From Candidatus Omnitrophota bacterium (lineage in GTDB: Bacteria; Omnitrophota; Gorgyraeia; Gygaellales; JAQTUX01): DNA of 64,000 bases. How positions within the stretch are numbered: the stretch's first letter is position 1; each line of letters begins with the position of its first letter. The notes beneath the pieces are model-generated. The model made no database searches, had not been told where the DNA came from, and saw only the letters and a list, made by a program, of their open reading frames with translations. Both the position numbers and the translations under genes were made by a program. This document shows, in pieces, positions 1 to 64,000 of this stretch. The stretch covers positions 208,355 to 272,354 of the forward strand of contig JAQTUX010000002.1 of assembly GCA_028707125.1 (NCBI GenBank), given 5' to 3'.

Positions 1-2068
1 GTTCGGCAAATTCCTTTGTATGCGTGCTGGCAAATTGGTAACGCTCATAAACGCTGAATTTCCATTTCGGGTTTATTCTATGGGTAAATTGGGTGGTTAA
101 CTCCTTTGACCCTTTTCTCTGATAACGATGCCCTATACCAAAAGAAGTATATTTGCTTACCTTCGCGTAAAGGTCTAAATTCGCGTTTTCAAATTCGTCG
201 GATATATGGTCAAAGGTAGTGTCCGCCTCAAAGCGCAGCCAGCTGTAAGGGATAACCTCCAGGTCAAAAAGGAAGTCGGAAAATTTGCTCCCCGCGCCGG
301 TTGAGGGATGATAGTCGTAGGATGAACTGACCTCTATTGTAGCCAGGTCCACCGACTTTTCTTTATTCTTTTCCCCTCTCTTGGTCTGCAGTTTATTGGT
401 TAATCCGATAGAAATGCTGTTTCCCCCCGCTATTGAGTCGATGCCGTCAAACGAACGCAATTTTTCTGAAGAGATCGTGGGGTCATGCGTATACGCGTAA
501 GAGGCGGTGGGGGTTATTACGTGCCTGAGCCTGTTGATATCAAGGCCAAAGGCATTAGTATTGACCTCAAATATCCTGAAAAACTTCGTGCTTAGATCGC
601 CTCCGGCGGAAAATACGGTGCGGGGAGAGATATCCTCTTCGTCATCACGGGTCCTGCTATAATAGGTCTGCTGCGAAGAAACAAAGGGCTTAAACTCAAG
701 AAACGCTACTTTGCTCGGCATGGAAAACCTGTTGAACTCATCTAATCTATTAACGGTATAATCCACATCGGAAGGCGCCGCGTCTTTGCTGTTTAAACTG
801 GAAAATGTGGACCTGTTATTAAAGAGGAGCGGGGTTGACCCTATCTTGTGCTCCGTGCTCTGAAAGGCAATCTCCGGAAGCTGCTCTGTCATTGATTGAA
901 AACGATTCACCCGGCTCTTTATCAGGAAACTTAACGTGCCGTTGGTCATACTACGCGTGCCTAAGAAGTACGTTTGCGGATTGGAATCCTTCTCATATTC
1001 CCTGTAGATATAATCCTTAATGATATTCGCGTCGCTTAATTTATGGTACTCAAACAATAAATTCGTATTGTCGTCCACTTCCCATTTATGCCGCCACTGT
1101 ACGCGGAAACGCTCGCTCTCTTTGGTCTTCCTCTTTTCGGCGTAATTCTTCTTATCCGGCCTTACAATGCGTTTTGTGGCGATACTGCGCTCACGCATAT
1201 AATATGTTGACAGATTTCCTTTGCCGAAAGGGGTATCGCCGTAATTGAGGTCCGGGCCCCAGGCAAGGTCTTTTCTTTCGCGATAATCAAGATGGAATCT
1301 TCCCTTTATGTTCTCGTTGACATAATACCTCCACGCGCTCAAGACAAAGATCCCCCAGTCCTTTGACATACCCGGGGTCACCGTAACGCGCGGCCTTTTA
1401 TCGTCAAGCCAATGAAGATAGCGCGGCATATACATAAGGGTCCGCTCGCCTACCTTCATCCTGATCTTCTGAAGCCGCATCCTGTCTTTGGGATAGAAGT
1501 CCACCTTATCGGCGGTGACCCTGTAATGCGGCTGGTCAAAACTGCAGGAGGTCATATATCCGTTGTCTACTATAAAATGATTCTCCGAAGCCCTCTGTAT
1601 CTCCTGGCCCTTGCCGAACATAAAATCGGATTTTATCCTGGCGGAAAGCATAGTCCCCATCATTGAGTCAAAATTATATATTACTACCGAGCTCTTTATC
1701 ACGCTATCTGTGCTCTTATCCGTTATTGTCACGTTGCCGTCGGCTATGCAGTCATTTGTCATTCTATTTACCATCAAATTATCGCAGGTGAGCACCGTAT
1801 TCTTATAGATCGCGACGACATTCCCCTTTGCTTTTATCTCCGAGCTTGCCGCCTGATATTCAATCATATCCGCGTTAACTTCAACCGCCTCTTTTTCGAC
1901 CTGGGCGGGCTGCGTTTCTTTTGCCGCGGATGCGGCTTCCGCGCCCTGTCCTTGCGCGGCCTCCGGCTGCGCGGCCTCTGTTTCAGCGGCGCGTATACCG
2001 CGGAGTAAAACAAAAGGCGAAACAAGGCACAATATGATTAACGGGTAACTAAACTTTGGCAAGCTCAT
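1..2068 (-). CDS. LptD/OstA-like LPS-assembly outer membrane protein, partial (C-terminus lies beyond the window start)
   Basis: I translated the minus strand by hand. It gives one continuous ORF of more than 680 codons running off the window edge. The N-terminus is a signal peptide (MSLPKFSYPLIILCLVSPFVLLRG...). An OstA-like N-terminal domain follows (IEYQAASSEIKAKGNVVAIYKNTVLTCDNLM...DGNVTITD), then a long beta-rich region. This ORF is not in the supplied track because no stop falls inside the window. Its start overlaps the ROK gene stop by about 20 nt. Confidence 0.55.
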   Translation of the reverse strand, partial: MSLPKFSYPLIILCLVSPFVLLRGIRAAETEAAQPEAAQGQGAEAASAAKETQPAQVEKEAVEVNADMIEYQAASSEIKAKGNVVAIYKNTVLTCDNLMVNRMTNDCIADGNVTITDKSTDSVIKSSVVIYNFDSMMGTMLSARIKSDFMFGKGQEIQRASENHFIVDNGYMTSCSFDQPHYRVTADKVDFYPKDRMRLQKIRMKVGERTLMYMPRYLHWLDDKRPRVTVTPGMSKDWGIFVLSAWRYYVNENIKGRFHLDYRERKDLAWGPDLNYGDTPFGKGNLSTYYMRERSIATKRIVRPDKKNYAEKRKTKESERFRVQWRHKWEVDDNTNLLFEYHKLSDANIIKDYIYREYEKDSNPQTYFLGTRSMTNGTLSFLIKSRVNRFQSMTEQLPEIAFQSTEHKIGSTPLLFNNRSTFSSLNSKDAAPSDVDYTVNRLDEFNRFSMPSKVAFLEFKPFVSSQQTYYSRTRDDEEDISPRTVFSAGGDLSTKFFRIFEVNTNAFGLDINRLRHVITPTASYAYTHDPTISSEKLRSFDGIDSIAGGNSISIGLTNKLQTKRGEKNKEKSVDLATIEVSSSYDYHPSTGAGSKFSDFLFDLEVIPYSWLRFEADTTFDHISDEFENANLDLYAKVSKYTSFGIGHRYQRKGSKELTTQFTHRINPKWKFSVYERYQFASTHTKEFAE

Positions 2069-2978
2069 CTTTGACTAATAGTGCGGCGCCTTTAAGGCCG
2101 GCATCGCTGCCTAATTCGGCCCTGACCACCCTTACCGCCTTTGCCGAATCAGGCATTGCCCTTTCCGCGATGATCCTTCTTACCTGCTTGAACAAAACCT
2201 CTCCCGCCTCTGCTACACCGCCGCCTATGACAATTGTGTCCGGATTAAGAAGGTTTACCGCGCTGCTGAGAGCAACGCCCAGATATTCTCCGATACCGCG
2301 CCAGACCCTGATCGCTTTTTTGTCGCCCTTCCTCCCCAGGACACTCAATTCCTCAAGGGAGACCTGCCTGCCAAAGGCCTTTCTGGCATACAGGGCTATA
2401 TACCTGTTGCCTACGTAGCGCTCAAGGCAGGCCCTGCCGCCGCAGTTGCATCTGGGCCCGTCTAAATTCAGCGGCATATGGCCGATCTCTCCCGCCAGGT
2501 AACTGCTGCCCCTGTAAAGCCTGCCGCCTATCAGGATCCCGCCGCCAACGCCCGTGCCTAATGTAATACATAAGGCGTTCCTTGCGGAAGCAGCGGCGCC
2601 AAACCGGCCTTCAGCAAGACACATCAAATTCACGTCATTATCTATGATCACCGGCAGCCCTGTCTTCCTGCTGAGTAATTTCGCGAGAGGGACATCTTTC
2701 CACCCGGGTATGTTAGGGAAAAAATGCACCACTCCCTTTTCGTAATCGACTGGCCCGGGCACCCCCAGCCCCACACCCAAAAGAGAACCCTTTGATAATC
2801 CGCTCTTTGATATAAAACTGTTAATGGTTTCAATTATTATATTTATCAACCTGGCCTTGCTGCGGTATCTGGAAGTAGAATAGACGGTCTTTACCAGCAG
2901 TTTGAGGCGTTCATCAAAAAGCGCCGACTTTAAATTGGTGCCGCCAAGGTCAACCGAAAAGATGAATTTCTTAGGCAT
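2049..2978 (-). CDS. ROK family sugar kinase (glucokinase-like)
   Basis: DLGGTN N-terminal ATPase motif, the ROK zinc motif GHMPLNLDGPRCNCGGRGCLE, and a 309-aa length typical of GlcK. Confidence 0.8.
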   Translation of the reverse strand: MPKKFIFSVDLGGTNLKSALFDERLKLLVKTVYSTSRYRSKARLINIIIETINSFISKSGLSKGSLLGVGLGVPGPVDYEKGVVHFFPNIPGWKDVPLAKLLSRKTGLPVIIDNDVNLMCLAEGRFGAAASARNALCITLGTGVGGGILIGGRLYRGSSYLAGEIGHMPLNLDGPRCNCGGRACLERYVGNRYIALYARKAFGRQVSLEELSVLGRKGDKKAIRVWRGIGEYLGVALSSAVNLLNPDTIVIGGGVAEAGEVLFKQVRRIIAERAMPDSAKAVRVVRAELGSDAGLKGAALLVKDELAKV

Positions 2979-3021
2979 CCTAACTTTATATTTTAAGATA
3001 AAACCCCAATATTTTCAAGAG

Positions 3022-4029
3022 TTATCGTTGATCCTGCCCGAATATGCGGACTATGTTCCTGCCGGACCTCTTGGCGTCATACAAGGCAGAATCAGCCCTG
3101 TCTATCAGATCATGGAGATTATCCGCGTCCTCCGGAAATATGCTGGCGCCTATACTTATGGTGATCTTGAGCTTTTCATCGTAGGCCTTGAATGCCGTGG
3201 ACTCAACGGCCTTTCTTATACGTTCTGAGACCATCCTTGTCTTTTCGGTAGCGGTCTCCGTAAGCATGATCACAAACTCCTCGCCTCCGAACCTGCCTAT
3301 AAGGTCTACCTGACGAAGGTTATCCTTTATGATCCTGGCGCATTCTTTCAGGGCCGCGTCTCCGGCCAGGTGCCCGTAAGTATCGTTTATCTGTTTAAAA
3401 TTATCCAGGTCGGCCATAAGCAGGGAAAAACTCAGTTGAAATTTCTTTGAACGCGACAACTCGCCCTCCATCCTCTCCAGCGCGTACCTTCTGCTGAATA
3501 TACCGCAAAGCGCGTCGGTGATCGCCAGCCGCTGGACCTCTTCGTAAAGGTAGGCGCGCCTCAAGCCCAGGACCAGCTGATTTTTAAGGATAGAGCAGGC
3601 CTCCCTGCTTTTCGGGTCCATGCCGCTTACAACCAGCGCCTGTTTCTCCGTACCCAACTCAAGCTCAAACACCTCATGGGCCTGAGGGTATTTTTCAGGC
3701 GAATATTCTTTGACAAACTCGCAAGCGCCGTAATCAACATGCCTCTTCAACAGCTCTTTAAATGTATCCTGGACCTCCTGCGGCTTAAGGGACTTATTTA
3801 TCTCCCTGGCCAGGTCATAAAGAGCTATTATGGAGGAAAGCCGTTCCTCCTGACGCGCGCTGTCCCGCTTGAGCTCTTCTATGCTGGATCCTGTCTCATC
3901 GCAGGATACCCGCAGATCATTTATCTCGCTTTTGATCTTAATGCCGCGCGACTGCCGGTATCTCCGGAATAATATTACCAGCCACGCTCCGGACAGCGAT
4001 ACTATTAACAGCAATATAAAGTTACGCAC
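3022..4029 (-). CDS. GGDEF-domain diguanylate cyclase, membrane-anchored
   Basis: N-terminal TM helix and coiled coil. C-terminal GGDEF domain carries an intact RFGGEEF active-site motif. Confidence 0.8.
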   Translation of the reverse strand: MRNFILLLIVSLSGAWLVILFRRYRQSRGIKIKSEINDLRVSCDETGSSIEELKRDSARQEERLSSIIALYDLAREINKSLKPQEVQDTFKELLKRHVDYGACEFVKEYSPEKYPQAHEVFELELGTEKQALVVSGMDPKSREACSILKNQLVLGLRRAYLYEEVQRLAITDALCGIFSRRYALERMEGELSRSKKFQLSFSLLMADLDNFKQINDTYGHLAGDAALKECARIIKDNLRQVDLIGRFGGEEFVIMLTETATEKTRMVSERIRKAVESTAFKAYDEKLKITISIGASIFPEDADNLHDLIDRADSALYDAKRSGRNIVRIFGQDQR

Positions 4030-5338
4030 TACACACCCTGTCCCTGCCCTGTTCTTTTGCCCTGTAAAGGGCGCGGTCAGCGGCCTCTATTATGCCTTCC
4101 ACGCTTTCCGCGTCGTCGGGAAAACAAGCCACGCCCGCGGACACCCTTACTCTCGTAGGTACCCTTCTTAAGATTACCTCCTCTGAAGATATCTTTTCTC
4201 TCAGGCCTTCGGCAAATCTTACGGCTTCGTCTTTGGAGGAACCGGGCAAAACAACGGCGAATTCCTCCCCTCCAAAGCGCGATACGACCGCCTGGGTTTG
4301 TGGACAGGCGCTCAGAAGTATCTCGGACAGCCGCCTGAGGACTATATCGCCGGCTGTATGGCCGTACCTGTCGTTATATTCCTTGAAGTGATCTATATCC
4401 ATCATAAGAAAGGAGAAGGCGCTTTTTCCTCTCGCGGCCTTATCTACTTCCTCTTGCAGGCGCTCGGACAAATACCGCCTTAAGTAAAGCCCTGTAAGCC
4501 CGTCGCGCACCGCAAGCTGCAATGTCTGCTGATAAAACTGGGCGTCTTCGATCGCCACCGCCCCAAGGTCGGCTATCGCCTTTAACAGGCGCAGATCATC
4601 AAGAGAAAAAGCGCTTTCGGCCGCGCTGTCCATCCTCAATACGCCGACTACGTTGCTGTCGCTTATAAACGGAGCGGCAATAAGCGAGGTGACGCCGCGC
4701 CGTTCTTCCTGCCCCATGCCCTCTATGTCAAAACGGAAATCGTTATTTATGTCTTCCACTATAAGGGCGGAGGTATGCTTCAATACCCAGCGGTCAAAGA
4801 CGTCCCCTTTCTTGGCCTTTATAACTACGGCTGATTCCTTGCGCGAGGCAACCAATTCCAATTGCTGATTCCGTATATCCGTAAGGTACAAAAGACAATT
4901 TCCCCTGCCGCCGGTCATCCGGTAAGTGCTGTCCACAATAATGGAAATGACTTCATCGACATCCGTGCTGCCGCCTAACTTTTCAGCAAGCATCCTCAGC
5001 GATCCATAGCTTGCCACCCTGGAATAAAGCGATGTATTTACGGCTGTGAGGTTATTGAATTCAGAGGCCAGATAATTCTTCTTTTCCTGAAATTTCTCCA
5101 GCTCTACCTTAAGATGGCTGTCTTTATCGGATTCTCTTCTGTGGATGGTATAGCATAACGCGAGGAATGCCGCGTAGATCAAAAGAATATACGGCGAGAG
5201 GCCCGGTTTATTGTTCGCGGCACGCAGGGGATAGAAGAAAAAAAGGAAGGCCAGACTTACTGCCAGGATTACCCTTACGGCGCGGGGGGTTCTGCCGTAA
5301 AGCAGATCAACAAATGGTTTCTTCGGTATATTTATCAA
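4022..5338 (-). CDS. GAF-GGDEF diguanylate cyclase, membrane-anchored
   Basis: TM N-terminus, a central GAF-like region, and a C-terminal GGDEF domain with RFGGEEF. Overlaps the downstream diguanylate cyclase by 8 nt. Confidence 0.8.
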   Translation of the reverse strand: MINIPKKPFVDLLYGRTPRAVRVILAVSLAFLFFFYPLRAANNKPGLSPYILLIYAAFLALCYTIHRRESDKDSHLKVELEKFQEKKNYLASEFNNLTAVNTSLYSRVASYGSLRMLAEKLGGSTDVDEVISIIVDSTYRMTGGRGNCLLYLTDIRNQQLELVASRKESAVVIKAKKGDVFDRWVLKHTSALIVEDINNDFRFDIEGMGQEERRGVTSLIAAPFISDSNVVGVLRMDSAAESAFSLDDLRLLKAIADLGAVAIEDAQFYQQTLQLAVRDGLTGLYLRRYLSERLQEEVDKAARGKSAFSFLMMDIDHFKEYNDRYGHTAGDIVLRRLSEILLSACPQTQAVVSRFGGEEFAVVLPGSSKDEAVRFAEGLREKISSEEVILRRVPTRVRVSAGVACFPDDAESVEGIIEAADRALYRAKEQGRDRVCSA

Positions 5339-6410
5339 AAAAGTGCGCCTTGCTCATATCGAAAACCACATCCATATCCTGGTTGACCTTGGGGCGGTCA
5401 TGGGCGCCGACGCGCGCGATAAAGGTATGGACGCCGGTATTGAGGTAAAGGTATACCTCGGAGCCCATGGGTTCGACCACCTCGCAGTTCACCCTGACGA
5501 TATTCTCAGGTGCCGCCTCCGAAACGAACAACTTATCGTATATGTCTTCCGAACGTATGCCGAAAATCACCTGCTTGCCTGTATACGGCGTTAACTTCTT
5601 ATGCATATCCTCAACGAGTTTGACCTGAAGCTTTCCCTCGTCAAAATAGATCTTGCCGTCTTTCTGGATTATACGGCCGTTCATAAAATTCATGGGGGGA
5701 GAACCTATAAATCCCGCCACGAACTTATTCCTGGGGAAATCGTATATGGATACGGGGTCGTCTATCTGCTGTATTACCCCGTCCTTCATTACGGCTATCC
5801 TGTCGCCCATGGTCATCGCCTCAACCTGGTCGTGCGTGACATAGATCATGGTGGTCTGCAGGCGTATGTGCAGTTTATGGATCTCGGTGCGCATCTGCAC
5901 CCTCATTTTGGCGTCAAGATTGCTTAATGGTTCGTCAAAAAGAAAAACAAGGGGCTTCCTTACAATGGCCCTGCCCACGGCAACCCTCTGGCGCTCTCCG
6001 CCTGAGAGCTCCCTCGGCCGCCTGTCCAGAAGCTTCTTTATGCCGAGGATCTCCGCCGCGTCATTGACCCTCTGTTTTATCTCCTGCTTAGGGTAACGCT
6101 TCAGCCGCAGGCCGAAAGACATATTTTCAAAAACAGTCATATGGGGGTAGAGGGCGTAGTTCTGGAAAACCATAGCTATGTTCCTATCCTTGGCCGGCAT
6201 ATTATTGACTATCTTATCGCCGAGAAAGATATCCCCCTCTGTCGCCTCTTCAAGCCCCGCTATCATCCGCAAGATAGTTGATTTGCCGCACCCGGAGGGA
6301 CCGACCAGGATCATAAACTGCTTGTTGTCCACGCCCAGATTCACCTTGTCTACGGCAACTATGTTCCCCGGATAGACCTTGGTCAGATTTCTTAAGCTTA
6401 CCTGCGCCAT
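5307..6410 (-). CDS. ABC transporter ATP-binding protein, MalK/UgpC family (with C-terminal TOBE-like domain)
   Basis: Walker A GPSGCGKST, ABC signature LSGGERQRVA, Walker B FLFDEPLSNLD. Its 367-aa length and C-terminal extension match sugar-importer ATPases. Confidence 0.85.
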   Translation of the reverse strand: MAQVSLRNLTKVYPGNIVAVDKVNLGVDNKQFMILVGPSGCGKSTILRMIAGLEEATEGDIFLGDKIVNNMPAKDRNIAMVFQNYALYPHMTVFENMSFGLRLKRYPKQEIKQRVNDAAEILGIKKLLDRRPRELSGGERQRVAVGRAIVRKPLVFLFDEPLSNLDAKMRVQMRTEIHKLHIRLQTTMIYVTHDQVEAMTMGDRIAVMKDGVIQQIDDPVSIYDFPRNKFVAGFIGSPPMNFMNGRIIQKDGKIYFDEGKLQVKLVEDMHKKLTPYTGKQVIFGIRSEDIYDKLFVSEAAPENIVRVNCEVVEPMGSEVYLYLNTGVHTFIARVGAHDRPKVNQDMDVVFDMSKAHFFDKYTEETIC

Positions 6411-6411
6411 A

Positions 6412-7251
6412 TCAACTTAAATAATCTATCAGCCGAGAGACCGTGTCCTTAAGGTTCTTCCTGTGCACGATCATATCTATAAGCCCGTGTTCAAGAAGGA
6501 ACTCGGAGCGCTGGAAACCCTCGGGGAGCTTCTGGCGTATTGTCTGTTCTATCACGCGCGGCCCGGTAAAACCTATCAGCGCCTTCGGCTCAGCCATTAT
6601 GCAATCGCCTATACCGGCAAAAGACGCCATGATCCCCGCCATGGTCGGGTCGGTGAGCAAAGATATATAAAGCAGCCCCGCCTTATTGTGCCGGGCAAGG
6701 GCGGCCGTTGTCTTTGCCATCTGCATAAGCGAATACATCCCTTCATACATACGGGCTCCTCCGCCTGAACCGGACACGATCAACATGGGCAGCTTCATCT
6801 GCGTCGCCCTTTCTATGGCGCGGGTTATTTTCTCGCCTACGACAGAACCCATGGAGCCCATTATAAAACGCGAATCGGTCACCGCGATCACGGCAGGCCT
6901 GTCATTGATCCTGCCCTCGCCCGTAACCACGGCCTCTTTCAAGCCCGTCGCCTGGACATCCTGCTCCAGCTTATCTTTATATGTCTTGGGCCCCTTAAAA
7001 TCCAGGGGGTCTTGCGAGACCATATCCCTGTCGCATTCTTTGAAAGACCCCGCGTCTAAGATCTGTTCAATACGTTCGTAGGCGCCCAGCTGAAAATGAT
7101 AGCCGCATTTGGGGCAGACCATCAGATTCTCCTTCAATTCCTTATTATATATGGCCTGCTGGCACTCCTCGCACTTGGTCCATAACCCGTCGGGAATACC
7201 CTTCTTTTTGAATCTTACTATGGTATATTTCGGTTTACCGAATAGAGCCAT
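6412..7251 (-). CDS. accD: acetyl-CoA carboxylase carboxyltransferase subunit beta
   Basis: N-terminal Cys4 zinc ribbon (CEECQQ...CPKCGYH) followed by a carboxyltransferase domain. Confidence 0.85.
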   Translation of the reverse strand: MALFGKPKYTIVRFKKKGIPDGLWTKCEECQQAIYNKELKENLMVCPKCGYHFQLGAYERIEQILDAGSFKECDRDMVSQDPLDFKGPKTYKDKLEQDVQATGLKEAVVTGEGRINDRPAVIAVTDSRFIMGSMGSVVGEKITRAIERATQMKLPMLIVSGSGGGARMYEGMYSLMQMAKTTAALARHNKAGLLYISLLTDPTMAGIMASFAGIGDCIMAEPKALIGFTGPRVIEQTIRQKLPEGFQRSEFLLEHGLIDMIVHRKNLKDTVSRLIDYLS

Positions 7252-7253
7252 GC

Positions 7254-8531
7254 CTAATCGAATTTATGGATAGTCAACCCGGTCAGGATCTTCGGATAGA
7301 AGAAGGTTGACTTAGGGGGCATCTTCTCCAGTTTTGACGCCACCTTTAATAACTGATTTATCTTAATGGGATTCAGGATAAAAACCAATTCCGCGTCATC
7401 CCTGTCCACGGCGTTTATCGCCTCATCCGCGCTATGCATATAAGATATCTTATCGTAATCTGTAAATTCAATGCCCAGCGCCCCCTTCAATATCAGGTAA
7501 TTAAATACGGTGACGTCCAGGCCCTTGAATTCCTTCGGTTTATCGATCTCAATTATTCTATCTAAAATAACCCCGTCCTTCAAGCGAATATAGGAGAATT
7601 TATTCTTTCTATACAGCACAAACGCGCAGCAATTATCGCGTGATCTTCTAAGGAGCGAGAACGCCGACTGCCTGCTCACGCCGGACTCTATATCAAAGTA
7701 ACGCGAAAGCGCCCCCTCCAGACCGGAAACGGTATTCCTGTCCAGGCCCCTGATAAGCCGGTGAATAGGCAGTATAACCAGCCCGTCTGAATCAGCGGCG
7801 GTAAAATAAGACATTATATAATTAACGGGGGCATCGTCTCCCAGCCCCGGGTCGGCCTTCTTTTGTTCCATCAGATAGTTACATGCCACCTCAAAGCGAT
7901 GGTGGCCATCGGCAATAAACACCGGCTTCTTTCTCATCTTTCTGGTTACAAGACCGATCGATTCCTTATCCTCAAGCCGCCAGAGTTGGCTCTCTATGCC
8001 CTCTCTGTCTTTGATCTTCAAAAGCGGCTTGCCCTTTCTAACGCATTTATTAAATACCCGCTCTATGATCTTTTCCTTGTCCTTGAACAGGATAAATATG
8101 GGGCTTAAGTTCGCCCGCACCTTTCTCAGCAGCTGAAGGCGGTCCTCCTTCGGGGCGAGATTTGTGTGCTCGTGCGGCAGTATGCCCCGTTCCTGCGAAA
8201 GCTTGAGCAGCGCGATAAAACCGACGCGCATTACCTTCCTGCCCTCAAACAAAAATGTCTGCCTTAAAAAGTATATCCCTTCGGAATCGTCCTTGAGGAG
8301 CACCCGGCCCCTTAACCATTCGCTGAATTGTCCGGCGGCGGCGGAATATTTATCTCCGGCAGCGTTGTCCCCGGGGAGGATAAGATTTATTATATTATAT
8401 TGGCTTTGGCCACGGTAGGTATCGGTGTCCTCCGGGCCGATAACATCGTAAGGCGGGCAGACGACCGTGGCGGCGTCTTTTACCTTAGATCGATTATAAC
8501 GGACAGCGCTAAAGGGCTTTACGTCGGCCAT
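7254..8531 (-). CDS. DUF1015 family protein
   Basis: N-terminus M-x-x-V-K-P-F-x-A-V-RYN and a length near 425 aa are typical of DUF1015. Abuts the radical SAM gene upstream with a 0-nt gap. Confidence 0.5.
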   Translation of the reverse strand: MADVKPFSAVRYNRSKVKDAATVVCPPYDVIGPEDTDTYRGQSQYNIINLILPGDNAAGDKYSAAAGQFSEWLRGRVLLKDDSEGIYFLRQTFLFEGRKVMRVGFIALLKLSQERGILPHEHTNLAPKEDRLQLLRKVRANLSPIFILFKDKEKIIERVFNKCVRKGKPLLKIKDREGIESQLWRLEDKESIGLVTRKMRKKPVFIADGHHRFEVACNYLMEQKKADPGLGDDAPVNYIMSYFTAADSDGLVILPIHRLIRGLDRNTVSGLEGALSRYFDIESGVSRQSAFSLLRRSRDNCCAFVLYRKNKFSYIRLKDGVILDRIIEIDKPKEFKGLDVTVFNYLILKGALGIEFTDYDKISYMHSADEAINAVDRDDAELVFILNPIKINQLLKVASKLEKMPPKSTFFYPKILTGLTIHKFD

Positions 8532-9590
8532 CTAAAGAAAGTTCTTATGTTCTCTGGGTTGAGATATATTCCATAATATCTGATTAAAGGTGTTATCGCG
8601 GCAAAGCGGGATACAATCGGCAAAATCAATGCGCCCCACCGCCTTCATCCTTTGCTCCGAATTCCAGATATCCTTGAAGGCGCTCTTGTTCAGGTCGCCT
8701 ATGCAATATTTCCGGTTTCCCCTCATATGGCAGCACAGGTACATTTTGCCGTCCGCGCCCACTACGGTCGCGAATTGGTGGCCGAAGCACCTGCCGTAAT
8801 TGCGGCCGTAATCCTTATGTTTCATCATCTCGTATTTATGCCGGGAAAATAAAACGCTGAAATCTTCACAGTCCTCTTTGAGCGCCTCATTCAGCTCTTT
8901 TTCTATGTCCAGCAGATCGTAGTAAAACCTGCCGTTATTATGGATCTGCATCGGCCGGAATTGAAGATAGTCCACGCCTATCTCTTTAAACAATTCCGCG
9001 GCCCTGCGCATGTCCTTTCTGGTGTACCTGCTGGTAAGAAAGCCCACGCCGACCGTGACAGAGGCGGCAAATTGCCGTTTTTTCTCTACCAGCATTCTTA
9101 TCTTCTTCAGCAGCTTGTTAAAGGCCTCCCTGCCGGACCCGTGCGTCTTTTTATACACGGAGGCGCTCGCGGCATCAACCGACACGCGTATCCAGAGGCA
9201 ATTCTGTATTAAGATCTCGGCTATGCGCTCTGTTATCAGGGCGCCGTTTGTTATAAAGCCGACATCCATGCCCAGCTTCCTGGACAACACTACCATGGCG
9301 GCTGTCTTCGGGTTGCATAACGGCTCTCCTCCGCCGGTAAATATCAGGCCTCTCACCGCCGCTTTTGCAAGCTGCCTCAATATCTTCTTTGCCAGCCCTT
9401 CAGGAAGTAAGTCGTTTTTGCTGTCCCGGAAATACATTCCGCTGCATTGCGGGCATCTATGGTTGCATATGTTGGACATATCAAATTCAACTGTAATAGG
9501 AGGGGGGTTCTCCCCTCTCGTCCAGGCGGACACCCTGTCCAGATGTTTCAATATCTTATCGGAACTGAATTGTTTTACGTCAAAATTCAT
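8532..9590 (-). CDS. radical SAM/SPASM-domain protein (paralog 1 of 3)
   Basis: CNHRCPQC CX3CX2C motif about 40 aa from the N-terminus, a GGGEP SAM motif, and a C-terminal Cys-rich SPASM-like region (...C...GDL...FKDIW...C..LC). Clearly paralogous to the ORFs at 55495-56625 and 59401-60465. Confidence 0.75.
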   Translation of the reverse strand: MNFDVKQFSSDKILKHLDRVSAWTRGENPPPITVEFDMSNICNHRCPQCSGMYFRDSKNDLLPEGLAKKILRQLAKAAVRGLIFTGGGEPLCNPKTAAMVVLSRKLGMDVGFITNGALITERIAEILIQNCLWIRVSVDAASASVYKKTHGSGREAFNKLLKKIRMLVEKKRQFAASVTVGVGFLTSRYTRKDMRRAAELFKEIGVDYLQFRPMQIHNNGRFYYDLLDIEKELNEALKEDCEDFSVLFSRHKYEMMKHKDYGRNYGRCFGHQFATVVGADGKMYLCCHMRGNRKYCIGDLNKSAFKDIWNSEQRMKAVGRIDFADCIPLCRDNTFNQILWNISQPREHKNFL

Positions 9591-9952
9591 TTAAAGTGAA
9601 AGAATAGGACCGCTAAAAAACCGCCGAGCGCGTCAAAGCAGACGTCTAAGAAAGAAGGGTCCCTCAGGGGGACGAATGCCTGGTGTAACTCGTCGGTTAT
9701 GCCATAAAATAATACCAGAATAAAACTGAATAAGTATTTCTTTTGATCTGATAAAGACGGCGCGGCCTTATAGAATGCCCTCAGCAGCAATATGCCCAAA
9801 ATCAGATAAACCAGGGTATGAAGCACCTTGTCCTGAAAAACAAACCACGGCTTAATATCCGCGCCCGGTATAGAAGAGCCGCAGAATATAAGGGCCGCCC
9901 ATATTAATGCCGGCAGCCAGGGAAGAAACCTGCCGTATGTATTCTCAGGCAT
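9587..9952 (-). CDS. VanZ-like family membrane protein
   Basis: Small polytopic membrane protein with a DKVLH...Y and TDELHQAFVPLRD pattern typical of VanZ-like proteins. 4-nt overlap with the radical SAM gene. Confidence 0.6.
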   Translation of the reverse strand: MPENTYGRFLPWLPALIWAALIFCGSSIPGADIKPWFVFQDKVLHTLVYLILGILLLRAFYKAAPSLSDQKKYLFSFILVLFYGITDELHQAFVPLRDPSFLDVCFDALGGFLAVLFFHFK

Positions 9953-10202
9953 TGGGGCAATTTGAGCAGGAAGGCGAAGACGAAGGGCATTTACCGGGCG
10001 CCCCTTCTTTTTGGGGCGCGGGCTTTCTGTAATCAGTAGCGTAGAATCCGCTGCCCTTAAAGATTATACCCCCTCCCGCGCTTATCAGGCGCCTGGCGCT
10101 CTTGCCGCATTTAGAACAGGACTCGATCGGTTTATCATTTATGTTCTGAAAAACCTCAAATTTGTGCTTACAACTTGCGCATTCATATTCGTATGTAGGC
10201 AT
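9945..10202 (-). CDS. FmdB family zinc-ribbon protein
   Basis: MPTYEYEC..C...C..CG N-terminal zinc ribbon. The track ORF is trimmed to the Met preceded by AATTGGAGGAACA (GGAGG RBS). Confidence 0.6.
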   Translation of the reverse strand: MPTYEYECASCKHKFEVFQNINDKPIESCSKCGKSARRLISAGGGIIFKGSGFYATDYRKPAPQKEGAPGKCPSSSPSCSNCPNA

Positions 10203-10215
10203 TGTTCCTCCAATT

Positions 10216-10235
10216 CCCCACACGTAAGTGTGGGG
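10216..10235 (-). repeat. intercistronic hairpin CCCCACACGTAAGTGTGGGG (copy 1 of a motif also found at 61029-61044)
   Basis: Perfect 8-bp stem with a 4-nt loop between the dnaJ stop and the fmdB RBS. The core ACACGTAAGTG..GGGG recurs in the same stop-hairpin-RBS-ATG arrangement upstream of the SIS gene. Confidence 0.5.
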
Positions 10236-10243
10236 TCCATCAG

Positions 10244-11398
10244 TTACCGAAACACTTTCTTTACCTTATCTGTAAAACTCTCTTTTGTATCCACGCTCTC
10301 GCCCGAGGCGCGGGCAAATTCTTCCATCAACCGCCTTTGCTCTGAATTAAGCTGCGCGGGTATTTCAACCGTCACCCGGACCAGTTCATCTCCCGTCGAG
10401 CCGCCGTGGACATCGGGCATACCCTTGCCTTTCAACCTGAAGACCTTTCCGCTCTGCGTGCCGGGAGGGATTCTCATATTGACCATGCCGCTTAAAGTGG
10501 GTACTTCTATTTCGCCTCCCAGCACTGCCTTGGACAAAGTCAATGCCGCCTCGTAGAAAAGGTCGTTATCGTCACGTTTGAATACGGGGTGCTCTTTTAT
10601 CCTTACCAGCACATAAAGGTCCCCGCTGCCTGCCTCACCCGCCTCGCCTTCGCCTCTTAATCTTAAGTGAGAACCGTCGCTTATTCCCGCGGGGATCTTG
10701 ACTTTGATCTTACGCTGCTGCTTTACGCGGCCTTCTCCGTAACATTTTGAACAGGGAGTAGAAATAACCTTGCCTTCTCCCCGGCAGTTGGGGCAGGTCT
10801 GCGTCAGTTGAAAAAAGCCGCTTGAGACGCTGACGCGGCCGCTGCCCCTGCATTTCGGGCAATTCGCCTTCTTAGTGCCGGGTTTGGCGCCGCTTCCGGA
10901 ACAATTGCCGCAGAGCTCATAGCGGCTGATCTCCAGCGCCTTCTCAACCCCCTCGTATGCCTCCTCTAAAGTGACATCTGCCGCGAACTCTAAGTCCCTT
11001 CCGCGCCTGCTGCGGCGGCCTGACGGCCGGCCCCTGCCGGCGCCGAAAATATCAAAACCCAGATCTCCGAATATCCCTTCAAAAATACTGCCTCCGGCGC
11101 CAAGCCCTTCAAAGATACTGGAGAAATCAGCCCCTCTGAATATGTCCTCATAGGAATATTTCTGGTCAACTCCCGCGTGGCCGTACTGGTCGTAAAGCAA
11201 GCGCTTATTAGGGTCGGAAAGCACGGCGTAGGCCTCTGATATTTCCTTGAACTTCTCTTCGGCGCCTTTTTTCTGTTCCGCGGGCACCCTGTCAGGATGA
11301 TGCTTCAAGGCGAGATTCCTATACGCCTTCTTTATCTCATCGGTAGAGGCGCCCTTGTTTATGCCCAGCACTTCATAATAGTCACGCTTGGTAGACAT
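10244..11398 (-). CDS. dnaJ: molecular chaperone DnaJ
   Basis: J domain with HPD motif, a G/F-rich region, four CxxCxGxG zinc-finger repeats, and a C-terminal substrate-binding domain. Confidence 0.95.
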
Positions 11399-13296
11399 TA
11401 CTTTTTGTCGTCTTCTTCCTTATACTCCGCGTCGATCACATCATCTTTTTTCTTGTCCTGCCTCGGCTCTTCCCTGCCGGCCTCTTCCGGCTGCCCCTGC
11501 GCTTGCGCCTGGCCCTGCTGCTTGGCTTGAGCCTGCTTGTATACCTCCTCGGCAAGCTTATGAGAGGCCTGCATCAGTTCTTCCGTGCCCTTCTTTATCT
11601 TATCAACATCCGTCCCTTTCAACGCCTCTTTCAGGGCATCGGACTTCTTTTGAATATCTTCTTTATCCGAAGCAGAGACCTTATCGCCGAAATCCTTTAA
11701 AGATTTTTCCGTGGCATACACCAGGGAATCCGCCTGATTCCTTATCTCTACCTCTTCTTTCTTCCTGGTATCATCCGCGGCGAATTTTTCCGCTTCTTTG
11801 ACCATCTTTTCGATCTCTTCCTTGGAAAGCTTTTTAGGAGCGGTTATGCGCATGCTCTGCTCCTTGCCTGTGCCAAGGTCTTTGGCGCTTACATGCACAA
11901 TACCATCCCTGTCAATGTCAAAGGCAACCTCTATCTGGGGCACGCCGCGGGGAGCCGCGGGTATACCTATCAGATCAAACCTCCCCAGCTCAGTATTATC
12001 GTTGGCCATCTGGCGCTCACCCTGAAGAACCCGCACCGTAACCGCTGTTTGATTATCCGCGGCCGTAGAAAACACCTGGCTTTTCCTCGTGGGTATGGTT
12101 GTGTTGCGCTCGATCAACTTTGTAAATACTCCCCCCAAGGTCTCTATGCCTAAGGATAAAGGCGTAACATCAAGCAGGAGAACCTCTTTCGCGTCTCCCT
12201 TGATAATGGCGGCCTGGATTGCCGCGCCCAGAGCAACGCATTCCATCGGGTCTATGCCGCGCTCTATTTTCTTGCCCACTAAATCCTCAAGGAACTTCTG
12301 CACAACAGGCATCCTTGTGGGGCCGCCTACCATTATTATCTTATCTATATCATTAGGCGTAAGGTTGGCATCTTTTAGCGCCTGCTCTACGGGGTGCCTG
12401 CAGCGGTCGATTATAGGGCCGACCAGTTCTTCCAGCTTTGACCGCGTCATTGACATGGTCAGATGCTTGGGGCCGGACGCGTCGGCGGTAATAAAGGGAA
12501 GGTTTATATCCGTCGTAAGCGTGCTGGAGAGCTCAACCTTCGCTTTTTCCGCCCCTTCCCTTACTCTCTGGAGGGCCATCTTGTCATTCCTTATATCAAT
12601 GCCGCTTTCCTTCTTGAATTTATCGGCAATATAGTCGATCAGCACATTGTCCATATCCGTGCCGCCGAGACGCGTGTCGCCGTTGGTGGCCTTGACTTCA
12701 AATCCGCCGGCGCCATGCTCCTTATCGTGCCACATATCCATAACGGTGACATCCAGCGTTCCACCGCCGAAATCAAACACCATGATCTTCATTTCCTTGC
12801 CGACCTTATCAAGGCCGTACGCGAGGCAGGCGGCGGTCGGCTCATTGATTATCCTCAGGACCTTCAGGCCCGCGATCTCTCCGGCGTCCTTCGTTGCCTG
12901 GCGCTGGTTATCGTCAAAGTAAGCCGGGCAGGTGATCACCGCCTCTTCCACTTTATCGCCAAGATAGCTTTCAGCATCCTGCTTTATCTTCTGAAGGATG
13001 AACGCGGATATCTGCTGCGGCGTGTATTCCCTGCCGAATACCTTATAATGGAAATCCTCCCCCATCTTTCGCTTGGCCGCCTGAATAGTGCCTTCCGCGT
13101 TTATGGCTGCCTGCCTTCTCGCCGGCTCGCCTACCAGCCGCTGCCCGTCTTTGGTAAAGGCAACGACTGAAGGGAACGCCTTGCCCGAGGCAATGCCCGC
13201 GCCTTCAGCAGAAGGGATGATCACAGGCCTGCCTGCCTCCATTACAGCCGCCGCTGAGTTTGATGTTCCTAAATCGATACCGATTACACGCGCCAT
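11398..13296 (-). CDS. dnaK: molecular chaperone DnaK (Hsp70)
   Basis: [11 protein letters not shown]-terminus and Hsp70 signatures throughout. Acidic, Q/A-rich C-terminal tail. Confidence 0.95.
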
Positions 13297-13339
13297 TTCT
13301 TATACCTCCTTGAGCACCTTAAGTTTTTATTTAGCGAAA

Positions 13340-13399
13340 CTTCGACGAGTGCATTAAAATTTTGCTCTTTAAAATTTTAATGCTTCTTACGAGTCGAAG
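13340..13399 (-). promoter_or_regulatory. compound inverted repeat in the grpE-dnaK intergenic region (CIRCE-like or intercistronic hairpin)
   Basis: CTTCGAC...GCATTAAAATTTT-gctcttt-AAAATTTTAATGC...GTCGAAG: a 13-bp inner stem plus a 7-bp outer stem. The arms resemble CIRCE half-sites (GAGTGC-AT-TAA). Confidence 0.4.
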
Positions 13400-13409
13400 C
13401 ACAACACTC

Positions 13410-13910
13410 TCAGGGTTTCTTTGATACCTTGACCTTGGCAGTGCGGATAACCTTGCCGTTAAGCATATATCCTTTTTGCAATTCCTCGATCACGACACCC
13501 TCGTCCACGTCTTTAGATTCCTGCTGCATAAGCGCTTCCTGGGTATTGGGGTCAAAGGGCCTGCCTTTTGTGTTTATAGGGGCCAGGCCGTGGCCGCGGA
13601 GCAGTTCATAAAGCTGGGCAAGCACCATTTCCATACCCTTCAAAAAACCCTGAAAATCCTCATGCTTTGATTCGGCCAGCTCTATCGCCCGCTCAAGGTT
13701 ATCCACGGTGCTGAGCAGATTTAAAACTATCTCTTCGCAGGCGTATTTGGCAAACTCCACCTTCTCCTTCTCCCAGCGCTTTCGCGCGTTGTCAAATTCG
13801 GCGTGAAGGCGCAAAAATTTATCGTAATGCTCTTCCGCTTTAGACGCGGCCTCTTTAAGTTTGTTGAGCTCTTCCTCTTTCAGGGTGACCGTCTTTTCTA
13901 CGGGCTCCAT
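13410..13910 (-). CDS. grpE: nucleotide exchange factor GrpE
   Basis: GrpE coiled coil and C-terminal beta domain (FDPN..A). Sits in the hrcA-grpE-dnaK-dnaJ order. Confidence 0.9.
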   Translation of the reverse strand: MEPVEKTVTLKEEELNKLKEAASKAEEHYDKFLRLHAEFDNARKRWEKEKVEFAKYACEEIVLNLLSTVDNLERAIELAESKHEDFQGFLKGMEMVLAQLYELLRGHGLAPINTKGRPFDPNTQEALMQQESKDVDEGVVIEELQKGYMLNGKVIRTAKVKVSKKP

Positions 13911-13925
13911 AACTTATGTCCTCAC

Positions 13926-14669
13926 TTAAAATTGGCTTAATATCTCAGACACCCTCTCGGATAAGTATCCAAGCGTGGGTATGAGCCGCTCGTAATCCAT
14001 GCGCCGCGGCCCGAACACCGCCATCCTTCCCGACGGCTTGTCCTTGACGTTGTATTTTGACACGATTATCGCGCATTCATCCATATCCGGCCAATTAAGT
14101 TCACTGCCGATATATATCTTCACGTTCTCCTCTATCTCGCGGTTAAGTATGTCTATGAGGCGCTGCTTTTCCTCCAATATTCTCAAGATGCCCCTTAAGC
14201 GCTCAATATTCCTGAATTCCGGCTGTTCAGCGAAACAGCTGAAGCCCGTAAAAAACAGATGCTCGCTGTCGTCAACTGAAGAAACGATCCCGGTAGTATG
14301 CGTTATATGAAATATGGCCTCTGAAGTGGTCTCCAGGGCGTCTTCAAGCCGCTTGATACGCCTGTCTATCCTGTCTATTTCGCTTGAAACCTTTTCCTTC
14401 TCCTCATTAAGGATGTCCATCTGGGAACGCAGGAAATCAACATAGTAACGATAGCCTTTATCGGTAGGAACCCTGCCTGCTGAAGTATGAGGATGGGTCA
14501 GATAGCCGTCTTCCTCAAGTTGGGAAAGCACATTTCTTATGGTAGCGGGGCTATAGTCAAAATTCCGGCAGATAGAGTCCGAACTTACAGGTATGGCTGT
14601 CCTTATGTAAGAATTGATAACCGCGGCCAGCACCCTCCATTTACGCGTGTCAGAATCATATTTATGCAT
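13926..14669 (-). CDS. hrcA: heat-inducible transcription repressor HrcA (short form)
   Basis: N-terminal winged HTH conserved in HrcA (SSATIRN..LEE.GYL..PHTSAGRVPT.KGYRYYVD). Lies upstream of grpE with CIRCE in its promoter. At 247 aa it is shorter than the usual roughly 340 aa. Confidence 0.7.
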   Translation of the reverse strand: MHKYDSDTRKWRVLAAVINSYIRTAIPVSSDSICRNFDYSPATIRNVLSQLEEDGYLTHPHTSAGRVPTDKGYRYYVDFLRSQMDILNEEKEKVSSEIDRIDRRIKRLEDALETTSEAIFHITHTTGIVSSVDDSEHLFFTGFSCFAEQPEFRNIERLRGILRILEEKQRLIDILNREIEENVKIYIGSELNWPDMDECAIIVSKYNVKDKPSGRMAVFGPRRMDYERLIPTLGYLSERVSEILSQF

Positions 14670-14693
14670 TCTCGCCTCCCCTGTAAGGGAATT

Positions 14694-14720
14694 TTAGCAC
14701 TCTCGGGTTGAGAATGCTAA
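14694..14720 (-). promoter_or_regulatory. CIRCE operator (HrcA binding site)
   Basis: TTAGCACTC-N9-GAATGCTAA. One mismatch to the consensus TTAGCACTC-N9-GAGTGCTAA. Located 6 nt downstream of the -10 box. Confidence 0.75.
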
Positions 14721-14726
14721 AATTTG

Positions 14727-14754
14727 ATTTTAGCATAAATCAATGCTTTGTCAA
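14727..14754 (-). promoter_or_regulatory. sigma70-like promoter of the hrcA operon
   Basis: Minus strand reads TTGACA-16 nt-TAAAAT, immediately upstream of CIRCE. Confidence 0.5.
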
Positions 14755-14768
14755 ACTTAATTTTAAGC

Positions 14769-15104
14769 TTATTGTCTCTTAAAATGGGCCAGCTTTTTCT
14801 TGTCCTGCCGCCCCCTGGATTTCAATTTCTCGGCCCGCCTGATCAGGCCCTCAAAGGCGAATTTTGTCGCCGTGAACAGGTCCGCGGCATTTTCACTGCA
14901 CTTAAGCACTGTCTGCGGCATGCTTAAATTGAGATGAGCGGTATATTCCTCCTTATGAGGGTTTCTCTCCAGCGATACCTTAAGACGCAGCAGGTCTTCG
15001 GGAAAATGCGCGAGATGGCAACTTAACTTACCGCTTTTTTCTTCTATGAACGATCTCACGTCAGGCGTGACTTCCAGGCGCTTGGTTATGACATCAGTCC
15101 GCAT
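14769..15104 (-). CDS. hpf: ribosome hibernation-promoting factor (HPF/RaiA family)
   Basis: 111-aa protein with the HPF/YfiA fold signature (MRTDVITKRLEVTPDVRSFIEEK...). Confidence 0.8.
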   Translation of the reverse strand: MRTDVITKRLEVTPDVRSFIEEKSGKLSCHLAHFPEDLLRLKVSLERNPHKEEYTAHLNLSMPQTVLKCSENAADLFTATKFAFEGLIRRAEKLKSRGRQDKKKLAHFKRQ

Positions 15105-15115
15105 ATACCCTCCAA

Positions 15116-16450
15116 TCAGTTAATGACCCTCACCCCTGCCCGGCCTTTTATTTTGTCGGCATCCACGGCAGGGATCACGCAGTCCACGATCGCTTCTTCA
15201 GGGCCGTATTCAACACTGAGCACTTTGCCCTCCTTGTAGATCATATCCAATACGGACAACCTGTTCATAGGTATGCTTAATTTGATCCGCGCGAGGATAA
15301 AAGACAGTTTTTCTTCGATCTTATGCAGCAGCCCTTCCAGATTTTCCCCTGTCTTTGCCGATATGGCCACGGAATCGGGAAACTCCACTTTAAAACGCTC
15401 TATCCAGGAACGGTCGTCTAATTTATCTATCTTGTTCAGCGCCGTGATCATCGGCTTGGCCGCGCAGCCAAGAAGGCCCAGGACCTCAAGGACCGCCTTT
15501 CTGTGCTCCGGCGCCTGACGGTGGGAAATATCCAGCACGTTTATAAGCAGGTCTGCCTCTATTACTTCCTCAAGCGTTGCCTTGAACGCTTCTATTAAGC
15601 CGTGCGGAAGCTGGTGCAAAAAACCCACTGTGTCGGAAATGACTATATGCTGGCCGTTAGGCAGGGTAAGCGCCCTGGAAAGAGGGTCAAGCGTGGTAAA
15701 CAAAAGCCCCTTTACCTCCTGCGCGGCGGATGTAAGTGAGTTTATCAAGGTGGACTTACCCGCGTTGGTGTAGCCGACCAGCGCGGCAGAGGCAAGGGTG
15801 GATGCATGCCTCTTTTTCCTCATCAAGGCGCGTTGATCGCGCATATGGCCTAATTCGTCCCTTAATTTTTCTATGCGCTTCCTTATCCTCCTTCTGTCAA
15901 CTTCAAGCTTCTTCTCGCCCGGCCCGCGCGTGCCTATGCCGCCTCCCAGCCGCGAAAGCATTATGCCCTTGCCTGTCAGCCGCGGGATCAGGTATTCAAG
16001 CTGCGCCAGTTCAACCTGCGCCTTGCCCTCCTGAGAGCGGGCATGCCTGGCGAATATATCCAGGATCAACTGCGTCCTGTCAATGACCTTTTTACCTATC
16101 AGCTCCTCGAGGTTCCTCTGCTGAGTCCCTCCCAGGTTATGGCTGAAGATAACGGTATCGATCTCCCCGCTCAGGCAGGCCTCGCGTATCTCCTCAACCT
16201 TGCCCTTGCCTATAAAGAAATTCGGCGTGGGCTTATCCCTCACCACTATCATCTCTCCCGCCGCCAGGCAGCCGGTCGTGCGGGTAAGCTCCTTAAGCTC
16301 ATCCAGGTAATCCTCCGGCTGCCATTGGTCCCTGTCAGTATCAACCCTTCGACTACGCTCAGGGTTGATACTGAGCGCAGTCGAAGTATCAAAACGCACT
16401 ACGACAAGCAACGCCCTTTCCTTCTTCCTGAGCTCAATTGTTTCTTTCAT
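15116..16450 (-). CDS. hflX: GTPase HflX
   Basis: HflX N-terminal domain plus G1 GYTNAGKST, DTVGF and NKIDK motifs. Confidence 0.9.
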   Translation of the reverse strand: MKETIELRKKERALLVVVRFDTSTALSINPERSRRVDTDRDQWQPEDYLDELKELTRTTGCLAAGEMIVVRDKPTPNFFIGKGKVEEIREACLSGEIDTVIFSHNLGGTQQRNLEELIGKKVIDRTQLILDIFARHARSQEGKAQVELAQLEYLIPRLTGKGIMLSRLGGGIGTRGPGEKKLEVDRRRIRKRIEKLRDELGHMRDQRALMRKKRHASTLASAALVGYTNAGKSTLINSLTSAAQEVKGLLFTTLDPLSRALTLPNGQHIVISDTVGFLHQLPHGLIEAFKATLEEVIEADLLINVLDISHRQAPEHRKAVLEVLGLLGCAAKPMITALNKIDKLDDRSWIERFKVEFPDSVAISAKTGENLEGLLHKIEEKLSFILARIKLSIPMNRLSVLDMIYKEGKVLSVEYGPEEAIVDCVIPAVDADKIKGRAGVRVIN

Positions 16451-17387
16451 TATTCTTCTCCGCCAACCTTAAAATACCGCTCACAATCCGGCCGGCTGGC
16501 TGCCGCCTTTTTATTGTAAGCCATTTGATCCTCTTATCCTTCCTGAAATAAGTCATCTGGCGCTTCGCGTATCTTCTTGTGTTCTTCTTGATAAGTTCTA
16601 TCGCCTCGTCAAGAGTAAGCGCGCCTTCAAGATACGCCTTTATCTCTGTAATGCCTATTGCCGCCCCTGATGTACGGCTGAGCCCCTTTCCCAAAAGGCG
16701 CTTTACCTCTTCAACCAGGCCCGATCTGATCATTGAATCCACTCTTTTGTTTATCCTCTCATAGATCAGGCCTCTATCCGCGGCCAGTCCGATCACCTTT
16801 ACATCATAGTCGCCGTAAATGCCCTTGCGCTGTTTCTGCCAGTAAGATATGGGCCTGCCTGTCTTCTCATAGACCTCCAGCGCCCTGACAACGCGCCGCA
16901 GGTCATTGGGGTGGATCTTTTGGGCGGCAGAAGGGTCAACGGACTTTAGCCTGTTATAAAGAAAATCGCCGCCTCTTTTCTCCGCCGACTTGAGCAATTC
17001 CTGCCTTATATCCTGTCCCCCGCCTCCCGCCTCTTTGAATATCCCGTCTAAAAGTATGCTCATATATAACCCTGTGCCGCCCACGAAAAGGGGTATCTTG
17101 CCGCGGGAATGTATCTCCTTTATCTTCTTAAGCGCCATTTTCCTGTAATCGGAAACGCTGAATGCGCGCCGCGCGGGAACAACATCGATCAGATGATGGG
17201 GAAACGCCTTTCTGTCATGAGGCGAAGGTTTGGAGCTTATTATGTCAAAGCCCTTATACACCTGCATTGAATCGCAGGAGACGATCTCCGCGCCAAGCTT
17301 CCCGGCAAGCGGCAGGGCCAAATGAGATTTGCCTATTGCCGTGGGGCCGATCAAAAATATTACTTTTTTTATAATGTCTTTTACCAA
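16434..17387 (-). CDS. miaA: tRNA dimethylallyltransferase
   Basis: P-loop GPTAIGKS, the SCDSMQVYKG.DI motif, and a full-length IPP-transferase. Confidence 0.9.
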   Translation of the reverse strand: MVKDIIKKVIFLIGPTAIGKSHLALPLAGKLGAEIVSCDSMQVYKGFDIISSKPSPHDRKAFPHHLIDVVPARRAFSVSDYRKMALKKIKEIHSRGKIPLFVGGTGLYMSILLDGIFKEAGGGGQDIRQELLKSAEKRGGDFLYNRLKSVDPSAAQKIHPNDLRRVVRALEVYEKTGRPISYWQKQRKGIYGDYDVKVIGLAADRGLIYERINKRVDSMIRSGLVEEVKRLLGKGLSRTSGAAIGITEIKAYLEGALTLDEAIELIKKNTRRYAKRQMTYFRKDKRIKWLTIKRRQPAGRIVSGILRLAEKNNERNN

Positions 17388-17394
17388 TTAAGGG

Positions 17395-18183
17395 TCAGGG
17401 ATAGATCCTGGTAGGATACCCGAGTCCGGCGAGCTGGCGCTCCAGTTTCAAGGCTTCGCTGCGGCTTTTTACCTTGCCTACCCTTACCTTATAAAATTTT
17501 CCCGAACCGCCGTTCTCCTCTACCACGTAACTGGAGAACCCTTTCTTCTTAAGCGCGCCCTTCAGCTTCTCCGCGTTGGCGCTGCCTTGAAAAGCGCCGA
17601 CCTGGACCGTAAAAAAATCATTGCCCTCCTGAACGCTCCTGGAAAGGCGCGATTCTAAACTCAAAGGAAAATCCCGGCTTAGGGCGTCAAAATACGTCCT
17701 GGATCCCTGCCAGTCCCCTTGTTTCATACAGGCCTGCGCCAGCTTATAATAAGCAAGCGGCTTGATGTCCGAGCCCGAGCGGTCCTTGACTATATAAGCG
17801 TAACTCTCCCTTGCCTTCCGCAGGTCGCCGGCCAGCATATGCACATCTCCTCTTGAAACACAGGCATCAGCGACTAATTCGCTCTGGGGATACTCGTTTA
17901 TTATGATATCAAAGATATCTCCCGCCCGGAGAAGGTTGCCCGCCTTCATATAGCTTATACCTAAAATATAATAGAGCCGGTCCAGCTCGCGGTGGTCCTT
18001 ATACCGGGCGAGCAATGCCTCACACTCATCTATCGCGGAAAAATAGTCCTCGCTTAAGAAATATACTTCCGCCTTGTCAAGGTTCAGAGCATAAGAAGAA
18101 AAGGTAAAAGTAAAAAGTAAAAAGGTAAAACTTAGAAACATAAGACAGATTTTTTTAAACCGCCTTGAATTACTTTTCATCAC
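17395..18183 (-). CDS. TPR-repeat protein with C-terminal SPOR domain (signal or anchor at N-terminus)
   Basis: Hydrophobic N-terminus, TPR-like repeats, and a C-terminal SPOR signature (FTVQVGAF...A..L...L...G....YKVRVG). Confidence 0.7.
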   Translation of the reverse strand: MMKSNSRRFKKICLMFLSFTFLLFTFTFSSYALNLDKAEVYFLSEDYFSAIDECEALLARYKDHRELDRLYYILGISYMKAGNLLRAGDIFDIIINEYPQSELVADACVSRGDVHMLAGDLRKARESYAYIVKDRSGSDIKPLAYYKLAQACMKQGDWQGSRTYFDALSRDFPLSLESRLSRSVQEGNDFFTVQVGAFQGSANAEKLKGALKKKGFSSYVVEENGGSGKFYKVRVGKVKSRSEALKLERQLAGLGYPTRIYP

Positions 18184-19367
18184 TTTTGACTTTCTACTTT
18201 TAACTTTTTACTTTCTTTTGATATTTCTTTCTGCAATTCAAGGATCATTCTATGGCGCCTTTCTTTCTCTAACCTCGGCAGATCATCGGGAAACCGCGAC
18301 GCCTTCGCGTGAGGCCGCGCTGAATACTTGAATATATACGCCTTATCAAATCTTACCTTCTTTACGAGATCAAATGTTTCCTGAAAATCCGCCTCGGCCT
18401 CACCGGGAAAACCGACGATGATATCGGTTGTCAGTTCGCCGCCGAGAACGATCTCCCTGTATTTTGTTATTATATCCAAATAACGCTCTTTTGTATAGCC
18501 CCTATTCATAAGCTTCAGGATCCTGTTAGAGGCGGACTGAAGCGGCAGGTGCAGGTATTTCTTGAGCTTATCGCAGTCCCGCATCGCCAGGAACAGGTCA
18601 TCGCCGGCGTCCTTTGGGTGGCTGGTAATGAATGAAAATTGTTTGAGCCCCTTTACATCATTTACTAACCGTAATAACTGAGGAAAATTTATTGGCTCGG
18701 TTTTCAAATTATCTTTCCATTGATTCACATTCTGCCCTAGCAGCGTAATTTTAGTAATGCCGGCCTTAATATCTCCTTCTATCTCCTTAATGATATCCCG
18801 CGGGTTCCTATGCGTAAGTTTCCCGCGCGTATATGGCACAACGCAATAAGAGCAGAAATTCTCGCAGCCCTCGCTGATGACAACAAAGGCATGGTCTTTG
18901 TCCAGATGGAAACCGGTATGGTAGATCTCGTTGCCGCGCGATTCTCCGTCCAATTCATAGCGCTTCTTCTCAAGCAATCCTCTGTGTTTGTTTAAATCCT
19001 TAAGGATCTGCGGGATCTTCGCGATGTCGCGCGTTCCGGCTATAAAATCCACATTCGGCGCGCGGTTGAATATACCCTCGCGGTAACAATTCGCCATGCA
19101 GCCGACCACCCCGATGATCTTTTTGCCGCCCTTGGCCAAACTCCCCACCGCGCTCCAGACCTTATCCTCGGCGTGCTGACGCACGGAGCAGGTGTTAAAG
19201 ATTACGACGTCAGCGTCGGCTTCGTCTTCAACCAGCCGATATCCTGCCTGTATCAGGAGTCCGGAGATCACTTCAGAGTCTCTCGCATTCATCTGGCACC
19301 CGAACGTGCGTACGTACACTCTAAGGCCCTTATGTGCATCTTGGGTTTTACTTGGCTTAACAGACAT
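18180..19367 (-). CDS. miaB: MiaB-family radical SAM methylthiotransferase, apparently lacking a C-terminal TRAM domain
   Basis: UPF0004 N-domain with FGCQMN and a radical SAM core (CxxxCxxC, seen as CENFCSYC). Ends right after the linker helix at 395 aa. Adjacent to miaA. Confidence 0.8.
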   Translation of the reverse strand: MSVKPSKTQDAHKGLRVYVRTFGCQMNARDSEVISGLLIQAGYRLVEDEADADVVIFNTCSVRQHAEDKVWSAVGSLAKGGKKIIGVVGCMANCYREGIFNRAPNVDFIAGTRDIAKIPQILKDLNKHRGLLEKKRYELDGESRGNEIYHTGFHLDKDHAFVVISEGCENFCSYCVVPYTRGKLTHRNPRDIIKEIEGDIKAGITKITLLGQNVNQWKDNLKTEPINFPQLLRLVNDVKGLKQFSFITSHPKDAGDDLFLAMRDCDKLKKYLHLPLQSASNRILKLMNRGYTKERYLDIITKYREIVLGGELTTDIIVGFPGEAEADFQETFDLVKKVRFDKAYIFKYSARPHAKASRFPDDLPRLEKERRHRMILELQKEISKESKKLKVESQK

Positions 19368-20932
19368 TCTATATCTTCCTTTGGCAATAGTGTTCTGAAC
19401 GGTTCATACAAATCAACTTCTGTTATAACTCCTTCTTTCACAACGATTTTCTTAAACACCAATCTCAGGAGTGCCTTCTTCTCAAAGATGGATAGATTAG
19501 TCCGAGCTTTGGCGGGGTTATTCAATACAGAAGTCAGGAGGTTATTATATTCCTGAGAGGCTTCTTTTTCAATCAATTTCATTTCCAAACCCCTGATTTG
19601 CCGTTTTAATTTATCGTCCTCGTCCTTTAAGGGCTGCTGCGACCCCTTGTAAATCTCCTGACTGATACCACCGTCCAGATAAATCGCAGTAAGTTTCTTT
19701 TGTTTTTCGTGGTTATCATTAAGGGCCTTGCGGGCATTGTAAAAGGCCGCAATAATTTCATCGGACGGGTCTCCGGCCACTTTAAGCAGCTCAGTGTAAC
19801 GCTTTTCTTTTACGGCATTGTGGGCTGCTGCCTTTTCTAATACCTCAAGAGCAAATTCATCGTACGAAGCCGCCACTATATTTCTGTTATTACATTCAAT
19901 GCCTCTTGTTTCGCCTTTAAGCCGGCACCTGTACCATTTCTTTCTTTCCCCTGTCTTTCGGTTCGCGGTATTCGTCATCCCCAGATAGCTGCTTCCGCAA
20001 ATTCCGCATCTTAAAATCCCCGTTAACAGATGTTCGTACTTGTTGAAAATTCTACGAATTGGTTTTCTGTTGTTTGCCAAACGCAACTGCACCTTCTTAA
20101 AGTCCTCATCGGTTATTATGGGCGTATGCGCGCCTTGGGCTTCAACAGTATCCGAGACCTTTCCGGGTAGATAACGGTAACCTTTACCATAACCGCCTTT
20201 TGTCTTTTCCTTCTTACTGTAATGCCGGCGGTTCCATATCAACTTGCCCGTATAAACCTTGTTCTTGAGAATGTCGCAGATTAACTTGCTGTGGAATTTT
20301 ATCCCTGTTCTGGTTTTGTAACCCATGTGATATAAATGGGCCGTAATCTCTGAGGTTGTTTTGCCCAACAGATACATGGAATAGATAGTTTTGACAATCT
20401 CTGCCTGTTCAGGCACAACTTCCAACAGCTTCTTTTCCTTATTATAGTGATAACCGTACGGTGCAAATCGTGCACCTTGCCAATGACCGGCCTTTACGCC
20501 TTTAATCATACCGGGAAAAACTCGTTCCTTGATTCTGTTCCGTTCAAATTCAGCAAAGCTGCCCAACTGCTGAAACATTAAATTGCCAGCCGAGGTTGAA
20601 GTATCAAATGGCTCAGTGGCTGACTTAAAAGCAACCTCTTTTTCTGCAAGTTCCTCTACCAATGAAATCAAATCTTTTAACCGTCTGCTAAATCTATCAA
20701 TCTTATATACTATTACCAAACCAAATTTTCCGTTTTTAACATCTGAAAGAAGCTGCTGAAGCGCAGGCCGCTCTTTTGTATATCCGCTTATACCCTCGTC
20801 TTTGTATATTTTATACACTTGATATTGTTCACGCTTAGCATACCCACACAGGTATTCCTCCTGTACTTCAAGGGAATAGCCTTCTCTTGCCTGGTCTTCA
20901 GTACTAACTCGTATGTAAATCGCAACTTTCAT
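19289..20932 (-). CDS. large serine recombinase (phage/ICE-type integrase)
   Basis: N-terminal resolvase catalytic domain (IYIRVSTEDQ), a recombinase domain, and a Cys zinc-ribbon region (CGICGSSY...C). 547 aa. Confidence 0.85.
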   Translation of the reverse strand: MKVAIYIRVSTEDQAREGYSLEVQEEYLCGYAKREQYQVYKIYKDEGISGYTKERPALQQLLSDVKNGKFGLVIVYKIDRFSRRLKDLISLVEELAEKEVAFKSATEPFDTSTSAGNLMFQQLGSFAEFERNRIKERVFPGMIKGVKAGHWQGARFAPYGYHYNKEKKLLEVVPEQAEIVKTIYSMYLLGKTTSEITAHLYHMGYKTRTGIKFHSKLICDILKNKVYTGKLIWNRRHYSKKEKTKGGYGKGYRYLPGKVSDTVEAQGAHTPIITDEDFKKVQLRLANNRKPIRRIFNKYEHLLTGILRCGICGSSYLGMTNTANRKTGERKKWYRCRLKGETRGIECNNRNIVAASYDEFALEVLEKAAAHNAVKEKRYTELLKVAGDPSDEIIAAFYNARKALNDNHEKQKKLTAIYLDGGISQEIYKGSQQPLKDEDDKLKRQIRGLEMKLIEKEASQEYNNLLTSVLNNPAKARTNLSIFEKKALLRLVFKKIVVKEGVITEVDLYEPFRTLLPKEDIECLLSQVKPKMHIRALECTYARSGAR

Positions 20933-21780
20933 TCTTGGCCTGTTTAGTGTCTTTCTTTCGCATCTTTTCTAATAGTAAATTGAGGAACCGTACGTCTGCC
21001 TGATGCAGAATATGCACCAACTCATCAAGCCGGTATTCCGTATCGTTAATTTCAACACCTTGTTCTGTATCAATGGTAGCTTGCATTTCATACCTTAATT
21101 AGTATTCATCCGGAAACAGTACGCAAGTTGAAGAACGGTCTGCCTCCGTAATAATCCATATCTTTTTGTCACGATAATTGTACGAGGAAAACAGGCGCAA
21201 GTATTTGCCAATGGCGAATTCATTTTCTCTTTTGTCCTGTTCGTCCATATCACCCCAATCACCCGAAACATGCCGCTTCAGACAGCCGGTAACAAACTTT
21301 GCGAAGCTTGCGTTGTCGGCCAACGCATCATTAATCCCTCTTGTACAAACTACGCGCCCCAGCACAAACAATCCCATTTTGCCCTCCCTCTTGAATCCCT
21401 CTTACAAATGAGCCAAAATTGACCACAGTAGCCCACACGTGACCACAAAAATCTGTAGCCGAGGCCTTCCCCCCGCCCTCCACCTGTATTCAATTTGTCG
21501 CGCTCCTCGTTAGTGATTACTATCAGTAAGTTACGATAGAATTGTAGATTTCTTTATTTTGCCAGCTTTTTATCGACTCCTCTTCCAAGGCCTCTGCATA
21601 CCCTCTTCAATCTTTAAGTTTTTAAGCCAAATTAGCTTAACTCTCTTTTATATAGCAAGTTAGGTTGACTCAACCTGTCTTAAATCTTCAAGACAGCGCG
21701 GACAACTTTAAGACACTGTAAATATTTCAAAAAACATAGGTTACGGAATAACGGCTTAAAGACTTAAAAAATTAACCGGG

Positions 21781-23496
21781 TTAAGGCTGTGGCACTTGAT
21801 ACCGTTCAATCCAATTTCTAAGATTGTCCAAATTAAAAATGTAAACTCTCTGCCGGCCCTCGTCCTTAAACCTCCTTTGGGTAGAAACTATACCGATTTG
21901 TTTCAGCATATGAGTTAATTTGTTTTGCAACAATGCAAAACTAAACTCCTTAGATTTGGAAAAATAGCTCAAAACATAGCTCGCCCTATATCCGCGGAGA
22001 TTTGGTTTAAGAAAAAATGGTTCTTTATCTTTTAATAGGTTTTTTAATACAATCAATGTTTTGGTTAATTCATCCTGTACAATATCGTCATCCGCCTTAG
22101 ACTCTATAGCTTTATAACTAAATTCTGTCATCTGTTTAGTAATGAGGTCTTTAGAATTAGACAAATCATCAATAAGGTTTGCAAGGATAAAGATAGGCTC
22201 CCATATATCAAGGTCGCGATTGCCTAAATGCTCAATGCCGCGAATCAGCTTCTCTTCGTTATACCTTTTATAGATTTCATCGGCATGAGTAAGGACAAAC
22301 TGATACATCTGGTCTCTGGTGTCCTTTTGTAATTTTTGGATTTCTTCGCTCTGTTTATATCTTTTAATACTCTCCTCTTTCTTCTTTCTTATCATTGTAA
22401 TTTTTGTGACCCTGTCTTCTAATACGGGGTCGAGTTGTGATATTCCTCCAAGGCATTTTGGGCAATACGCAGAGAATGTCTCAGGGATAAAATTTCCATA
22501 TTTATCTTTTGCTAATCTTTTAATTTCGCCTGAACATGAAAAACCACTATTTAGAAGCGAAATAAAATCTCCGCTTAATTCCCTGTTTGCTTTTGTAAAA
22601 CTTTCTGCTTCATCAATAAATAATGTTCTTAAGTTAGCGTGGACATCGCGAAAAAGAGCTGCCATAGTTATGTTTGCAAGAGAACACCCGTTAAAGGATA
22701 GTGGAGCCATAATATCCATGAGTAGTGATTTCCCGCTACGCTTTGGTGCTGTAATCCAAAGGTATGGATAATATCGGAACATCTTGAAGCAGTAAGTTCC
22801 CATTAACCAAAGTGCCAAAAAAGCTGCCTGTTGGTCATTTTGGAATAAAATATACGTTCTTAAATAATCTACTATGGAAACAAAAAGCCGATGGGCATCC
22901 GGCCCTCCCTCTCTCTCAATAAATTCAATTACGCCTTTACTTGAAAAATTAGACACCTCTGTGCCTTCGGGCTCTAGTTTAAACCCTAATTCCTGTGCAG
23001 CCTTATAATAGGTAAGGATTTCCTTGCGCGATGTTAAAAGATACTTTCCGTCCTTTGACTTAAACATATAAAACATCCTCCCCTTCTTATAGTCTTGGCA
23101 TGGGTGTATTATTGTCTGCTCTTTTTCTTCTCCGAGATTTTTCTTTATTTTATCGATGTTGATTTCTTCAGGGACGGTATCGACCTGCTCCTGCGACTCC
23201 TCTTTTAACTTCATTACCCGTTTGAATATTTGTTCAACCTCCTTACCCGATATATTTATTGAGGAATCTTTACACTGAAAATGCTTTTTAAATTCCGTTT
23301 TAATGTATAACCTAGACGCCTCTTCCGGGATTTTAGATAAATAGAGCAATAATGGCATTGATTCTTCGATTAATGCTGTGGAGTGTATATTCTTGGGTAT
23401 GCGGCCCAATAGATAGTCGGGATATAATTGGGCTTTATCGACTAACTTTTCGAATCCCTGCTTTTTATGCACGATGAAGAAGTCATCTAGTTTCAT
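21781..23496 (-). CDS. P-loop NTPase, primase/helicase-associated (DUF3987-like)
   Basis: Walker A TAPKRSGKS and Walker B-like LFIDEAE. Its 571-aa size and its position next to a toprim-like gene fit mobile-element replication modules. Confidence 0.5.
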   Translation of the reverse strand: MKLDDFFIVHKKQGFEKLVDKAQLYPDYLLGRIPKNIHSTALIEESMPLLLYLSKIPEEASRLYIKTEFKKHFQCKDSSINISGKEVEQIFKRVMKLKEESQEQVDTVPEEINIDKIKKNLGEEKEQTIIHPCQDYKKGRMFYMFKSKDGKYLLTSRKEILTYYKAAQELGFKLEPEGTEVSNFSSKGVIEFIEREGGPDAHRLFVSIVDYLRTYILFQNDQQAAFLALWLMGTYCFKMFRYYPYLWITAPKRSGKSLLMDIMAPLSFNGCSLANITMAALFRDVHANLRTLFIDEAESFTKANRELSGDFISLLNSGFSCSGEIKRLAKDKYGNFIPETFSAYCPKCLGGISQLDPVLEDRVTKITMIRKKKEESIKRYKQSEEIQKLQKDTRDQMYQFVLTHADEIYKRYNEEKLIRGIEHLGNRDLDIWEPIFILANLIDDLSNSKDLITKQMTEFSYKAIESKADDDIVQDELTKTLIVLKNLLKDKEPFFLKPNLRGYRASYVLSYFSKSKEFSFALLQNKLTHMLKQIGIVSTQRRFKDEGRQRVYIFNLDNLRNWIERYQVPQP

Positions 23497-23498
23497 TG

Positions 23499-24143
23499 TT
23501 ATTTCTCCGGTAAATTAATTATTTTCACTATGGCCCCTTTGCCTATAAGCATCTCGGCAAGACACCTCTCGGCCAAAAAAACATTCTTATTGGTAAATTT
23601 ATCCGAATCGAAGACAATCTGAACTACGCGCCCCTTCAAGGCTATGTTGTCAAAATCCTCTACTGGCTCATGTCCACTCGACCAATTCCAAACCCCTGAA
23701 ATAGCGATTGCAAAGAAGCCTTCTTGGCAGGCCTTTAGTGCCTTTTTTTCGCCTTCCGTTAGGAAAATCGGGACATTCACATCATCAATAATCGGCCAAA
23801 CTTTCGGCGGAATGTAAAGACGGGATTTAACTCCTATAGGCCGTATATATTTACGGGACTTTTTACCTGCCACATCTTCCGGCAAAGGTATATCTAGCTT
23901 AAAATTTAAATCCTTTTCCAAGAAACCATCTTTACCTATATATGGTATAACGTAGCCGCCACCGACCCCTTGTTGCCGATTAAGTAAAGTTTTACTCTCT
24001 TCCGCTGAAGCTGAATATATACGCACCGCGAGAATCATTTCATCTAAAAGTTTAGATCTACGTAAGTCCGCCAAATGCTGTGGTAGCAAGACTTCCTTAA
24101 CGTGTTTCGGCCATTCCTTATTTAAGTGCTTAGGTTTAAACAT
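23499..24143 (-). CDS. toprim-like protein (DUF3854-like)
   Basis: IFLTEGEKKALKA (toprim E-G-x-x-K-A) followed by DSD acidic residues. Immediately downstream of the P-loop gene. Confidence 0.45.
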   Translation of the reverse strand: MFKPKHLNKEWPKHVKEVLLPQHLADLRRSKLLDEMILAVRIYSASAEESKTLLNRQQGVGGGYVIPYIGKDGFLEKDLNFKLDIPLPEDVAGKKSRKYIRPIGVKSRLYIPPKVWPIIDDVNVPIFLTEGEKKALKACQEGFFAIAISGVWNWSSGHEPVEDFDNIALKGRVVQIVFDSDKFTNKNVFLAERCLAEMLIGKGAIVKIINLPEK

Positions 24144-24202
24144 TTTATCCTCCTATTTACTGTATGCTTTGCGTGTCTTGCGCATATTAAGGTAAAAAAA
24201 TA

Positions 24203-24760
24203 TTATTTCCCGGTATCGGCCCTATTCTTTCTTTGGATTTTTACTTTTACGGTACGAGTCTCCTTAATTGTTTCTTCAATGAACTTATTTTTATCAATGC
24301 CGTGTGGGTCTTCTGCTCTTCCAAGAACTGATGCTAATTTTTCGATAATCCGTTTGGCAACCCGGTCATTTTCTACCTGAAATATGAAAGCTTGAGTCTT
24401 CCTGTTCTTGCAGAAACTATCGTAATAATGTTTTAAGAAGTCGCGGAAAACCTTTACTACTTCTGTCAGGTTTAGCGTATTCGTCAATGACATGGTAATA
24501 TCTTCAAGATCGAAATGAAGCATATTCTTCAATATAAATAAAGAGCAGAGCTGATCAATAATGCTTCCTTCAAAGTAAGCATTACGCCCGATATGAATAG
24601 GTTTTGGGATTACTCCTATTTCGCAATAATACTGTATAGTCCTCCGCGTTATCGCAATGCCTTTCTTCTTCAGAATGGCTACCACTTCATCAAGAGTAAG
24701 CCGGTTCTCTAATGGGGGTAATAAATCCGATATGGCTTCCTTAAGTCTATTGTCTGTCAT
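24203..24760 (-). CDS. MerR-family HTH transcriptional regulator
   Basis: N-terminal MerR HTH (LTLDEVVAILKKKGIAITRRTIQYY...IGVI). Confidence 0.6.
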   Translation of the reverse strand: MTDNRLKEAISDLLPPLENRLTLDEVVAILKKKGIAITRRTIQYYCEIGVIPKPIHIGRNAYFEGSIIDQLCSLFILKNMLHFDLEDITMSLTNTLNLTEVVKVFRDFLKHYYDSFCKNRKTQAFIFQVENDRVAKRIIEKLASVLGRAEDPHGIDKNKFIEETIKETRTVKVKIQRKNRADTGK

Positions 24761-25108
24761 TTTCTCCTCTGAACATATATTTAAACCTATGCAAAATACG
24801 CAATACTTACAGTAAGTTTACCATTTAATTCTTAGTTGTCAAGTATTTTTTCAAAGATTTCTTTGTGGCTAAGAAACTCCCATTTAAATAGGTTTCAAGC
24901 CTTCTCGTTATCAAAGGCACATTTAATCGCTGTCGTAATAACCACACGGAATAAATATACACATCCTAGGGTTAATATACATAACCCCGCGTATACTAAT
25001 GTATCACTGAAGGCCCCATCTTTTCTTACTTTCATTTTTGCACTCTCCTTTTTTAAATTCTATTCTCTAACAAACAACCGAACATTATTTTGTCCTTCAA
25101 TTCCACCC

Positions 25109-25657
25109 TTAGAAAACCCCCAATTTCTGGGGGGAGGATTTTTTGTCCTTAACGTAGCGCAAGAAATAACCTGACTTAGTCCTCTGCCCCTTATCCTTGC
25201 TTCCTGCGGGCCTTCCCAGCCTCTTTCCTTGCCTTAATGCCCTTGCTAGGCCGTCCATTGTCCTTGATACGATGAGTTCGCGCTCGTACTCGGCCAAAAC
25301 CATGAGCATCTTTAGAAACATCCGGCCCTCTGGCGTACTGGTGTTAATGTTCTGGGAAAGAGAAATAAAGTGAACGCCGCGATTTTTGAATTCTTCAAAC
25401 AGATTAAGCAAGTGCTTTAAGCTGCGGCCCACTCGGTCTAGCTTGTAGCAAACAACACAATCAATCTTGCCGGCGCGAATATCACCTAACAACTCTTCAA
25501 AAGCTGGTCGGTTATTGTCTTTGCCGCTAAAACCATGGTCGACGTATTCGCGAGTAATCTGATAGTTCATGCGGGTGCAGTAATCTTTTAACGGGATAAT
25601 CTGTGTATCCGTTCTTTGGTCTGAACTGCTAACTCTTGCATAAATTCCGACTTTCAT
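25109..25657 (-). CDS. small serine recombinase (resolvase/invertase family)
   Basis: MKVGIYARVSSSDQ catalytic Ser motif, a resolvase core, and a C-terminal HTH. Start trimmed to the internal Met of the track ORF 25109..25699. Confidence 0.85.
   Translation of the reverse strand: MKVGIYARVSSSDQRTDTQIIPLKDYCTRMNYQITREYVDHGFSGKDNNRPAFEELLGDIRAGKIDCVVCYKLDRVGRSLKHLLNLFEEFKNRGVHFISLSQNINTSTPEGRMFLKMLMVLAEYERELIVSRTMDGLARALRQGKRLGRPAGSKDKGQRTKSGYFLRYVKDKKSSPQKLGVF
25117..25147 (-). terminator. hairpin plus U-tract overlapping the resolvase stop (bidirectional terminator-like)
   Basis: CCCCCA-atttc-TGGGGG stem, flanked by T-runs on both strands (TTTTTTG on plus, TTTTCT on minus). Confidence 0.4.
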
Positions 25658-25677
25658 ATGGGATGCCCACCTTTCGT

Positions 25678-25727
25678 AAAATAAAACGGGCGAGGCCAAT
25701 CCTGTGGGGGATTTTGTGACCTCGCCC
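25678..25727 (-). terminator. Rho-independent terminator-like hairpin downstream of ORF 25882..26478
   Basis: On the minus strand, a GGGCGAGG...CCTCGCCC 8-bp GC-rich stem is followed by GTTTTATTTT. Confidence 0.45.
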
Positions 25728-25881
25728 TAATTCGTGCACGAATGTTAAATTTCTATATCCCCCACATTATCAATGGCTTACAACAATTATTATAACAAAA
25801 AAATGGGGGAATTGCAAAAGGTTTTTTAAAATAAATTGGCAGAAATTATTTTGATGTTACATCTTTAGAGGGGAGTATAAG

Positions 25882-26478
25882 TTACGGTATCGTCGTTTCC
25901 CGGTATTTGTCAGGGGTGACCTGCTCGCACAGTTTTAAAACTTGCTGGAACCGGTTACTTTCGCTCGTTATAAACGACGTGTCATCTTTATTCTTTTTTA
26001 TCGACAGAAGCTCTTTTAGTATTTCGCCCATACTTTTTACTATAACCCCATTCGCTTTAAACGATTTGAGCTGCATCGCTTCGTCTTTCAGACGTCCGTA
26101 AATAAACATTTTATCGTATTTCTTACCGAGGAAAAATTCAGCTTTTTGTTTGACGGATAAATCGTCGTATTTCTTCTTAATATAGTCTTTGACGGTTTCG
26201 CCGATTTGCTGTTGGTTTTTCTTACCGGGATCTCGGTCAAGATAGGCCATAGGGTCGCTGCTACACTGAACTTCCACATGCACGCTACCTTCTATTTTGC
26301 CGTTTCTGACTTTAACCGCGAGAATGTCGAGCTCCTTCCGACCGGATTTTAAGCCTTGCACGGCGAAGTAGCCTTGGGAAGCTAACCAGCCCGTTATTAT
26401 GTCCTCGAATAAATCTGCCATGTCTTTAAGCATAGCATAATAACCGGGAAGCGTAAAGAACAAAACACGAAGTGCCAC
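25882..26478 (-). CDS. hypothetical protein with a possible PD-(D/E)xK nuclease-like motif
   Basis: ELDILAVK...GSVHVEVQCS resembles a D...E.Q/K nuclease core (Mrr-like). Divergent from an XRE/C-protein-like gene with a palindrome between them. Weak call. The track start is a GTG; the true start is probably an internal Met. Confidence 0.3.
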   Translation of the reverse strand: MALRVLFFTLPGYYAMLKDMADLFEDIITGWLASQGYFAVQGLKSGRKELDILAVKVRNGKIEGSVHVEVQCSSDPMAYLDRDPGKKNQQQIGETVKDYIKKKYDDLSVKQKAEFFLGKKYDKMFIYGRLKDEAMQLKSFKANGVIVKSMGEILKELLSIKKNKDDTSFITSESNRFQQVLKLCEQVTPDKYRETTIP

Positions 26479-26482
26479 TTCG
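26468..26482. promoter_or_regulatory. 15-bp palindrome CGAAGTG-C-CACTTCG between divergent genes (candidate operator or C-box)
   Basis: Perfect 7-bp arms around a single central base, sitting between the nuclease-like ORF and the XRE HTH ORF. Confidence 0.4.
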
Positions 26483-26736
26483 TGGTAAAAACGACAATTT
26501 GGCGAGATAATTACTTTATGGCTATACCTACAATTAGGCTTAAATTTGCTCAGAAATTACGTGAGGCGCGCAGGAAGGCTAAATTGACTCAAGAAGAAAT
26601 GGCCGACCGCATCGAGTTCAGCGTCCGATATTATCAGATGTTAGAATCGAAAACTCCACCTGCGATTAAAATTGATAGCATAGAAAAAATCGCAGACGTG
26701 CTAAAAATAAATCCTGCCGAGCTGTTGAAGTTTTAA
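26482..26736 (+). CDS. XRE-family helix-turn-helix regulator (controller-protein-like, about 75-84 aa)
   Basis: AQKLREARRKAKLTQEEMADRIEFSVRYYQMLE is a Cro/C1-type HTH. The track start is a GTG at 26482. An ATG at 26518 is an alternative start. Confidence 0.7.
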   Translation: MVKTTIWRDNYFMAIPTIRLKFAQKLREARRKAKLTQEEMADRIEFSVRYYQMLESKTPPAIKIDSIEKIADVLKINPAELLKF

Positions 26737-27179
26737 TTCAACCCAAACTTTTTAGTAAAAGCAGAAGACATAATAGCTACTATTATACCAATAGCAATAC
26801 CAATGAAGAGCGTCCATATTCTATCTGATCTTCGTTGCCGTTCTTCTTCTAAATAGAGATCAGCTTTTGTTGTACAAAAGAAAAGCTGTTTATTAAAATC
26901 ATCCCTATTTATAATCTTTTGTCCGATATATTCGAATTCTCCTTTTCCAAATGATGCAGTGTATAACGTAATAGCTAATTCTCTATTCTTAGAATTGTAA
27001 ATATCTTTGCCATTCTGACTCATTATAGAATCAATATAACCACCTGTTATTAAATTAACGAAAGGATAAGCATCCCGGTGATCATTATATCTCTTAGGTA
27101 AGATTTTAATAATTTGACCTAAGTTCATTTCCTTTTTATCTCTAAGCTCTTTTAATATATTATGAGAAATGTTCTCCAT
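26733..27179 (-). CDS. hypothetical protein with C-terminal transmembrane helix
   Basis: 148-aa ORF in AT-rich island DNA, with a C-terminal hydrophobic segment (WTLFIGIAIGIIVAIMSSAF). No recognised domain. Confidence 0.3.
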   Translation of the reverse strand: MENISHNILKELRDKKEMNLGQIIKILPKRYNDHRDAYPFVNLITGGYIDSIMSQNGKDIYNSKNRELAITLYTASFGKGEFEYIGQKIINRDDFNKQLFFCTTKADLYLEEERQRRSDRIWTLFIGIAIGIIVAIMSSAFTKKFGLN

Positions 27180-27317
27180 AGATAAAACCCCACCAGATTT
27201 GTAATTTTTGTCTATCTGTCTACCGTAAAGCTCAGACCAGCCTTTTGTTTGTTCTTATTTGACCAAAAGGAACTTTTCTTTGCAGAGAATTCTTTTATTT
27301 ATTGTTTTTGCTAAGCC

Positions 27318-27524
27318 TTATCTTCTATGGCATTCCGGACAACAATACGCACAACCATCTGCCCTTGAATACCTTCTCTTAGCTTCTTGAACGGCACCGT
27401 GACAACTTGCAAAATTTCCTAAAGGTTCCCTGTTTTCAGGCTCAGGTAGCCAGTTACAGCTATAGTTATGGACCTCGTGATCACCGTTTGCTTGTGCTTG
27501 TTTATTTACGCAATATTGCGCCAT
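27318..27524 (-). CDS. small Cys/His-rich hypothetical protein (putative metal-binding)
   Basis: 68 aa with a C..C...H...C...GC.YCC.ECH pattern. Last gene of the lexA-like gene string. Confidence 0.35.
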   Translation of the reverse strand: MAQYCVNKQAQANGDHEVHNYSCNWLPEPENREPLGNFASCHGAVQEAKRRYSRADGCAYCCPECHRR

Positions 27525-27561
27525 AATTGACCTCCTTTTGATATGATTAATTTTGGTTAAG

Positions 27562-27780
27562 CTATATTAAAGGCTGACTATCAATATTATCACCTTCTCT
27601 CTTGTCCGGATTATCGCGTAGATAGTTTACACCATTAATTTTAACCGTATGATAACCGGGCAGATTACCATTTTTAACCATTTTGACTGCCTCTGTTCGC
27701 CGAACAACCCTGTCTCCAATCTTATAATGAGTGTTGCCGCCTGTATCATTTTCCTTTCTTCCTGTTATTCTTCTAGCCAT
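27562..27780 (-). CDS. DUF3892-like small protein
   Basis: YKIGDRVV...NGNLPGYHTV.ING..YLRDNPD pattern resembles DUF3892. Confidence 0.45.
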   Translation of the reverse strand: MARRITGRKENDTGGNTHYKIGDRVVRRTEAVKMVKNGNLPGYHTVKINGVNYLRDNPDKREGDNIDSQPLI

Positions 27781-27818
27781 AAATCCTCCTTTTCATGTTT
27801 TAGCATTCATTGTTAGTT

Positions 27819-28316
27819 TTATTCACTCTTCTCGTTCTGTTCATCTTTTCCAGGTGGCATACATACCTTACAAGGCACATAGCCTTTGCTTTTTGCTTCT
27901 TTAACAGAACTGAAAACTATTAAATTTTGAGGTTTGATTTTCTTAGCCCATCTGCACCATGTATAATGATATTTATTAGAATTAATGCTGCCTACGTAGA
28001 CAGATTCCTTTCTCTCTGTTTCAATGGCTTCTTTATTCTCTTGAGACCTCTGTGAGATAGCCTCATATTTTTGAGTATAATTCTGTTTTGGATAAGTTGG
28101 CTGTGAATCACTACAATTTGGATAATATGGCGCACATTTTGCGGAAAGGGGCGTCCCATCACAACATCTGCATCCACATACCCCACCATGATGAGAACAA
28201 CACCCACTTCTGGCTTCGGCAAATGGAGTATTATAAAACGACAAAAGAAATAAGATAAGGATGAATAATACGCTACTTTTCGATATTTTAATTTGGCTCA
28301 AAGCTATATTCTCCAA
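27819..28316 (-). CDS. secreted Cys-rich protein with C-terminal Ada-type zinc-binding-like motif
   Basis: Signal peptide (VLFILILFLLSFYNTPFAEA), a Cys cluster (CCSHHGGVCGCRCCDG), and a C-terminal KYHYTWCRWAKKI...FSS..EA...GYVPCKVCMP motif resembling the Ada_Zn_binding fold. Confidence 0.45.
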   Translation of the reverse strand: MENIALSQIKISKSSVLFILILFLLSFYNTPFAEARSGCCSHHGGVCGCRCCDGTPLSAKCAPYYPNCSDSQPTYPKQNYTQKYEAISQRSQENKEAIETERKESVYVGSINSNKYHYTWCRWAKKIKPQNLIVFSSVKEAKSKGYVPCKVCMPPGKDEQNEKSE

Positions 28317-28327
28317 ATTGATTATAT

Positions 28328-28966
28328 CTATTCTTTATGGCTCTCTTTGGGTATAACTGCTATAACAACACCTTGAATTTGAAAATCATCAGTTAAAATA
28401 ATCGGTTTGTGTCCTTCATTAGAAGATTTTGGTCTTAAAATAATCATATTTTGCGTACGGTGAAATTCTTTAATGGTCGCTTCCTCATTAATCAATGCTA
28501 CGACCCTATCTCCTTCATTGGCTGTTGACTGTTGTCTAACCAAAACAAGATCCCCATCGTTAATCCCTGCTTTATCCATAGAATCTCCCTGGGCATGTAA
28601 TAGATAATATTTTGACCCTGGCTTTGCAAGTGCAGTGGATACAGGAATAAATCCTTCTATATTTTCTTCTGCCAATATTGGCGTGCCGCAGGCTACGGTT
28701 CCAACTATTGGGATGTTCGTAGTTTGGGCATGCATCGAACCGAAATCCAAATCTCTAATAAGCTGGTAATCCCCATTTTTAAATTTCTTTATGACACCCT
28801 TTTCTTGAAGCTGCTCAAGTATATCCTGTACTGATCGCGGAGATTTGTAACTTAAATCAGCCATTAACTCCCTTATGGATGGAGCATATCCCTTGTGCAT
28901 AAGCCAGTTTCTAATATGACGAATAGCCTCTAACTGTTTCTTTGTTAAGCAATTCTCGTTCTTCAT
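28328..28966 (-). CDS. LexA-like repressor (S24 peptidase family)
   Basis: N-terminal winged HTH (PSIRELMADLSYKSPRSVQDILEQLQEKGVI). C-terminal S24 domain with Ser (GDSM) and Lys (KEF) catalytic-dyad context, plus the AQGDSM...GDLVLV pattern. Confidence 0.8.
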   Translation of the reverse strand: MKNENCLTKKQLEAIRHIRNWLMHKGYAPSIRELMADLSYKSPRSVQDILEQLQEKGVIKKFKNGDYQLIRDLDFGSMHAQTTNIPIVGTVACGTPILAEENIEGFIPVSTALAKPGSKYYLLHAQGDSMDKAGINDGDLVLVRQQSTANEGDRVVALINEEATIKEFHRTQNMIILRPKSSNEGHKPIILTDDFQIQGVVIAVIPKESHKE

Positions 28967-28982
28967 ACATACAATTGTATGT
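28967..28982. promoter_or_regulatory. perfect 16-bp palindrome ACATACAATTGTATGT (candidate operator of the LexA-like repressor)
   Basis: Abuts the lexA-like ATG, within the divergent region shared with the putative restriction endonuclease gene. Confidence 0.45.
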
Positions 28983-29075
28983 TACTGTATGGTTTTTGTC
29001 AATAGAAATCTGCTAGGAATTAATCTGTGGACTTATAGATATTGACCTGATATAATTCAACTGGAAGGGCTTTAT

Positions 29076-30062
29076 ATGGCACTAAAACCACAGAATAAAA
29101 AACACGAAGCACAAATTCTAGCAGGCACCATTGGAAGAAAAAAAGGGCACAATTTTGAAAAGGATTTGACTTGTGCTCTCAATTTGATAGACGTCAGACA
29201 AATCTTCCCCTACCCGAATATTCCGCACCATATCGTCATGGGAAAACCTTCCTTGCTGCTTTTATATTATGTAGCTCAAAAGAAGGAATTAAAAAATATT
29301 AAAAAGATTAAAGCTTGGTGGCTTGGAGGACTCGCAACCTCAGGGGAAGGAGATAAATTAACCGATAAAGACGGTCAACCAATTGCAAAAAGCAAAAGCG
29401 ATGTCCTAATTGAAATTCAACACGGAGACAAGGTAGACATTGCGGGGATTTCTGTAAAAACTTGTGATAAGGAAACTCCGACTAACGACCAGCTTTATTT
29501 CACTACAGCTTCAGCTTTTTGTGGCTTATTAAGAGCGAACAATATACCTATCTCAAAGGATGCTGAAATTGCTTTAAAAATGTTCTGTGGTGACGCGGGA
29601 TTTAGACCAACCGATTCTTTAGCAACCATCAAAGAAAGAAAATCTGACCCGGACAGATGGTTTTGGGAAGAATTGCCAAAGAAATTACGTTTAGAACTAG
29701 AGGCAGCTTTCATTAAATACCAAAAAGAAATAAGCACGGTTTTGTTACAAAAAGCTTACCCAAATGACCCGTATCCTCCAGAATTTTTACTTCATCAAAC
29801 AAAGAAATACTCTAATATTAATAATTGCGAGGTCGCTTTATTTACAATAGACGAATTAATCGACTTGTCTTGCAAAGCCTGCCGATTTACTTTAAAACCT
29901 TATTTTGTAAGAAAAGGAAGGTTTAAAGGAGATCCGAGTAAACATTTAGCTCCTCGATTTGGTTTTATACAGATGCAGCGAGGAGGTCAAAAGCAACATC
30001 CAACGCAATTACAATTTAATCTTCAGGCCGGTTATTTCTATAAGATTGGAGAAAATGCTTAA
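29076..30062 (+). CDS. putative Type II restriction endonuclease (cognate of the adjacent C5-MTase)
   Basis: 328-aa ORF convergent with, and overlapping by 4 nt, a C5-cytosine methyltransferase. A Vsr gene sits next to the pair. Possible PD-(D/E)xK core (SDVLIEIQHGDKVDIAGISVKT). No recognisable family. Confidence 0.4.
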   Translation: MALKPQNKKHEAQILAGTIGRKKGHNFEKDLTCALNLIDVRQIFPYPNIPHHIVMGKPSLLLLYYVAQKKELKNIKKIKAWWLGGLATSGEGDKLTDKDGQPIAKSKSDVLIEIQHGDKVDIAGISVKTCDKETPTNDQLYFTTASAFCGLLRANNIPISKDAEIALKMFCGDAGFRPTDSLATIKERKSDPDRWFWEELPKKLRLELEAAFIKYQKEISTVLLQKAYPNDPYPPEFLLHQTKKYSNINNCEVALFTIDELIDLSCKACRFTLKPYFVRKGRFKGDPSKHLAPRFGFIQMQRGGQKQHPTQLQFNLQAGYFYKIGENA

Positions 30063-31435
30063 TAAAACTTCTTCAATAGATACTCTGCTATTGTCTTAGC
30101 AAGTAACGGCGGCACTGCATTACCTATCCCCTTCCTGACATCTCCATAATTACCAAGAAATATAAAATTGTCTGGAAATGTTTGACATCTAGCGGCCTCT
30201 CTAATCGTCAATGATCTTGTGCTGGAAGGATGCACGTTTCGACATCCAGAAATCATGCTGAAATTCGTACCAATAGTTGAGCAAGGCTCATTCCATTTTA
30301 TTCGCTTGTAAGTCGTATTGTAGCCGCTCGGCGGTCTCAGGGCTGGGTTTGTATTATCGTGCGCGCTCATTCCTTCAGGAACATTTTTTAACCATTTTAT
30401 TACATGATCTGGATGAGCAATTGCAAAATGCCACCGATCATTTTTAGATTCTTCGCCCGATTCAAGACATTCCAAGTCTTTAGTAGCATCTCTAAATGTT
30501 TTATACGGCTTTAATCCAATTCCGGGCAGCATATTCTGGTTCTTGCCGTGAGTAGGTACAGGGAAAGCTGGCACGATGTTGATATCTTTTCTAATCCCAA
30601 CAAATAAAACTCGTTCCCGCGATTGTGGTACCCCATAATTTTGAGCATTAATTTCTTGATATAAACATTTATACCCGGCTTTGTCAAATTTTTCAACCAT
30701 ATCATCTTTAACAAAACCTCCGCTTGGGGTCATCATAGACAATAGCGTTCTGACATTTTCTAAAACAACAAACTTTGGTTTTAAAATAGATGAAATTCTA
30801 GCAAATTCGTTATAAAGTTGATTTCGTGGATCATACACGTCTCGCTTACCAGCAAGGCTGAAGCCTTGGCATGGCGGCCCTCCGACTATCCCATCTAATG
30901 CTTTAATTTGTTCATGCCAATGTAATAACTTATCATTCGTTATATCTTTAACGTCATTCCCAAGATTTATTGCCTCTGGAAAATTAGCTTTAAACATATC
31001 TCTTGCGGATTTTTCTTTTTCCGCAAATCCCAATATGCTAAACCCGGCTTGTTTGAAGCCAAGTGCCAAACCTCCTATACCAGAGAAAAGTGCAATAACA
31101 GCTCTTTCTTTCGGGAATAGGTCACCCGCAATTTCGCCAACACCATCTTTGTGGTCGCGCGCCTCTGCTTCTTTTCTTCGTCCGTTGCGACCATTTGATG
31201 TTTGTGCAGAAAGCTTATACTGATGCTTAACATATCGTTTTTTAAAAGAGATTTTCCCTTTTTTATACTCTACGTCAAATTTGCTAAAAAAGTTTTTTAT
31301 ATTCTCTCCCTCTGCTTTTGTTGGAGTTTTTGTACCCAATTCCCACTGAGAAAGAATATATTGCTGAAGTCCCATTAAGCCTGCCATCTTAGCCTGACTC
31401 AATTTCCGCCTCAGTCGTTCAGTTCTAATCCACAT
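30059..31435 (-). CDS. DNA (cytosine-5)-methyltransferase with N-terminal HTH
   Basis: Motif I FSGIGGLALG, motif IV GGPPCQGFS, motif VI ENV. N-terminal XRE-like HTH (RRKLSQAKMAGLMGLQQYILSQWE). Confidence 0.9.
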   Translation of the reverse strand: MWIRTERLRRKLSQAKMAGLMGLQQYILSQWELGTKTPTKAEGENIKNFFSKFDVEYKKGKISFKKRYVKHQYKLSAQTSNGRNGRRKEAEARDHKDGVGEIAGDLFPKERAVIALFSGIGGLALGFKQAGFSILGFAEKEKSARDMFKANFPEAINLGNDVKDITNDKLLHWHEQIKALDGIVGGPPCQGFSLAGKRDVYDPRNQLYNEFARISSILKPKFVVLENVRTLLSMMTPSGGFVKDDMVEKFDKAGYKCLYQEINAQNYGVPQSRERVLFVGIRKDINIVPAFPVPTHGKNQNMLPGIGLKPYKTFRDATKDLECLESGEESKNDRWHFAIAHPDHVIKWLKNVPEGMSAHDNTNPALRPPSGYNTTYKRIKWNEPCSTIGTNFSMISGCRNVHPSSTRSLTIREAARCQTFPDNFIFLGNYGDVRKGIGNAVPPLLAKTIAEYLLKKFY

Positions 31436-31444
31436 ATGCTTACC

Positions 31445-31849
31445 CTATTTTATTTTTCTTAGAAATTGTGTTTGACATTTTTGTAAGATCTTTTTTATCT
31501 GACATTCCCATAAAATTACAACCTTCCATTTTCGCTTTTCTAGCTCTTCTTGTACAATTTTATCTCTTATTCTATTCTTGCTAATTTTATCATTCCAAAA
31601 GACTGCATTTCTAATTGGTTTCAGTCTTCCCTTCCTGCAATGTTTATGCCCATGCCAAAAACAACCGTGGACAAAAATGGCTACTTTATTCTTTGGTATG
31701 ATTATATCCGGCTTTCCCGGTAGTTGATTTGTTCTCAGGCTATATTTTATTCCTTGCCCCCTTAATACCATTCTTACTTCTTTTTCAATTGAAGTATTTT
31801 TCTGGCCGACTTTTTTCATTCTAAAAGAAGTAGCTTTGTCTGTTTTCAT
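31445..31849 (-). CDS. vsr: very-short-patch repair endonuclease
   Basis: VAIFVHGCFWHGH motif, 134 aa, adjacent to the C5-MTase. Confidence 0.85.
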   Translation of the reverse strand: MKTDKATSFRMKKVGQKNTSIEKEVRMVLRGQGIKYSLRTNQLPGKPDIIIPKNKVAIFVHGCFWHGHKHCRKGRLKPIRNAVFWNDKISKNRIRDKIVQEELEKRKWKVVILWECQIKKILQKCQTQFLRKIK

Positions 31850-31938
31850 ATTTATATACGATTGTTACCTACGCTCGGTTCCTATTTTCTTTTTTTATAA
31901 TTCACTATTTCACAACGAGTTAGACCTTCATATACACA

Positions 31939-32397
31939 TCACCCAACAATTGTAAAATCGGTATGTAACATTGCCGCCATCTTGCAGCCAAATGTTTTGA
32001 TGTAAACTCGAGAACATTTGGCTGCCGTGTCTGCGCCGCCGCGGGGTAAATCTTGCTGCGCAACATTTACCCCGCACGCTTGGCGGCCAGACGCCTCAGC
32101 CAGTACCTTATCCAATCTCTTGCCGCCTACTAACTTCTCTTTCTGCTCCCTCGTCAACCCCTTTATCCTCTTCTCCATCAAAAACGCCTTCTTAAAATAC
32201 TTATATTCCTTAGACCACACCAGCTCTACCGGCCTTCTATCCCTGGTATATTTAGCGCCTTTGCCATTATTGTGAAGCTCAAGCCGTTTTTCGACATTCG
32301 GAGTATAACCAGTATAGAATGTCCCATCACAGCACTCCACGATATAAACCCAGAACTTTCCTGCGCGTTTAAACTTCCTCCTCTTGCGCTGCTTCAT
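31939..32397 (-). CDS. GIY-YIG nuclease-superfamily protein (UPF0213-like) with atypical C-terminal extension
   Basis: FWVYIVECCDGTFYTGYTPNVEKRLELHN is a GIY-YIG core. The last roughly 50 codons run through two GC-rich perfect palindromes, so the true CDS may be shorter. Confidence 0.65.
   Translation of the reverse strand: MKQRKRRKFKRAGKFWVYIVECCDGTFYTGYTPNVEKRLELHNNGKGAKYTRDRRPVELVWSKEYKYFKKAFLMEKRIKGLTREQKEKLVGGKRLDKVLAEASGRQACGVNVAQQDLPRGGADTAAKCSRVYIKTFGCKMAAMLHTDFTIVG
31985..32076. repeat. two adjacent GC-rich perfect palindromes (13-bp and 11-bp stems)
   Basis: GCAGCCAAATGTT-16nt-AACATTTGGCTGC at 31985-32026 and GCGGGGTAAAT-13nt-ATTTACCCCGC at 32042-32076. This is an island of GC in AT-rich DNA. 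Confidence 0.6.
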
Positions 32398-32471
32398 GAC
32401 ATTCGCTTAAAAATATCACTTACGTTCATCGGCTCTTACAACATTAATAATGCACATTACAAAATTGTAAA

Positions 32472-33524
32472 TTAGCCTAGTCTAACTTTTGAGCAATATT
32501 CTGAAAACTTATCATATTTATACAATTTTCCTTGTGGTCCTAAAATTGGCGTTAATAATTTAATAAACTTATCTAAGACTTCCCTGCTAGGATCTACCAA
32601 ATACAATTCATCTAAATATAGTGGCTTTTTCTTAGAAAGACGAGACCGAACAACTTCATTTAATAATGAGTGAGCCATAAAATCAGTCTCTGGCAATGAA
32701 TACCCAACTATTATTAGAGCCTCACACTTTTCTAATGAACTTCTTGCTAAAGACCATATTGATGAATATGGCTCATCTGCGATATCTTTCGCAATCCCAG
32801 GTGGAAGTATTGAGATTCTCTCTGGCCTCGGATGCCCACTTCGTGATTTTTCAACATGTAACGGACGATCTTTTAACGCTATTCTTTTGTTATATTTATG
32901 AATAAGCCAATTTAAACTTCCATGCATTTTCAGTAGCATTACTTTACATTCGGGAAAATCATCTGGGGTTTGCGTAGTACCAAGCCATTTCTTTACCCAC
33001 CGACCAGATAGGCCTCCAATTCCGCTAACTCCATAACCGAATTTAGGATTCCAGATATTATGATTTTTCTTATTAAAAGATTCTTCGATAACTAAATCAT
33101 AATTGAATGTTATGATAACATCGCCTTTTTTTAAATTATCCAAAAGTTTTACATGACATTTACTCTGCACTGAATGTAAATGATTATTCTTAAGTTTACA
33201 GGTTGTTTGGATGTAAACCCTACGAATCAATTCCGTTAAATCTCCTAGTCGCATTGACCATTTGAATGGTTGCCCAATAGATTTTGATACAGCACAAATA
33301 CCTTCTCGAGCCTCAATATCTCTAAAATAATATTCTAAACTTACTTCAGATGTTTTTTTATATAAATCCCAAACTTGTTTAAGAACTCTACGTGCTAACT
33401 CCTGAGTGCCTCTGCCTTTAATAAGATGGGCTATATCAAAAAAATCTTTGTCTACGGGTGGAGGGATTCCTTCTTGATCGAAACCCGCCTTGGTTGCGCC
33501 AGCACCTAAAATAAATACGCGCAT
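32472..33524 (-). CDS. SIR2-like domain protein (SIR2_2/DUF4020-type, stand-alone)
   Basis: All four SIR2_2 motifs are present: FILGAGAT, VIITFNYDLVIEE, KMHGSLNW, IIVGYSLPETD. 350 aa with no fused effector or sensor domain recognised. Confidence 0.7.
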   Translation of the reverse strand: MRVFILGAGATKAGFDQEGIPPPVDKDFFDIAHLIKGRGTQELARRVLKQVWDLYKKTSEVSLEYYFRDIEAREGICAVSKSIGQPFKWSMRLGDLTELIRRVYIQTTCKLKNNHLHSVQSKCHVKLLDNLKKGDVIITFNYDLVIEESFNKKNHNIWNPKFGYGVSGIGGLSGRWVKKWLGTTQTPDDFPECKVMLLKMHGSLNWLIHKYNKRIALKDRPLHVEKSRSGHPRPERISILPPGIAKDIADEPYSSIWSLARSSLEKCEALIIVGYSLPETDFMAHSLLNEVVRSRLSKKKPLYLDELYLVDPSREVLDKFIKLLTPILGPQGKLYKYDKFSEYCSKVRLG

Positions 33525-33785
33525 TTCCCCTCCTTCTCATACAATTAGATCTATTCTTTCTATCAGTTTTACAACTTTCTTATTCTAAATTACTTAATTT
33601 CTTTATTATTCCCAGAATCATCTCTCGGTACTTGCACCAACGGTCAACCATAGGTGGATAGGTAGACTTTTTTATTTTTTAGTTCGTTGTCTTCCATAAT
33701 GTTACGCAAATATCCTTTACTCATTCATCGGTGTTCGAAATGAATGAGTGTGATCATTCTTCGAATCAATGTATTGCCTAAGTCG

Positions 33786-34883
33786 CTATTTTAGAATTCG
33801 ACATACTTCCGATAACAAAACGTCTAAATCATTTGAGAAATCAACCTGCGTCACAGTCGGAAGAACTTCTCTTTTTCTAACTTGAGAATGTAAACAACTA
33901 TCCGCAATTTTTCGTGAAGAATTTTCGAGATGCAGCATGGACTCTTTAAAGCTTTTTGTACCGTTGTAATTATTTGCCACTTCCGTAAAATTTTTAACGT
34001 TAAGTAGTGGCGGAACATGGTCAATAATTGCACGCGTTAATAAAATGACTGAAAAGTATGCCTCATTCTCAAACGCCATATTAAGCTCTTCACAAAATTT
34101 AATTAATTTGCTCAAATCAAACTCCTTTGAATTTATAGATTGTAATTCTTTAATCCTGTCTTCATTGACAAATTTTACTCCAAGCTTGCATTTGTTTTTA
34201 TTGCTTTGGGTTGGGTGCTTTAGACTTAAACGTTTGTAAAGTTTTATTGAAAGTTCAATGAAATCTTTGATTTGGTTGAATAAATAAATGCCTTCTTGAG
34301 CAACGCATTCATAATATATATGGCTTGGCAACAGCATTCCTTGGCTTAGAGCATTTGAATCCCGCGTCATAATACTTTTGGGCATTCGACTTTGAATAAA
34401 TGCTTGCTTTTTTCCCTTTTCAAAGACAAAATTCTTAATTTGATAAAAAACTTTCCGCTCTTCTTTTGTATCGCTGTCGAATTTATAATTTAAAAAAATG
34501 AGTTCGATTTCGTCCTTAACCTCAACTATCCTTCGAAATAACTCTTTAAGTTTGCTCTCAAATTTATCAATGGAGAAATTGCTACCACTTAATTTTTCTA
34601 TCATAGTTTTTACTTCGTCAGCGCTTTTTTCTCCCCACCCATTAGGTAAACCGTGAATATCTCCCCATTCTACGCTGAATCTTTTATTTAGCGGTGGGGA
34701 ATCGAAATCTCCAAAATACATGCGCCCATGCCAACCCGCAAAGGATCCACTCCATGAATTAGCAATTTTATTACAAGCATCTAACATGTTTTCTGCAGAA
34801 TGCAGCGTTTTATCGAGTTCCAAATTGTTTTGTCTCTTATAATCCTCAAGGAGAGAATTTAATTGACTTAAATTTATCGTCAT
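33786..34883 (-). CDS. hypothetical protein (possible HEPN-like Rx4H motif near C-terminus)
   Basis: 365-aa AT-rich ORF upstream of the SIR2 gene on the same strand. LTRAIIDH could be an Rx4H HEPN motif. No confident family. Confidence 0.3.
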   Translation of the reverse strand: MTINLSQLNSLLEDYKRQNNLELDKTLHSAENMLDACNKIANSWSGSFAGWHGRMYFGDFDSPPLNKRFSVEWGDIHGLPNGWGEKSADEVKTMIEKLSGSNFSIDKFESKLKELFRRIVEVKDEIELIFLNYKFDSDTKEERKVFYQIKNFVFEKGKKQAFIQSRMPKSIMTRDSNALSQGMLLPSHIYYECVAQEGIYLFNQIKDFIELSIKLYKRLSLKHPTQSNKNKCKLGVKFVNEDRIKELQSINSKEFDLSKLIKFCEELNMAFENEAYFSVILLTRAIIDHVPPLLNVKNFTEVANNYNGTKSFKESMLHLENSSRKIADSCLHSQVRKREVLPTVTQVDFSNDLDVLLSEVCRILK

Positions 34884-35013
34884 AATTTACCCCTCATTAA
34901 TCATTTTTCAAATTCCAACCGATTAAGGTGATGGCCATTTCTTCCATCACCTTCCTGTAGCGCTCCCATCTCCCAGCCAAAAGTTCGCAGTAAAACCCTT
35001 TTCTTGTCTTCTC

Positions 35014-35796
35014 TCATTTTTCCGCGACGACAAGCATTTCAAAATCTTCCGGAGTCAATCTATCCTTCCTTGAGAAAACCCCCAGTTTCGCTCCAAAAAT
35101 ATCTATTTTCTTATACCCAAGCGTCTTTAAAAGCCACGTTATCTCGCTGGGCACGTAATAACGTTCGTTACACTTAAGCTCCCTTTTATTGCCGGAATCA
35201 TCTTCAAAAACAACAGTGTTATGATCACGGAAGGTCATCAGATCAAAGGAGCACTCTTTACACTGGGACTGGCCTTCTTTCTGCGCCGACTTATAGAATT
35301 CACTGACCGAATGAAACAGCGGGAACAATCCGTTTAATGCGGTGAAAATGAGATTGCCTTTACTTTTAAGCGCTTTTGTCGCGCTCTTGAGGATCTCAAA
35401 ATTCATCTCATCCGTTTCCATAAGAGAAAACCCGCCTTCGCATAGCATAATTGCCAGATCAAATTCACCGTCAAACGGAAGATTTCGGGCATCTTGTGTT
35501 TGGAAGTCGGTGCTCACCCCTGCCTCTTGCGCCTTTTCCCTTGCCCTTTTGATCTGATTCTCGGAAAGATCAACACCGGTCACCTTATACCCTCTTTTCG
35601 TAAGCTCAATAGCGTGGCGGCCAGTGCCGCAGCCGATATCAATAATTCTTAAGGATTTATCATGCGCTATTTCGCGTTCGATGAAATCACATTCACCTAT
35701 CGTCCCTCGCACATAAACCTCTTTATCATATTTATTCGCGTAATTCTCAAATAATGACTCGTACCATTGTTTCATGATCTTCCTCCGTCTTTTCAA
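35014..35796 (-). CDS. class I SAM-dependent methyltransferase
   Basis: Motif I IIDIGCGTGRH plus acidic motif II (TGVDLSE). Confidence 0.8.
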   Translation of the reverse strand: MKRRRKIMKQWYESLFENYANKYDKEVYVRGTIGECDFIEREIAHDKSLRIIDIGCGTGRHAIELTKRGYKVTGVDLSENQIKRAREKAQEAGVSTDFQTQDARNLPFDGEFDLAIMLCEGGFSLMETDEMNFEILKSATKALKSKGNLIFTALNGLFPLFHSVSEFYKSAQKEGQSQCKECSFDLMTFRDHNTVVFEDDSGNKRELKCNERYYVPSEITWLLKTLGYKKIDIFGAKLGVFSRKDRLTPEDFEMLVVAEK

Positions 35797-35840
35797 TATG
35801 TTGAATCGATCAATAAATCAAGTTTATAAATACCCCGCGG

Positions 35841-37316
35841 TTATTCATCTCGCGGGCTGCTAAGGTCTGACAATATTCCTTGTAATGCCCTGAGGTCCTC
35901 GTCATTGGCGAGCACCAATAAGACGTCGCCCCCCTCTAATACCGTAGAGCCATTCGGCACGATAAACTTATCTTCGCGCGAAATGAGGACGACCAGGGCC
36001 TTGGCAGGGATATTGATCGCGGCGATGGTCTTTCCAACGATATCCGAATCATACGGCACGATCATATCTACAAGCGAGGCATCGATGGCGTCTGAATGCT
36101 CAAATTCAATAGGATATTTCTTCTTCGCGTCGGGCGGGGTGGCAACCTTGAGGATCTTTGATACAGCCGGAATGGATGTCCCTTGAATAAGGACCGACGC
36201 GAAAACGACAAAGAACACAATATGAAAGATGGTATCCGCCTGCGGAATGCCGGCCATGAAAGGGAATGTCGCCAGGATGATCGGGACCGACCCCCTGAGG
36301 CCGACCCAGGCGACCATGACTTTTTTGCGTATATTCATTTTAAACGGCGACAGGCAGAGCAATACGCTGACCGGGCGGGCGACCGCCATAAGAAGAAGCG
36401 TAAGCAATAATCCCGCCCCCATTAACGGAACAATGCGCGGGGGAAAAACCAACAGGCCCAGCGTCACGAACATGGCGATCTGCATAAGCCACGCTAAACC
36501 GTCGTGGAACCTCATGATCATTCTTTTATTCGGGAACTCCGCCTGCCCCAATACCAGGCCCGCCAGATATACCGCGAGGAATCCATTGCCTTTCAGAAAG
36601 ACAGCGATCACGTACGTTAACAGGACGAGCGAGATCATTATCACCGGATAAAGCCCTTCATGCCCCAGCTTCAGGCGGTTAATGAGGAACACGATAAACC
36701 TCGCCATTAAATATCCTACGAGCGCGCCCATGCCCATATCCAGCATGAATCTGGGGATCAACGCGGCGATGCCCATGTCTTTTACCGTCAGAAGGCTGAT
36801 AAAACTTATAGTCAAAAAAACAGCCATCGGGTCATTGCTGCCGGATTCAAACTCAAGCAGCGGCTTCAAGGGCTTTTTTAATCCTATCCGTTTCGACCTT
36901 AAGATCGTGAATACCGCGGCGGCATCGGTAGAAGAAACGATAGAACCCAGAAGCATCCCTTCCAGAAAAGAGAACTTTAAAATATAAACGGCAAAACACC
37001 CTGTTATGAGCGCGGTCATTAAGACCCCGAGCGTGGAAAGCATGATCCCCGGCCCGGCAACTGATCTTGTGTCCTTCCAATTAGTATCAAAACCTCCGGA
37101 GAAGATGATAAAAATAAGGGCGACAACGCCGATGGATTTCGCCAACTGCGCGTTGTCAAAATAGATCTTGCCTATCCCTTCTGAGCCGGCAAGCATACCG
37201 ATCCCTAAAAACAGCAATAAAACAGGTATGGCGAAGCGGTCCGAGAGCTTACTTGAGACAACGCTCACGAAGATCAATACCGCCACCCATAATAAAATAG
37301 TATCAATTGGTATCAT
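35841..37316 (-). CDS. K+/H+ antiporter (CPA1/NhaP-type) with C-terminal TrkA-C domain
   Basis: About 12 TM helices, followed by a cytoplasmic TrkA_C-like domain (GKTI..INIP..A.VV.I.R....IVP.G.T.LE.GDVLLV). Confidence 0.8.
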   Translation of the reverse strand: MIPIDTILLWVAVLIFVSVVSSKLSDRFAIPVLLLFLGIGMLAGSEGIGKIYFDNAQLAKSIGVVALIFIIFSGGFDTNWKDTRSVAGPGIMLSTLGVLMTALITGCFAVYILKFSFLEGMLLGSIVSSTDAAAVFTILRSKRIGLKKPLKPLLEFESGSNDPMAVFLTISFISLLTVKDMGIAALIPRFMLDMGMGALVGYLMARFIVFLINRLKLGHEGLYPVIMISLVLLTYVIAVFLKGNGFLAVYLAGLVLGQAEFPNKRMIMRFHDGLAWLMQIAMFVTLGLLVFPPRIVPLMGAGLLLTLLLMAVARPVSVLLCLSPFKMNIRKKVMVAWVGLRGSVPIILATFPFMAGIPQADTIFHIVFFVVFASVLIQGTSIPAVSKILKVATPPDAKKKYPIEFEHSDAIDASLVDMIVPYDSDIVGKTIAAINIPAKALVVLISREDKFIVPNGSTVLEGGDVLLVLANDEDLRALQGILSDLSSPRDE

Positions 37317-37331
37317 AATAATGCCGGCTCC

Positions 37332-37700
37332 TTAATTGCTCCTGCCCCTGATCTTGATGCCCCTGCGCCTGAGTTCGTCGGTCCTTTGCTTGGAGCATTT
37401 CATGCAGAAGAATTTTGCCTCGGCGTTCCTTTTGTCATAATTTGGCGCCAGCACCAGCCGCCACAGCGCCGTCTCCGCGCCGCAGTTGTCGCAGATGCCC
37501 TTTTCCTTGAAATGCCACATCTCAACCGCCTTAGAGGTGAATATGAACCTGTCCACCCAGAAGAATATGGCGCCGCCTATCAAGTTCGCGATAACGGTGG
37601 AAGCTATGCCTACGCCTAAATGCCTCACCACCAGCCAAAGTATGGGCGTGCTGAGCTGCCACCTCAACAAGTACAATAAAAACTTCCTTACAGTGACCAT
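37332..37700 (-). CDS. small membrane protein, GtrA-like N-terminus with C-terminal Cys4 zinc ribbon
   Basis: Two to three TM helices (GGAIFFWVDRFIFT), then CDNCG...CMKC. Confidence 0.3.
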   Translation of the reverse strand: MVTVRKFLLYLLRWQLSTPILWLVVRHLGVGIASTVIANLIGGAIFFWVDRFIFTSKAVEMWHFKEKGICDNCGAETALWRLVLAPNYDKRNAEAKFFCMKCSKQRTDELRRRGIKIRGRSN

Positions 37701-37709
37701 GCCTCTCCT

Positions 37710-38612
37710 TTAATTTAATGTTTTTATTTCTGCTCCGGGAAATCCCTTAATTAACTCCCCGCCTTTCTCTTTGCCTGAAATAAAGATCGCCGTGGAAAGG
37801 GCATCCGCGGTCAAACCATCGGCAGCGGCCACTGTCACAGAGATTATGCCCGAATCAGCGGGATAACCCGTCTTGGGATCGATAATATGCGCGTAACGCG
37901 CGTTATCTTTAAGAAAGAATTGTTCGTAATCTCCGGAGGTGGAAGCCGACTCATCCTCCAGCTCCAAATAGCCCGCGGGCTTATTCGCGCGGGGGCTCCT
38001 GACGGCTATCTTCCAAGGCCTGCCGGACCTGTTTCCCAAAGCGTATATCTGCCCGCCGGCATTTAGCAGGCAGCTTTTTATCCCCGCCTCTTTTAACTTC
38101 TCCTTCGCGCGATCAAGGGCATAACCCTTGGCTATCGCCCCCAGGTCCACCTTCATTCCGGCAGCTTTAAATGTTATGGTATTGCCTTCCTCCCGCAAAA
38201 TAATTTTATCTGAGCCGACAAGTTTAAGCGTATCTTCAATATCTTTCTTCGCGGGTACTTTATATTTTTTGTCCGTAAACCCCCAAAGGTCCACCAAAGG
38301 GGCAACGGTAATATCAAACGCCCCGCCGCTTGCCTGCCAGAATTCCTTTGATCTCTTTACCAGAAAAAATGTCTCCGGGCTTGCCTCTAACGCGCCGGAT
38401 CTATTCAACCTGGAGACCTCGCTTTCCGGGTCATATTTACTTAACAGGGCTTCCACCCTTTTTATCTCTTTAAAGGCGATGTCCGCCGCTTCTTTATGCG
38501 CGGAGGTTATCTCCACAAATGTCCCCATGGCAACGCGAACCTCTCTGTAGAGATGATCATTCCGGCAGCCGGCCAACAGTAAGGCGAACAGCAGACAGTA
38601 CAGGCTATTCAT
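37710..38612 (-). CDS. apbE: FAD:protein FMN transferase (ApbE family lipoprotein)
   Basis: Lipoprotein signal (LLLAGC) and ApbE signatures (DLGAIAKGYALD...SGDYEQF). Confidence 0.8.
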   Translation of the reverse strand: MNSLYCLLFALLLAGCRNDHLYREVRVAMGTFVEITSAHKEAADIAFKEIKRVEALLSKYDPESEVSRLNRSGALEASPETFFLVKRSKEFWQASGGAFDITVAPLVDLWGFTDKKYKVPAKKDIEDTLKLVGSDKIILREEGNTITFKAAGMKVDLGAIAKGYALDRAKEKLKEAGIKSCLLNAGGQIYALGNRSGRPWKIAVRSPRANKPAGYLELEDESASTSGDYEQFFLKDNARYAHIIDPKTGYPADSGIISVTVAAADGLTADALSTAIFISGKEKGGELIKGFPGAEIKTLN

Positions 38613-40569
38613 ATCTTAAGGCCTCGATCGGGTCAAGTTTAGAGGCCTGTTTAGCCGGCCAGATACCAAATATCACGCCCACCATCAGCGAAAAGGTCGT
38701 CGCCAGTGTCACTGAAAACGCCGAGATCCTTACTGCCCAACCCGCGAAAGAAGTTATCAACGCCGATATGCCCGTTCCCAGCGCGATGCCTCCTATCCCT
38801 CCCAGAAAAGACATCAATACCGCCTCAATAAGGAACTGCGTCATAATATCATGGTTGTTCGCCCCCAGGGCCTTGCGTAAACCTATCTCGCGCGTCCGTT
38901 CCGTCACAGAGACAAGCATGATGTTCATGATCCCTATTCCGCCGACCAGAAGAGAGATCGCCGCGATAGCGCCTAATAACATGGACATTGTCTTTGTGGT
39001 AGATTCCAGCGTGCTCCTGATATCGGCCATATTCCTGATCTGGAAAGAATCCTCTTCGTTTTTATTAAGGCGGTGCTGCTGCCTGATGAGCCGGCTTATC
39101 GCTTCAGTGAGCGGCTCCAGGTCTTGCGCTGTCTCTGCCTCCACGTAAATGGTATCTATATAATCTTTGCCCAGCAGCCTGTACATGGCGGTTGTAACCG
39201 GTAAAAGGACAATGTCATCCTGGTCGCGAAAACCAGCCGCTCCTTTGGAGGGTAGAACCCCGATCACCCTGAAATTAATGAGATTGATCTTTATGGTCTC
39301 TCCCACGGGATTGGAATCCCCGAAAAGTTCCCGTGCCACGGTCGTGCCTAAAATAGCCGTTTTCTCCCTCATCTTGATATCATGTTCGCCGAAAAATCTC
39401 CCCGCGGCCGGCACTGAGGCGCGCATTTCGGCGTAATCCACATCCACGCCTTCGATCTGCGTATTCCAGTTTTTGTCTTCGTAAACCAGCTGGCCGCGCC
39501 CGGATACCGAAGAACTTACCCTGTTTACCGCGCTGCCAAGTTTTTTTATCTCTTCGGCGTCCTGAAAAGTAAAACGCGTAACCGTGCCCGACTCAAGGGC
39601 AACTCCGTGAAGCCGGGAAGAACCCGGCCGGACAACCAGCAGGTTTGAGCCAAGCGACACCAGCTGTTGTTCTATCGACTCCTTCGCGCCCTGTCCCAGG
39701 GCAAGCATGGCGATAACGGCCGCGACGCCGATCAATATACCCAGGATCGAAAGAAAAGAGCGGACTTTATGCGAGAGCATGGCGAATACCGCCTGACGCA
39801 GGAAATCTCCAAATTCCGCCCTGCCGACTTTGTGATGCGGGCTCGGGATAGAGGCGCATATATCCTCCGCGTCTTCAACGGCCGCGGGGACGGGGGCGGC
39901 TTCATTACGTTTGTCGGAAATGACCCGTCCGTCGCGCATAAAAATGATCCGTTTCGCGCGCTCCGCTATCTCGTTTTCATGAGTCACTATTATAATGGTC
40001 TTGCCTTTTTTATTCAGGCCCTCCAGCATTGAAAGGATCTCTTCCCTGCTTTTAGAATCAAGGTTGCCGGTCGGCTCATCCGCGAGGATGACCAGGGGGT
40101 CGTTGACTAACGCCCGCGCTATGGCAACACGCTGCTGCTGGCCGCCTGAGAGCTCATTGGGGTGATGGAACATACGGTCCTCTAACCCCACCTCTACGAT
40201 CTTCTCTTTTGCCTTCTCTTTGAGATTTTTCTTGCCGGCATAAATAAGCGGCAGTTCCGCGTTCTCCAGCGCGCTTACGCGCGGCAGCAGATGGAACTGC
40301 TGAAAGATAAAGCCGGCGAACCTGTTTCTCATAACAGCCAGCTGCTCATCCGATAATGCCGTGACCGGCCGGCCGCATAAACGATACTCGCCGGTATCAG
40401 GCCTGTCAAGCAGCCCGGCTATGTGCATCAAAGTTGACTTTCCTGATCCGGACGGCCCCATAATTGCCACAAATTCTCCGGCTGAGATCTTTAAGGAGAC
40501 ATCATTAAGGGCCCTTACCTGGACCTTGCCCATCTGATAGGTCTTGGAAATATTCTTTAATTCGATCAT
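38605..40569 (-). CDS. macB: MacB-type ABC transporter, fused ATPase-permease (FtsX domain)
   Basis: N-terminal ABC domain ([24 protein letters not shown]). Periplasmic domain and a four-TM FtsX-like C-terminus. Confidence 0.85.
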
Positions 40570-40572
40570 CTT

Positions 40573-41535
40573 TTATCTTTTTCTTTGGCGGCCGGGCGGC
40601 AGAAAAGGGTTGGTTCCTACGCTGTTATTTACGGGAAGCGCGTATTTTTTTGCCTCTGAAATAACCGTGTCGTCCGCGCTTATGCCGGAGACAACCTCAA
40701 CATTCCTGCCGTCGGAAATGCCCGTTTCGACCGCCCGCCTCATCGCGGCGCCGTTCCCGGGCTCCCTTACCAGCACATACGACAGCCCTTTCTCTTTTAT
40801 TACCGCTTCAGCCGGAAGCAGCAGGGCGCTTTCTTTGCTCTCTACTATAAAATCGATCGCCGCGTTCATTCCCGAACGGAAGAACTCAGGCGCCTCTTCG
40901 GGTAAAAGGTCCACTTCGTATATGGTAACGTTATTAACGGTCTTTGATTCATAGTAGATATGGCTTACCGCGGCTTTTATTTCCGCGTCCTGATAAGCGT
41001 CAAGCGCTATCTCCGCGATCTGCCCCGGCTTTATCTTGCCGATATCCGTCTCATCAACCTGCGCCCTTACGATCAAGCGGTCGGATAAGACAATAATGGG
41101 GTCGCTGGTAGTCACGGTCTGCCCGGGCTGGGTTTTCGCTACGATGACCTCTCCGTCAATAGGGGCGATCAGAGGGATCGGCTTATATACGTCTTTCCAG
41201 TATTCCAGCGCCTCCTGGTTTTGGCCGCGGGCTGAATCAAGCAGGGCCGCCCTTTCCGTTGAACTCATCCACGCCAGTGTCTGTCCCGCCTTTATTCGTT
41301 CGCCCTCCTCAACGAGGACCTCATCTATCCTGCCGTTAACAGAAGGCCGTACCTCAAGCCTGTTCCTGGGCAAAACCGTTCCGGTGGTAGAGATGACATT
41401 CTGGATAGCCCCGATCGCCGGCTTTATCTCTTTGATCACTTCGCCATCCGGCTGGGAACGTTTAAATTTATAATAAAACAGGGATGCCGCGGCTATCAAG
41501 ATCAGGACTGCGGATATCATTTTTTTATTGAACAT
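40573..41535 (-). CDS. macA: efflux periplasmic adaptor subunit (HlyD/MacA family)
   Basis: N-terminal anchor, then a coiled-coil/lipoyl/beta-barrel architecture. Sits upstream of macB. Confidence 0.8.
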   Translation of the reverse strand: MFNKKMISAVLILIAAASLFYYKFKRSQPDGEVIKEIKPAIGAIQNVISTTGTVLPRNRLEVRPSVNGRIDEVLVEEGERIKAGQTLAWMSSTERAALLDSARGQNQEALEYWKDVYKPIPLIAPIDGEVIVAKTQPGQTVTTSDPIIVLSDRLIVRAQVDETDIGKIKPGQIAEIALDAYQDAEIKAAVSHIYYESKTVNNVTIYEVDLLPEEAPEFFRSGMNAAIDFIVESKESALLLPAEAVIKEKGLSYVLVREPGNGAAMRRAVETGISDGRNVEVVSGISADDTVISEAKKYALPVNNSVGTNPFLPPGRQRKR

Positions 41536-42817
41536 ATTCTAACGTCTCTCCTTTCGCCTGGACCCAATTTGCCTCGGCCAGCAAGGCGTTGGCCCGGGCT
41601 TCCAGGTAAGCCTTCTTGGCTTGCACAAGATCGTTCTCAATAATGATCCAGTTATCAAAAGAAATGAATCCCGTGGAATACTGCGCCTCTGCTATTTTCG
41701 AGCGCTCCTCCGAGGCCTCCAGGGTCTTACGCCGGACCTCCGCCGTCTCTATGGCATCCTGCAGGGCTGCCCATGCCTGCTCAAGGGCCACGATCGCCGT
41801 ATCTCTTATATCGCGTTCATCCGCCACCGCCTGATTATACGCGGCAAAGGCCTTGGATAATTCAGCGGCCTTCAAGCCGCCTTCAAATAACGGCAAGGTC
41901 AAACCCAGGCCCACGCTCCACTGGTCGTTTTCCGGCGGCCACTTGGGGCTTTTCTTATTCGCGCTTGCAGTGCCTGAAATCTGGGGGGCAAAATTACCAT
42001 AAGCGGACCTGATCCCCAGCAAACTTGAGTTTTTCTCGGCCGCGGCCTGTAAAATTGAAGGGTTGGTCTTTACCAATGCCTCGAAATCCGGCTTCTCCCT
42101 GACCGTCTCATTAACGATAAATCCTCCCTCAACCGACAGCGGTTCAAATTCTTTGCGCCCCATCTCTTTGGAAAGCCGCCTCTGGCTGAAATCAACATTT
42201 CTTCTCGCCTGAGAGAGTTCGGAATCCGCGTCGGCCACATTTGCCTCTGCCGTCAACAAGGCGCCTCGATGCTCCAGCCCGGATTGATATTGTAATGTGA
42301 TCAATACTAAATTGTCCCTTCTGATCTGGACGATCTCTTCCGCCACCCGTATGAGTTCCTGGGCCCTTAATAAATTGATAAAAGCTGAGCGCAGATTCAG
42401 CCGGACCTCGGAAGAAGTAAAACGATACGCCTGCTGCGCGGCCTTTACATTCTCAGAGGCGGCCTTCAGGTCATTAATGCTCTTAAAACCGTCAAAGATC
42501 AGCTGGGAGCCGCTAATGCCGTAGGAATAGGAATCGTTTGTCGCGCTGGTAGTGATCCCTGAACTGCTGGTAGTGCTGGTCTTTGAAGTAGAGGCATCTA
42601 CATCCGCGCTAAATTGAGGATACAGGCCGCTGGCAGTTATATCCTTTTCAGATCTCTGTAACTTGATACCCTCCGCGGCAGAAATTAATTCCGGATTGTT
42701 TTCTTTGGCCTGCGCCAGGCAATCCTCCCACGTAAAAACCTCCTGTGCCCGCGCGATCTCAGGCGCGCCGCATACAAAGGCCAAAATTATCGTAAAAATC
42801 TTTACGCCGTCTGCCAT
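41525..42817 (-). CDS. TolC-family outer membrane efflux protein
   Basis: Signal peptide and two repeated TolC helical/beta repeats. In operon with macAB. Confidence 0.8.
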   Translation of the reverse strand: MADGVKIFTIILAFVCGAPEIARAQEVFTWEDCLAQAKENNPELISAAEGIKLQRSEKDITASGLYPQFSADVDASTSKTSTTSSSGITTSATNDSYSYGISGSQLIFDGFKSINDLKAASENVKAAQQAYRFTSSEVRLNLRSAFINLLRAQELIRVAEEIVQIRRDNLVLITLQYQSGLEHRGALLTAEANVADADSELSQARRNVDFSQRRLSKEMGRKEFEPLSVEGGFIVNETVREKPDFEALVKTNPSILQAAAEKNSSLLGIRSAYGNFAPQISGTASANKKSPKWPPENDQWSVGLGLTLPLFEGGLKAAELSKAFAAYNQAVADERDIRDTAIVALEQAWAALQDAIETAEVRRKTLEASEERSKIAEAQYSTGFISFDNWIIIENDLVQAKKAYLEARANALLAEANWVQAKGETLEYVQ

Positions 42818-44043
42818 TTCACCGCTTCTTTGCGCATTGCCCAGAATAAGGCCAGCGCCGCTATCTGTAATGCTACTGCCCCGCCGATAAGCAGAGACAG
42901 GTAGTCCTCGTAAAGTATGCCCATAAGCGCGCTGCCGGCAAGAACGGCCAGGCCGTAAGAGGTGTTTAGAATACCGTAGCCGGTCCCTCTTTTCTTAAGC
43001 GGGGTGAGGTCCGCTATCGCGGATTTCATGATCGTCTCATGGGCGCCCATCACTATGCCCCAAAGCAGCATACTTGTTACCGCCAGAATAAAGCTGCCGG
43101 AAAAAGCGCAAAGCACGACGAGTATGGAGAGAAACGGAATGATAACAAGCGTATTCAATCCCGCCGTATCGCTCTTACGCCTCCGCTTTAAGATATCGTA
43201 TGCCTTGCCTATGATCAGCGCCGCTAACGCGTCTACGCCCATAGCCACGGCATACATAAACGGGATCATAGCGTCTGAAAATACCTGCCTTGCCTTAAAA
43301 TGATAGCCCAATAATAGAAAATTCACAAAACCGGCTGTCGCTAAAAAGCTGAAGGCGGTATAGAGCCAGAAAAGTTTTGAGAGCTTATCCGAGGCGGTAT
43401 TTTTGCCGTCCTGGACCTCCAGCTCCTGGGGGCGCGGGGCCTTCCGGTAGGCGACAAAGATACAGGCGGCCAGAATGAAAAACGGGATCCACAACAGCCC
43501 GTATCCCTGCTGGTAGTCGCGCGCGCCTTTTTCCACAGCGGCGCCAAAGAGAAATAATCCGGTAAAAATAAGCGGCCCCGTAACCGCGCCTATCTGATCC
43601 AACGCCTCCGTAATGCCGAAGCCAAAGCCGGTTCCCACATGCTTCGTAGCCATGGAAACGATGGTGTCCCGCGCGGGGCCGCGTAACGCCTTGCCTATCC
43701 TCTCGGCAACTATCAAGAATGCCGCTAACTGCCAGACCCCCGATAAAGACAAAAGCGGCACCGAAACAAGCATCCCGTAGCCGATAAAGACGAAAAACCA
43801 GTATGACTTAGTCCTGTCGGAGAGATATCCCGAGATAAGGCGTATGGCATATCCCAGGAATTCACCCAGGCCGGCGATTATGCCCACAACCGCCGCGTTG
43901 GCTCCCAGCGTCTTAAGATATGGGCCGTTAACGCTGCGCGCCCCTTCGTAGATAATGTCCCCGAACAAACTGACCAATCCAAAAAGGATTATTACCTGGA
44001 ATGCCTTCTTGCGGCTGTTTGGTTCCATTTTTAACTCCAGCAA
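42802..44043 (-). CDS. MFS transporter
   Basis: 12 predicted TM segments with MFS motifs (GxLSDRxGRR-like: GYLSDRTKSY). Confidence 0.75.
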   Translation of the reverse strand: MLELKMEPNSRKKAFQVIILFGLVSLFGDIIYEGARSVNGPYLKTLGANAAVVGIIAGLGEFLGYAIRLISGYLSDRTKSYWFFVFIGYGMLVSVPLLSLSGVWQLAAFLIVAERIGKALRGPARDTIVSMATKHVGTGFGFGITEALDQIGAVTGPLIFTGLFLFGAAVEKGARDYQQGYGLLWIPFFILAACIFVAYRKAPRPQELEVQDGKNTASDKLSKLFWLYTAFSFLATAGFVNFLLLGYHFKARQVFSDAMIPFMYAVAMGVDALAALIIGKAYDILKRRRKSDTAGLNTLVIIPFLSILVVLCAFSGSFILAVTSMLLWGIVMGAHETIMKSAIADLTPLKKRGTGYGILNTSYGLAVLAGSALMGILYEDYLSLLIGGAVALQIAALALFWAMRKEAVKWQTA

Positions 44044-44046
44044 TAT

Positions 44047-44622
44047 CTAAAAAATATCTACTTTGACTTTATCCAGTATGGCGGCAAGTTTTGAGAGCGG
44101 CAGGCCGACAACATTATAAAAACAGCCCTCTACGCGTTCTATAAAAATACTGCCTGGCCCCTGTATGTCAAAGGCGCCTGCCTTATCCAAAGGCGATACC
44201 TTCCTGAAGTACCTTCTGATCTCATTGTCGCTCAGACGCCGCATATAAACCCTGGTCTTCTCGTATGCGGCAAATGCCTTATCTTTATCAATATCTATGA
44301 CCGCCAGGCCCGTATAAACCCACTGCGGCCTTCTGGAAAGCAGTTTAAGGATCTTAAATGCCTCATCTTTATCCTTCGGCTTGCCGATTATCTTCCTGCC
44401 GGCCAAAACTACCGTATCCGCGCCGATGACTATTCCGGAATCAAACCTCTTAGCCGCGTCCCTGGCCTTGTTCAGGGCGTTCGCGATGACCAGATCGCCG
44501 CATCCCGCTTTTAGCGACCGGTCTTCTTTTACGTTCGAAACCGCCACCTGAAATTTAAGGCCGAGCTGCCTTAAAAGTTTCTGCCGCGCCTTTGACCTGG
44601 AAGCCAGTATTATCTTACGCAT
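44047..44622 (-). CDS. maf: Maf-like nucleotide pyrophosphatase
   Basis: ILASRSKARQKLL N-terminus, 191 aa, Maf family. Confidence 0.85.
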   Translation of the reverse strand: MRKIILASRSKARQKLLRQLGLKFQVAVSNVKEDRSLKAGCGDLVIANALNKARDAAKRFDSGIVIGADTVVLAGRKIIGKPKDKDEAFKILKLLSRRPQWVYTGLAVIDIDKDKAFAAYEKTRVYMRRLSDNEIRRYFRKVSPLDKAGAFDIQGPGSIFIERVEGCFYNVVGLPLSKLAAILDKVKVDIF

Positions 44623-45862
44623 ACGCGGCGCTCTCTCCCGCCAGAAAGCCGGTTGAAAATGCCTGCTGTAAATTGTAGCCGCCGCTGTAAGCGCAGCCGT
44701 CTATTATCTCGCCGGCAAAATACAGCCCGGGGACGATCCTTGACTCCATAGTCCTGGGGTTGATCTCCTTGACCGGGATCCCGCCGTTGGTGACCATCGC
44801 CTCTTCAACAGGCAAAGAGCCGTTAACGGTCAAGGGAAAGGCCTTCAATAAATCCGCGATCGCGCGGCGTTCATTACGATTTACCTGATTCGCCTTTTTT
44901 TCAGGCTGTATGCCGCCTATGCCCAGGAATACGGGGATCAGGCTATGCGGCAATAAATTTTTCATAACGTTTTTTATCTGGCTGTTTTTGTTGAGGCCGA
45001 ACTCCCTCAACAACCTGCCCTCTATCTGTTCGGGGCTTAATCCCGGCTTGAGGTCAATGTAAAGCATAGCCTCCTTGTATTCCTGAAGCGCGCAAACAAC
45101 GCGGCCGCTTAGATCCAGGACTAACGGGCCGGAAACCCCGAAATGCGTGAACATGACCTCGCCTACCCCGGAGGAGATCTTTTTATTGCCGTATTTGAAA
45201 ATGGCCCGCACATTTTTTAGCGGAAGCCCCTGTAACTGTTTGACCCATTTCTCTTTGGTTTTTAACGGCACCAGAGCCGGTTTCAATGCCGCTATGGTAT
45301 GCCCTGACTTTTGCGCGATACGAAACCCGTCTCCGGATGAACCGGTCGCGCTGAAAGAAGCGCCGCCGGTAGCCAATATTACCTTTTCCGCGTAGATCTT
45401 CCCTGCCTTATTCATAATTTCAAGTTCAAAACCGCCGTTTTTCCTGATTATGCCTGACAGGCGGCTATCGTATAAAATCTCTATCCCGCGTTCTTTCAAA
45501 CATTTTTTCAGGACATCCACTACGGAAGACGATCTATCGCTGGCAGGAAAAACGCGGCCCTGCCTTTCTGTCTTCAACTCCAGCCCTCTGTCGTTAAAAA
45601 AACTCATCAGGCCATGGTTGGAAAACGCGGAAAATGCCGACCTGAGAAAATTGCCCTGCTTCCCAAATGCCTCTATGAAGGCATCTATATCCGCGGCATT
45701 GGTAAGATTGCACCTGCCTTTTCCGGTAAGCAGGAGCTTTCTCGCGGGCGCGTTGTTTCTTTCTATCAAAATTATTTTTTTTCTAAACCGTCCGGCGCTT
45801 ATCGCGGCCATGCAGCCGGCCGCCCCGGCGCCGATAACGGCAATATCGTAAACTCTCGCCAC
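44615..45862 (-). CDS. HI0933/BaiN-family FAD-dependent oxidoreductase
   Basis: GAGAAG dinucleotide-binding motif and a 415-aa length with the HI0933-like architecture. Confidence 0.75.
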   Translation of the reverse strand: MARVYDIAVIGAGAAGCMAAISAGRFRKKIILIERNNAPARKLLLTGKGRCNLTNAADIDAFIEAFGKQGNFLRSAFSAFSNHGLMSFFNDRGLELKTERQGRVFPASDRSSSVVDVLKKCLKERGIEILYDSRLSGIIRKNGGFELEIMNKAGKIYAEKVILATGGASFSATGSSGDGFRIAQKSGHTIAALKPALVPLKTKEKWVKQLQGLPLKNVRAIFKYGNKKISSGVGEVMFTHFGVSGPLVLDLSGRVVCALQEYKEAMLYIDLKPGLSPEQIEGRLLREFGLNKNSQIKNVMKNLLPHSLIPVFLGIGGIQPEKKANQVNRNERRAIADLLKAFPLTVNGSLPVEEAMVTNGGIPVKEINPRTMESRIVPGLYFAGEIIDGCAYSGGYNLQQAFSTGFLAGESAAYA

Positions 45863-45877
45863 CTGCCGCTTCCCTGC

Positions 45878-46834
45878 CTATAAAAGCTTCTCAGACATCT
45901 TTAATAAACGGTTTATGGACGCTCTGTTATTCGGTATGCTGCAGCCGGCTATATCAAAATGCCCGCCGCCGCCGTAGGCCTCCGCCAAAGACGCCACGTT
46001 GATGGCGCCTTTTGACCTTAAACTGACCCTTAGAGATTTACCGTCCTTTTCCCTGAACAATACCGCTATTTTTACGTCGCTTATAGAGATCATCTCGCCT
46101 GCTACCGCGTCCACGTCCTCATCCCGGCCGCTGGCCTTCCGGAAATCCTCCCGCCTCACAATAGACCAGGCAACCTTATCGCCCTCTAGAAACCTGCACC
46201 TTGACAGGCATATCCCCGAAAGGATCACCGATGCCCTTCTTCTTATCCAGTAGACCATATCGGTCAATTTGGAGAAATCATCTACTATCTCAAGAAGCCT
46301 CGCGCAGATCTCAAAGGTGAGCGGCCTGACGCCGGGCAACCTGAAAGAATTCGTCTCAACTATTATTGAAGTAAGGATATTCTGTGCTACGTTGGAATTT
46401 ATATCTGTTCCCTTTATGCTGTTTAAAAGGGAATATATGATCTCGCCTACCGCGGCCGCTTTTGTGTCTATTATACTTATGTCGCCGAACGGCCTCCTGA
46501 ATTCATGATGGTCTATCTCCAGGATATTTTCAGCCCTTTTGAATATCCCGTAGGACTTACCCAGTATCTCCTTATTGCTGCAGTCAACTGATATCGCCAG
46601 ATCGCATTTTGCCTGAGTGTGTTTTATGATCCTGTCCGCGCCGGGTAAAAGCCGGTATCTGTACGGCACGCCGTCGCGGGAAACCATATATACGCGCTTG
46701 CCCAGCCCTTCCAGAGCCAGGCCCAGCGCCAGCAGCGAACCGATAGAATCTCCATCGGGATTAATGTGGCCGGCAATAACTACGCTGCCTGCCTTAAGTA
46801 TCTTTTCCCTGGACTTTAGAAAATCACGCGTCAT
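45878..46834 (-). CDS. nrnA: DHH-DHHA1 phosphoesterase (NrnA-like bifunctional oligoribonuclease/pAp phosphatase)
   Basis: DHH motifs (HINPDGDSIGS, DHH) and DHHA1 GGGH. Confidence 0.75.
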   Translation of the reverse strand: MTRDFLKSREKILKAGSVVIAGHINPDGDSIGSLLALGLALEGLGKRVYMVSRDGVPYRYRLLPGADRIIKHTQAKCDLAISVDCSNKEILGKSYGIFKRAENILEIDHHEFRRPFGDISIIDTKAAAVGEIIYSLLNSIKGTDINSNVAQNILTSIIVETNSFRLPGVRPLTFEICARLLEIVDDFSKLTDMVYWIRRRASVILSGICLSRCRFLEGDKVAWSIVRREDFRKASGRDEDVDAVAGEMISISDVKIAVLFREKDGKSLRVSLRSKGAINVASLAEAYGGGGHFDIAGCSIPNNRASINRLLKMSEKLL

Positions 46835-47103
46835 ATCCTTCCTGAGAACATCAGCAGGCCGACGATAACAAACAACGAGGCAGCCGCGTACTTTATATAT
46901 TCGGGCCTTATATACCTGCTCAGGGCCGCTCCTGAACAGACCGTTATTAAGGTGACCGCGGCAAACGCGGTAAGAGAACCCAGGAATACGGACATCCAGG
47001 AACCGGACCTGACAGACAAAGAAAGATTGGCTAATTGGGTTTTATCGCCTAATTCCGCCAAAAATATCGTTACGAAAGCCGTAATAAATATCCGCCAATC
47101 CAT
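46831..47103 (-). CDS. UPF0016 (GDT1/TMEM165-like) single-domain cation transporter
   Basis: ELGDKTQ signature. Start trimmed to MDWRIF within the track ORF 46831..47208. Confidence 0.55.
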   Translation of the reverse strand: MDWRIFITAFVTIFLAELGDKTQLANLSLSVRSGSWMSVFLGSLTAFAAVTLITVCSGAALSRYIRPEYIKYAAASLFVIVGLLMFSGRI

Positions 47104-47114
47104 CAGATCCCTCC

Positions 47115-47591
47115 TTAAGGCAGTCTGCCTCCCGCCCAGTCCCCTATATAATGAGTCACCACTATGACCAAAATCGCGATCAGCAGGTGTTCCGTCACTG
47201 CCTTCCATGGATTCTCTCCCTGCGAGCGTGCCATCTTATAACTCAATATAAACAGCATAGACAGCCCCCAGGCCGCGCTTACAAATATCGCCGTGGATAA
47301 TCTAAATAATAATACGGGGATAATAAAGGTCAGCGCGAAGAGAAACTTGGATAGAAATGTGGAGATCGTGGCTATCCATACCTCTTTCGCGGTGTGCTTA
47401 TTCTCGGACTCCTCGGAAATATGAATGCCCAGCGCGTCGGAGAACGCGTCTGCTATCGCTATGGTCAGTATACCTCCTATGACCGCTATCTCTGAGTGAG
47501 TGCTGGAGTGCAGCCCTATCATCAGGCCCAGCGTAGTGATTATCCCGGAAGTCAGGCCAAAACTAAACCCGACCGTAAATGAATGCCGCAT
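47115..47591 (-). CDS. VIT1/CCC1-family (iron/manganese transporter-like) membrane protein
   Basis: GLTSGIITTLGLMIGL...AIADAFSDALG pattern typical of VIT-family proteins. Confidence 0.5.
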   Translation of the reverse strand: MRHSFTVGFSFGLTSGIITTLGLMIGLHSSTHSEIAVIGGILTIAIADAFSDALGIHISEESENKHTAKEVWIATISTFLSKFLFALTFIIPVLLFRLSTAIFVSAAWGLSMLFILSYKMARSQGENPWKAVTEHLLIAILVIVVTHYIGDWAGGRLP

Positions 47592-47620
47592 TTTATAATA
47601 CCCCCTTTTTATAATACCCC
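47591..47620. repeat. tandem direct repeat 2 x TTTTATAATACCCC immediately upstream of the VIT-family gene start
   Basis: Read directly from the sequence as gaatgccgcaTTTTATAATACCCCcTTTTTATAATACCCCgaac. Confidence 0.6.
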
Positions 47621-49129
47621 GAACAGTTCTTTGGTGGAGAAATTCGGATCGCTGGTAAGATTTACGCCCAGCCTTCTCAACCCTGCCTCGTCTCCAGGAG
47701 TAGGCATATGCGTCATATGTAATTCACAGCCCTGCAATTCTTTCAGGCGTTCCATAGCCAATCCCGCCGCGGGATTAGATGCCGCGCTTATGGTGAGGGC
47801 TATCAACGCCTCATCAAGGTCCAAACTTACCGTCTTCGCGCTCAAGATATTCTTCTTAAAATCAGTCACGGCATCTATTATATTGGGAGGCAGCAGGTGT
47901 ATCTTATCGGGTATCCCGGCCAATTTCTTTATGGAATTGAGGATCAGGCTTGAAGCCGCGTGCATAAGCGCGGAATTCTTGCCTGTGACAATAGAACCAT
48001 CGCTCATTTCTATGGCCGCGCCGCAGAAGATGCCTTCGTTGCCTTTGCCCCTGCCCCTGGCCTCTTCAGCCGCCTTGCGCGCCGGCTCAACTACCCGCCT
48101 GTCCTGCGCCTTTACATCCATGCCCTCCATAATAACCTCTACCCTCTCCACGGTCTCCTTGTCGGCAAGGCCCATGGCGTACTCGCAGGCATACCTGAAA
48201 TACCTCCTTATGACCTCTTGTTTGGCCGCTTCCTGGACCGCGCTGTCATCCACAATGCCGGATCCAGCGCAGTTGACGCCCATATCGGTGGGGGATTTAT
48301 ACATCGGCTCGGCCCCTGTTATCTTTTCCAGTATCCTCTTGAGCACAGGGAACACCTCAATGTCGCGATTGTAATTTACGGCCGTCTTATTGTATGCCTC
48401 AAGATGAAAATTATCTATCAGATTGAAATCTTTGATATCCGCCGTGGCTGCCTCATAAGCCACATTTACGGGATGCTTAAGAGGCAGGTCCCAGATGGGG
48501 AAGGTCTCAAATTTCGCGTACCCGCTTTTATAGCCCCGCTTGTAATCGTGGTATAACTGAGAAAGGCATGTAGCCAGCTTTCCGCTGCCTGGCCCCGGGC
48601 CCGTGACGATAACTAACGGATGCCTGGTTTTAATATACTCATTCGCCCCGTAACCTTCGTCGCTGACTATGGAATCTATGTCCGTGGGATAGCCCTTTGT
48701 AAAAGGATGCGTATAGACCTTTACATTGCGCCGCTCCAGTTTATTCTTGAATATCCTGGCTGCCGGCTGATTTTCAAAACGGGTTATAACTACGGCTGAA
48801 ACCTCTATTTCCCAATCTTTAAGGTCGTCGATAAGCTTCAAAGCGTCGGCATCATAGGTTATCCCGAAATCCGCCCTGACCTTCCTTCTCTCTATATCCC
48901 CGGCATAGATACACAACAGGATATCGGCCTTATTTTTTAATTCTTTCAAAAGCCGCATCTTGACATTTGGGTCAAATCCCGGCAGGACCCGCGAGGCATG
49001 GTAATCAAAAACGATCTTGCCTCCGAATTCAAGATAGAGTTTGTTGCCAAAAAGTTTTACCCTCTCCAGTATAGCCGCCGTCTGCTCTCTCAGGTACTTA
49101 TCGTTGTCAAAACCCGTCTTCTTAGGCAT
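47609..49129 (-). CDS. DUF1846 (UPF0371) family protein
   Basis: N-terminus GFDNDKYLREQ...KLYLEFGGK..D.HASRVLPGF and a length near 500 aa match UPF0371. Confidence 0.6.
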   Translation of the reverse strand: MPKKTGFDNDKYLREQTAAILERVKLFGNKLYLEFGGKIVFDYHASRVLPGFDPNVKMRLLKELKNKADILLCIYAGDIERRKVRADFGITYDADALKLIDDLKDWEIEVSAVVITRFENQPAARIFKNKLERRNVKVYTHPFTKGYPTDIDSIVSDEGYGANEYIKTRHPLVIVTGPGPGSGKLATCLSQLYHDYKRGYKSGYAKFETFPIWDLPLKHPVNVAYEAATADIKDFNLIDNFHLEAYNKTAVNYNRDIEVFPVLKRILEKITGAEPMYKSPTDMGVNCAGSGIVDDSAVQEAAKQEVIRRYFRYACEYAMGLADKETVERVEVIMEGMDVKAQDRRVVEPARKAAEEARGRGKGNEGIFCGAAIEMSDGSIVTGKNSALMHAASSLILNSIKKLAGIPDKIHLLPPNIIDAVTDFKKNILSAKTVSLDLDEALIALTISAASNPAAGLAMERLKELQGCELHMTHMPTPGDEAGLRRLGVNLTSDPNFSTKELFGVL

Positions 49130-49161
49130 ACCCCTCTCCTCGGTAGATCACGCTGCCTGTG

Positions 49162-49572
49162 TCACCATTTGTTGTAAATAGAAAACCTGCCGGCTCCGGC
49201 CATCATCAAAAATATGGAGACAGCCAGGATAAGCATCTGGTATTCAAAGCCGCCCTGCATCATAAAAAATCCCTTGCTGGCGTGGACCTTTAGAATGGCT
49301 ACGAGCATTATAACCGCGATCGCGGCCGCGCTTATCCGCGGCAGTATGCCCAGGATCAAAAAGGCGCCGCCCGCTGCTTCAGAGATACTAAGAACCCATG
49401 CCCAGAATAACGCCGGCATAAAGTTCAGCTGCCCGGTCATTGCCGCCACTGCCTCTATACCGCCTCCCCCAAAAGCGCCGAACACTTTCTGCGTTCCGTG
49501 CGCCAGAAATATCACGCCCAACACTACCCTGAGAACCAGCACAGCAGCATCAAATATCCGTCCGCTTCCCAT
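49162..49572 (-). CDS. DoxX family membrane protein
   Basis: 136 aa, four TM helices, DoxX-like pattern (LRVVLGVIFLAHGTQK). Confidence 0.7.
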   Translation of the reverse strand: MGSGRIFDAAVLVLRVVLGVIFLAHGTQKVFGAFGGGGIEAVAAMTGQLNFMPALFWAWVLSISEAAGGAFLILGILPRISAAAIAVIMLVAILKVHASKGFFMMQGGFEYQMLILAVSIFLMMAGAGRFSIYNKW

Positions 49573-49574
49573 GA

Positions 49575-50696
49575 CTACCTCCTTCTTATCAAACTACTGA
49601 CTATGCCTGATTTATTCCTTATGCCGTATGAACGATATACGCACATCAAGTAGTGCAGAGCCGTAGGGACGACACCTGAAGTATTTATACCTAAAATTTT
49701 ACCACAAGAACGGTTATTTGCCATAGGTATTATGTAGCCCGGATCCAGAGGCAGGTAACGCTTCAAGGCGAGGCCTTTCTCGCTCCTTATGATATTCTCC
49801 GCCGCCAGCGCCCCCTGCGCGACCGCGAACTGCACAGCCATCCTTAAAGGGCTCTTCCTATGATAGAAATTCGCCGCGTCCCCCACGGCAAAACATCTTT
49901 GCGCCGCCCTCAAATACCCGTCCACGTTAAGCCGGCCCTGCGGGGTTTTATCCACGCCTGAACCCGACAGGAAATCCGCGGTCTTTACGCCTGCCGCCCA
50001 AATAAGCATGGCCTTGTCAAAGGTGCCCCGGCTTGATAAAGAGACCCTGGCGCCGTTTATATTCTCTACAACGGTATTTAAAAATACCTCTATGGAAAGT
50101 TTGTTTAAATTGGCAGAAACATAGCGCTTCATCCATTCAGGAAGGGGCCCCAAAATAGAATCCGCCCTTTCAATGATCACTATTCTCCCCCGCCTCTTGT
50201 GCCTGATGAGATATCTGCGTAAATTAGCGGCTATCTCAACTCCGGTGTATCCGCCTCCCGCGATCATAAACGTCTCAAATCCTCCCCCAGCCAGCCCCTG
50301 CAGGATCTTTTCGGCGTCGCCGACATCATCCAGCTTATGCGCGTATTTCTTTACCGCTTCATTGCCGTAGAAATTGGTCTCTGATCCGGAGGAGATAAGC
50401 AGATGATCATAATTAAGATCGCCGCCGGAAGTAAAGACCATCTGTTTTCCAAGGTCAATGCCTCTTACCTCTGCGTTTATAAACCTGCACCCGCATATCC
50501 TGCTGACATCCTCAAGCCGGTTGGCTAAGAATTCAGGCCTGATCCGTTCTCCGATAATATCGGGCAGGGCAGGCAGGAAATTGAATTCTTCCTTCTTGTC
50601 TATAAGGATAATGTCCGCGTGCCCCTTGAGCTTAGAAAGCCCGCGCAACGCGCTGATGCCCGCGAACCCGCCTCCGATGATCAGTATTCTACTCAT
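49575..50696 (-). CDS. FAD-dependent pyridine-nucleotide-disulfide oxidoreductase (type II NADH dehydrogenase/SQR-like)
   Basis: Two Rossmann GxGxxG motifs (IIGGGFAG; IAGGGYTG). Confidence 0.65.
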   Translation of the reverse strand: MSRILIIGGGFAGISALRGLSKLKGHADIILIDKKEEFNFLPALPDIIGERIRPEFLANRLEDVSRICGCRFINAEVRGIDLGKQMVFTSGGDLNYDHLLISSGSETNFYGNEAVKKYAHKLDDVGDAEKILQGLAGGGFETFMIAGGGYTGVEIAANLRRYLIRHKRRGRIVIIERADSILGPLPEWMKRYVSANLNKLSIEVFLNTVVENINGARVSLSSRGTFDKAMLIWAAGVKTADFLSGSGVDKTPQGRLNVDGYLRAAQRCFAVGDAANFYHRKSPLRMAVQFAVAQGALAAENIIRSEKGLALKRYLPLDPGYIIPMANNRSCGKILGINTSGVVPTALHYLMCVYRSYGIRNKSGIVSSLIRRR

Positions 50697-51592
50697 AGTA
50701 TTAGATCCAGGATCAAAGCGATACTAAGAAACGTATGCGCCATTATAGTGATCCTGGACGATTCAACTAATTTATTCTTATCGTTATAATAACATTTCAA
50801 AATGCCGCCTGCCTTAAGAAAAACCGGTATAAAAGCAAAACTCAACAGCGCGTAGGCGCTCAGATATCCAAAGGCGATATTGACTATTATGGAAAGAAAG
50901 ACCGCGGCTATGAGCACGCGGTATAGCAGGAACGCCCTGTCCGCTCCTGTCAGCCCTACCAGCGTCCGCTTGCCTGATCTCAGATCGTCCTGGAAATCCG
51001 GAACTTCGTTAGAGAAAAGTATCATCGCGGTCAGAAAGCCGAAAGGCAAAGACAGCATGAAAGGCATTAGATCAGGGAACGCCCCTGTCTGAAGGAAATA
51101 TCCCGCCATAACAGGTGCCGGGCCAAAAAGAAGAAATACCGTAAGTTCACCCAGCCGGCGATAAGAAAGGCGCAATGGCGGGCAGGAATAGGAGAATCCC
51201 AGAAATAACACAAGCAGATAAAAGATAACCGCCAGGCCGCTGCCGAGAAGCGCGGCCAGCGTGACAATGCAGATAGAGGCCAAAGAGAAACAAATAAGCG
51301 ACAGCCGAAGGTAGAAACGCTCGGAAAAAACTCCTTCCTGTATGAGTTTTGAGCCGCCGAATAATCCGTAGGGCCTTATATCCTGCCAGTCCGTGCCTGT
51401 CTTTGAATCGGCGTAGTCATTTATAAGATTGGCGCCTAAATGAGTCGAGATTACCGCGGCCAGCCCCAGCAAGAAAGCAGTAAACCCGAAATCTGTTCTG
51501 TCTATAAGCGACCCGGCTATAAACGGAAGGATACTTGCGGTAATGAACGGCAAACGCAAAGCCCTGACGTATTTTTCAATTACCCCCATCAA
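50693..51592 (-). CDS. UbiA-family prenyltransferase (MenA-like)
   Basis: NDYADSKTGTD and EVPDFQDDLRSGKRTL Asp-rich motifs. Eight to nine TM helices. Confidence 0.7.
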   Translation of the reverse strand: MMGVIEKYVRALRLPFITASILPFIAGSLIDRTDFGFTAFLLGLAAVISTHLGANLINDYADSKTGTDWQDIRPYGLFGGSKLIQEGVFSERFYLRLSLICFSLASICIVTLAALLGSGLAVIFYLLVLFLGFSYSCPPLRLSYRRLGELTVFLLFGPAPVMAGYFLQTGAFPDLMPFMLSLPFGFLTAMILFSNEVPDFQDDLRSGKRTLVGLTGADRAFLLYRVLIAAVFLSIIVNIAFGYLSAYALLSFAFIPVFLKAGGILKCYYNDKNKLVESSRITIMAHTFLSIALILDLIL

Positions 51593-51652
51593 TCCCTCTA
51601 CTCTCTACTCGCTGCTTGCTACTCTTTACCATATATGTTATCATAACTTGCC

Positions 51653-52693
51653 ATGATTTACAGGATAAAAAACAGGATAGAAAAAGAACTGCATGTCTTT
51701 ATCGATAAAATAGACGGGCTCTATGGGTTAAGCGGGGCATCCCCACTTCTGTTCCGATCAATAAGGGGTTTCTTCTTAAGAAAAGGCAAGAGGATCCGCC
51801 CTATCCTTTTCCTCATCGGCTACCTGGGCTTCAAAGGCAGGCAGACGAAGAACCTGTATACAAGCGCGCTATCAATTGAGCTGCTGCACGACTTTCTGCT
51901 TATCCACGACGACATCATAGACAAATCCCCCCTAAGAAGAGGCCGGCCCTCGCTGCATGAGGTATTCAACGCCTACCTGAAGAAAAAGGGCAAGGCAAAA
52001 TTCAATGGAGCGGACCTGGCGATCGTGGCCGGAGATGTAATGTACGCGGCGGCGATACACGCGTTCCTCTCCATAAAAGAAGACGCGCGGCGCAAGGAAA
52101 AGGCGTTGAGGAAGTTGATCGAGGCGGCGATCCGCACAGGGGCGGGGGAATTTATTGAATTACTGGCAGGTCTTAAAGACATCAAGGAGATAAACAAAAA
52201 CGACATCTATAAAATATACGATTACAAGACCGCCTGCTATACCTTCTCTACCCCGCTGTCGGCAGGGGCGATACTCGCCGGCGCGAAAGAGCCGCGGATA
52301 AAAAAACTGTCCGACTTCGGGATATGCGTCGGCAGGGCCTTCCAGATCAACGATGACATACTGGATATGTTCGGCGAAGAAAAGCAGACGGGCAAATCAA
52401 CGCTCACCGACCTTAAGGAATCGAAGAAGACGCTGCTTATATGGTACGCCTACAACAACTCCTCCCAGAAAGACAAGGCGTTTATCAGAAAGGCGTTCTC
52501 AAAGAAAAAAACGGGCAGATCCGACCTGTTGAAGATACGCGGGATAATAGAAGAAAGCGGCGCGCTGGATTATACGCGTAAAGAGACCAGCCGTCTTATA
52601 AAGACAGCTGAAGGCCTGCTTCTGTCTTCGGGAATGCTGCCGGAATACATCCAGGCGCTGTCGGGTTACTACAAGAACCTCCTTTGCCTATGA
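51653..52693 (+). CDS. polyprenyl diphosphate synthase (trans-IPPS family)
   Basis: FARM LIHDDIIDKS and SARM FQINDDILD motifs. Confidence 0.85.
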   Translation: MIYRIKNRIEKELHVFIDKIDGLYGLSGASPLLFRSIRGFFLRKGKRIRPILFLIGYLGFKGRQTKNLYTSALSIELLHDFLLIHDDIIDKSPLRRGRPSLHEVFNAYLKKKGKAKFNGADLAIVAGDVMYAAAIHAFLSIKEDARRKEKALRKLIEAAIRTGAGEFIELLAGLKDIKEINKNDIYKIYDYKTACYTFSTPLSAGAILAGAKEPRIKKLSDFGICVGRAFQINDDILDMFGEEKQTGKSTLTDLKESKKTLLIWYAYNNSSQKDKAFIRKAFSKKKTGRSDLLKIRGIIEESGALDYTRKETSRLIKTAEGLLLSSGMLPEYIQALSGYYKNLLCL

Positions 52694-53520
52694 AGGTCAA
52701 TATCGCCAGATCCGCGGGGTTTTGTTTCGGCGTCAAGAGGGCGCTGGCTATCGCCCTGGGCATAGCCGGAAAAAAAGGCAAGGTCTATATGCTCGGCGAC
52801 ATAGTCCATAATGAGGACGTGGTCAGGGAGATAAAAAAATCTGGCATCAAAAAGATCGGCCGCCTGGGAAAAGGCGGAGGCAAGATACTTTTGATCAGCG
52901 CGCACGGCGCGCCGGTAAAGATATTCCGTAGCGCTGCCGCGGCAGGATTCAAGGTCATGGACGCCACCTGCCCCATGGTCAAAAAGATACATAAAACCGC
53001 TCTGGACATGGAGAACAGGGGCCGCAGGATCATCATTATCGGCGACAAGAAACACAGCGAGGTCATCGGCATCCTTGGGCATCTTAAGGACAGGGCTATA
53101 GTGATCGACAACCCGGATAATATACCCGCCGGCAGGATAAAAGGTGTAAACAAGGCCGCCGTTGTCGTCCAATCTACTCAGAATATAGAAAAGGCGATCA
53201 AAATATTGAAGAGGGTAAAAAAATACGTGCCTGACCTGGTATTCTGCAATACGATCTGCAGGCCTACGACCATAAAACAGGAAGAGATAAAAAAGATGCC
53301 GCTTGAAAACGACGTGATGGTTATAATCGGTTCAAAAAACAGCGCCAATACCAGAAGATTATACGAAATATCCAAATCGCTTAATAAACGCAGCTACTGG
53401 ATACGATCAAGCGGGGATTTAAAACGGGGGTGGTTTAAAGGCGCCGGAAGCGTGGGTGTCGCCGCGGGCGCTTCAACCCCTGAATCAACCATAAACGATG
53501 TGGCAGCCGCCCTTCGCTAA
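52684..53520 (+). CDS. ispH: 4-hydroxy-3-methylbut-2-enyl diphosphate reductase
   Basis: LytB signature (ARSAGFCFGVKRA). Three conserved Cys are present. 278 aa. Confidence 0.9.
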   Translation: MPMKVNIARSAGFCFGVKRALAIALGIAGKKGKVYMLGDIVHNEDVVREIKKSGIKKIGRLGKGGGKILLISAHGAPVKIFRSAAAAGFKVMDATCPMVKKIHKTALDMENRGRRIIIIGDKKHSEVIGILGHLKDRAIVIDNPDNIPAGRIKGVNKAAVVVQSTQNIEKAIKILKRVKKYVPDLVFCNTICRPTTIKQEEIKKMPLENDVMVIIGSKNSANTRRLYEISKSLNKRSYWIRSSGDLKRGWFKGAGSVGVAAGASTPESTINDVAAALR

Positions 53521-53568
53521 CTCCTTCAGCGCCTTGCCGCCCACATATTCCCTCTCTAAATAAAACCC

Positions 53569-53757
53569 CTATTTTTCTATCTTAATAGCCTCTACAGGGC
53601 ACTGATCGGCGGCCTCCCCGCAGCTTTGTTCTGCCGAAGACGGCACAGGGTCAACATAAGCAACGGCCTTATCGCCTTCCATCTTGAATACATCGGAACA
53701 TACCTGGGTGCATAAAGAACAACCGATACAGGTATCAGCGTCAACTATCGCCTTCAT
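53569..53757 (-). CDS. 4Fe-4S ferredoxin
   Basis: CIGCSLCTQVC...CPVEAI cluster-binding motifs. 62 aa. Confidence 0.75.
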   Translation of the reverse strand: MKAIVDADTCIGCSLCTQVCSDVFKMEGDKAVAYVDPVPSSAEQSCGEAADQCPVEAIKIEK

Positions 53758-53758
53758 C

Positions 53759-54298
53759 TTATATCCCTCCTTTTTCAGGTTTATCTATATCAATTTTTCC
53801 AAAAAGTATTGTCTTTAGTAACATTATGCCATTTGCCGCGAACAGCATAAACGGAGAACCGATGTAATATTTACCGTTCTTCAGCGCTATCTGTCCGGAG
53901 CTTACCAGCCGTGAAAGCCGCCTGCCTATGATCTCTTCGGCATTATAGCGGCTGATTATCTCATCCAGGGTCAGCCCGCCGGGAGCGGAATACAGCTCTC
54001 TTAATATGCGTATCCTGCGGGCGGTCTCGCCCATATTCAGAAAATGAAAATAGGTATTCCAGAAAGCCAGGTAAATGATCGCGTTTGCCGCGAGACGGCC
54101 AAAGGTATCTATCACGGCCCCGGATGAACGGCAAATATACCCTGTCTCAAACAAGAACAGGACGAATGCCCCCGTGCCAAAACCGGTAAAAACAGACCTG
54201 AGAAGCCCGTCTCCCTTTTGGCTACGGCAGGATAATACCTGAAGAAAGGCGCCGGCCGCGAAGGCGAATACCGACGCGAAAGCACGCGCGTGTTCCAA
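53759..54298 (-). CDS. hypothetical membrane protein (tandem paralog A)
   Basis: N-terminal TM region and a C-terminal soluble domain. Shares its architecture and motifs (..GKYY/NKYKL..) with the next ORF. Confidence 0.35.
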   Translation of the reverse strand: MEHARAFASVFAFAAGAFLQVLSCRSQKGDGLLRSVFTGFGTGAFVLFLFETGYICRSSGAVIDTFGRLAANAIIYLAFWNTYFHFLNMGETARRIRILRELYSAPGGLTLDEIISRYNAEEIIGRRLSRLVSSGQIALKNGKYYIGSPFMLFAANGIMLLKTILFGKIDIDKPEKGGI

Positions 54299-54303
54299 TG
54301 GCC

Positions 54304-54825
54304 TTACCCTCCCATGCCTTTTAGCCCCAGAATACCGCGAAAGAACGTGAACAGACGGGCGACAGTTAACCCCGCTGAGCTAAGCTTATATTTATTGCCT
54401 TCCAGATAAATAAGTTTGGCCCTGAGAAGGTCTTCTATCCTTGGCTTGATCAGCGTATCGTTATTAATCTTATTTTTAAATATATTGATGTCCAGCCCCT
54501 GCTGGCGAGCCGCGGCAACGCTCAATATCATAGCGATTGAAGGGCTTTCCGCTTCTATCGCCGGATAGCTTGCTATATAGGCGCAGGACAATGATATAAA
54601 CAACAGGCAGTAGCGCAGGTATTGGTAGATACCCTGAGGCACGGCTATGCCGGATAAGGCGGCACCGGGGTTGGCCTTAAATAAAAGTATGCTGAAAGCG
54701 AAAACAACGGCGAATATATACAACAGGGCCGCGGCATGATTCTTAGGCGGGCGTGCCCTCCATATAAGAATATGAAATAGGAACGCTGCGAGAAAAAACC
54801 CCAGGCCGTAAAACAATACGCTCAT
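54304..54825 (-). CDS. hypothetical membrane protein (tandem paralog B)
   Basis: Same architecture as 53759..54298. Overlaps the upstream TIM-barrel gene by 4 nt. Confidence 0.35.
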   Translation of the reverse strand: MSVLFYGLGFFLAAFLFHILIWRARPPKNHAAALLYIFAVVFAFSILLFKANPGAALSGIAVPQGIYQYLRYCLLFISLSCAYIASYPAIEAESPSIAMILSVAAARQQGLDINIFKNKINNDTLIKPRIEDLLRAKLIYLEGNKYKLSSAGLTVARLFTFFRGILGLKGMGG

Positions 54826-55490
54826 AAACCGGAGCAGAAGTCCTTCAATTTTTTAAATTCTTCATAGGTCTGAAGCGATGCCCTGGCTTCAGAGACCACC
54901 ATCCCCCGGTAGCCGGCCCTGTTCAAGAGCCCCAACAAATACCGGCTGTGTTCCGGCGACTGATGAATGTGCGTATGCCATAGCGCCGAACCGCCGACGT
55001 AACCGGTCATATGTATATGAGAGGCCTGTTTTATCACCTTGATGAACTCTTCCTCATATATGCCGGCGCACTCCATCTCCAGGTGCTCAAGGTCCAGGCA
55101 CCTGCCGCAGCCGTACCTCCTCATAAATTTAAGCGGCTCATGCACGCTGTAAGTATTCTCAATGCAAGGCCTGACCTTGACAGCCCTAAATATAGCGGCG
55201 ATGTCCTGCCATTCATCTTCCCAGTAAATATTATGAAAAACAACGATCCCGGCGCCTATCTCTTTTGCCAGGCCGGCCAATCTACGCGGATCGTATTCAT
55301 TACTGGGGGCGTGGATGGCATACCTGAAAGAAAAATCCCCGCATAATCGCGCTATTTTATTAAAACCCTTGAGTATCTCTGAAGAGAGATACAGCTCCAC
55401 GGCCTTTATGCCGGCCTTTTGTGCAGCGGAGAGTATGCGGCGTTCAGGCGCGCATTTGACCGCGATAGTTATGTTCCGGCCTTTCGGCAT
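54822..55490 (-). CDS. sugar-phosphate isomerase/epimerase (xylose-isomerase-like TIM barrel)
   Basis: 222-aa AP-endo2/xylose-isomerase-like pattern (AVELY..., IVVFH, CIEN, H..H metal ligands). Confidence 0.5.
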   Translation of the reverse strand: MPKGRNITIAVKCAPERRILSAAQKAGIKAVELYLSSEILKGFNKIARLCGDFSFRYAIHAPSNEYDPRRLAGLAKEIGAGIVVFHNIYWEDEWQDIAAIFRAVKVRPCIENTYSVHEPLKFMRRYGCGRCLDLEHLEMECAGIYEEEFIKVIKQASHIHMTGYVGGSALWHTHIHQSPEHSRYLLGLLNRAGYRGMVVSEARASLQTYEEFKKLKDFCSGL

Positions 55491-55494
55491 AATA

Positions 55495-56625
55495 TTAAAT
55501 AAAATTGATGTGCATCGGCGCCGCGCCCTTTAGCTCCTCAAGCGAGGCATTATTGTTTTTCAGATCCCATAAAAATTCATTTACCTTATGCTGAAGGCAC
55601 AGCGTCCCGCACATTGTCCGAGGGTCGAATTTTTCCGAAGCCAGCAGATCCATCACTTCCCAATAACGCTTGCCCTGCCAGATCTCCTTAAAAGACGTAT
55701 CCGCTATGTTGCCGATATGGAATCTTTTATACTTTTCGTTGAACAGCATACCGCAGGGTGCTACCAGGCCGGAGCCGGACAGCTGCACGATAAAAGGCGG
55801 CCCATAGCAGCGCCCGTAGCCGCGTTTTCCGCCGCTTAAGACCTTGGACCACTTTACCTTGACCAGATAATCCCTGTCAGAATAACCCTCCGCCTCTTTT
55901 AAGATATCTACCAGGCCAAAGTAGGCGGGATAATCAACCTTTAAATTACCATCCTCGTCATCGCTGCAGTGCTTGATGACCGCGTAATCCACCCCTGATT
56001 CCTTTCCCAGTTTCGCGAAAGGAATGATCTGTTCGGAAAACTGGGGCAATAAAACCATCTGCAACCCCAGAGTGACTTCAAGTCCGCTCTTTTTCTTGAT
56101 CTCAACGCATTTCTTTATGGTGTTATAAACCTTGTTGAAGCATTCTTCCTTGCAGCCCATTATGCGGGCGTAAGCGGAGGGGGTGGCCGCTGAGATATTG
56201 AACCGAAGATACGTCAGGCAGGGCAGTATCTCCTCCAGGCGCTCGTCCTTTAACAAAAATCCGTTCGTGCCCAGCGCCATATCCAGGCCGTTACCTTTAC
56301 CCTTTAAAATAGCGTCATATAAATGAGGAGAGCAGGTACTTTCTCCGTCACTGACAAAGCTTACCGCCTTTACCCCGATCTCGGCGGCATCATCCAGGAA
56401 ACGGAATATGACCTCGCGCGTCATCTTTTTCTCGTCATTTTCCTGCAGCCGGCCGTAACAATAGACACATCTATAAGTGCACCTTCTGGTCAAGGCGCAG
56501 TCCACCGTAATGGGCGCGATCCTTTCCCCGCGCAGCCAGCTCTCCACCCTTTCTTTATGCCAGTTAAGCTTATGGCCGTCCAGGACCAGATCATCCATTG
56601 ATCCGCCTTGCCGATAATGAGTCAT
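55495..56625 (-). CDS. radical SAM/SPASM-domain protein (paralog 2 of 3)
   Basis: CTYRCVYC cluster motif. C-terminal Cys-rich region with PCG...GNI...FKEIW...C..LC. The N-terminal about 40 aa and the C-terminal LWDL tail are shared with the other two paralogs. Confidence 0.75.
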   Translation of the reverse strand: MTHYRQGGSMDDLVLDGHKLNWHKERVESWLRGERIAPITVDCALTRRCTYRCVYCYGRLQENDEKKMTREVIFRFLDDAAEIGVKAVSFVSDGESTCSPHLYDAILKGKGNGLDMALGTNGFLLKDERLEEILPCLTYLRFNISAATPSAYARIMGCKEECFNKVYNTIKKCVEIKKKSGLEVTLGLQMVLLPQFSEQIIPFAKLGKESGVDYAVIKHCSDDEDGNLKVDYPAYFGLVDILKEAEGYSDRDYLVKVKWSKVLSGGKRGYGRCYGPPFIVQLSGSGLVAPCGMLFNEKYKRFHIGNIADTSFKEIWQGKRYWEVMDLLASEKFDPRTMCGTLCLQHKVNEFLWDLKNNNASLEELKGAAPMHINFI

Positions 56626-57364
56626 CGCTGAACCTTCGCCTGTCTAATTTTGTTTCGGAACTGAAATAAATATCCCTGACTAATCTTAGATACCCTTTTA
56701 TTACCCGGAACAGGCTGGGAAAAGAGACCGCCTTGGAAGAGCCGGAATGCCTCATCCCCAGCCGGTAAGGGACCTCGGCAAAAAGGTAGCCCTTCGTGAC
56801 CAGCCGTATCAACATATCGGTCTGGAAGAAAAACCCGCTGCTCTGGTGCTTCAAGCCGGACAATATGGATTTTCTGTATAACACCGTTCCGTTGGTATAA
56901 TTCAACGTAACCCCGAAAGTCGTATTGATAATAAATCTGTAGATAAATGACAAGGCGTTCCTCAATACGGAGCGCACCCATTTATTATAATTAAAGGGGA
57001 TCACTATATCCACATGTTCAAGAAGCATCGCGTAGCGCATGATCTCCCAGGGGTCGTTCTCATTGTCCCCCGGCAGCATGCATACCGCGTTGCCCCGCGC
57101 CTCCCTGACCCCATCCCAGAAAGAAACGCCTATGCCTTTAGGCGCGGAGTGGTTAATGATCCGGATATTTCCGGCGTGTTCGCTTATTTTGCGTTGAACG
57201 ATCTCGGGCGTCGCGTCGCTGCTGCCGTCATTAATTACCACTATCTCTCCGTCAATACCGGAGGCCTTAAAGGCAGAAAGGGTGTTGTCAAGCGCTAAAG
57301 AAATGTTTTTCTCTTCATTAAGCGCCGGCATTATGATACTTAAGAACAATTTATTACCTTCCAT
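56591..57364 (-). CDS. family 2 glycosyltransferase (polyprenyl-phosphate sugar synthase / DPM1-ArnC-like)
   Basis: LSIIMPALNEEKNI with DxD-type motifs (VINDGSSD; LPGDNE). 257-aa soluble GT-A. 35-nt overlap with the radical SAM gene. Confidence 0.8.
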   Translation of the reverse strand: MEGNKLFLSIIMPALNEEKNISLALDNTLSAFKASGIDGEIVVINDGSSDATPEIVQRKISEHAGNIRIINHSAPKGIGVSFWDGVREARGNAVCMLPGDNENDPWEIMRYAMLLEHVDIVIPFNYNKWVRSVLRNALSFIYRFIINTTFGVTLNYTNGTVLYRKSILSGLKHQSSGFFFQTDMLIRLVTKGYLFAEVPYRLGMRHSGSSKAVSFPSLFRVIKGYLRLVRDIYFSSETKLDRRRFSDDSLSARRING

Positions 57365-57368
57365 AATA

Positions 57369-58421
57369 TTAATCCGCTCTTAAGAGTTTCTTGGCCTCAA
57401 GGACGACCCTGTCTGTATCGGGATAATAGGCCTTTTCCAGGGCGGGGCTGCAGGGGGTCGGAGTATCCGGCAGCGTAAGGCGCCGGACAGGGGACTTTAA
57501 ATATTTAAATGCCGACTCCATCAAGAAGGAAGATATCTCGGAGCTTATGCCGCCGAACTTATAACCGAAATCCAGCACCAGCGCCCTTCCCGTCTTCTTA
57601 ACGGAGGCGAGGATCAGATCATGATCCAACGGCCTTACTGTGCGCAGGTCCAGCACTTCTATGTCTATGCCGTCTTTTCCCAACCTCATAGCCGCTTCCT
57701 GAGCCAGCGTTACCATGAACGAATCGGCGATGACGGTCAGGTCCCTGCCCTCTCTCCTTAACACAGCTTTACCCAGAGGCACAAAATAAGCCTCCTTAGG
57801 CACCGCCTCCTTATGGTCGTAAAGCCAGCGGTGCTCGATAAATATCACGGGCGAATCACCGGCTATGCTGGATAAAAGCAGTCCCTTGGCGTCATAGGCG
57901 CAGGAAGGCATAACAACCTTTAAGCCGGGGACATGGGTAAATAACGCCTGGATCGGCTGAGAGTGCTGGGCTGCCGAGCCCCAGCCGCCCCCTATTATCG
58001 CCCTTACAACCATGGGTACGCTGACCTTTCCCCCAAACATATATTTCCATTTTGCCGCGTGGTTAATAAGCTGATCCATGGTCAGGAGCATAAAATCGGT
58101 GCGCATGTGGACCAGGACCGGCCTTAAACCGCCCAGTGAAGAACCGATAGCGATCCCCGTCAAGGTATTTTCGCATAGAGGCGTGTCAAAAACCCGTTCC
58201 CTCCCAAACTCTTTATGAAGATCGAGAGTTGTGCCGAATACGCCTCCGGCATCATCCACCCCTTCCCCAAAAATGAAGGCGCGCTTATCCTCTTTTAACG
58301 CCAGATATAATGCCTCACGTATCGCCTCTCTATAGGTGGCCATTCTCCCTTTTGACCGGCCGCTATCGTCATTCAAGGTCTTTATGGTGGACAGGTCTAT
58401 CGGCGCCTTATCCCACGACAT
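57369..58421 (-). CDS. thiamine-diphosphate-dependent 2-oxoacid dehydrogenase E1 component beta subunit (transketolase C-terminal-like)
   Basis: E1-beta signatures (FGEGV...GG.FG.T..L...FG..RVFDTP..E). 350 aa. Confidence 0.85.
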   Translation of the reverse strand: MSWDKAPIDLSTIKTLNDDSGRSKGRMATYREAIREALYLALKEDKRAFIFGEGVDDAGGVFGTTLDLHKEFGRERVFDTPLCENTLTGIAIGSSLGGLRPVLVHMRTDFMLLTMDQLINHAAKWKYMFGGKVSVPMVVRAIIGGGWGSAAQHSQPIQALFTHVPGLKVVMPSCAYDAKGLLLSSIAGDSPVIFIEHRWLYDHKEAVPKEAYFVPLGKAVLRREGRDLTVIADSFMVTLAQEAAMRLGKDGIDIEVLDLRTVRPLDHDLILASVKKTGRALVLDFGYKFGGISSEISSFLMESAFKYLKSPVRRLTLPDTPTPCSPALEKAYYPDTDRVVLEAKKLLRAD

Positions 58422-58423
58422 GC

Positions 58424-59443
58424 TTAGTATACCCCCTTATATAATTCCTTTTCTTCGGGATACGGACTGCCCAGGGCGAAATCAAGCGCCTCGGAGATCT
58501 CTTTATCCGCCTTCTTTTCCAGCCCTGCCAGTTCCTTCTCTTTAACCAGGCCGTTTTTCAAAACATGCTGCCGGAATTTCTTCAAAGGGCATTTCTTAAA
58601 CCACTCCTCAACTTCCTCCGCGTCCCTTAGCCCTTTTTCAATATCCGTTTCCGGCCCCACGTGCGTCTTCCATCTGTAAGTCCGCGCCTCGATCAAAGAA
58701 GGCCCCCGGCCGTCCCTGGCCCTGCCGATACACTCCTTCGCTGTTTTATAAACCTCCAGGACATCGTTGCCGTCTATGCATTTACCGGGTACGTGAAAGA
58801 AATCGGCTATTTTATAAATGTCTATATTTGCCTGCCGGTCTCTCTGAGGAGAATTCGTGGCGTAAGAATTATTTTCACATACAAAAACCACCGGCAGTTT
58901 CTTTAACGCGGAAAAATTCAGCGTCTCATAAAATACGCCTTCGTCCACCGCGCCGTCCCCGAAAAATACCGTGGTGACCCTTTTGTCTTTTTTCATCTTT
59001 GAAGACAACGCCGCGCCCGCGGCTATGGGTATGCCTCCCGCCACTATAGCGGAGGTGCCCATTATCCCATGCTCCGTTGACACCATATGCATGGAGCCGC
59101 CCTTGCCCTCAGAACAACCGGCGCTTCTTCCGTAAAGCTCCGCGAACATGGAATCAAGCTGCATACCCTTGGCAATTAAATGGCCGTGATTGCGATGATT
59201 GCTGAAAATATAATCATCCTTCCTCAGGTTGGCGCAGAAGCCCACCGCGATAGCCTCCTGCCCGATGCACAGATGGACCGGGCAGCGGATCTCCTGCCCG
59301 GGATAAAGCTCGATCACCTTCTCTTCAAACCGCCTTATCTTTACCAGGTAATAATATAGATTTTTAAGGACGGCGGGGCCGACCAGCGGATTCTTCATCT
59401 CTATATGAAATTTACGTGCTCCGGAGGGTTTTTCAGGTCCCAA
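58424..59443 (-). CDS. thiamine-diphosphate-dependent 2-oxoacid dehydrogenase E1 component alpha subunit
   Basis: TPP-binding GDG(X)n N motif (FFGDGAVDEG...ENN). 339 aa. Confidence 0.85.
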   Translation of the reverse strand: MGPEKPSGARKFHIEMKNPLVGPAVLKNLYYYLVKIRRFEEKVIELYPGQEIRCPVHLCIGQEAIAVGFCANLRKDDYIFSNHRNHGHLIAKGMQLDSMFAELYGRSAGCSEGKGGSMHMVSTEHGIMGTSAIVAGGIPIAAGAALSSKMKKDKRVTTVFFGDGAVDEGVFYETLNFSALKKLPVVFVCENNSYATNSPQRDRQANIDIYKIADFFHVPGKCIDGNDVLEVYKTAKECIGRARDGRGPSLIEARTYRWKTHVGPETDIEKGLRDAEEVEEWFKKCPLKKFRQHVLKNGLVKEKELAGLEKKADKEISEALDFALGSPYPEEKELYKGVY

Positions 59444-60465
59444 AGGTACCTGTTTATCTCATCCAGGCGGCAGACCTCGCGGCAATCCTCAATACGCCAC
59501 TTTTTATCCATCATTTCCTTTACCTTTTTTCTCTTTTCGCCCTTCCAGATATCCTCAAAGCCTTCTTTGTAAATATTGCCGTAGCGAAAACGCTCGTCGC
59601 CTAAAAAGGCGCTGCAGGCATAAAGGTCGCCTTTTGAAGAAAGGTAGGCCCAGAACGGAAGCCCGTAGCACTTACGATATGTCTTCTCCTGGTCGATCTT
59701 AAGCATGGTCCTTTTCCTGAATATAACCCTGAAATCATCATCAACGTATTTCTTAAGTTCGTTTTCCAGGAATAAGAGCTTTCCATAATCCAGGTCTGTC
59801 TTAAGGCGGTTGATGCTCGAGGGATGCTGGGAATAAGGTTTTATTGTCAAATAATCCGCCCCTATTTCTTTCAGGATGCCGGCCAGCGTTGTGACTTCAT
59901 CATAGTTCTCATTCAAAAGAAGGAATTGGACCCCCAGCGTGCACCTGTGCCCCCTGGATTCTTTCTCTCCGGCCGCCTCTTTGATGTTATCAATGACCCT
60001 GTCAAAATCCTCCGGTTTTGTCCCGTGAATAGCGGCGTATGTCTTCCTTGTCCCCGCGTTAAGGCTTATCCTGAACCAGCTGAGGTGAGGAAGTATCTTC
60101 AGCGCGATATCTTTAGACAACAAAACGCCGTTAGAGGTGATCGATATATCCAGGCCGCCGGCCTTCGCGTGCGCTATTAATTCCGCGATATCCTTATGCA
60201 GCAACGGCTCTCCCTCGCCGGCAAACATTATACTCTTAACCCCTCTCCTGGATATATCCGTTAAGAACTTCTTAAGCGCGGATGTCTCTAAAAAGACGGG
60301 CTTATATCCCAGATAATCAAGGGCGCAGAACATACAACGGTGGTTGCAGCTTCCGCAGGGCGCTATTTCAACGTAAATAGGATAAATATCCCTGCCGTTA
60401 AGCCAGTCCGCCACCCTTTCAGGATGGAAGGCAAGCTTATGGCTGTCTATGCGGTATGTGTCCAT
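59401..60465 (-). CDS. radical SAM/SPASM-domain protein (paralog 3 of 3)
   Basis: CNHRCMFC cluster motif, AGEGEP SAM motif, and a C-terminal C...GNI...FEDIW...C..VC region. Ends in YLWDLKNPPEHVNFI, almost identical to paralog 2. Confidence 0.75.
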   Translation of the reverse strand: MDTYRIDSHKLAFHPERVADWLNGRDIYPIYVEIAPCGSCNHRCMFCALDYLGYKPVFLETSALKKFLTDISRRGVKSIMFAGEGEPLLHKDIAELIAHAKAGGLDISITSNGVLLSKDIALKILPHLSWFRISLNAGTRKTYAAIHGTKPEDFDRVIDNIKEAAGEKESRGHRCTLGVQFLLLNENYDEVTTLAGILKEIGADYLTIKPYSQHPSSINRLKTDLDYGKLLFLENELKKYVDDDFRVIFRKRTMLKIDQEKTYRKCYGLPFWAYLSSKGDLYACSAFLGDERFRYGNIYKEGFEDIWKGEKRKKVKEMMDKKWRIEDCREVCRLDEINRYLWDLKNPPEHVNFI

Positions 60466-61015
60466 GATCTTGTATATTATCGGCTATAAGATGGCAGATC
60501 GCCAGATGGCTGATCTCTACGAATCCGTAAGAGCGTGAGGGGACATAGAAATTTATCTCCCCCATCTTCCTCAATGGATTATTTTTATCAAAACCTGAGA
60601 GCGTGGCTATAAAACAACCGCGCTTTTTTGCCTCTGCCGTGGCGTTCAGTATATTTTTGGACCTGCCTGAACTGCTTATAGAGAACAGGATATCGCCTCT
60701 TTTGGCAAGCATCTTAACGGGCACCTGAAAGACATGCTCATATCCCAGATCATTGCTAAGACAGGTGATAAGCGAGGTATCGTTAAAGGCCACCGCGGGT
60801 ACGCGGCAGTTCTTAAGAAAATCCGTGGATATGTGGCTTGCAATAGAGGCGCTGCCTCCGTTGCCTATCAGGATGACATTGTTGCCCTTTTTGCCCTGCT
60901 TGATGATTACGCCGACTATCTTATCTACGGCCCTGATAAAAGGAAGCGCCTTTCCCTTTCTATCTTTTACCTCTGTCTTACCAAGAGTTTCATTTAGGTC
61001 TTCAAAGTATCTCAT
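60437..61015 (-). CDS. SIS-domain sugar-phosphate isomerase (GmhA-like D-sedoheptulose-7-phosphate isomerase)
   Basis: 192 aa with ILIGNGGSASIASH...SSSG. Its size and motifs match phosphoheptose isomerase. Confidence 0.7.
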   Translation of the reverse strand: MRYFEDLNETLGKTEVKDRKGKALPFIRAVDKIVGVIIKQGKKGNNVILIGNGGSASIASHISTDFLKNCRVPAVAFNDTSLITCLSNDLGYEHVFQVPVKMLAKRGDILFSISSSGRSKNILNATAEAKKRGCFIATLSGFDKNNPLRKMGEINFYVPSRSYGFVEISHLAICHLIADNIQDHGHIPHRQP

Positions 61016-61028
61016 AGTTTTCCTCTAC

Positions 61029-61044
61029 ACACGTAAGTGCGGGG
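61029..61044 (-). repeat. intercistronic motif ACACGTAAGTGCGGGG (copy 2 of the 10216-10235 hairpin motif)
   Basis: Lies between the kinase/transferase stop and the SIS gene RBS. Same core and same position relative to RBS and ATG as copy 1. Confidence 0.45.
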
Positions 61045-61046
61045 TC

Positions 61047-62666
61047 TCATTTCAATAATGTGGTTATATACTTGAACAACGGCGCCGGCTCAACCGAGGC
61101 CTTATTACCCACGATCATCACCTTCATCGCTCCGACGGCGTTGCCTATAAAGCCGACGGCCTCTATCGGCATATTATTAAAGACGCAGGGCGCGGTTATG
61201 GAAAAATAGGCGTCGCCCGCGCCGATCCTGTCCACTACTTCCTTGGAAAATACGGGGATCTCCGTAAAGCCGTCTTTCTTAGAATAAGCCAGAGAACCCT
61301 TGTGTCCCCTGGTAATGATTATCTTGCCGCAGCTTAGCCGCCTGCTCATATCTATAATGATCTTTTCCAGGTTGGAAAACCTGTCCTGGAAAGCCAGGCG
61401 TATCTCCGGCTCGTCTATGCACACATAGTCGGCCCTGGGAAATTTCGTGATCAGGTTAAACCCTATGTTGGAGCTGTTGGTCTGGACATTGACCGCGAGA
61501 AACTTTGCCTTCCTGGAAAGAACATCAACTATAGCCGGAGTGATCAGCCCGTGGCCGAAATCCGTGGCTATTACCATATCAAATTTCCTAAGATTGGCAT
61601 TAAGGTAGCCGACTATTTTCTTCTCAATATCTTTGGAAAGGCGCGGGGTTCCGTCAAGATAGCATATCTCAAACAACTTAGTCAAAAAATTCGGGTCAAC
61701 AAACCTGCGTTTGACTATCGTATGCGCGTCCCGGCAATTATAAATGTTCGGCTTGATGTTTGGTTTTAAATGCCCGGCAATAAAATCCCGGTAATCATTC
61801 TTCGTTCCCGCGCAGCTGAGAAGCGAGGCCTGCCTGCAGAACCCCGCCAGATGATTGGATGCCGCCAGTACCCCTCCGGCAAAGATATCTTCGTTTAGAA
61901 ACCTGGCCGCGATTATGTTGTCCTTCTGCGTCTTTGCCATGCCGATGCAATAATGGTATTCATCTATGATAATATCGCCTATGACCAGGACCTTTACCTT
62001 TTCTACATCCTTAAGCGCCTTTATCAAGCCCTGCGCGCTATAGCGCTTTTTGAACCTGGAAAAGAACTCCTTTGACTCCTCCGGATGGGGGGCAAGATAG
62101 GCGTTTATAAGCGACGATGAGCTGAATGTTATCTCGTCGGTAAAATGGATAACGCCGCCTACGGCCTTGACCGCCTCCTCTTCCTCAAGGATCTTTCCCG
62201 TTACGTCATCCTGCCTCATGGCGTAGTCACTGCCCTTAACGTAAAAGCGCGGCTTTAATCTTTTTATGGTTTCTACCGCTGTAGGCCATTCATTGACAGC
62301 CACAAAATCAACGCACTCTATCGCGGCGATGCTCTCCGCGCGCAGGTTCTGATTAAATACCGGCCTGCCCGGGCCCCGGTTCACATACTCGTCCTTAGTC
62401 AGGGTAACCACCAATATATCGCCCTTTTTACTGGCGGCCTCAAAATGCTTTATGTGCCCTGGGTGCAGCAGGTCAAACACACCGTGGCAATGCACTACCT
62501 TCCTGCCCTTTTTCCTCAATGACGCCAGGATCGCGGCAAGCTCATCTATCGTCTTGATTTTATTGTGCGCGTCTCTTAACATATTCTTCACCTGGAAAGG
62601 TATCTGAACCAGTCCTTCGTGGCCTCCTCGATCTTCTCCGGAGTCCACACAGGCGCCTGCTTCCAA
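61047..62666 (-). CDS. bifunctional sugar kinase/nucleotidyltransferase (HldE/RfaE-like with reversed domain order: N-terminal cytidylyltransferase-like, C-terminal PfkB kinase)
   Basis: N-terminal domain with CHGVFDLLHPGHIKH (HxGH nucleotidyltransferase motif). C-terminal PfkB domain with GAGDAYF and GDIIIDEY. Confidence 0.75.
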   Translation of the reverse strand: MEAGACVDSGEDRGGHEGLVQIPFQVKNMLRDAHNKIKTIDELAAILASLRKKGRKVVHCHGVFDLLHPGHIKHFEAASKKGDILVVTLTKDEYVNRGPGRPVFNQNLRAESIAAIECVDFVAVNEWPTAVETIKRLKPRFYVKGSDYAMRQDDVTGKILEEEEAVKAVGGVIHFTDEITFSSSSLINAYLAPHPEESKEFFSRFKKRYSAQGLIKALKDVEKVKVLVIGDIIIDEYHYCIGMAKTQKDNIIAARFLNEDIFAGGVLAASNHLAGFCRQASLLSCAGTKNDYRDFIAGHLKPNIKPNIYNCRDAHTIVKRRFVDPNFLTKLFEICYLDGTPRLSKDIEKKIVGYLNANLRKFDMVIATDFGHGLITPAIVDVLSRKAKFLAVNVQTNSSNIGFNLITKFPRADYVCIDEPEIRLAFQDRFSNLEKIIIDMSRRLSCGKIIITRGHKGSLAYSKKDGFTEIPVFSKEVVDRIGAGDAYFSITAPCVFNNMPIEAVGFIGNAVGAMKVMIVGNKASVEPAPLFKYITTLLK

Positions 62667-63580
62667 TAGTCGATCTTATTCAACATCATCTTTACCCCCT
62701 CTTCAAAGGAAACAGAGGCCTGCCATCTTAACATTTTCTTGATCTTTAGAATATCCGCGTGCGTGCGGTCCGGCTCGCCCGGGCGCTTTGGGACATAAAC
62801 CGCTTCCCCTCCCATAAGTTTTACCAGATGGTTAACGCTCTGCGGGCTGCCTGAGCCGACATTAAAGATTTCTCCTTCTATGCCGGACGAAGCCGCCTTT
62901 ACGAAGGCATCAGCCACATCTGTGACAAAAATAAAATCCCTGGCCTGACTGCCGTCACCTACTATCGTAAAGGGCTTACCTGCCAGTTTCTGCGCCAGAA
63001 ATACCCCAAAGACAGCGCCGTAGGCGCCGGATGTCCTTGAGCGCGGCCCGTAAACATTAAACAGCCGAAGCGATACCGCGGGCAGCTTATAAAGCTTAAC
63101 CCAATGCGACAGGTACTGTTCGCCGATATATTTTGTAAGGGCGTAAGGGTACATCGGCCTTATCGCCGCTGTCTCGGAAGTGGGAAATTTATCGGGTATG
63201 CCGTAACAGGAAGAAGAGGCGGCGTAGACAAAGCGCCTGGCGCCGTTCAGGCGCGCCGCTTCTAAAACATTGACTGTGCCGTCCACGTTGGCCCTATGGT
63301 ATTTAAGCGGCTCCTGGACCGAGGGCACTATATCGGCTAATGCCGCCAGATGGAATACCCAGTCAACCCCCTCAAAGAACGGCTTGATCTCAGAGAAATC
63401 AGACACGTCTGCCCGCTGAAAAAGCAGATTCTTGTTGCCTTTAAGGTGGTTGAGGTTCTCTATCCTGCCGTTGGATAAATTATCCAGGACAACCACTTGA
63501 TGGCCGTCTGCCAACAGGCGCTCTGCCAGATGGCTGCCGATAAAACCCGCCCCTCCCGTAACCAAAGCACGCGCTTTCAT
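62588..63580 (-). CDS. NAD-dependent epimerase/dehydratase (extended SDR; UDP-sugar 4-epimerase or decarboxylase-like)
   Basis: TGGAGFIGSHL Rossmann motif and YxxxK (YALTK). 330 aa. Confidence 0.8.
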   Translation of the reverse strand: MKARALVTGGAGFIGSHLAERLLADGHQVVVLDNLSNGRIENLNHLKGNKNLLFQRADVSDFSEIKPFFEGVDWVFHLAALADIVPSVQEPLKYHRANVDGTVNVLEAARLNGARRFVYAASSSCYGIPDKFPTSETAAIRPMYPYALTKYIGEQYLSHWVKLYKLPAVSLRLFNVYGPRSRTSGAYGAVFGVFLAQKLAGKPFTIVGDGSQARDFIFVTDVADAFVKAASSGIEGEIFNVGSGSPQSVNHLVKLMGGEAVYVPKRPGEPDRTHADILKIKKMLRWQASVSFEEGVKMMLNKIDYWKQAPVWTPEKIEEATKDWFRYLSR

Positions 63581-63676
63581 AAGGATATTATTTTATATCA
63601 ATATGCCAATAATGTCAATAAAATAGGGACAACGAATTCTGCGCGCCATCCCTGTTTAGCAGAAGCTTAACTTCTT

Positions 63677-63988
63677 TTATTTTAAGCGGTTATAGAGATT
63701 GACCAGATAAACGCCTATACCGAAAGCGCTGCCCAGGGCGGCCAGCCCCACGTCGCGGACCTCCCCTACTCTGTAGGGCAGAAAGTACTGAAACGTTTCA
63801 TCTATAGATGAAACCAACAGGCAGAAAAAAAATGAGAATACAACAGAGGCAAGAACACGCTTGTTTCCTATTGTATCCCTTAAGGCAAGCCATCCTAAAA
63901 CGCCGTATTTCATAATATGCAGGCGCTCTTCAATTATATGCATCTGTGAAATGTAGATAAGCGCCGATAAAAGAATCGGAAGCAACAA
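63677..63988 (-). CDS. VanZ-like family membrane protein
   Basis: DETFQYFLPYRVGEVRDV pattern. Small 3-4 TM protein. Second VanZ-like gene in the window. Confidence 0.45.
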   Translation of the reverse strand: MLLPILLSALIYISQMHIIEERLHIMKYGVLGWLALRDTIGNKRVLASVVFSFFFCLLVSSIDETFQYFLPYRVGEVRDVGLAALGSAFGIGVYLVNLYNRLK

Positions 63989-64000
63989 TAACCTCGGGCC

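Follow-up and report, generated by a model that had tools for sequence, protein, structure and literature searches.

What does it mean that one bacterial genome carries three similar radical SAM genes? In the window, the whole 64,000-nucleotide stretch of Candidatus Omnitrophota DNA that was analysed, two of these genes (designated c2 and c3) lie in a cluster of sugar genes and the third (c1) in a different neighborhood. A sequence-only reading had taken them for a lineage-specific expansion of one sugar- or lipid-modifying enzyme that recurs beside a VanZ-like protein. We asked how the three genes are related, which neighbors they keep in other genomes, and what chemistry their sequences and partners predict.

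Kinship of the three genes

All three genes are on the minus strand: c1 at 8532..9590 (352 aa), c2 at 55495..56598 (probably 367 aa), and c3 at 59401..60465 (354 aa). The c2 open reading frame as called spans 55495-56625 (376 aa), but its true start is probably at 56598, since all database orthologues begin at M10 of that frame. The three proteins align end to end over their full lengths, as the sequence-only reading had stated, with identities of 28% for c1/c2 (E 4e-39), 30% for c1/c3 (E 5e-60), and 32% for c2/c3 (E 2e-60; pairwise BLASTP). Each contains the CX3CX2C motif and a GGE-type SAM-binding motif and scores 64-67 bits against PF04055 (Radical_SAM; gathering cutoff, 29.5), placing all three in the radical SAM superfamily. 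Their likeness far exceeds both what chance would give and what radical SAM enzymes share in general: a family HMM applied to the open reading frames of the window matched c1, c2, and c3 only and skipped the MiaB-like radical SAM gene at 18180-19367.

The features common to c1, c2, and c3 are an N-terminal helix with K-x3-H...W..G....P followed by CX3CX2C and, at the C terminus, four cysteines and an invariant H-x-N-F-[ILV] tail. Numbered as in c1, the residues invariant in 26 of 26 sequences from the three orthologue groups are K12, H16, R19, P31, and C42/C46/C49 in the N-terminal part, cysteines C268, C286, C326, and C330, and N336, L339, W340, H348, N350, and F351 in the tail part. These positions are largely retained in a wider set of 150 representatives at 50% identity, with counts out of 153: K12 and H16 in 143 each, P31 in 146, C42/C46/C49 and G88-E89 in 148-151, the four C-terminal cysteines in 150-153, N336 in 151, H348 in 141, N350 in 140, and F351 in 146. 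The terminal motifs noticed in the sequence alone do, then, define the family, although the HKL/ER consensus given for the N terminus is inexact in c1, which has DKILKHLDRV. The c1 subfamily has four additional invariant cysteines.

The description of these proteins as radical SAM/SPASM enzymes is correct insofar as all three match Pfam Radical_SAM and, at 32-43 bits and above the gathering score, Pfam SPASM. The C-terminal domain is nevertheless predicted to be twitch-like, with one auxiliary cluster, rather than a full 7-Cys SPASM domain, because its conserved cysteines number only four. A SPASM domain with two auxiliary clusters was rejected: only C268, C286, C326, and C330 are conserved, and the CX2CX5 part is absent. 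A twitch is a shortened SPASM domain that provides ligands for just one auxiliary [4Fe-4S] cluster (PMC9012708), and the four invariant cysteines of this family should bind one such cluster. The first two of them fall on two cysteines of the BtrN twitch domain with identical spacing, and sequence similarity also reaches anSME and CteB.

The family comprises 2,609 clusters at the 50% identity level (E<=1e-30), and 4,443 homologues were found for c3. Orthologues of c1 are 53-64% identical and mostly listed under Omnitrophota names, those of c2 are 75-80% identical and also named Patescibacteria, Auribacterota, and Nitrospirota, and those of c3 reach identities of up to 71%. At 40% identity, c1, c2, and c3 fall into three separate single-linkage groups. 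Because the copies are 28-32% identical to one another while orthologues elsewhere are 53-80% identical, and because the three groups are separate at 40%, the duplications are judged to be old; by this comparison the three copies are old paralogues, each from a different deep subfamily of one large family. Hence, the view that these proteins make up a single, distinctive subfamily of radical SAM enzymes, with two members in a sugar cluster, holds good, whereas their origin by lineage-specific expansion does not. Among distant representatives, almost all are metagenomic proteins, with one from Candidatus Tagabacteria.

Comparison with the radical SAM subfamily models of NCBIfam, a check that the sequence-only reading had proposed, returned no family at its cutoff for c1, c2, or c3. 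Viperin (NF038283, cutoff 180 bits), already dismissed in that reading, reaches 44-58 bits and has a Foldseek TMq of 0.50-0.57. Anaerobic sulfatase maturase was also rejected (TIGR03942, 41 bits versus a cutoff of 349), the neighbors being sugar genes.

The sugar cassette and its predicted chemistry

The genes around c2 and c3 form a cassette between 53.8 and 63.6 kb, entirely on the minus strand. Its first gene (62588..63580) encodes an SDR-type NDP-sugar epimerase/dehydratase (Pfam Epimerase and GDP_Man_Dehyd) that is conserved in related loci and whose NCBIfam matches to GalE and dTDP-glucose dehydratase fall below cutoffs. It is followed by an HldE-like bifunctional protein (61047..62666) in which the domain order is reversed, with the nucleotidyltransferase first (CTP_transf_like, residues 61-185) and the PfkB kinase second (residues 406-518). 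The GmhA-like SIS sugar-phosphate isomerase (60437..61015; Pfam SIS_2) overlaps the start of c3 by 29 nt. Beyond c3 lie the E1 alpha-like (58424..59443; Pfam E1_dh, 266 bits; TIGR03182, 343 versus a cutoff of 394) and E1 beta-like (57369..58421; Pfam Transket_pyr and Transketolase_C; NF006667, 334 versus a cutoff of 321) subunits of a ThDP-dependent enzyme and a family 2 glycosyltransferase (GT2; 56591..57364; Pfam Glycos_transf_2). After c2 come a xylose-isomerase-like TIM barrel protein (54822..55490; a weak match to Pfam AP_endonuc_2, below cutoff) and two membrane proteins of ~175 aa, mem1 (54304-54825) and mem2 (53759-54298), with no Pfam family at gathering score.

Both c3 and c2 are fixed parts of this cassette, which is widespread. 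Of the c2 loci, 19 extend at least 5 kb to either side; in these, the partners are a ThDP enzyme (15 loci), c3 (14), GT2 (11), the HldE-like protein (11), the SIS isomerase (11), and the SDR enzyme (9); Pfam-annotated examples are L006-L008. GT2 adjoins c2 in 44 of 80 loci, and the mem1/mem2 pair is retained next to GT2/c2 in 13 of the 80. The TIM barrel protein is an occasional cassette member, its orthologues (49-65% identity) adjoining the cassette in L006, L033, L047, L061, and L063. Three architectures fill the ThDP slot: the E1 alpha/beta pair, a split transketolase and, when fused, an ALS-like enzyme. There are also natural fusions: proteins of the c3 type are joined to CTP_transf_like (three times), SIS_2, the ALS-like ThDP enzyme, and a methyltransferase, c2 is joined to GT2 in P0304, and another family member is fused to a DegT sugar aminotransferase.

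The cassette pathway looks heptose-like, but its membership in the true ADP-heptose pathway is unproven. Scores of the HldE-like protein (rfaE domain I, 91 bits versus 345; domain II, 104 versus 181) and of the GmhA-like isomerase (TIGR00441 gmhA, 96.6 versus 209) are below the curated cutoffs, so the cassette sugar could be something other than a heptose. A GmhB-like gene was not identified.

We consider it probable that c1, c2, and c3 are nucleotide-sugar-tailoring radical SAM enzymes for surface glycans, representing three old subfamilies of one family. As the cassette may operate, the GmhA-like isomerase and the HldE-like kinase/nucleotidyltransferase would produce an NDP-heptose-like sugar, whose carbon skeleton would be remodeled by the SDR enzyme, c3, and the ThDP E1 alpha/beta pair; c2 would work with GT2, which would hand the sugar on, probably to polyprenyl phosphate, and mem1/mem2 may aid export. 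The chemistry that we infer for the family, including its substrate, site of hydrogen abstraction, and net reaction, would begin with cleavage of SAM by the reduced radical SAM cluster, after which the 5'-deoxyadenosyl radical would take a hydrogen from a hydroxyl-bearing sugar carbon. The auxiliary cluster would then accept an electron, as proposed for BtrN, and the resulting keto-sugar would serve as an electrophile for two-carbon addition by the ThDP enzyme or for an aminotransferase.

Most likely, c1 is an enzyme of this kind too; its subfamily is found elsewhere in GT2/GT9 glycan clusters. At 25 loci of c1 orthologues, the neighbors include GT2 (14 of 25), a GT9-like protein (12 of 25), a carbamoyltransferase (7 of 25), and a ~350-aa protein of unknown function (13 of 25, plus 5 half-size versions). 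A search for these four partners of the c1 subfamily recovered none of them in the window.

The same substrates and context would also accommodate redox-neutral or other chemistry in place of alcohol-to-ketone oxidation, such as radical epimerization, dehydration/deoxygenation (as in DesII or AprD4), or C-C cyclization of the sugar, which we regard as somewhat unlikely. DesII, the best fold match, is a deaminase also able to act as a dehydrogenase (PMC11434129), and the four extra invariant cysteines of the c1 subfamily could donate hydrogen atoms. Moreover, the cassette SDR could yield a keto-sugar without a radical enzyme, and the presence of two radical SAM enzymes per cassette suggests that at least one does more than simple dehydrogenation. 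Against such alternatives, full ligation of the auxiliary cluster by cysteines is characteristic of the two-electron oxidizers BtrN, PqqE, and SuiB, whereas the redox-neutral MoaA has an open iron site instead (PMC9012708), and the recurring partners, ThDP enzymes and the DegT aminotransferase, both require a keto-sugar.

It is unlikely that the substrate of c2, and perhaps of c1, is a lipid or a sugar attached to one (such as a polyprenyl-phosphate sugar) instead of a soluble NDP-sugar. The adjoining or fused GT2 weakly resembles polyprenyl-phosphate glycosyltransferases, the paired small membrane proteins follow c2, and UbiA and PMT_2 (ArnT-like) genes occur near some c1 orthologues. The GT2 similarities (to ArnC, AglJ, and PgfS in NCBIfam) amount, however, to ~41 bits against a cutoff of 529, the c1 AF2 model (pLDDT 84.5) contains no predicted membrane segment, and the adjacency of accD to c1 is not conserved elsewhere. 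Of the sugar- or lipid-modifying role suggested from the sequence alone, sugar modification is the part that we retain as the best reading.

It is very improbable that these proteins are SPASM-class RiPP maturases that cross-link or otherwise modify a small precursor peptide. The Pfam SPASM matches and a resemblance in sequence and fold to maturases of the CteB, SkfB, SuiB, and PapB type speak for that role; against it, there are only four conserved C-terminal cysteines and no CX2CX5CX3C motif, every NCBIfam maturase model scores far below its cutoff, the conserved neighbors and fusion partners are sugar enzymes, and neither a RiPP recognition element nor, on non-systematic inspection, a conserved small open reading frame was seen.

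Still less credible is a role in cofactor maturation akin to that of MoaA or of the tungsten-cofactor oxidoreductase maturase. The latter (TIGR04317) is the best NCBIfam match, at 77-101 bits, MoaA is the best PDB sequence match (E 1e-12), and both have a twitch-type architecture like that of the family. The MoaA C-terminal tail is essential, and the invariant tail of the family recalls it. Scores are nonetheless three- to four-fold below the cutoffs (380 for TIGR04317; for MoaA, which was rejected, 34-66 bits against 284/325 for TIGR02666/TIGR02668, moaA being the 284 model), and the contexts examined include no molybdopterin or tungsten-enzyme genes. In addition, the auxiliary cluster of MoaA, which binds GTP, is coordinated by three cysteines and leaves one iron site open (PMC9012708), as opposed to the four cysteines of the family.

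The VanZ, DUF1015, and accD neighbors of c1

In its own genome, c1 sits in a housekeeping array (hrcA-grpE-dnaK-dnaJ-...-VanZ-c1-DUF1015-accD), and its neighbors there give no functional clue. The gene order VanZ, radical SAM, DUF1015, accD was read correctly from the sequence: on the minus strand, a VanZ-like gene (9587..9952; PF04892 and NF037970) overlaps the start of c1 by 4 nt, the DUF1015 gene (7254..8531; PF06245, 251 bits) is directly downstream of c1, and accD, for the acetyl-CoA carboxylase carboxyltransferase beta subunit (6412..7251; Pfam Carboxyl_trans and Zn_ribbon_ACC), follows. A second VanZ-like gene, VanZ2, also matches PF04892 and has the same orientation as c3, from which it is 3.2 kb upstream; its 3' part occupies 63677..64000, where it is cut by the window end. 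Rfam and tRNA scans detected no RNA elements in the window.

VanZ2 had been counted as one of two VanZ-like genes flanking the radical SAM loci, but the full gene (165 aa) overlaps the preceding thioredoxin-reductase-like (Pyr_redox_2) gene by 4 nt (locus L113) and is the last gene of an upstream oxidative-stress/redox operon. A 96-nt gap separates it from the cassette, and between VanZ2 and the epimerase gene this gap holds a promoter-like site, TTGACA-17-TAAAAT (63590..63618, minus strand), which is near consensus and rests on an 11/12 consensus match only.

No homologue of VanZ, DUF1015, or AccD turned up around c1, c2, and c3 orthologues (112 loci, 1.26 Mb), either in tblastn searches (E<=1) or, by phmmer, among the 4,252 open reading frames of those loci, a search sensitive enough that the two VanZ copies of the window, which are weakly similar, detect each other. 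PF04892 occurs in 0 of 6 Pfam-annotated contexts, where DUF1015 and AccD are likewise unlisted. The placement of VanZ, DUF1015, and accD beside c1 is incidental and peculiar to one genome. A lineage-specific expansion of one lipid- or sugar-modifying enzyme with a recurring VanZ-like partner (and DUF1015) is thus scarcely tenable despite the VanZ genes near c1 and c3, because VanZ adjacency, the feature on which the idea was staked, is not conserved in other genomes, and the divergence of the paralogues relative to their orthologues also speaks against it. For annotation, the VanZ/DUF1015/accD neighborhood should not serve to infer the function of c1.

Comparison with known sugar-tailoring systems

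Sugar-tailoring radical SAM enzymes are few (DesII, BtrN, BlsE, and some others), and cultured actinomycetes and bacilli, with their antibiotic pathways, have supplied most of them. The present family is large and has a clear sequence signature, its c2 members are 75-80% identical under several candidate-phylum names, and it reaches no NCBIfam cutoff. Its fixed pairing with ThDP enzymes, which come in three architectures that can stand in for one another, points, together with the fusions to nucleotidyltransferase, isomerase, aminotransferase, and glycosyltransferase, toward new carbohydrate chemistry on the surfaces of unculturable organisms, and the cassette and fusions offer a concrete gene set for expression and assay. 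Tentatively, the cassette may build an undescribed branched-chain or chain-extended surface sugar, with the twitch radical SAM enzymes supplying keto or radical chemistry for ThDP-catalyzed C-C bonds; its hosts might, equally tentatively, be ultra-small uncultivated bacteria (Omnitrophota, Patescibacteria, and others). Within the open-access literature searched, we found no report of a radical SAM and ThDP pairing in sugar biosynthesis and no paper on the c1/c2/c3 family or its cassette.

In fold, the c1 model is closest to DesII (PDB 8HZV and 8HZY; Foldseek E 6e-16, TMq 0.67-0.69), a TDP-4-amino-4,6-dideoxy-D-glucose deaminase/dehydrogenase whose reaction on a nucleotide-activated sugar proceeds via an alpha-hydroxyalkyl radical. 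As in the family, its radical SAM core is accompanied by a helical element at the N terminus and by a beta-hairpin and helices at the C terminus. Its identity to the c1 model is 15-16%, and it has a single [4Fe-4S] cluster, no auxiliary cluster, and a six-helix N-terminal domain (PMC11434129), whereas the family has four conserved C-terminal cysteines and one short N-terminal helix. Assignment to DesII itself was rejected, the family having auxiliary-cluster cysteines and the equivalog TIGR04426, whose cutoff is 450 bits, scoring 34-49 bits with c2 and c3; it does not appear for c1 among the 25 NCBIfam families listed.

The twitch domain of BtrN (2-deoxy-scyllo-inosamine dehydrogenase) aligns with the C-terminal domain of the family, although the similarity is weak (E ~0.005, domain profile). 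In BtrN, four cysteines ligate a single auxiliary cluster, the proposed electron acceptor (PMC9012708), and the substrate is carbohydrate-like, as proposed for c1, c2, and c3. Unlike the family, BtrN is ~250 aa long and has neither the K-x3-H helix at the N terminus nor the H-x-N-F tail, and its substrate is a free aminocyclitol, not an NDP-sugar. BlsE, a radical SAM cytosylglucuronate decarboxylase whose substrate sugar is linked to a nucleoside, is another fold match to the c1 model (TMq 0.66, TMt 0.70; 17% identity), but its reaction and its antibiotic-biosynthesis context differ from those of the family, and its model TIGR04466 matches c3 only, at 43 bits versus a cutoff of 400.

To our knowledge, pathways of the YerE and AviB1/AviB2 type employ NAD-dependent dehydratases and lack radical SAM enzymes. 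YerE (yersiniose), AviB1/AviB2, and Pau11/Pau12 (eurekanate and paulomycose) are ThDP enzymes of sugar-nucleotide clusters that are proposed or shown to transfer a two-carbon branch from pyruvate onto a keto-sugar (PMC4753412). Such systems use either an E1 alpha/beta-like pair or a single ALS-like protein, and both forms also occur beside or fused to the radical SAM family described here. In contrast to the YerE, Avi, and Pau systems, the cassette contains two radical SAM genes along with HldE- and GmhA-like genes.

Paralogues, family signature and domain type

The three radical SAM ORFs all lie on the minus strand: c1 (8532-9590, 352 aa), c2 (55495-56625 as first described, 376 aa) and c3 (59401-60465, 354 aa). 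Their end-to-end alignment, described in the sequence-only reading, was borne out, with BLASTP identities of 28% for c1 and c2 (E = 4e-39), 30% for c1 and c3 (E = 5e-60) and 32% for c2 and c3 (E = 2e-60), and each exceeds the gathering scores for Pfam Radical_SAM and SPASM. Among the ORFs of the window, the family profile matched these three and nothing else, the MiaB-like radical SAM gene at 18180-19367 giving no match. The true start of c2 is most likely at 56598 rather than 56625, because every database orthologue is 367 aa long and begins at this second methionine; the overlap with the adjacent GT2 gene is 35 nt from the first ATG (56625) and 8 nt from 56598.

Alignment of 26 sequences drawn from all three orthologue groups shows invariant residues (c1 numbering) in the N-terminal half at K12, H16, R19, P31, C42, C46, C49, G88, N115 and R135, and elsewhere at Y208, Y265, C268, F273, C286, G298, C326, C330, N336, L339, W340, H348, N350 and F351. 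The N-terminal motif is shared as proposed, but its exact wording does not hold in c1, which reads DKILKHLDRV. A search of 1.84 billion representatives with the family profile recovered 2,609 clusters at E ≤ 1e-30, the best 150 of which are nearly all full-length matches of at least 310 bits. Among these 150 and the three copies, K12, H16, P31, the radical SAM cysteine triad, the four C-terminal cysteines, N336, H348, N350, F351 and a terminal I, L or V are each retained in 140 to 153 of the 153 sequences, with no further conserved C-terminal cysteine column beyond the four.

The C-terminal cysteines had been read as a SPASM-like pattern, but their arrangement falls short of a full SPASM domain. 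A twitch domain has, by definition, one auxiliary cluster (PMC9012708), and the presence of four cysteines without a CX2CX5CX3C motif argues that the C-terminal domain is a twitch with one predicted auxiliary cluster. A profile of this domain matches the BtrN twitch domain, and also anSME and CteB. Within the c1 subfamily, four additional cysteines (C92, C131, C287 and C296) are invariant and lack counterparts in c2 and c3 (alignment A2); they could be further cluster ligands or hydrogen-atom donors. In one c2-type family protein, P0467, a LAGLIDADG-containing intein sits about 6 residues past the CX3CX2C motif, and the BLAST alignment of another, P0447, is interrupted at the same place by an insert without annotation.

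The lineage-specific expansion suggested for the three copies is refuted by their distribution, each copy having a separate orthologue group. There are 790 homologues of c1, the best 120 of which bear mostly Omnitrophota names and are 56 to 64% identical, except for one 97% match. For c3 there are 4,443, at identities of up to 71% except for one identical sequence on a 510-kb Omnitrophica contig. For c2 there are more than 6,380, the best 120 being 74 to 80% identical and named from Omnitrophota, Patescibacteria (Wildermuthbacteria), Auribacterota and Nitrospirota. Single-linkage grouping at 40% identity of 150 representatives with the three copies yielded 13 groups, and c1, c2 and c3 fell into separate ones of 19, 25 and 83 members, respectively. 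The duplications are therefore old and not a local burst, and to judge from sequence comparison the three are probably functionally distinct paralogues.

The c2/c3 cassette and natural fusions

The copies c2 and c3 belong to a sugar-gene cassette (53.8-63.6 kb) whose neighbouring genes abut or overlap. It encodes, in order, an SDR epimerase/dehydratase, a bifunctional HldE-like protein (61047-62666), a GmhA-like SIS protein, c3, E1 alpha-like and E1 beta-like ThDP subunits, a GT2, c2, a xylose-isomerase-like TIM barrel protein and two membrane proteins of about 175 aa each, mem1 and mem2 (53759-54825). The HldE-like protein has an N-terminal nucleotidyltransferase and a C-terminal PfkB kinase, a domain order opposite to that of E. 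coli HldE, and does not reach the cutoffs of the RfaE domain models; a GmhB-like phosphatase did not turn up among the cassette genes. Neither mem1 nor mem2 reaches a Pfam gathering score, and each seems to begin with transmembrane segments at the N-terminus and to end in a soluble part. The pair, which may be a flippase or anchor, adjoins GT2/c2 in 13 of 80 loci (e.g., L006 14340-15388 and L008 9176-10248).

This cassette recurs widely beyond the window. In the 19 c2 loci whose flanks extend 5 kb or more in both directions, the genes within 7 kb of c2 include a ThDP enzyme (15 loci), c3 (14), GT2, HldE-like and SIS genes (11 each) and an SDR (9). E1 alpha/beta subunits occupy the ThDP position in some loci, and others, for instance L006 and L008, have a split transketolase together with an additional RmlD-like reductase. 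The ThDP enzyme accompanying c3 takes three architectures, namely, E1 alpha/beta, a transketolase split into N and C parts, and an acetolactate-synthase-like enzyme fused to the radical SAM domain (examples in L006 9086-10809, L008 4686-6424, L007 9068-11098 and protein P0382), a variety that points to a single necessary activity supplied by non-orthologous enzymes.

Several natural fusions occur among the top representatives of the profile search. Radical SAM domains are joined to a nucleotidyltransferase (in three separate clusters), to a SIS domain, to an acetolactate-synthase-like ThDP enzyme and to a methyltransferase, and in these four types the radical SAM part is c3-type, with 41 to 49% identity to c3. 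In a GT2 fusion it is c2-type (77% identity), and a DegT aminotransferase occurs between two radical SAM domains. By fusion type, c3 is linked with activation and with remodelling of the skeleton, and c2 with glycosyl transfer.

VanZ genes, c1 neighbours and the rest of the window

The flanking annotations proved correct (VanZ at 9587-9952 and 63677-63988, DUF1015 at 7254-8531 and accD at 6412-7251), but the recurring VanZ-like partnership drawn from them is refuted. VanZ, DUF1015 and AccD homologues are absent from all 112 loci sampled (1.26 Mb; for c1 orthologues, 5 Pfam-annotated contexts and 24 GTDB loci; for c3 orthologues, 3 contexts; for c2 orthologues, 80 metagenomic loci), tblastn at E ≤ 1 returning only two spurious matches of 18 to 22 residues. 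Nor did phmmer match any of the 4,252 ORFs of at least 70 aa in these loci, and with the same queries the mutually distant VanZ copies of the window detect each other at 18 to 19 bits, so the sensitivity of the search is adequate. PF04892 is listed in no Pfam-annotated context.

The second VanZ (63677-64000, minus strand), truncated by the window edge, encodes 165 aa in the source genome (locus L113, 5390-6789). There, the VanZ start and the end of a thioredoxin-reductase-like gene share 4 nt; that gene is itself preceded by glutaredoxin, rubrerythrin, PNPOx and rubredoxin genes, such that this VanZ resembles the last gene of an oxidative-stress operon. Between it and the first gene of the cassette lies a 96-nt spacer that holds, just upstream of the epimerase gene, a promoter-like site on the minus strand (TTGACA-17-TAAAAT, 63590-63618; 11 of 12 positions matching a sigma-70-like consensus).

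Orthologues of c1 keep other company. In 13 of 25 non-redundant loci, a protein of about 350 aa without annotation or Pfam match (L021 8929-9984 and equivalents) is encoded immediately upstream, with a half-size version in 5 more; it resembles two copies of a module of about 175 aa, as if by internal duplication, and is absent from the window. GT2 genes (14 of 25), GT9-like heptosyltransferase-family genes (12 of 25), carbamoyltransferases (7 of 25) and other radical SAM genes also occur nearby, as do Wzy_C, PMT_2 or UbiA genes in single Pfam-annotated contexts. None of these usual partners accompanies c1 in the window, where it stands at the end of a series of housekeeping genes transcribed in one direction (hrcA, grpE, dnaK, dnaJ, a Zn-ribbon gene, VanZ, c1, DUF1015, accD and an ABC ATPase), and its neighbours there are no reliable guide to its function.

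Elsewhere, 19289-34883 is a mobile or defence island, with a large serine recombinase (19289-20932), a DUF3631 protein (21781-23496), a small resolvase (25109-25699), a C5 DNA methylase (30059-31435), Vsr (31445-31849) and a SIR2_2-domain protein (32472-33524). An unannotated 328-aa ORF adjoining the methylase and Vsr (29076-30062, plus strand) may be a restriction enzyme. Scans for tRNA genes and Rfam families found none in the 64-kb window.

Proposed function and known systems

The family, which combines radical SAM and twitch sequence features with fold similarity to nucleotide-sugar radical SAM enzymes, shows tight, widespread linkage and fusion with enzymes that activate sugars, catalyse ThDP-dependent carboligation or transamination, or transfer glycosyl groups. 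The sugar-modifying role first proposed is thereby supported, and sharpened to a conserved cassette that pairs radical SAM with ThDP enzymes. We consider it somewhat probable that these are twitch radical SAM enzymes that tailor nucleotide sugars or glycans. Given that assignment, a specific dehydrogenase step has about an even chance, the alternative being epimerase, dehydratase or cyclase chemistry. For the dehydrogenase, the substrates would be NDP-sugars, or possibly a lipid-linked sugar in the case of c2; the 5'-deoxyadenosyl radical would take hydrogen from a carbinol carbon, and the electron would pass to the fully Cys-ligated auxiliary cluster, as proposed for BtrN (PMC9012708). The resulting keto-sugar would be what ThDP enzymes (compare YerE and AviB1/AviB2; PMC4753412) and DegT aminotransferases need. 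The invariant basic residues in the helix at the N-terminus and the C-terminal tail, likewise invariant, might, speculatively, serve diphosphate binding and active-site closure. In MoaA, with which the invariant tail can be compared, the C-terminal tail is essential. The open-access literature searched describes neither the family nor the cassette; their main value is as a well-defined enzymology target in uncultivated phyla.

No NCBIfam family reached its cutoff for c1, c2 or c3: the best match, TIGR04317, scored 77 to 101 bits (cutoff 380), and the models for DesII (34 to 49; cutoff 450), MoaA (34 to 66; cutoffs 284 to 325), viperin (44 to 58; cutoff 180) and anSME (41; cutoff 349) scored lower. 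An AlphaFold2 model of c1 from the 26-sequence alignment (mean pLDDT 84.5, pTM 0.87; low confidence for the last four residues) has an N-terminal helix (residues 10 to 24) bearing K12, H16 and R19, then a partial TIM barrel and a C-terminal beta-hairpin with helices. In Foldseek searches of the PDB, its top match was DesII (E = 6e-16, TMq 0.67 to 0.69), followed by SkfB, CteB, SuiB, viperin, anSME, BlsE (TMq 0.66, TMt 0.70) and MoaA. DesII has a three-part layout and a single cluster (PMC11434129), sharing the layout with the c1 model but differing in having that cluster only. The first two C-terminal cysteines of the family coincide with two of BtrN, with equal spacing. The family belongs to none of the carbohydrate radical SAM enzymes DesII, BtrN and BlsE, but its predicted mode of action is like theirs.

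What the first reader, a model, noticed from the sequence alone, without database searches (positions are those of the whole stretch)
19289..35000. AT-rich genomic island integrated next to miaB: serine-integrase element carrying replication, regulation, R-M and defence cargo
Base composition drops visibly between about 19.4 and 35 kb. The region begins with a 547-aa large serine recombinase whose last roughly 26 codons overlap the 5' end of miaB. This suggests integration at or in the start of miaB.

The cargo comprises:
- a toprim-like protein plus a P-loop primase/helicase-like protein;
- a MerR regulator;
- a small resolvase with a terminator;
- an XRE HTH gene with a palindromic operator;
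- a LexA-like repressor;
- a complete Type II R-M set (C5-MTase, endonuclease, Vsr);
- a GIY-YIG protein;
- a stand-alone SIR2-like protein and a 365-aa unknown.

I saw no transposase and no tRNA target. The right-hand boundary near 35.0-35.8 kb is inferred only from composition.
Basis: partly seen in the sequence, partly recalled or inferred. Interest (0 to 1): 0.6.

Follow-up and report, generated by a model that had tools for sequence, protein, structure and literature searches.

The report
Integrase island that splits and repairs miaB
A 12.7-kb mobile element sits inside the start of the tRNA-modification gene miaB of an uncultured Omnitrophota bacterium and carries a spare beginning for miaB, written in a second reading frame of its own integrase gene, so the gene stays open; the AT-rich stretch further right is a separate small block.

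Summary
Positions 31989-32400 are host DNA (48% GC): a GIY-YIG gene fused in frame to the original 5' end of miaB.

The serine-integrase element spans 19300-31988 (12,689 bp, 39% GC). It is inserted inside miaB, at the GG of the Gly codon in the conserved T-F-G-C-Q-M-N motif. Joining the two host flanks in silico gives one 509-codon GIY-YIG-MiaB ORF, collinear with a 507-aa protein from another Omnitrophota genome.

The element supplies a ribosome-binding-like site, an ATG and 22 codons of replacement MiaB N-terminus. These lie in an alternate frame of the last 79 nt of the integrase gene. The integrase stop codon (TGA within ATGA) lies in host DNA.

At least ten other contigs show related integrases joined to miaB at the same codon, with different cargo and different hosts. 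Several relatives carry attP-type junctions.

Positions 32401-35013 (SIR2-like gene plus a 365-aa unknown) form a separate AT-rich block with no recombinase or flanking repeats.

I rate this a new variant of a known kind. It works like the tyrosine-integrase islands that replace the dusA 5' end, but uses a large serine recombinase.

The parts
18180..19367 (-). Chimeric miaB (395 aa). Codons 1-22 come from the element; everything from the crossover Gly23 codon (GG shared, third base host) onwards is host.
   Evidence: UPF0004 + Radical_SAM. Matches solved MiaB 7MJZ at 2.5e-77 from residue 10. NCBI calls it from M26 as 370 aa (P0001).
19300..19301 (-). attL crossover dinucleotide GG (first two bases of the MiaB Gly23 codon). 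Element P arm lies at higher coordinates, host B' arm at lower.
   Evidence: Divergence points of near-identical elements in different hosts. All attP-type sites break after TFG.
19302..19367 (-). Element-encoded replacement MiaB start (MSVKPSKTQDAHKGLRVYVRTF), preceded by a GGAAG Shine-Dalgarno-like motif; lies in an alternate frame of the integrase 3' end.
   Evidence: The miaB frame is 62% conserved against 34% for the integrase frame across 10 diverged elements.
19544..19572 (-). Promoter-like site TTGAAA-17-TATAAT (11/12) inside the integrase gene, 177 nt upstream of the chimeric miaB ATG.
   Evidence: Consensus match only; function is inferred.
19289..20932 (-). Large serine recombinase, 547 aa in the integrated state. 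Its stop TGA (19291-19289) lies in host DNA. Predicted to be 566 aa when read across the reconstructed attP.
   Evidence: Pfam Resolvase, Recombinase, Zn_ribbon_recom. Matches TP901-1 integrase and SPbeta SprA/YokA structures. attP reconstruction.
20904..21086 (-). 60-aa ORF overlapping the integrase start. Conserved next to the integrase in close relatives. Candidate regulator or directionality factor.
   Evidence: tblastn to L082 at 92%. Equivalent 60-62-aa genes in L239, L243 and L244. No family hit.
21099..21377 (-). 92-aa ORF of unknown function, shared with L082.
   Evidence: 86% identity. No family hit.
21781..24143 (-). Putative replication module: DUF3631 protein (571 aa, 21781..23496) and DUF3854/toprim primase-like protein (214 aa, 23499..24143).
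   Evidence: Pfam; phrog_6088 DNA primase 3.9e-7; PADLOC RTasDnaG-like 8.8e-6.
24203..24760 (-). Weak MerR-like HTH protein (185 aa).
   Evidence: MerR_1 at 5e-4, just below the Pfam cut-off.
25109..25699 (-). Small serine recombinase (resolvase/invertase type, 196 aa).
   Evidence: Resolvase domain 6.7e-46. A small resolvase is also present in relative L242.
25882..28316 (.). Small cargo and regulatory ORFs: 198 aa (25882..26478, -), XRE HTH (26482..26736, +), 148 aa (26733..27179, -), phrog_4298 68 aa (27318..27524, -), DUF3892 72 aa (27562..27780, -), 165-aa Cys-rich protein with an Ada-Zn-like C-terminus (27819..28316, -).
28328..28966 (-). LexA-like repressor (LexA_DNA_bind + Peptidase_S24).
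29076..31849 (.). Type II restriction-modification set: REase (29076..30062, +), HTH-C5-cytosine MTase (30059..31435, -), Vsr mismatch endonuclease (31445..31849, -).
   Evidence: PADLOC REase_II 5e-73 and MTase_II 3e-92. Pfam DNA_methylase and Vsr.
31930..31987 (-). Element P' arm (CTGCAAGATGGCGGCAATGTTACATACCGATTTTACAATTG...).
   Evidence: Shares the nTGnnnGATGG start with family attP-type sites. 69% identical to the P' relic of L162, against 56 +/- 4% for shuffles.
31988..31989 (-). attR crossover dinucleotide GG.
31989..32397 (-). Host segment: GIY-YIG gene continuing in frame into the native miaB 5' end (...AAKCSRVYIKTFG). The ORF now ends 15 codons into the element (ORF 31939..32397).
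   Evidence: GC 0.483. GIY-YIG at 4.6e-18. Homologue directly upstream of intact miaB in L090. Native N-termini of P0060, P0093, P0104, P0113 and P0084 match. In-silico excision gives a 509-aa ORF collinear with P0084.
32401..35013 (-). Separate AT-rich block B: SIR2-like protein (32472..33524) and a 365-aa protein with a widespread conserved C-terminal domain (33786..34883). Not part of the integrase element.
   Evidence: GC 0.348. SIR2_2 and PADLOC SIR2 8e-12. Homologues of the 365-aa protein are not next to SIR2. No flanking repeats.

Best explanation
What it is. A 12,689-bp integrative element (19300-31988) entered the chromosome of a Candidatus Omnitrophota bacterium by large-serine-recombinase recombination. 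An attP on the element recombined with an attB inside miaB. The crossover is at the GG of the Gly codon in the conserved MiaB motif T-F-G-C-Q-M-N, immediately before the first of the three conserved N-terminal cysteines that, by established MiaB biochemistry, bind the auxiliary [4Fe-4S] cluster.

Effect on the host gene. Before insertion the gene was a single GIY-YIG-MiaB fusion ORF of 509 codons. Insertion separates the native promoter, the GIY-YIG part and the first MiaB codons (now at 32.0-32.4 kb) from the MiaB body.

How the element repairs it. The last 79 nt of the integrase gene encode, in another reading frame, a Shine-Dalgarno-like site, an ATG and 22 codons ending in ...RVYVRTF. These fuse at the crossover to the host G-CQMNARDSEV..., giving an open 395-codon miaB. 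That gene is presumably transcribed from the integrase transcript or from an internal promoter-like site.

Effect on the integrase. Integration places the integrase stop codon (TGA within ATGA) in host DNA, so the integrated integrase is 547 aa. Read across the reconstructed attP it would be 566 aa.

Cargo. A toprim/DUF3631 replication-like module, regulators (XRE, LexA-like, MerR-like), a small resolvase and a complete Type II R-M set with Vsr.

Family. The element belongs to a widespread family of miaB-targeting serine-integrase elements that shuttle variable, largely defence-type cargo.

Shown by computation: the boundaries, the family, the dual coding and the variable cargo. Inferred: catalysis by this integrase, present-day mobility, function of the chimeric MiaB, and the promoter.
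For: 1. GC profile: 0.389 for the element against 0.50 for the flanks, with a 412-bp host-like segment at 31989-32400.

2. Two miaB 5' segments on the same strand: RVYVRTFGCQM at 19319-19290 and RVYIKTFGCKM at 32007-31978. These are the only two in the window.

3. Joining 32397..31988 to 19299..18180 gives an uninterrupted 509-aa GIY-YIG-MiaB ORF. It aligns over residues 6-501 with P0084 (507 aa, 55% identity, one HSP) and restores the invariant GCQMN motif.

4. Host synteny GIY-YIG, miaB, SPOR/TPR protein, miaA is seen in L090. In L162, L164 and L166 the same order holds but a few genes separate GIY-YIG from miaB.

5. The same junction occurs in ten further independent loci. The integrase stop forms ATGA with the Met codon of GCQM in L001, L085, L086, L087, L091 and L092. 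The called genes overlap by the same 4 nt in L168, L239/L240 and L242. L097 is a variant with the stop 5 nt later.

6. Near-identical elements in different hosts diverge at or just after the GG. L086/L087 are 97-99% identical, then 71%. L091/L092 are about 95%, then 57%. Window/L082 are 90%, then unrelated.

7. attP-type sites (P arm, GG, non-miaB arm) occur in L082, L084, L088/L089, L090, L094 and L095. Where the ORF is complete it is longer, 557-577 aa; L084 runs off its contig.

8. Over the last 8 codons before the crossover the miaB frame is 62% conserved, against 34% for the integrase frame. An ATG lies 21-23 codons upstream with no stop in 9 of 10 lineages.

9. Cargo differs between relatives: CBASS-like patatin + SMODS in L168, ThsB_TIR + caspase in L239, DnaG + MCM in L242.

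10. Unoccupied miaB genes exist in relatives: L002, L090, L166, P0060, P0084.

11. L162/L163 keep a decayed relic: a native 5' fragment joined to a P' arm, then 470 bp, then miaB with a replacement N-terminus and no integrase.

12. The integrase has all three LSR domains and matches TP901-1 and SPbeta SprA structures.
Against: - No empty attB or excised circle was found for this species. The nearest MiaB is 72% identical. The predicted 509-aa native protein and 566-aa attP-form integrase are not on record. The only other contig found with the exact integrase (L081) is identical to the integrated state.
- The P' arm of the closest relative (L082, integrase 93% identical) does not resemble the window's P' arm beyond a short motif (47% against 54 +/- 4% for shuffles). 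So L082 may not be the attP of the same element, or the window's P' arm may be diverged.
- Coding constraint makes the two junctions similar from about -24 to +11. Within the window alone the crossover cannot be placed; GG rests on family comparisons.
- No recombination directionality factor was identified.
- Function of the chimeric MiaB and of the promoter-like site is untested.
- Not every clade member targets miaB: L241 in a closed genome, and L172/L173.
Confidence: 0.85

Rival explanations
1. One reading: one 15.7-kb island (19.3-35.0 kb) bounded by miaB on the left and a composition shift at 35.0-35.8 kb on the right, with GIY-YIG, SIR2 and the 365-aa gene as cargo.
For: Low GC continues to about 35.0 kb apart from one 412-bp stretch. 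SIR2 is a typical defence-island gene.
Against: 31989-32400 has host-like GC. It contains the native miaB 5' end in frame with GIY-YIG, and GIY-YIG-miaB adjacency or fusion is host synteny in relatives. Excision at the GG sites restores a complete ORF. No att-like site, repeat or recombinase is linked to 32.4-35.0 kb.
Confidence: 0.04
2. Same origin, but the copy in this window is a fixed, no longer mobile relic, with a domesticated integrase or inactive att sites. It now serves only as the promoter and N-terminus donor for miaB and as a carrier of an R-M system.
For: No excised or empty form was found. The window's P' arm deviates from the family motif (CAA where others have GCC or ACC) and from its closest relative L082. 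Decay to an integrase-less relic does occur in this family (L162/L163).
Against: The integrase ORF is intact, has all domains, and is 80-93% identical to copies found in other hosts and in attP-type context. Both arms and the whole cargo are free of obvious pseudogenes.
Confidence: 0.25
3. Insertion simply disrupts miaB. The upstream ATG and 22 codons are a by-product of attP/attB similarity, and the cell either lacks MiaB activity or makes a truncated protein from M26, as annotated by NCBI.
For: Public annotation starts MiaB at M26 (P0001). miaB is dispensable in model bacteria (established knowledge).
Against: A start at M26 removes the first conserved cysteine of the GCQMN motif. Across lineages whose integrases are only 45-50% identical, the alternate frame keeps an ATG, an SD-like purine run, no stops and the hydrophobic (V/L)(Y/F)(I/V)x(T/S)(F/Y)G strand, and it is better conserved than the integrase frame. 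The replacement N-terminus persists after the integrase is lost (L162).
Confidence: 0.08
4. The crossover lies 9-13 nt further 3', in the shared AGATG, not at GG.
For: AGATG is the longest identical run between the two window junctions, and their similarity ends just after it.
Against: This would make the native gene read GCKM, which none of 120 homologues shows. Window/L082 homology stops right after GG. All attP-type sites in the family break after TFG. L091/L092 already differ at the base before GG and at four positions between GG and ATG.
Confidence: 0.07

Closest known systems
dusA-associated integrase (DAI) islands and prophages (Farrugia et al. 2015, PMC4482086)
   Same: They integrate in the 5' end of a tRNA-modification gene and replace that 5' end with element-supplied sequence. 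The gene stays open while the native 5' fragment is left at the far junction. Cargo is variable.
   Different: DAI are tyrosine recombinases. Here the enzyme is a large serine recombinase. The target is miaB, not dusA. The replacement start is encoded out of frame inside the integrase ORF, and the integrase stop is supplied by the host.
Large-serine-recombinase elements inserted in protein genes (SPbeta/SprA in spsM, skin/SpoIVCA in sigK, A118 in comK, Bxb1 in groEL1, phiC31)
   Same: Same enzyme class: Resolvase + Recombinase + zinc-ribbon domains, with matches to SprA and TP901-1 structures. Intragenic attB, a 2-bp crossover and no target duplication.
   Different: By my own knowledge, those elements interrupt the target, and function returns only on excision. 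This family repairs the target on integration. No RDF has been identified here, and there are no phage structural genes.
SSV1-type archaeal integrases with attP inside the integrase gene (review PMC8371274)
   Same: The att site lies within the integrase ORF, so integration changes the integrase coding sequence.
   Different: SSV-type enzymes are tyrosine recombinases whose gene is split in two by integration. Here only the last 19 codons are exchanged for a host-supplied stop, and the integrase stays whole.
SCCmec / CcrAB at the 3' end of rlmH (orfX)
   Same: A serine-recombinase-driven island inserted in the coding end of an RNA-modification gene without inactivating it (own knowledge).
   Different: SCCmec targets the 3' end, so no promoter or start needs replacing. 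It uses a two-subunit Ccr system and occurs in Firmicutes.

Membership tests
Large serine recombinase (serine integrase) | N-terminal resolvase-type catalytic domain with the nucleophilic serine | tested here: met
   PF00239 at 1.4e-41 over residues 3-151. The motif YIRVSTEDQ with Ser10 is invariant against L001. Matches the TP901-1 integrase catalytic domain at 9.5e-28.
Large serine recombinase (serine integrase) | C-terminal recombinase domain plus zinc-ribbon domain | tested here: met
   PF07508 at 3.3e-19 and PF13408 at 1.4e-8. Alignment to SPbeta SprA/YokA over residues 39-499.
Large serine recombinase (serine integrase) | Recombination at a non-palindromic 2-bp core with no target-site duplication; hybrid attL and attR flank the element | tested here: met
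   GG core inferred from three pairs of related elements and six attP-type sites. The junction arms are hybrids, not duplicates. In-silico excision is scarless. Catalysis itself was not tested.
Large serine recombinase (serine integrase) | Separate recombination directionality factor for excision | tested here: inconclusive
   No known RDF family was hit. The conserved 60-aa ORF overlapping the integrase start (20904..21086) is only a candidate.
Integrated genomic island / integrative element | Foreign composition, a terminal integrase, defined att junctions, and presence/absence among relatives | tested here: met
   Unoccupied miaB in L002, L090, L166 and P0084. An empty site in the same species was not found.
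dusA-associated integrase (DAI) islands | Tyrosine recombinase of the DAI clade, specific for dusA | tested here: not met
   The integrase is a serine recombinase and the target is miaB. This element works like a DAI island but is not a member.
Prophage or phage satellite | Capsid, terminase, tail or lysis genes, or satellite hijacking genes | tested here: not met
   The ten otherwise unassigned ORFs scanned against PHROGs gave only a primase-like hit and two unknown-function families. Pfam found no structural domains in any ORF. The closest viral-contig relatives lack the miaB arm.
Integrative conjugative or mobilisable element | Relaxase, coupling protein or type IV secretion genes, or an oriT | tested here: not met
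   No such Pfam domains in any ORF of 19.3-32.0 kb. oriT is not testable here.
Type II restriction-modification system with Vsr | C5-cytosine MTase, cognate REase and very-short-patch repair endonuclease as neighbours | tested here: met
   PADLOC REase_II 5e-73 and MTase_II 3e-92. Pfam DNA_methylase 9.6e-70 and Vsr 4e-24. Recognition specificity was not tested.
SIR2-based defence systems (Thoeris ThsA/ThsB, DSR, SIR2-HerA, SIR2-pAgo) | SIR2 domain together with the system's partner gene or fused sensor domain | tested here: inconclusive
   The SIR2 domain is present (PF13289 1e-7; PADLOC SIR2 8e-12). No ThsB, HerA, Ago or large DSR architecture is present. The neighbouring 365-aa protein is not a conserved partner.
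MiaB methylthiotransferase | UPF0004 N-terminal domain, radical-SAM core and C-terminal TRAM domain | tested here: inconclusive
   UPF0004 and Radical_SAM are present, and the protein aligns with 7MJZ over 10-387. No TRAM domain was detected in the 395-aa protein. Most close Omnitrophota homologues are likewise 360-400 aa.

The most novel reading that the evidence does not exclude
The overlap may be more than a repair patch. Because attP lies inside the integrase ORF, the integrase has two state-dependent C-termini: 566 aa when read across the reconstructed attP, and 547 aa with a host-supplied stop when integrated. This could act as a built-in sensor of integration state that biases directionality or expression without, or alongside, a separate RDF.

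In one sub-clade (L001, L090, L093, L094, L098) the same arm is duplicated as a 157-176-nt inverted repeat around the integrase gene, and the cassette is seen in both orientations relative to miaB. That points to an invertible integrase cassette that always keeps a repair arm next to miaB.
Probability: 0.15. Interest if true: 0.8.

Novelty: new variant of a known kind. Interest (0 to 1): 0.58.

Why it matters
- It shows that serine integrases can follow the "insert in a conserved gene but repair it" strategy, here at the 5' end of a gene, where a promoter, a start codon and part of a cofactor-binding fold must be replaced. I found no report of this for serine integrases. The repair is packed into a second reading frame of the integrase itself.
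- It defines a large, uncharacterised family: 530 homologues at E<=1e-80, named only "recombinase family protein". The family has a predictable, highly conserved attB (the TFGCQMN-coding stretch of miaB), which is of interest for genome-engineering recombinase discovery.
- It identifies a main vehicle and hotspot for defence genes (R-M, CBASS-like, TIR/caspase) in Omnitrophota, a poorly known phylum of ultra-small bacteria.
- It flags a systematic annotation error: MiaB is called from M26, without its first cluster cysteine, wherever such an element is present.

Tried and rejected
- Same-species empty site. The genome-contig scan with MiaB found nothing closer than 52% identity. The protein search found nothing closer than 72% apart from the source MAG itself. 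Exact look-ups of three flanking host proteins were not on record. The predicted native 509-aa and attP-form 566-aa proteins were not on record.
- L081 (Logan SRR22315508) is 100% identical to window 18101-22542 and adds nothing.
- "MiaB called from MN(V/A)RDSE" as a proxy for occupied sites: rejected. L166 has a native short N-terminus and L162 is a decayed relic.
- Integrase length (about 566 aa) as a proxy for the attP form: rejected. L241 is a 566-aa relative at a non-miaB site in a closed genome.
- My first guess of a crossover at AGATG, with a GCCA-GA-TGGC palindrome in attP: rejected on family evidence.
- Rfam scans of the window and of L001, L090, L093 and L094 gave no hits, so the conserved GC-rich stretch beside the inverted sites stays unexplained.
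- SIR2 plus the 365-aa protein as a two-gene defence system: not supported.
- Flanking repeats for block B: none beyond chance.
- Viral-contig relatives have no miaB arm.
- Literature searches for a miaB-targeting serine integrase found nothing.

Full report
OBSERVATION

The window has about 50% GC on both sides (1-19299: 0.502; 35797-64000: 0.504) and a clear trough between 19.4 and 35.0 kb. At 200-nt resolution the trough is not continuous. Positions 32001-32400 rise to 0.53 and 0.46, and the segment 31989-32400 averages 0.483.

- a 547-aa large serine recombinase (LSR) at 19289..20932 (-) with Resolvase, Recombinase and Zn_ribbon_recom domains
- a DUF3854/toprim primase-like protein
- a 571-aa DUF3631 protein
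- a weak MerR-like protein
- a small resolvase
- an XRE HTH protein
- a LexA-like S24 repressor
- a Type II REase (PADLOC 5e-73), an HTH-C5-MTase and Vsr
- a GIY-YIG protein
- a SIR2_2 protein
- a 365-aa protein with no family

The LSR ORF and the miaB ORF (18180..19367, -) overlap by 79 nt. There is no tRNA, tmRNA or Rfam family anywhere in the window.

A SECOND miaB 5' END DEFINES THE REAL RIGHT BOUNDARY

The GIY-YIG ORF (31939..32397, -) ends with ...AAKCSRVYIKTFGCKMAAMLHTDFTIVG. This repeats the MiaB N-terminal motif ...GLRVYVRTFGCQMNARDSEV found at 19.3 kb. These are the only two such motifs in the window, and both are on the minus strand.

The stretch carrying the second copy has host-like GC. 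A GIY-YIG homologue lies directly upstream of an intact miaB in the related locus L090. A GIY-YIG gene also lies upstream of miaB, with a few genes between, in L162, L164 and L166. P0084, from another Omnitrophica genome, is a 507-aa GIY-YIG-MiaB fusion. Native MiaB N-termini of relatives (P0060 ...SGRQESGVNLATQHLPHGASDTTSKCLRVYIKTFGCQMN, and P0093, P0104, P0113) match the window's upstream fragment ...SGRQACGVNVAQQDLPRGGADTAAKCSRVYIKTFG.

Joining 32397..31988 to 19299..18180 in silico yields one uninterrupted 509-codon ORF. It aligns over residues 6-501 with P0084 in a single HSP at 55% identity.

The integrase element is therefore 19300-31988 (12,689 bp, GC 0.389). Positions 31989-32400 are host DNA. 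Positions 32401-35013 (GC 0.348; SIR2-like plus 365-aa genes) form a different, recombinase-less AT-rich block upstream of the host GIY-YIG gene.

A FAMILY OF miaB-TARGETING SERINE-INTEGRASE ELEMENTS

The host is a Candidatus Omnitrophica MAG (P0001, P0121 and P0241 are 100% matches; 510-kb contig).

In L001, a different Omnitrophota MAG whose MiaB is 52% and whose LSR is 47% identical, an LSR ORF overlaps miaB by 79 nt in the same way. A metagenome scan with the two-LSR alignment returned 17 full-length relatives.

In the window, L001, L085, L086, L087, L091 and L092 the LSR stop TGA overlaps the Met codon of MiaB's G-C-Q-M as ATGA, always in the same relative frame. L097 is a slight variant. 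L168 (GCA_028717645.1), L239/L240 (Ca. Gygaella obscura, LSR 80% identical) and L242 (82%) show the same junction.

Cargo is not conserved:
- window: R-M + Vsr, toprim/DUF3631
- L168: patatin + SMODS (CBASS-like) and an MTase-Mrr fusion
- L239: ThsB_TIR + caspase
- L242: DnaG-type primase + MCM + small resolvase

Unoccupied miaB genes exist in L002, L090 and L166. L162/L163 hold a decayed copy. It consists of a native 5' fragment joined to a P' arm (RVYIRTFG|WPYEALLQYDFTIFEG), then 470 bp, then miaB with a replacement N-terminus, and it has no integrase.

WHERE THE STRANDS CROSS

Within the window the two junctions resemble each other from about -24 to +11, because both encode the same peptide. 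The crossover therefore cannot be read off directly, and I used pairs of near-identical elements in different hosts:
- L086/L087 are 97-99% identical up to ...TACGGTTG and 71% afterwards.
- L091/L092 are about 95% identical up to ...ACTTT(C/T)GG and 57% afterwards.
- Window/L082 (LSR 93%) are about 90% identical up to ...ACGTTCGG and unrelated afterwards.

In L082, L084, L088/L089, L090, L094 and L095 the replacement-N-terminus arm is followed, right after T-F-G, by a non-miaB arm starting nTG(G/A)CC(G)nTGG. These are attP-type sites. Where the LSR ORF is complete it reads on to 557-577 aa; in L084 it runs off the contig.

The crossover is therefore the GG of the Gly codon, at window positions 19301-19300 and 31989-31988. 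This is also the only placement that restores the invariant GCQMN. A crossover in the shared AGATG would give GCKM, which none of 120 homologues shows.

The window's P' arm begins CTGCAAGATGG (compare L094 CTGGCCGATGG). It is 69% identical to the L162 relic arm, against 56 +/- 4% for shuffles. It is not similar to the L082 arm, and I record that as a caveat.

Reconstructed sites:
- attP: ...GTACGTACGCACGTTC-GG-CTGCAAGATGGCGGCAATGTTACATACCGA
- attB: ...GTTTACATCAAAACATTT-GG-GTGCCAGATGAATGCGAGAGACTCTGAAGT

THE OVERLAP IS A REPAIR DEVICE

The crossover lies one codon before the Cys of GCQMN. By established MiaB/RimO biochemistry, that Cys is the first of three cysteines holding the N-terminal [4Fe-4S] cluster. 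The window's MiaB aligns with solved MiaB 7MJZ from residue 10 through this motif. An insertion here removes the promoter, the start codon and the first beta-strand.

The element supplies all of these. A GGAAG purine run, an ATG at 19367 and 22 codons (MSVKPSKTQDAHKGLRVYVRTF) lie in a +2 frame of the integrase 3' end.

Across ten lineages whose integrases are mostly only 45-50% identical, this alternate frame keeps an ATG 21-23 codons upstream of the Gly with no stops in nine. L086 appears to use another start; compare P0067, MQHIEKSGD... Over the last 8 codons it is 62% conserved, against 34% for the integrase's own frame and 39% for the third frame.

A near-consensus promoter-like site (TTGAAA-17-TATAAT, 19572-19544, -) lies inside the integrase gene, 177 nt upstream. 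This is a consensus match only. The integrase stop lies 9-11 nt inside host DNA, so the integrated protein is 547 aa and the attP-form protein is predicted to be 566 aa. NCBI annotates this MiaB from M26 (370 aa), which omits the first cysteine.

WHAT IS NOT SHOWN

- I found no empty site or excised circle for this species. The only other contig found with the exact integrase is identical to the integrated state.
- No RDF is identified. The conserved 60-aa ORF overlapping the integrase start is only a candidate.
- Activity of the integrase, of the chimeric MiaB and of the promoter are inferences.
- The clade is not exclusively miaB-specific. A 566-aa relative in the closed Ca. Velamenicoccus archaeovorus genome sits before a Na+/H+ antiporter gene with no miaB-like arm. 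The nearest viral-contig relatives also lack the arm.

COMPARISON WITH KNOWN SYSTEMS

Functionally the closest match is the dusA-associated integrase islands, which replace the 5' end of dusA (PMC4482086). Those use tyrosine recombinases, so this element works like them but is not a member.

By enzyme it is a bona fide large serine integrase, with matches to TP901-1 integrase and SPbeta SprA. The classical intragenic LSR elements (SPbeta/spsM, skin/sigK, A118/comK) interrupt their targets (my own knowledge). An attP inside the integrase ORF is known for SSV-type archaeal tyrosine integrases (PMC8371274).

Searches for a miaB-targeting serine integrase found nothing. Family members are named only "recombinase family protein".

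BLOCK B

The SIR2-like protein hits only generic SIR2 models. The 365-aa protein has a widespread, highly conserved C-terminal domain of about 140 aa (59% identity to Desulfocapsa UWK_00854). A full-length homologue is not next to SIR2. No flanking repeats or recombinase are present. I read block B as two stand-alone genes of defence-island type, of unknown insertion history.

VERDICT

This is a new variant of a known kind. I put confidence in the boundaries and family at about 0.85, and interest at about 0.58.

Noticed in passing
L001 122-278 / 3661-3817; L090 8396-8571 / 11477-11652; L094 6244-6415 / 8507-8678; L093 53-129 / 3270-3346; L098 about 1350-1500 (-) and 3200-3345 (+): In one sub-clade the last 157-176 nt before the crossover (the arm with the embedded miaB start) is duplicated as a 96-100% inverted repeat on the other side of the integrase gene. 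Each copy is followed by GG and a P'-like arm. miaB is joined to the integrase-linked copy in L001 but to the inverted copy in L098, so the integrase cassette occurs in both orientations and is possibly invertible. The window's element has no such repeat.
   Followed up: partly
L090 8079-8258; L094 5944-6104 and 1-161 (inverted): A conserved, GC-rich, apparently non-coding stretch lies just outside the inverted att-like site and is itself repeated in inverted orientation in L094. No Rfam family matches it.
   Followed up: partly
L090 8396-11652: A 3.25-kb integrase + RhuM cassette bounded by the inverted arms sits between host pilus-like genes and an intact GIY-YIG-miaB block. It is not in miaB, and both of its sites are attP-like. 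How it got there is unexplained.
   Followed up: partly
window 31939-32397 joined to 18180-19299 (reconstructed); P0084: The native, pre-insertion gene is a single GIY-YIG-MiaB fusion ORF (509 aa), as in P0084 (507 aa, Omnitrophica WOR_2). A GIY-YIG nuclease-like domain fused to a tRNA methylthiotransferase is unusual. The element's insertion un-fuses the two parts.
   Followed up: partly
window 18180-19367: MiaB here, and in most close Omnitrophota homologues (360-400 aa), shows no TRAM domain. Some homologues are instead fused to the downstream TPR/SPOR protein (P0015, P0039, P0081; 621-660 aa).
   Followed up: no
window 19290-19292 (M26); P0001: Public annotation starts this MiaB at M26 (370 aa), after the first conserved cysteine, because the integrase ORF overlaps the true start. 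The same truncated call occurs in other occupied loci (L168, L239) and even in some unoccupied ones (L162, L166).
   Followed up: yes
window 33786-34883: The C-terminal 140 aa or so of the 365-aa protein is a very widespread domain with no Pfam family. It is 55-66% identical across Desulfobacterota, Bacteroidota, CPR and others, usually in proteins of about 230 aa, and is sometimes fused to PF09509 (TIGR02391) or PF10083. A full-length homologue sits among Fic, STAND-NTPase and TaqI-like genes.
   Followed up: partly
window 27819-28316: A 165-aa protein with a signal-peptide-like N-terminus, a Cys-rich stretch (CCSHHGGVCGCRCC) and a C-terminal Ada-type zinc-binding-like motif (PF02805, 2.8e-5). 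An odd combination inside the element.
   Followed up: no
window 21099-21377 and 20904-21086: Two small ORFs (92 and 60 aa) next to the integrase are the only cargo shared with the closest relative L082. They match no Pfam or PHROG family. The 60-aa ORF overlaps the integrase start by 29 nt, and equivalents occur in L239, L243 and L244.
   Followed up: partly
L162 9201-9700; L163 5390-5890: A decayed element only about 470 bp long (one Imm32-like 73-aa gene) lies between a relic attR and a miaB that still uses a replacement N-terminus. This shows the repair arm can be retained after the integrase is lost.
   Followed up: yes
L241 (CP019384.1 658764-680464): In the closed Ca. Velamenicoccus archaeovorus genome a 566-aa relative (47% identical) lies directly upstream of a Na_H_Exchanger/TrkA_C gene. 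That gene has the same Pfam domains and similar length as the antiporter at window 35841-37316. It is preceded by Phage_rep_O and an HTH_17-like 63-aa gene, which may indicate a different target specificity within the family.
   Followed up: no

Follow-up and report, generated by a model that had tools for sequence, protein, structure and literature searches.

A small SIR2_2 protein and a modular 365-aa protein in an Omnitrophota islet: probably two separate single-gene modules

Two genes in a 2.6-kb insertion

The window analysed here, a 64,000-nucleotide stretch of a Candidatus Omnitrophota contig, carries two adjacent reverse-strand genes, one for a 350-aa SIR2 protein and one, upstream of it, for a 365-aa protein (Table 1). 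A sequence-only reading of the same DNA, which placed both open reading frames correctly, proposed that the two form a new pair of SIR2 effector and sensor within a defence island. We find that the genes make up their own low-GC islet (2.6 kb, GC 0.34-0.35, against 0.43-0.52 in the flanks), bordered by a native methyltransferase gene and a native GIY-YIG gene. The GIY-YIG neighbour noted earlier is native in its domain, but the 152-aa frame that contains it is a chimera of the native gene (~93 aa) and a displaced 5' fragment of miaB.

Table 1. Features of the islet and its borders (positions in the window)
Feature	Position	Strand	Remarks
Native GIY-YIG gene, domain part	32136..32397	(-)	Pfam GIY-YIG 4.6e-18; GC 0.45; islet flank, outside the module
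SIR2 gene	32472..33524	(-)	350-aa ORF; codons of GAGA 33495-33506, N141 33102-33104, H201 32922-32924
Intergenic spacer, 261 nt	33525..33785	(-)	separates the 365-aa gene from the SIR2 gene
AGGAGG Shine-Dalgarno	33529..33534	(-)	4 nt 5' of the SIR2 ATG; read from sequence
9-bp perfect hairpin in spacer	33720-33748	(-)	~38 nt past the stop codon of the upstream (365-aa) gene; without U-tract
Second gene	33786..34883	(-)	365-aa ORF; codons of R284/D288/H289 34017-34034, R324 33912-33914, H332 33888-33890
C-module, aa ~235-365	33789..34181	(-)	predicted HEPN-like effector; widespread unannotated all-alpha domain
N-module, aa 1-225	34209..34883	(-)	predicted sensor/regulatory domain; 624 cluster representatives
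Native SAM-dependent methyltransferase	35014..35796	(-)	Pfam Methyltransf_25; opposite islet flank

In an empty-site relative (L098), the methyltransferase, GIY-YIG and miaB genes are contiguous without the islet, with a GIY-YIG ortholog (83% identical) directly 3' of the methyltransferase; methyltransferase orthologs are 73-90% identical, and their linkage to miaB is kept in many metagenomic contigs. This empty site shows that the two genes are an insertion distinct from the adjacent recombinase element, a separate 12.7-kb serine-recombinase element that bears the R-M genes of the window, a type II set 0.6 kb from the SIR2 gene. Carriage of both genes as cargo of the serine-recombinase island was also considered, and was rejected in view of the empty site in L098 together with the displaced 5' piece of miaB and the step in GC. 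What had been called a defence island is two separate insertions. The empty site and the junctions are too diverged in alignment to place the end points of the islet, and exact-match look-ups of the flanking methyltransferase returned no strain variant.

The Shine-Dalgarno sequence supports the annotated SIR2 start and points to independent translation initiation. The spacer hairpin has an RNA folding energy of -17.9 kcal/mol (z = -2.0), and a promoter and terminator scan of the spacer gave nothing above background; spacer and hairpin together are weak, and not decisive, evidence that the two genes may be transcribed separately.

The SIR2 protein and its relatives

The 350-aa protein matches Pfam SIR2_2 (PF13289) at 32.6 bits (E=1e-7, cut-off 24.5), and SIR2_2 is its only domain: Pfam and PADLOC detected no SLOG, HerA, pAgo/APAZ, STAND or long DSR-like extension. 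Both this absence and the four SIR2_2 motifs had been called correctly from the letters of the sequence (FILGAGAT, residues 4-11; VIITFNYD, 136-143; KMHGSLNW, 199-206; IIVGYS, 271-276). In an alignment of 25 family members G7, A8, G9, A10, N141, D143 and H201 are invariant, covering the GxG loop, the xxNxD motif and the catalytic His that we took as criteria for defence SIR2s (10.1101/2024.09.18.613514). The Cys4 zinc-binding module that marks deacylase sirtuins as opposed to defence SIR2s has no counterpart in these 25 sequences, which contain neither a Cys4 zinc site nor a CxxC pair and share C267 as their sole invariant cysteine.

Although the structure model is of moderate quality (pLDDT 71.7, residues 21-86 poor), a Foldseek search with it ranked the SIR2 of SIR2-HerA (8w9l, E=1e-9), KomC (3e-5), DSR2 (8e-5) and ThsA (1e-4) above the sirtuins (at least 8e-4); the gap to the sirtuins amounts to some 5-6 orders of magnitude for the top SIR2-HerA match, with ThsA only marginally ahead. 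A profile search of the PDB found 8yhx as best match (2.5e-8), and generic PADLOC SIR2 models match as well (best 8e-12), while NCBIfam has no match for either this protein or its 365-aa neighbour. The Foldseek ranking and the missing zinc site argue for a defence-type protein over a metabolic sirtuin, in line with the sequence-only reading. Sequence and model together thus support a stand-alone defence-type SIR2_2 ('SIRim') that appears closer to defence NADases than to deacylase sirtuins; we infer that it is a latent NAD+ hydrolase with an anti-phage role.

Its configuration differs from those of described SIR2 systems. SIR2-HerA (Nezha; 8w9l, 8wld, 8sxx, 8yhx), the best structure and profile match, has a SIR2 of similar size (340-430 aa) built on the same Rossmann core of SIR2_2 type, complete with the GxG, the NxD and the catalytic His, but at 14-17% identity; HerA adjoins neither the SIR2 gene of the window nor any of 22 close homologs (117 neighbours), so that HerA-driven assembly and activation cannot apply. 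The SIR2 effectors of DSR2/DSR1, ThsA, KomC, Avs5 and SPARSA, defence NADases that share this catalytic core and were recovered as fold matches, carry fused sensors or partner genes (C-terminal solenoid, SLOG/Macro with ThsB, KomA/B, STAND, and APAZ with pAgo, respectively), whereas the 350-aa protein has none of these. Thoeris ThsA is recognised by a fused SLOG or Macro domain and a ThsB TIR gene, in contrast to a protein with SIR2_2 alone and no TIR neighbour in the window or the 22 loci. DSR1/DSR2 are ~1000-aa proteins with a long C-terminal sensor, compared with 337-407 aa for the protein of the window and the 120 best homologs listed. SPARSA combines APAZ with pAgo; the Aga_SIR2 models of PADLOC match only the core of the 350-aa protein, and no pAgo gene neighbours it in the window or its homologs in the 22 loci. 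In Kongming (KomABC), the KomA deaminase and KomB adjoin KomC, whereas the neighbours in the window are the GIY-YIG gene and the 365-aa gene, and an adenosine deaminase occurs at 1 of the 22 homolog loci.

The SIR2 family itself is coherent, ~350 aa long and patchily spread across phyla. Its closest member (P0002, 60% identity) lies alone between 23S-5S rRNA and msrA with no R-M genes nearby, and many family loci are singleton insertions amid housekeeping genes. No neighbour family is shared across the 22 close loci barring type I R-M, found at three of them (L013, L018, L019) with the SIR2 gene nested between hsdS and hsdR in the order hsdM-hsdS-SIR2-hsdR; at L018 the genes overlap by 4 and 22 nt, and at L013 the homolog also stands beside a SMODS and S_4TM pair. 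The defence context of the family is no more than moderate. Searches of phage and plasmid databases found no SIR2 relatives, and the literature searched held no validated single-gene SIR2 of ~350 aa.

Architecture of the 365-aa protein

The 365-aa protein divides into two modules. The N-module has a conserved core (S45, S47, H52, Y56, P63, F69, E72, W73, G74, W83, R174, D175, A178, G182) and a family of 624 cluster representatives at E<=1e-3, in which it is nearly always N-terminal; it has no match in Pfam, PADLOC or NCBIfam and fits no described N-terminal domain. What follows it varies: TIR, REase_DpnII-MboI, Ymh(-HEPN), PNP_UDP_1 (PNP nucleosidase), a borderline DUF4145 (one fusion, below the Pfam cut-off), transmembrane tails or the C-module found here. 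The tails of its relatives fall into 27 clusters, with at least 21 containing TM helices, and a Pfam census of the fusions counted REase_DpnII-MboI and CAP12-type TIR 13 times each, Ymh five times, PNP_UDP_1 twice, and TIR_2 and TIR once each. Among the 83 fusion proteins scanned, taken from the best 150 matches, none joins the N-module to a SIR2 domain.

PADLOC models of PDC-S35, of Pycsar/CBASS TIR effectors and of pAgo-associated REase/HEPN proteins match these fusion relatives. The PDC-S35 profiles match 13 TIR-fused relatives over the TIR domain and the distal half of the N-module, and do not match the 365-aa protein itself. Like AbiJ-NTD fusions, RAZR (PD-T7-4) and PDC-S35, the 365-aa family pairs an N-terminal sensor, here a predicted one, with a swappable toxic C-terminus (HEPN, TIR, REase, TM). 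We also considered that N-module proteins might have a partner encoded just downstream (~360-400 aa), conserved in presence yet variable; the downstream genes at L001, L088 and L090 are mutually unrelated and unrelated to SIR2, which led us to reject it.

Hundreds of proteins of 210-260 aa, differing in their N-termini, match the C-module at 55-66% identity; phage and plasmid databases contributed only two of its relatives, both from plasmids. In HEPN domains four helices pair up as two hairpins to form a bundle, an insert separates helices 2 and 3, and an Rx4-6H motif stands at the end of helix 3 or the start of the following loop (PMC3710099). The AlphaFold2 model (pLDDT 86.7, C-module helices mostly >90), its layout judged from the secondary-structure string alone, places helices at 258-272, 276-289, 310-331 and 350-364 with an insert at 290-309, and so conforms to the HEPN arrangement. 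The Rx4H motif proposed earlier, LTRAIIDH, is present at residues 282-289, and its R284 and H289 do not vary among 112 homologs, but it lies in predicted helix 2, away from the catalytic position at the end of helix 3. That position holds R324 (conserved in >=90%) and the invariant H332, spaced by seven residues against the canonical four to six; the DUF4145 HEPN domain of RAZR likewise has R146 and H154 at R-x7-H, although the zinc finger of RAZR is missing from the 365-aa protein. On the model, then, a HEPN-like C-terminus is plausible, and R324-x7-H332 is a better catalytic candidate than R284 and H289. Pfam assigned HEPN or DUF4145 to 0 of the 112 C-module members, and comparison with the PDB gave weak HEPN matches only (best sequence E=0.2; best fold 1wol, E=2.6), none of them significant.

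By its modular make-up the 365-aa protein is predicted to be complete in itself, a fusion of sensor and effector, and it belongs to a family whose cis effectors are interchangeable. Since that family carries its effectors in cis, the protein would not be an orphan sensor in need of the SIR2 protein, the role first suggested for it.

One system or two modules

Co-occurrence of the two genes was assessed in three ways: by the genomic context of full-length relatives, by tblastn and by profile HMMs. By tblastn and profile HMM, relatives of the 365-aa protein, by either module, were found at 0 of 83 SIR2-family loci, and a SIR2 gene of this family at 0 of 15 loci of 365-aa relatives; the full-length relatives P0122 and P0123 adjoin unrelated genes. 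Among the loci compared, sequence searches thus place the two genes side by side in this genome alone. The proposal of a new SIR2-sensor pair had named co-occurrence across genomes as its check and non-conservation beside SIR2 homologs as grounds for giving it up, and the 365-aa protein is indeed not conserved there. Given the shared strand and GC and the single islet, comparative data alone leave some chance that the two genes are functionally linked here, in this genome only. Adjacency within a hotspot carries no evidential weight for a system, and we regard the arrangement as ordinary co-location of two uncharacterised single-gene modules in a defence hotspot.

A two-gene system, in which infection is detected by the 365-aa protein and the neighbouring SIR2 NADase is switched on by it, could draw on this shared setting and on the fact that described SIR2 effectors usually come with a sensor, either as a partner or as a domain. 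We nonetheless hold it to be extremely improbable, given zero co-occurrence in either direction over 98 loci, the hairpin-bearing spacer and strong Shine-Dalgarno of the SIR2 gene, the cis effectors of the N-module family, which include no SIR2 among the fusions scanned, and a SIR2 family that is otherwise partner-less. Scarcely more credible is a housekeeping or regulatory SIR2 enzyme, be it a protein deacylase or an ADP-ribosyltransferase: several homologs do lie amid msrA, peptidase M3 and ribonucleotide reductase genes, and sirtuin structures are present among the fold matches, but the Cys4 module is not conserved, defence SIR2s rank higher, phyletic spread is patchy with the gene in a low-GC insertion missing from close relatives, and homologs are nested in R-M and CBASS-like loci.

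More can be said for a guard resembling PrrC, although we still think it unlikely. On this model an R-M enzyme would bind the SIR2 protein, a latent NADase, and keep it silent until a phage anti-restriction factor disabled the enzyme and so set the NADase free. PrrC and RloC are latent effectors inside type I R-M operons, and the three nested SIR2 homologs hold the same hsdS-hsdR position as embedded prrC (PMC3874165); the SIR2 gene of the window also lies close to R-M genes. However, PrrC is an anticodon nuclease as opposed to a predicted NADase, the nesting occurs in a minority of loci (3 of 22) and not in the window, R-M genes are absent from the surroundings of the closest homolog, and the R-M genes of the window belong to a separately integrated element, which makes their adjacency probably coincidental. 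The least remote of the alternatives, possible but doubtful, concerns the C-module, which may not be a HEPN RNase at all but another effector or a non-catalytic interaction domain, with R284 and H289 or other invariant residues serving different chemistry. The lack of a significant match to any HEPN family, the non-canonical spacing and the unexplained invariant polar residues D256, S311, R336, Q346, D354 and R362 would fit such a domain; against it stand the four-helix layout with its insert and R..H pair, the RAZR precedent, and the slot that the module occupies, filled in sister proteins by Ymh-HEPN, DUF4145-like, TIR, nuclease and TM effectors.

The reading we favour as probable is that of two modules of abortive-infection type, each a single gene and independent of the other, inserted together or successively into a variable spot between the conserved methyltransferase and GIY-YIG/miaB. 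On this reading, the SIR2 protein would be a NAD+ hydrolase, latent until triggered, whose activity then depletes NAD+. Sensing would have to be a property of the protein itself, perhaps of its C-terminal extension or of a family-specific Trp-rich insert (residues 150-195), or else it might proceed via host complexes, the nested loci suggesting possible restraint by type I R-M in the manner of PrrC. In the 365-aa protein, an N-module common to hundreds of proteins is coupled in cis to one of several interchangeable domains of predicted toxicity, here a C-module that may act as a metal-independent RNase using R324 and H332, perhaps aided by R284, D288 and H289. A bolder combination, to which we give little credence, would have the SIR2 family as sensor-less latent NADases that watch over other immune complexes, silenced by R-M enzymes and freed when phages disable these, in a PrrC-style guard working by NAD+ depletion, and the 365-aa protein as the representative of a new, broad family of one-protein immune receptors, its N-module recognising a phage cue and driving effectors of at least eight kinds, among them a hitherto unrecognised HEPN-like RNase domain.

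Should the predictions be borne out, this SIR2 family would rank as the smallest SIR2 immune effector to be self-sufficient, and would prompt one to ask how a SIR2 domain on its own stays silent and is then triggered. The 365-aa protein, for its part, leads to a large family barely captured by annotation libraries (624 representatives of the N-module, hundreds of proteins with the C-module), whose N-module displays the domain swapping typical of immune receptors. Each candidate is a single gene and hence cheap to test.

Insertions between the methyltransferase gene and miaB

The SIR2 gene and the adjoining 365-aa gene are best read as independent of each other, each an uncharacterised module of abortive-infection type made up of a single gene, and the two share a hotspot by chance. 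They are a minimal stand-alone SIR2, predicted to act as an NADase, and a sensor-effector fusion whose HEPN-like C-terminal domain would act as an RNase. The sequence-only reading had proposed the two as a single anti-phage system; its observation stands, but its two-gene interpretation fails the co-occurrence test that it had set itself. Neither protein represents a new kind of system, each being a variant of a known one. Both match at 100% on a MAG contig of Candidatus Omnitrophica, from which the window therefore derives.

The low-GC sequence between 19 and 35 kb comprises more than one island. The overlap of a large serine recombinase gene with the start of miaB, together with a diverged second copy of the 5' part of the miaB coding sequence at ~31.97-32.0 kb (RVYIKTFGCKM versus RVYVRTFGCQM), indicates that a 12.7-kb element integrated in the 5' end of miaB and gave MiaB a replacement N-terminus. 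The diverged copy is read as the tail of a 152-aa 'GIY-YIG' ORF, which is chimeric. In its native form GIY-YIG has ~93 aa, as in the empty-site relative L098, and the GC-rich tail was natively the 5' end of miaB, now displaced (..SRVYIKTFGCKM). Cargo of the element includes a type II restriction-modification (R-M) set.

Beyond this element, GC content is 0.45-0.52 over GIY-YIG, falls to 0.34-0.35 over the SIR2 and 365-aa genes, and rises again at the methyltransferase. In the metagenomic L098, whose methyltransferase and GIY-YIG are 90% and 83% identical to those of the window, methyltransferase, GIY-YIG and miaB are contiguous, with gaps of ~100 nt. The SIR2 and 365-aa genes are therefore a 2.6-kb insertion of their own, apart from the recombinase element; the junctions of this insertion are approximate, the empty-site alignment not fixing its exact ends. 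Unrelated cargo of 0.8-2.8 kb lies between methyltransferase and miaB in the related genomes L099, L101, L109, L110, L116, L129 and L141, and neither the SIR2 nor the 365-aa gene was found in any of 80 loci related to this region; the interval thus behaves as a variable hotspot. By eye, a 335-aa ORF in L109 looks RhuM-like and a trio in L116 (105/227/339 aa) AbiE-like.

Features of the window, and predicted helices of the 365-aa protein (aa, protein residues)
Feature	Position	Strand	Remark
Integrated element	19289-31970		12.7 kb
Large serine recombinase	19289-20932		miaB start inside its 3' end
Primase/helicase-like (replication) genes	21781-24143		on 12.7-kb element
Second, small serine recombinase	25109-25699		on 12.7-kb element
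Small Cys-rich ORF	27318-27524		68 aa; within element
Small Cys-rich ORF	27819-28316		165 aa, signal-like N-terminus; within element
LexA-like repressor	28328-28966		on 12.7-kb element
REase (type II R-M)	29076-30062		on 12.7-kb element
HTH-fused C5-MTase (type II R-M)	30059-31435		on 12.7-kb element
Vsr (type II R-M set)	31445-31849		on 12.7-kb element
'GIY-YIG' ORF	31939-32397		152 aa, chimera
GC-rich tail of GIY-YIG ORF	31939-32135		displaced native miaB 5' end
SIR2 gene	32472-33524	-	350 aa
365-aa gene	33786-34883	-	365 aa
N-module	34209-34883		aa 1-225
C-module	~aa 235-365		
C-module H1	aa 258-272		predicted helix
C-module H2	aa 276-289		predicted helix; R284, D288, H289
C-module insert	aa 290-309		between H2 and H3
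C-module H3	aa 310-331		predicted helix; R324, with H332 exactly at helix end
C-module H4	aa 350-364		predicted helix

The SIR2 protein and its family

Both ORFs are present as claimed, and all four SIR2 motifs that had been quoted are found in the 350-aa protein. It matches Pfam SIR2_2 at 32.6 bits (cut-off 24.5), PADLOC returns only generic SIR2 models covering the core region, and neither Pfam nor PADLOC finds a second domain. When 25 members of the family are aligned, G7-A-G-A10, N141, D143 and H201 prove invariant, and a conserved Cys4 zinc site is absent. Against the PDB, the family profile finds antiphage SIR2 chains only (8yhx at 2.5e-8, then 8j4u and 8w9l); Foldseek with the AlphaFold model (pLDDT 71.7, pTM 0.78, residues 21-86 poorly defined) places the SIR2 subunits of SIR2-HerA closest (E=1e-9 to 1e-6), followed by KomC, DSR2 and ThsA, with deacylase sirtuins last (8e-4 or worse). 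Such features distinguish immune 'SIRim' proteins from classical sirtuins (10.1101/2024.09.18.613514), and their agreement in profile and fold therefore speaks against a grouping with metabolic sirtuins, the outcome that would have told against the earlier assignment. As far as computation can tell, the 350-aa SIR2 is of defence type. No experimentally validated single-gene SIR2 of ~350 aa was found in the searchable literature; one recent domain-centric screen expressly left out single-gene systems.

For genomic context, 80 SIR2-family loci were fetched, 22 close ones of which (from Acidobacteriota, Omnitrophota, Elusimicrobia, Nitrospirota, Proteobacteria, Methylacidiphilum and others) were used for neighbour analysis. 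Clustering of their neighbours yielded no conserved partner, and type I R-M subunits, at 3/22 loci, were the only recurrent ones. Locus L018 has the order hsdM-hsdS-SIR2-hsdR, with gene overlaps of 4 nt and 22 nt; L019 has the same flanks (hsdS, hsdR); and in L013 (6826-14079) a SMODS nucleotidyltransferase and S_4TM effector, a CBASS-like pair, are nested together with the SIR2 homolog between hsdS and hsdR of one type I R-M operon. These three homologs share their embedded position with prrC, whose product is a latent effector that EcoprrI, a type IC enzyme, keeps sequestered (PMC3874165), and part of the family may act as a guard in the manner of PrrC. An IrrE/M78 peptidase and Schlafen/AlbA_2 proteins are among the further neighbours, and many loci are singleton insertions amid housekeeping genes. 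We read the family as a probably autonomous single-gene module; what retains interest is how a bare SIR2 is regulated, the PrrC-like nesting included. At L095 (1-760), the closest SIR2 homolog, P0002 (60% identity), immediately follows a 23S-5S rRNA operon; every contig with P0002 breaks in the rRNA.

Pairing of the two genes and the N-module family

A SIR2 plus sensor pair, as had been proposed, should recur across genomes, and this is where it fails. In tblastn searches, neither the complete 365-aa protein nor one of its halves matched any of the 80 SIR2 loci. When the test was repeated on every ORF of 50 aa or more, with profile HMMs for the N-module, C-module and SIR2 family, neither module occurred in the SIR2 loci (0/83), nor did a SIR2 of the window's family occur in loci with relatives of the 365-aa protein (0/15); the sole co-occurrence was the window itself. 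The closest SIR2 homolog, P0002 (60% identity), stands alone between a 23S-5S rRNA operon and msrA. Just two proteins, P0122 and P0123 (37-39% identity), are related to the 365-aa protein over its full length; both adjoin unrelated genes, and the 363-aa gene that lies downstream of P0123 is not a SIR2. The 261-nt spacer with its 9-bp hairpin, and an AGGAGG ribosome-binding site of SIR2's own, weakly suggest separate expression; consensus promoter and terminator scans were uninformative. The two genes do not appear to form a pair.

The 365-aa protein has no match in Pfam, PADLOC or NCBIfam, and consists of the N-module and the C-module. The N-module appeared rare in a word-indexed search (only 10 proteins); an exhaustive profile search returned 624 cluster representatives at E<=1e-3, 223 of them at E<=1e-10. 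Its position is almost always N-terminal, and the tail behind it varies. Of 103 representatives whose N-module is complete, 83 had tails of at least 60 aa, which fall into 27 clusters, that of the window's C-module holding 10 members; transmembrane helices are predicted in at least 21 tails. A Pfam census of the 83 assigned REase_DpnII-MboI and CAP12/Pycsar-type TIR domains to 13 each, the HEPN family Ymh to 5, PNP_UDP_1 to 2, and TIR_2, TIR and a borderline DUF4145 (22.0 bits against a 23.1-bit cut-off) to one each. PADLOC calls the TIR-fused relatives PDC-S35, a candidate single-gene system; others match its CBASS/Pycsar TIR effector, ThsB and pAgo-associated REase/HEPN models, all of which leave the conserved N-terminal core uncovered and the 365-aa protein unmatched. 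Varied tails on one N-module are typical of immune sensors whose cis effectors can be exchanged, and the 365-aa protein is therefore a complete unit carrying its own effector, rather than an orphan sensor partnering SIR2. The nature of this large, barely annotated family is of further interest. Its strongly conserved polar core (S45 S47 H52 Y56 E72 W73 G74 W83 R174 D175) looks like a putative binding or catalytic pocket, and matched no known domain. At L090 (5210-6681), a stand-alone 226-aa N-module gene lies 42 nt after an Abi_C-domain gene, in what looks like a split-gene form of the N-module plus effector fusion.

The C-module as a candidate HEPN domain

The C-module shares 55-66% identity with hundreds of proteins of 210-260 aa with varied N-termini, zinc ribbons (DUF2321, DZR) and DUF2158 among them. 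Across 112 sequences D256, R284, H289, P292, S311, F312, I326, H332, R336, P342, Q346, D354, L356 and R362 are invariant, and at least 90% retain R324. AlphaFold gives a confident, all-alpha model (pLDDT 86.7), and its predicted helices fit the criteria for the HEPN superfamily: a pair of alpha-hairpins, an insert that separates H2 from H3, an acidic residue within H2 and, where H3 ends, an R..H motif (PMC3710099). The Rx4H motif suggested earlier (RAIIDH) has an invariant R284 and H289, but it is not in the canonical position, because it falls within predicted helix 2. The canonical-position candidate would instead be R324-x7-H332, whose spacing exceeds the classical HEPN x4-6 and equals that between R146 and H154, the catalytic residues of RAZR's DUF4145 HEPN domain (PMC13017515). 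Homology searches gave nothing significant: Pfam found no HEPN match in the 112 members, the best PDB sequence was 'Dandelion-hepn' (E=0.2), hhalign to a DUF4145-like relative reached E=0.033, in Foldseek the HEPN homologue 1wol came up at E=2.6 and Csm6 at 8.6, and a viral structure library had no match. A HEPN identity for the C-module, as modelled, is plausible but not established. On a Methylobacter plasmid (NZ_CP091425.1, 55760-68221; L178), a C-module protein lies in a defence-like neighbourhood that comprises a protein of the HEPN family DUF3644, an AAA ATPase and helicase pair, and a thermonuclease.
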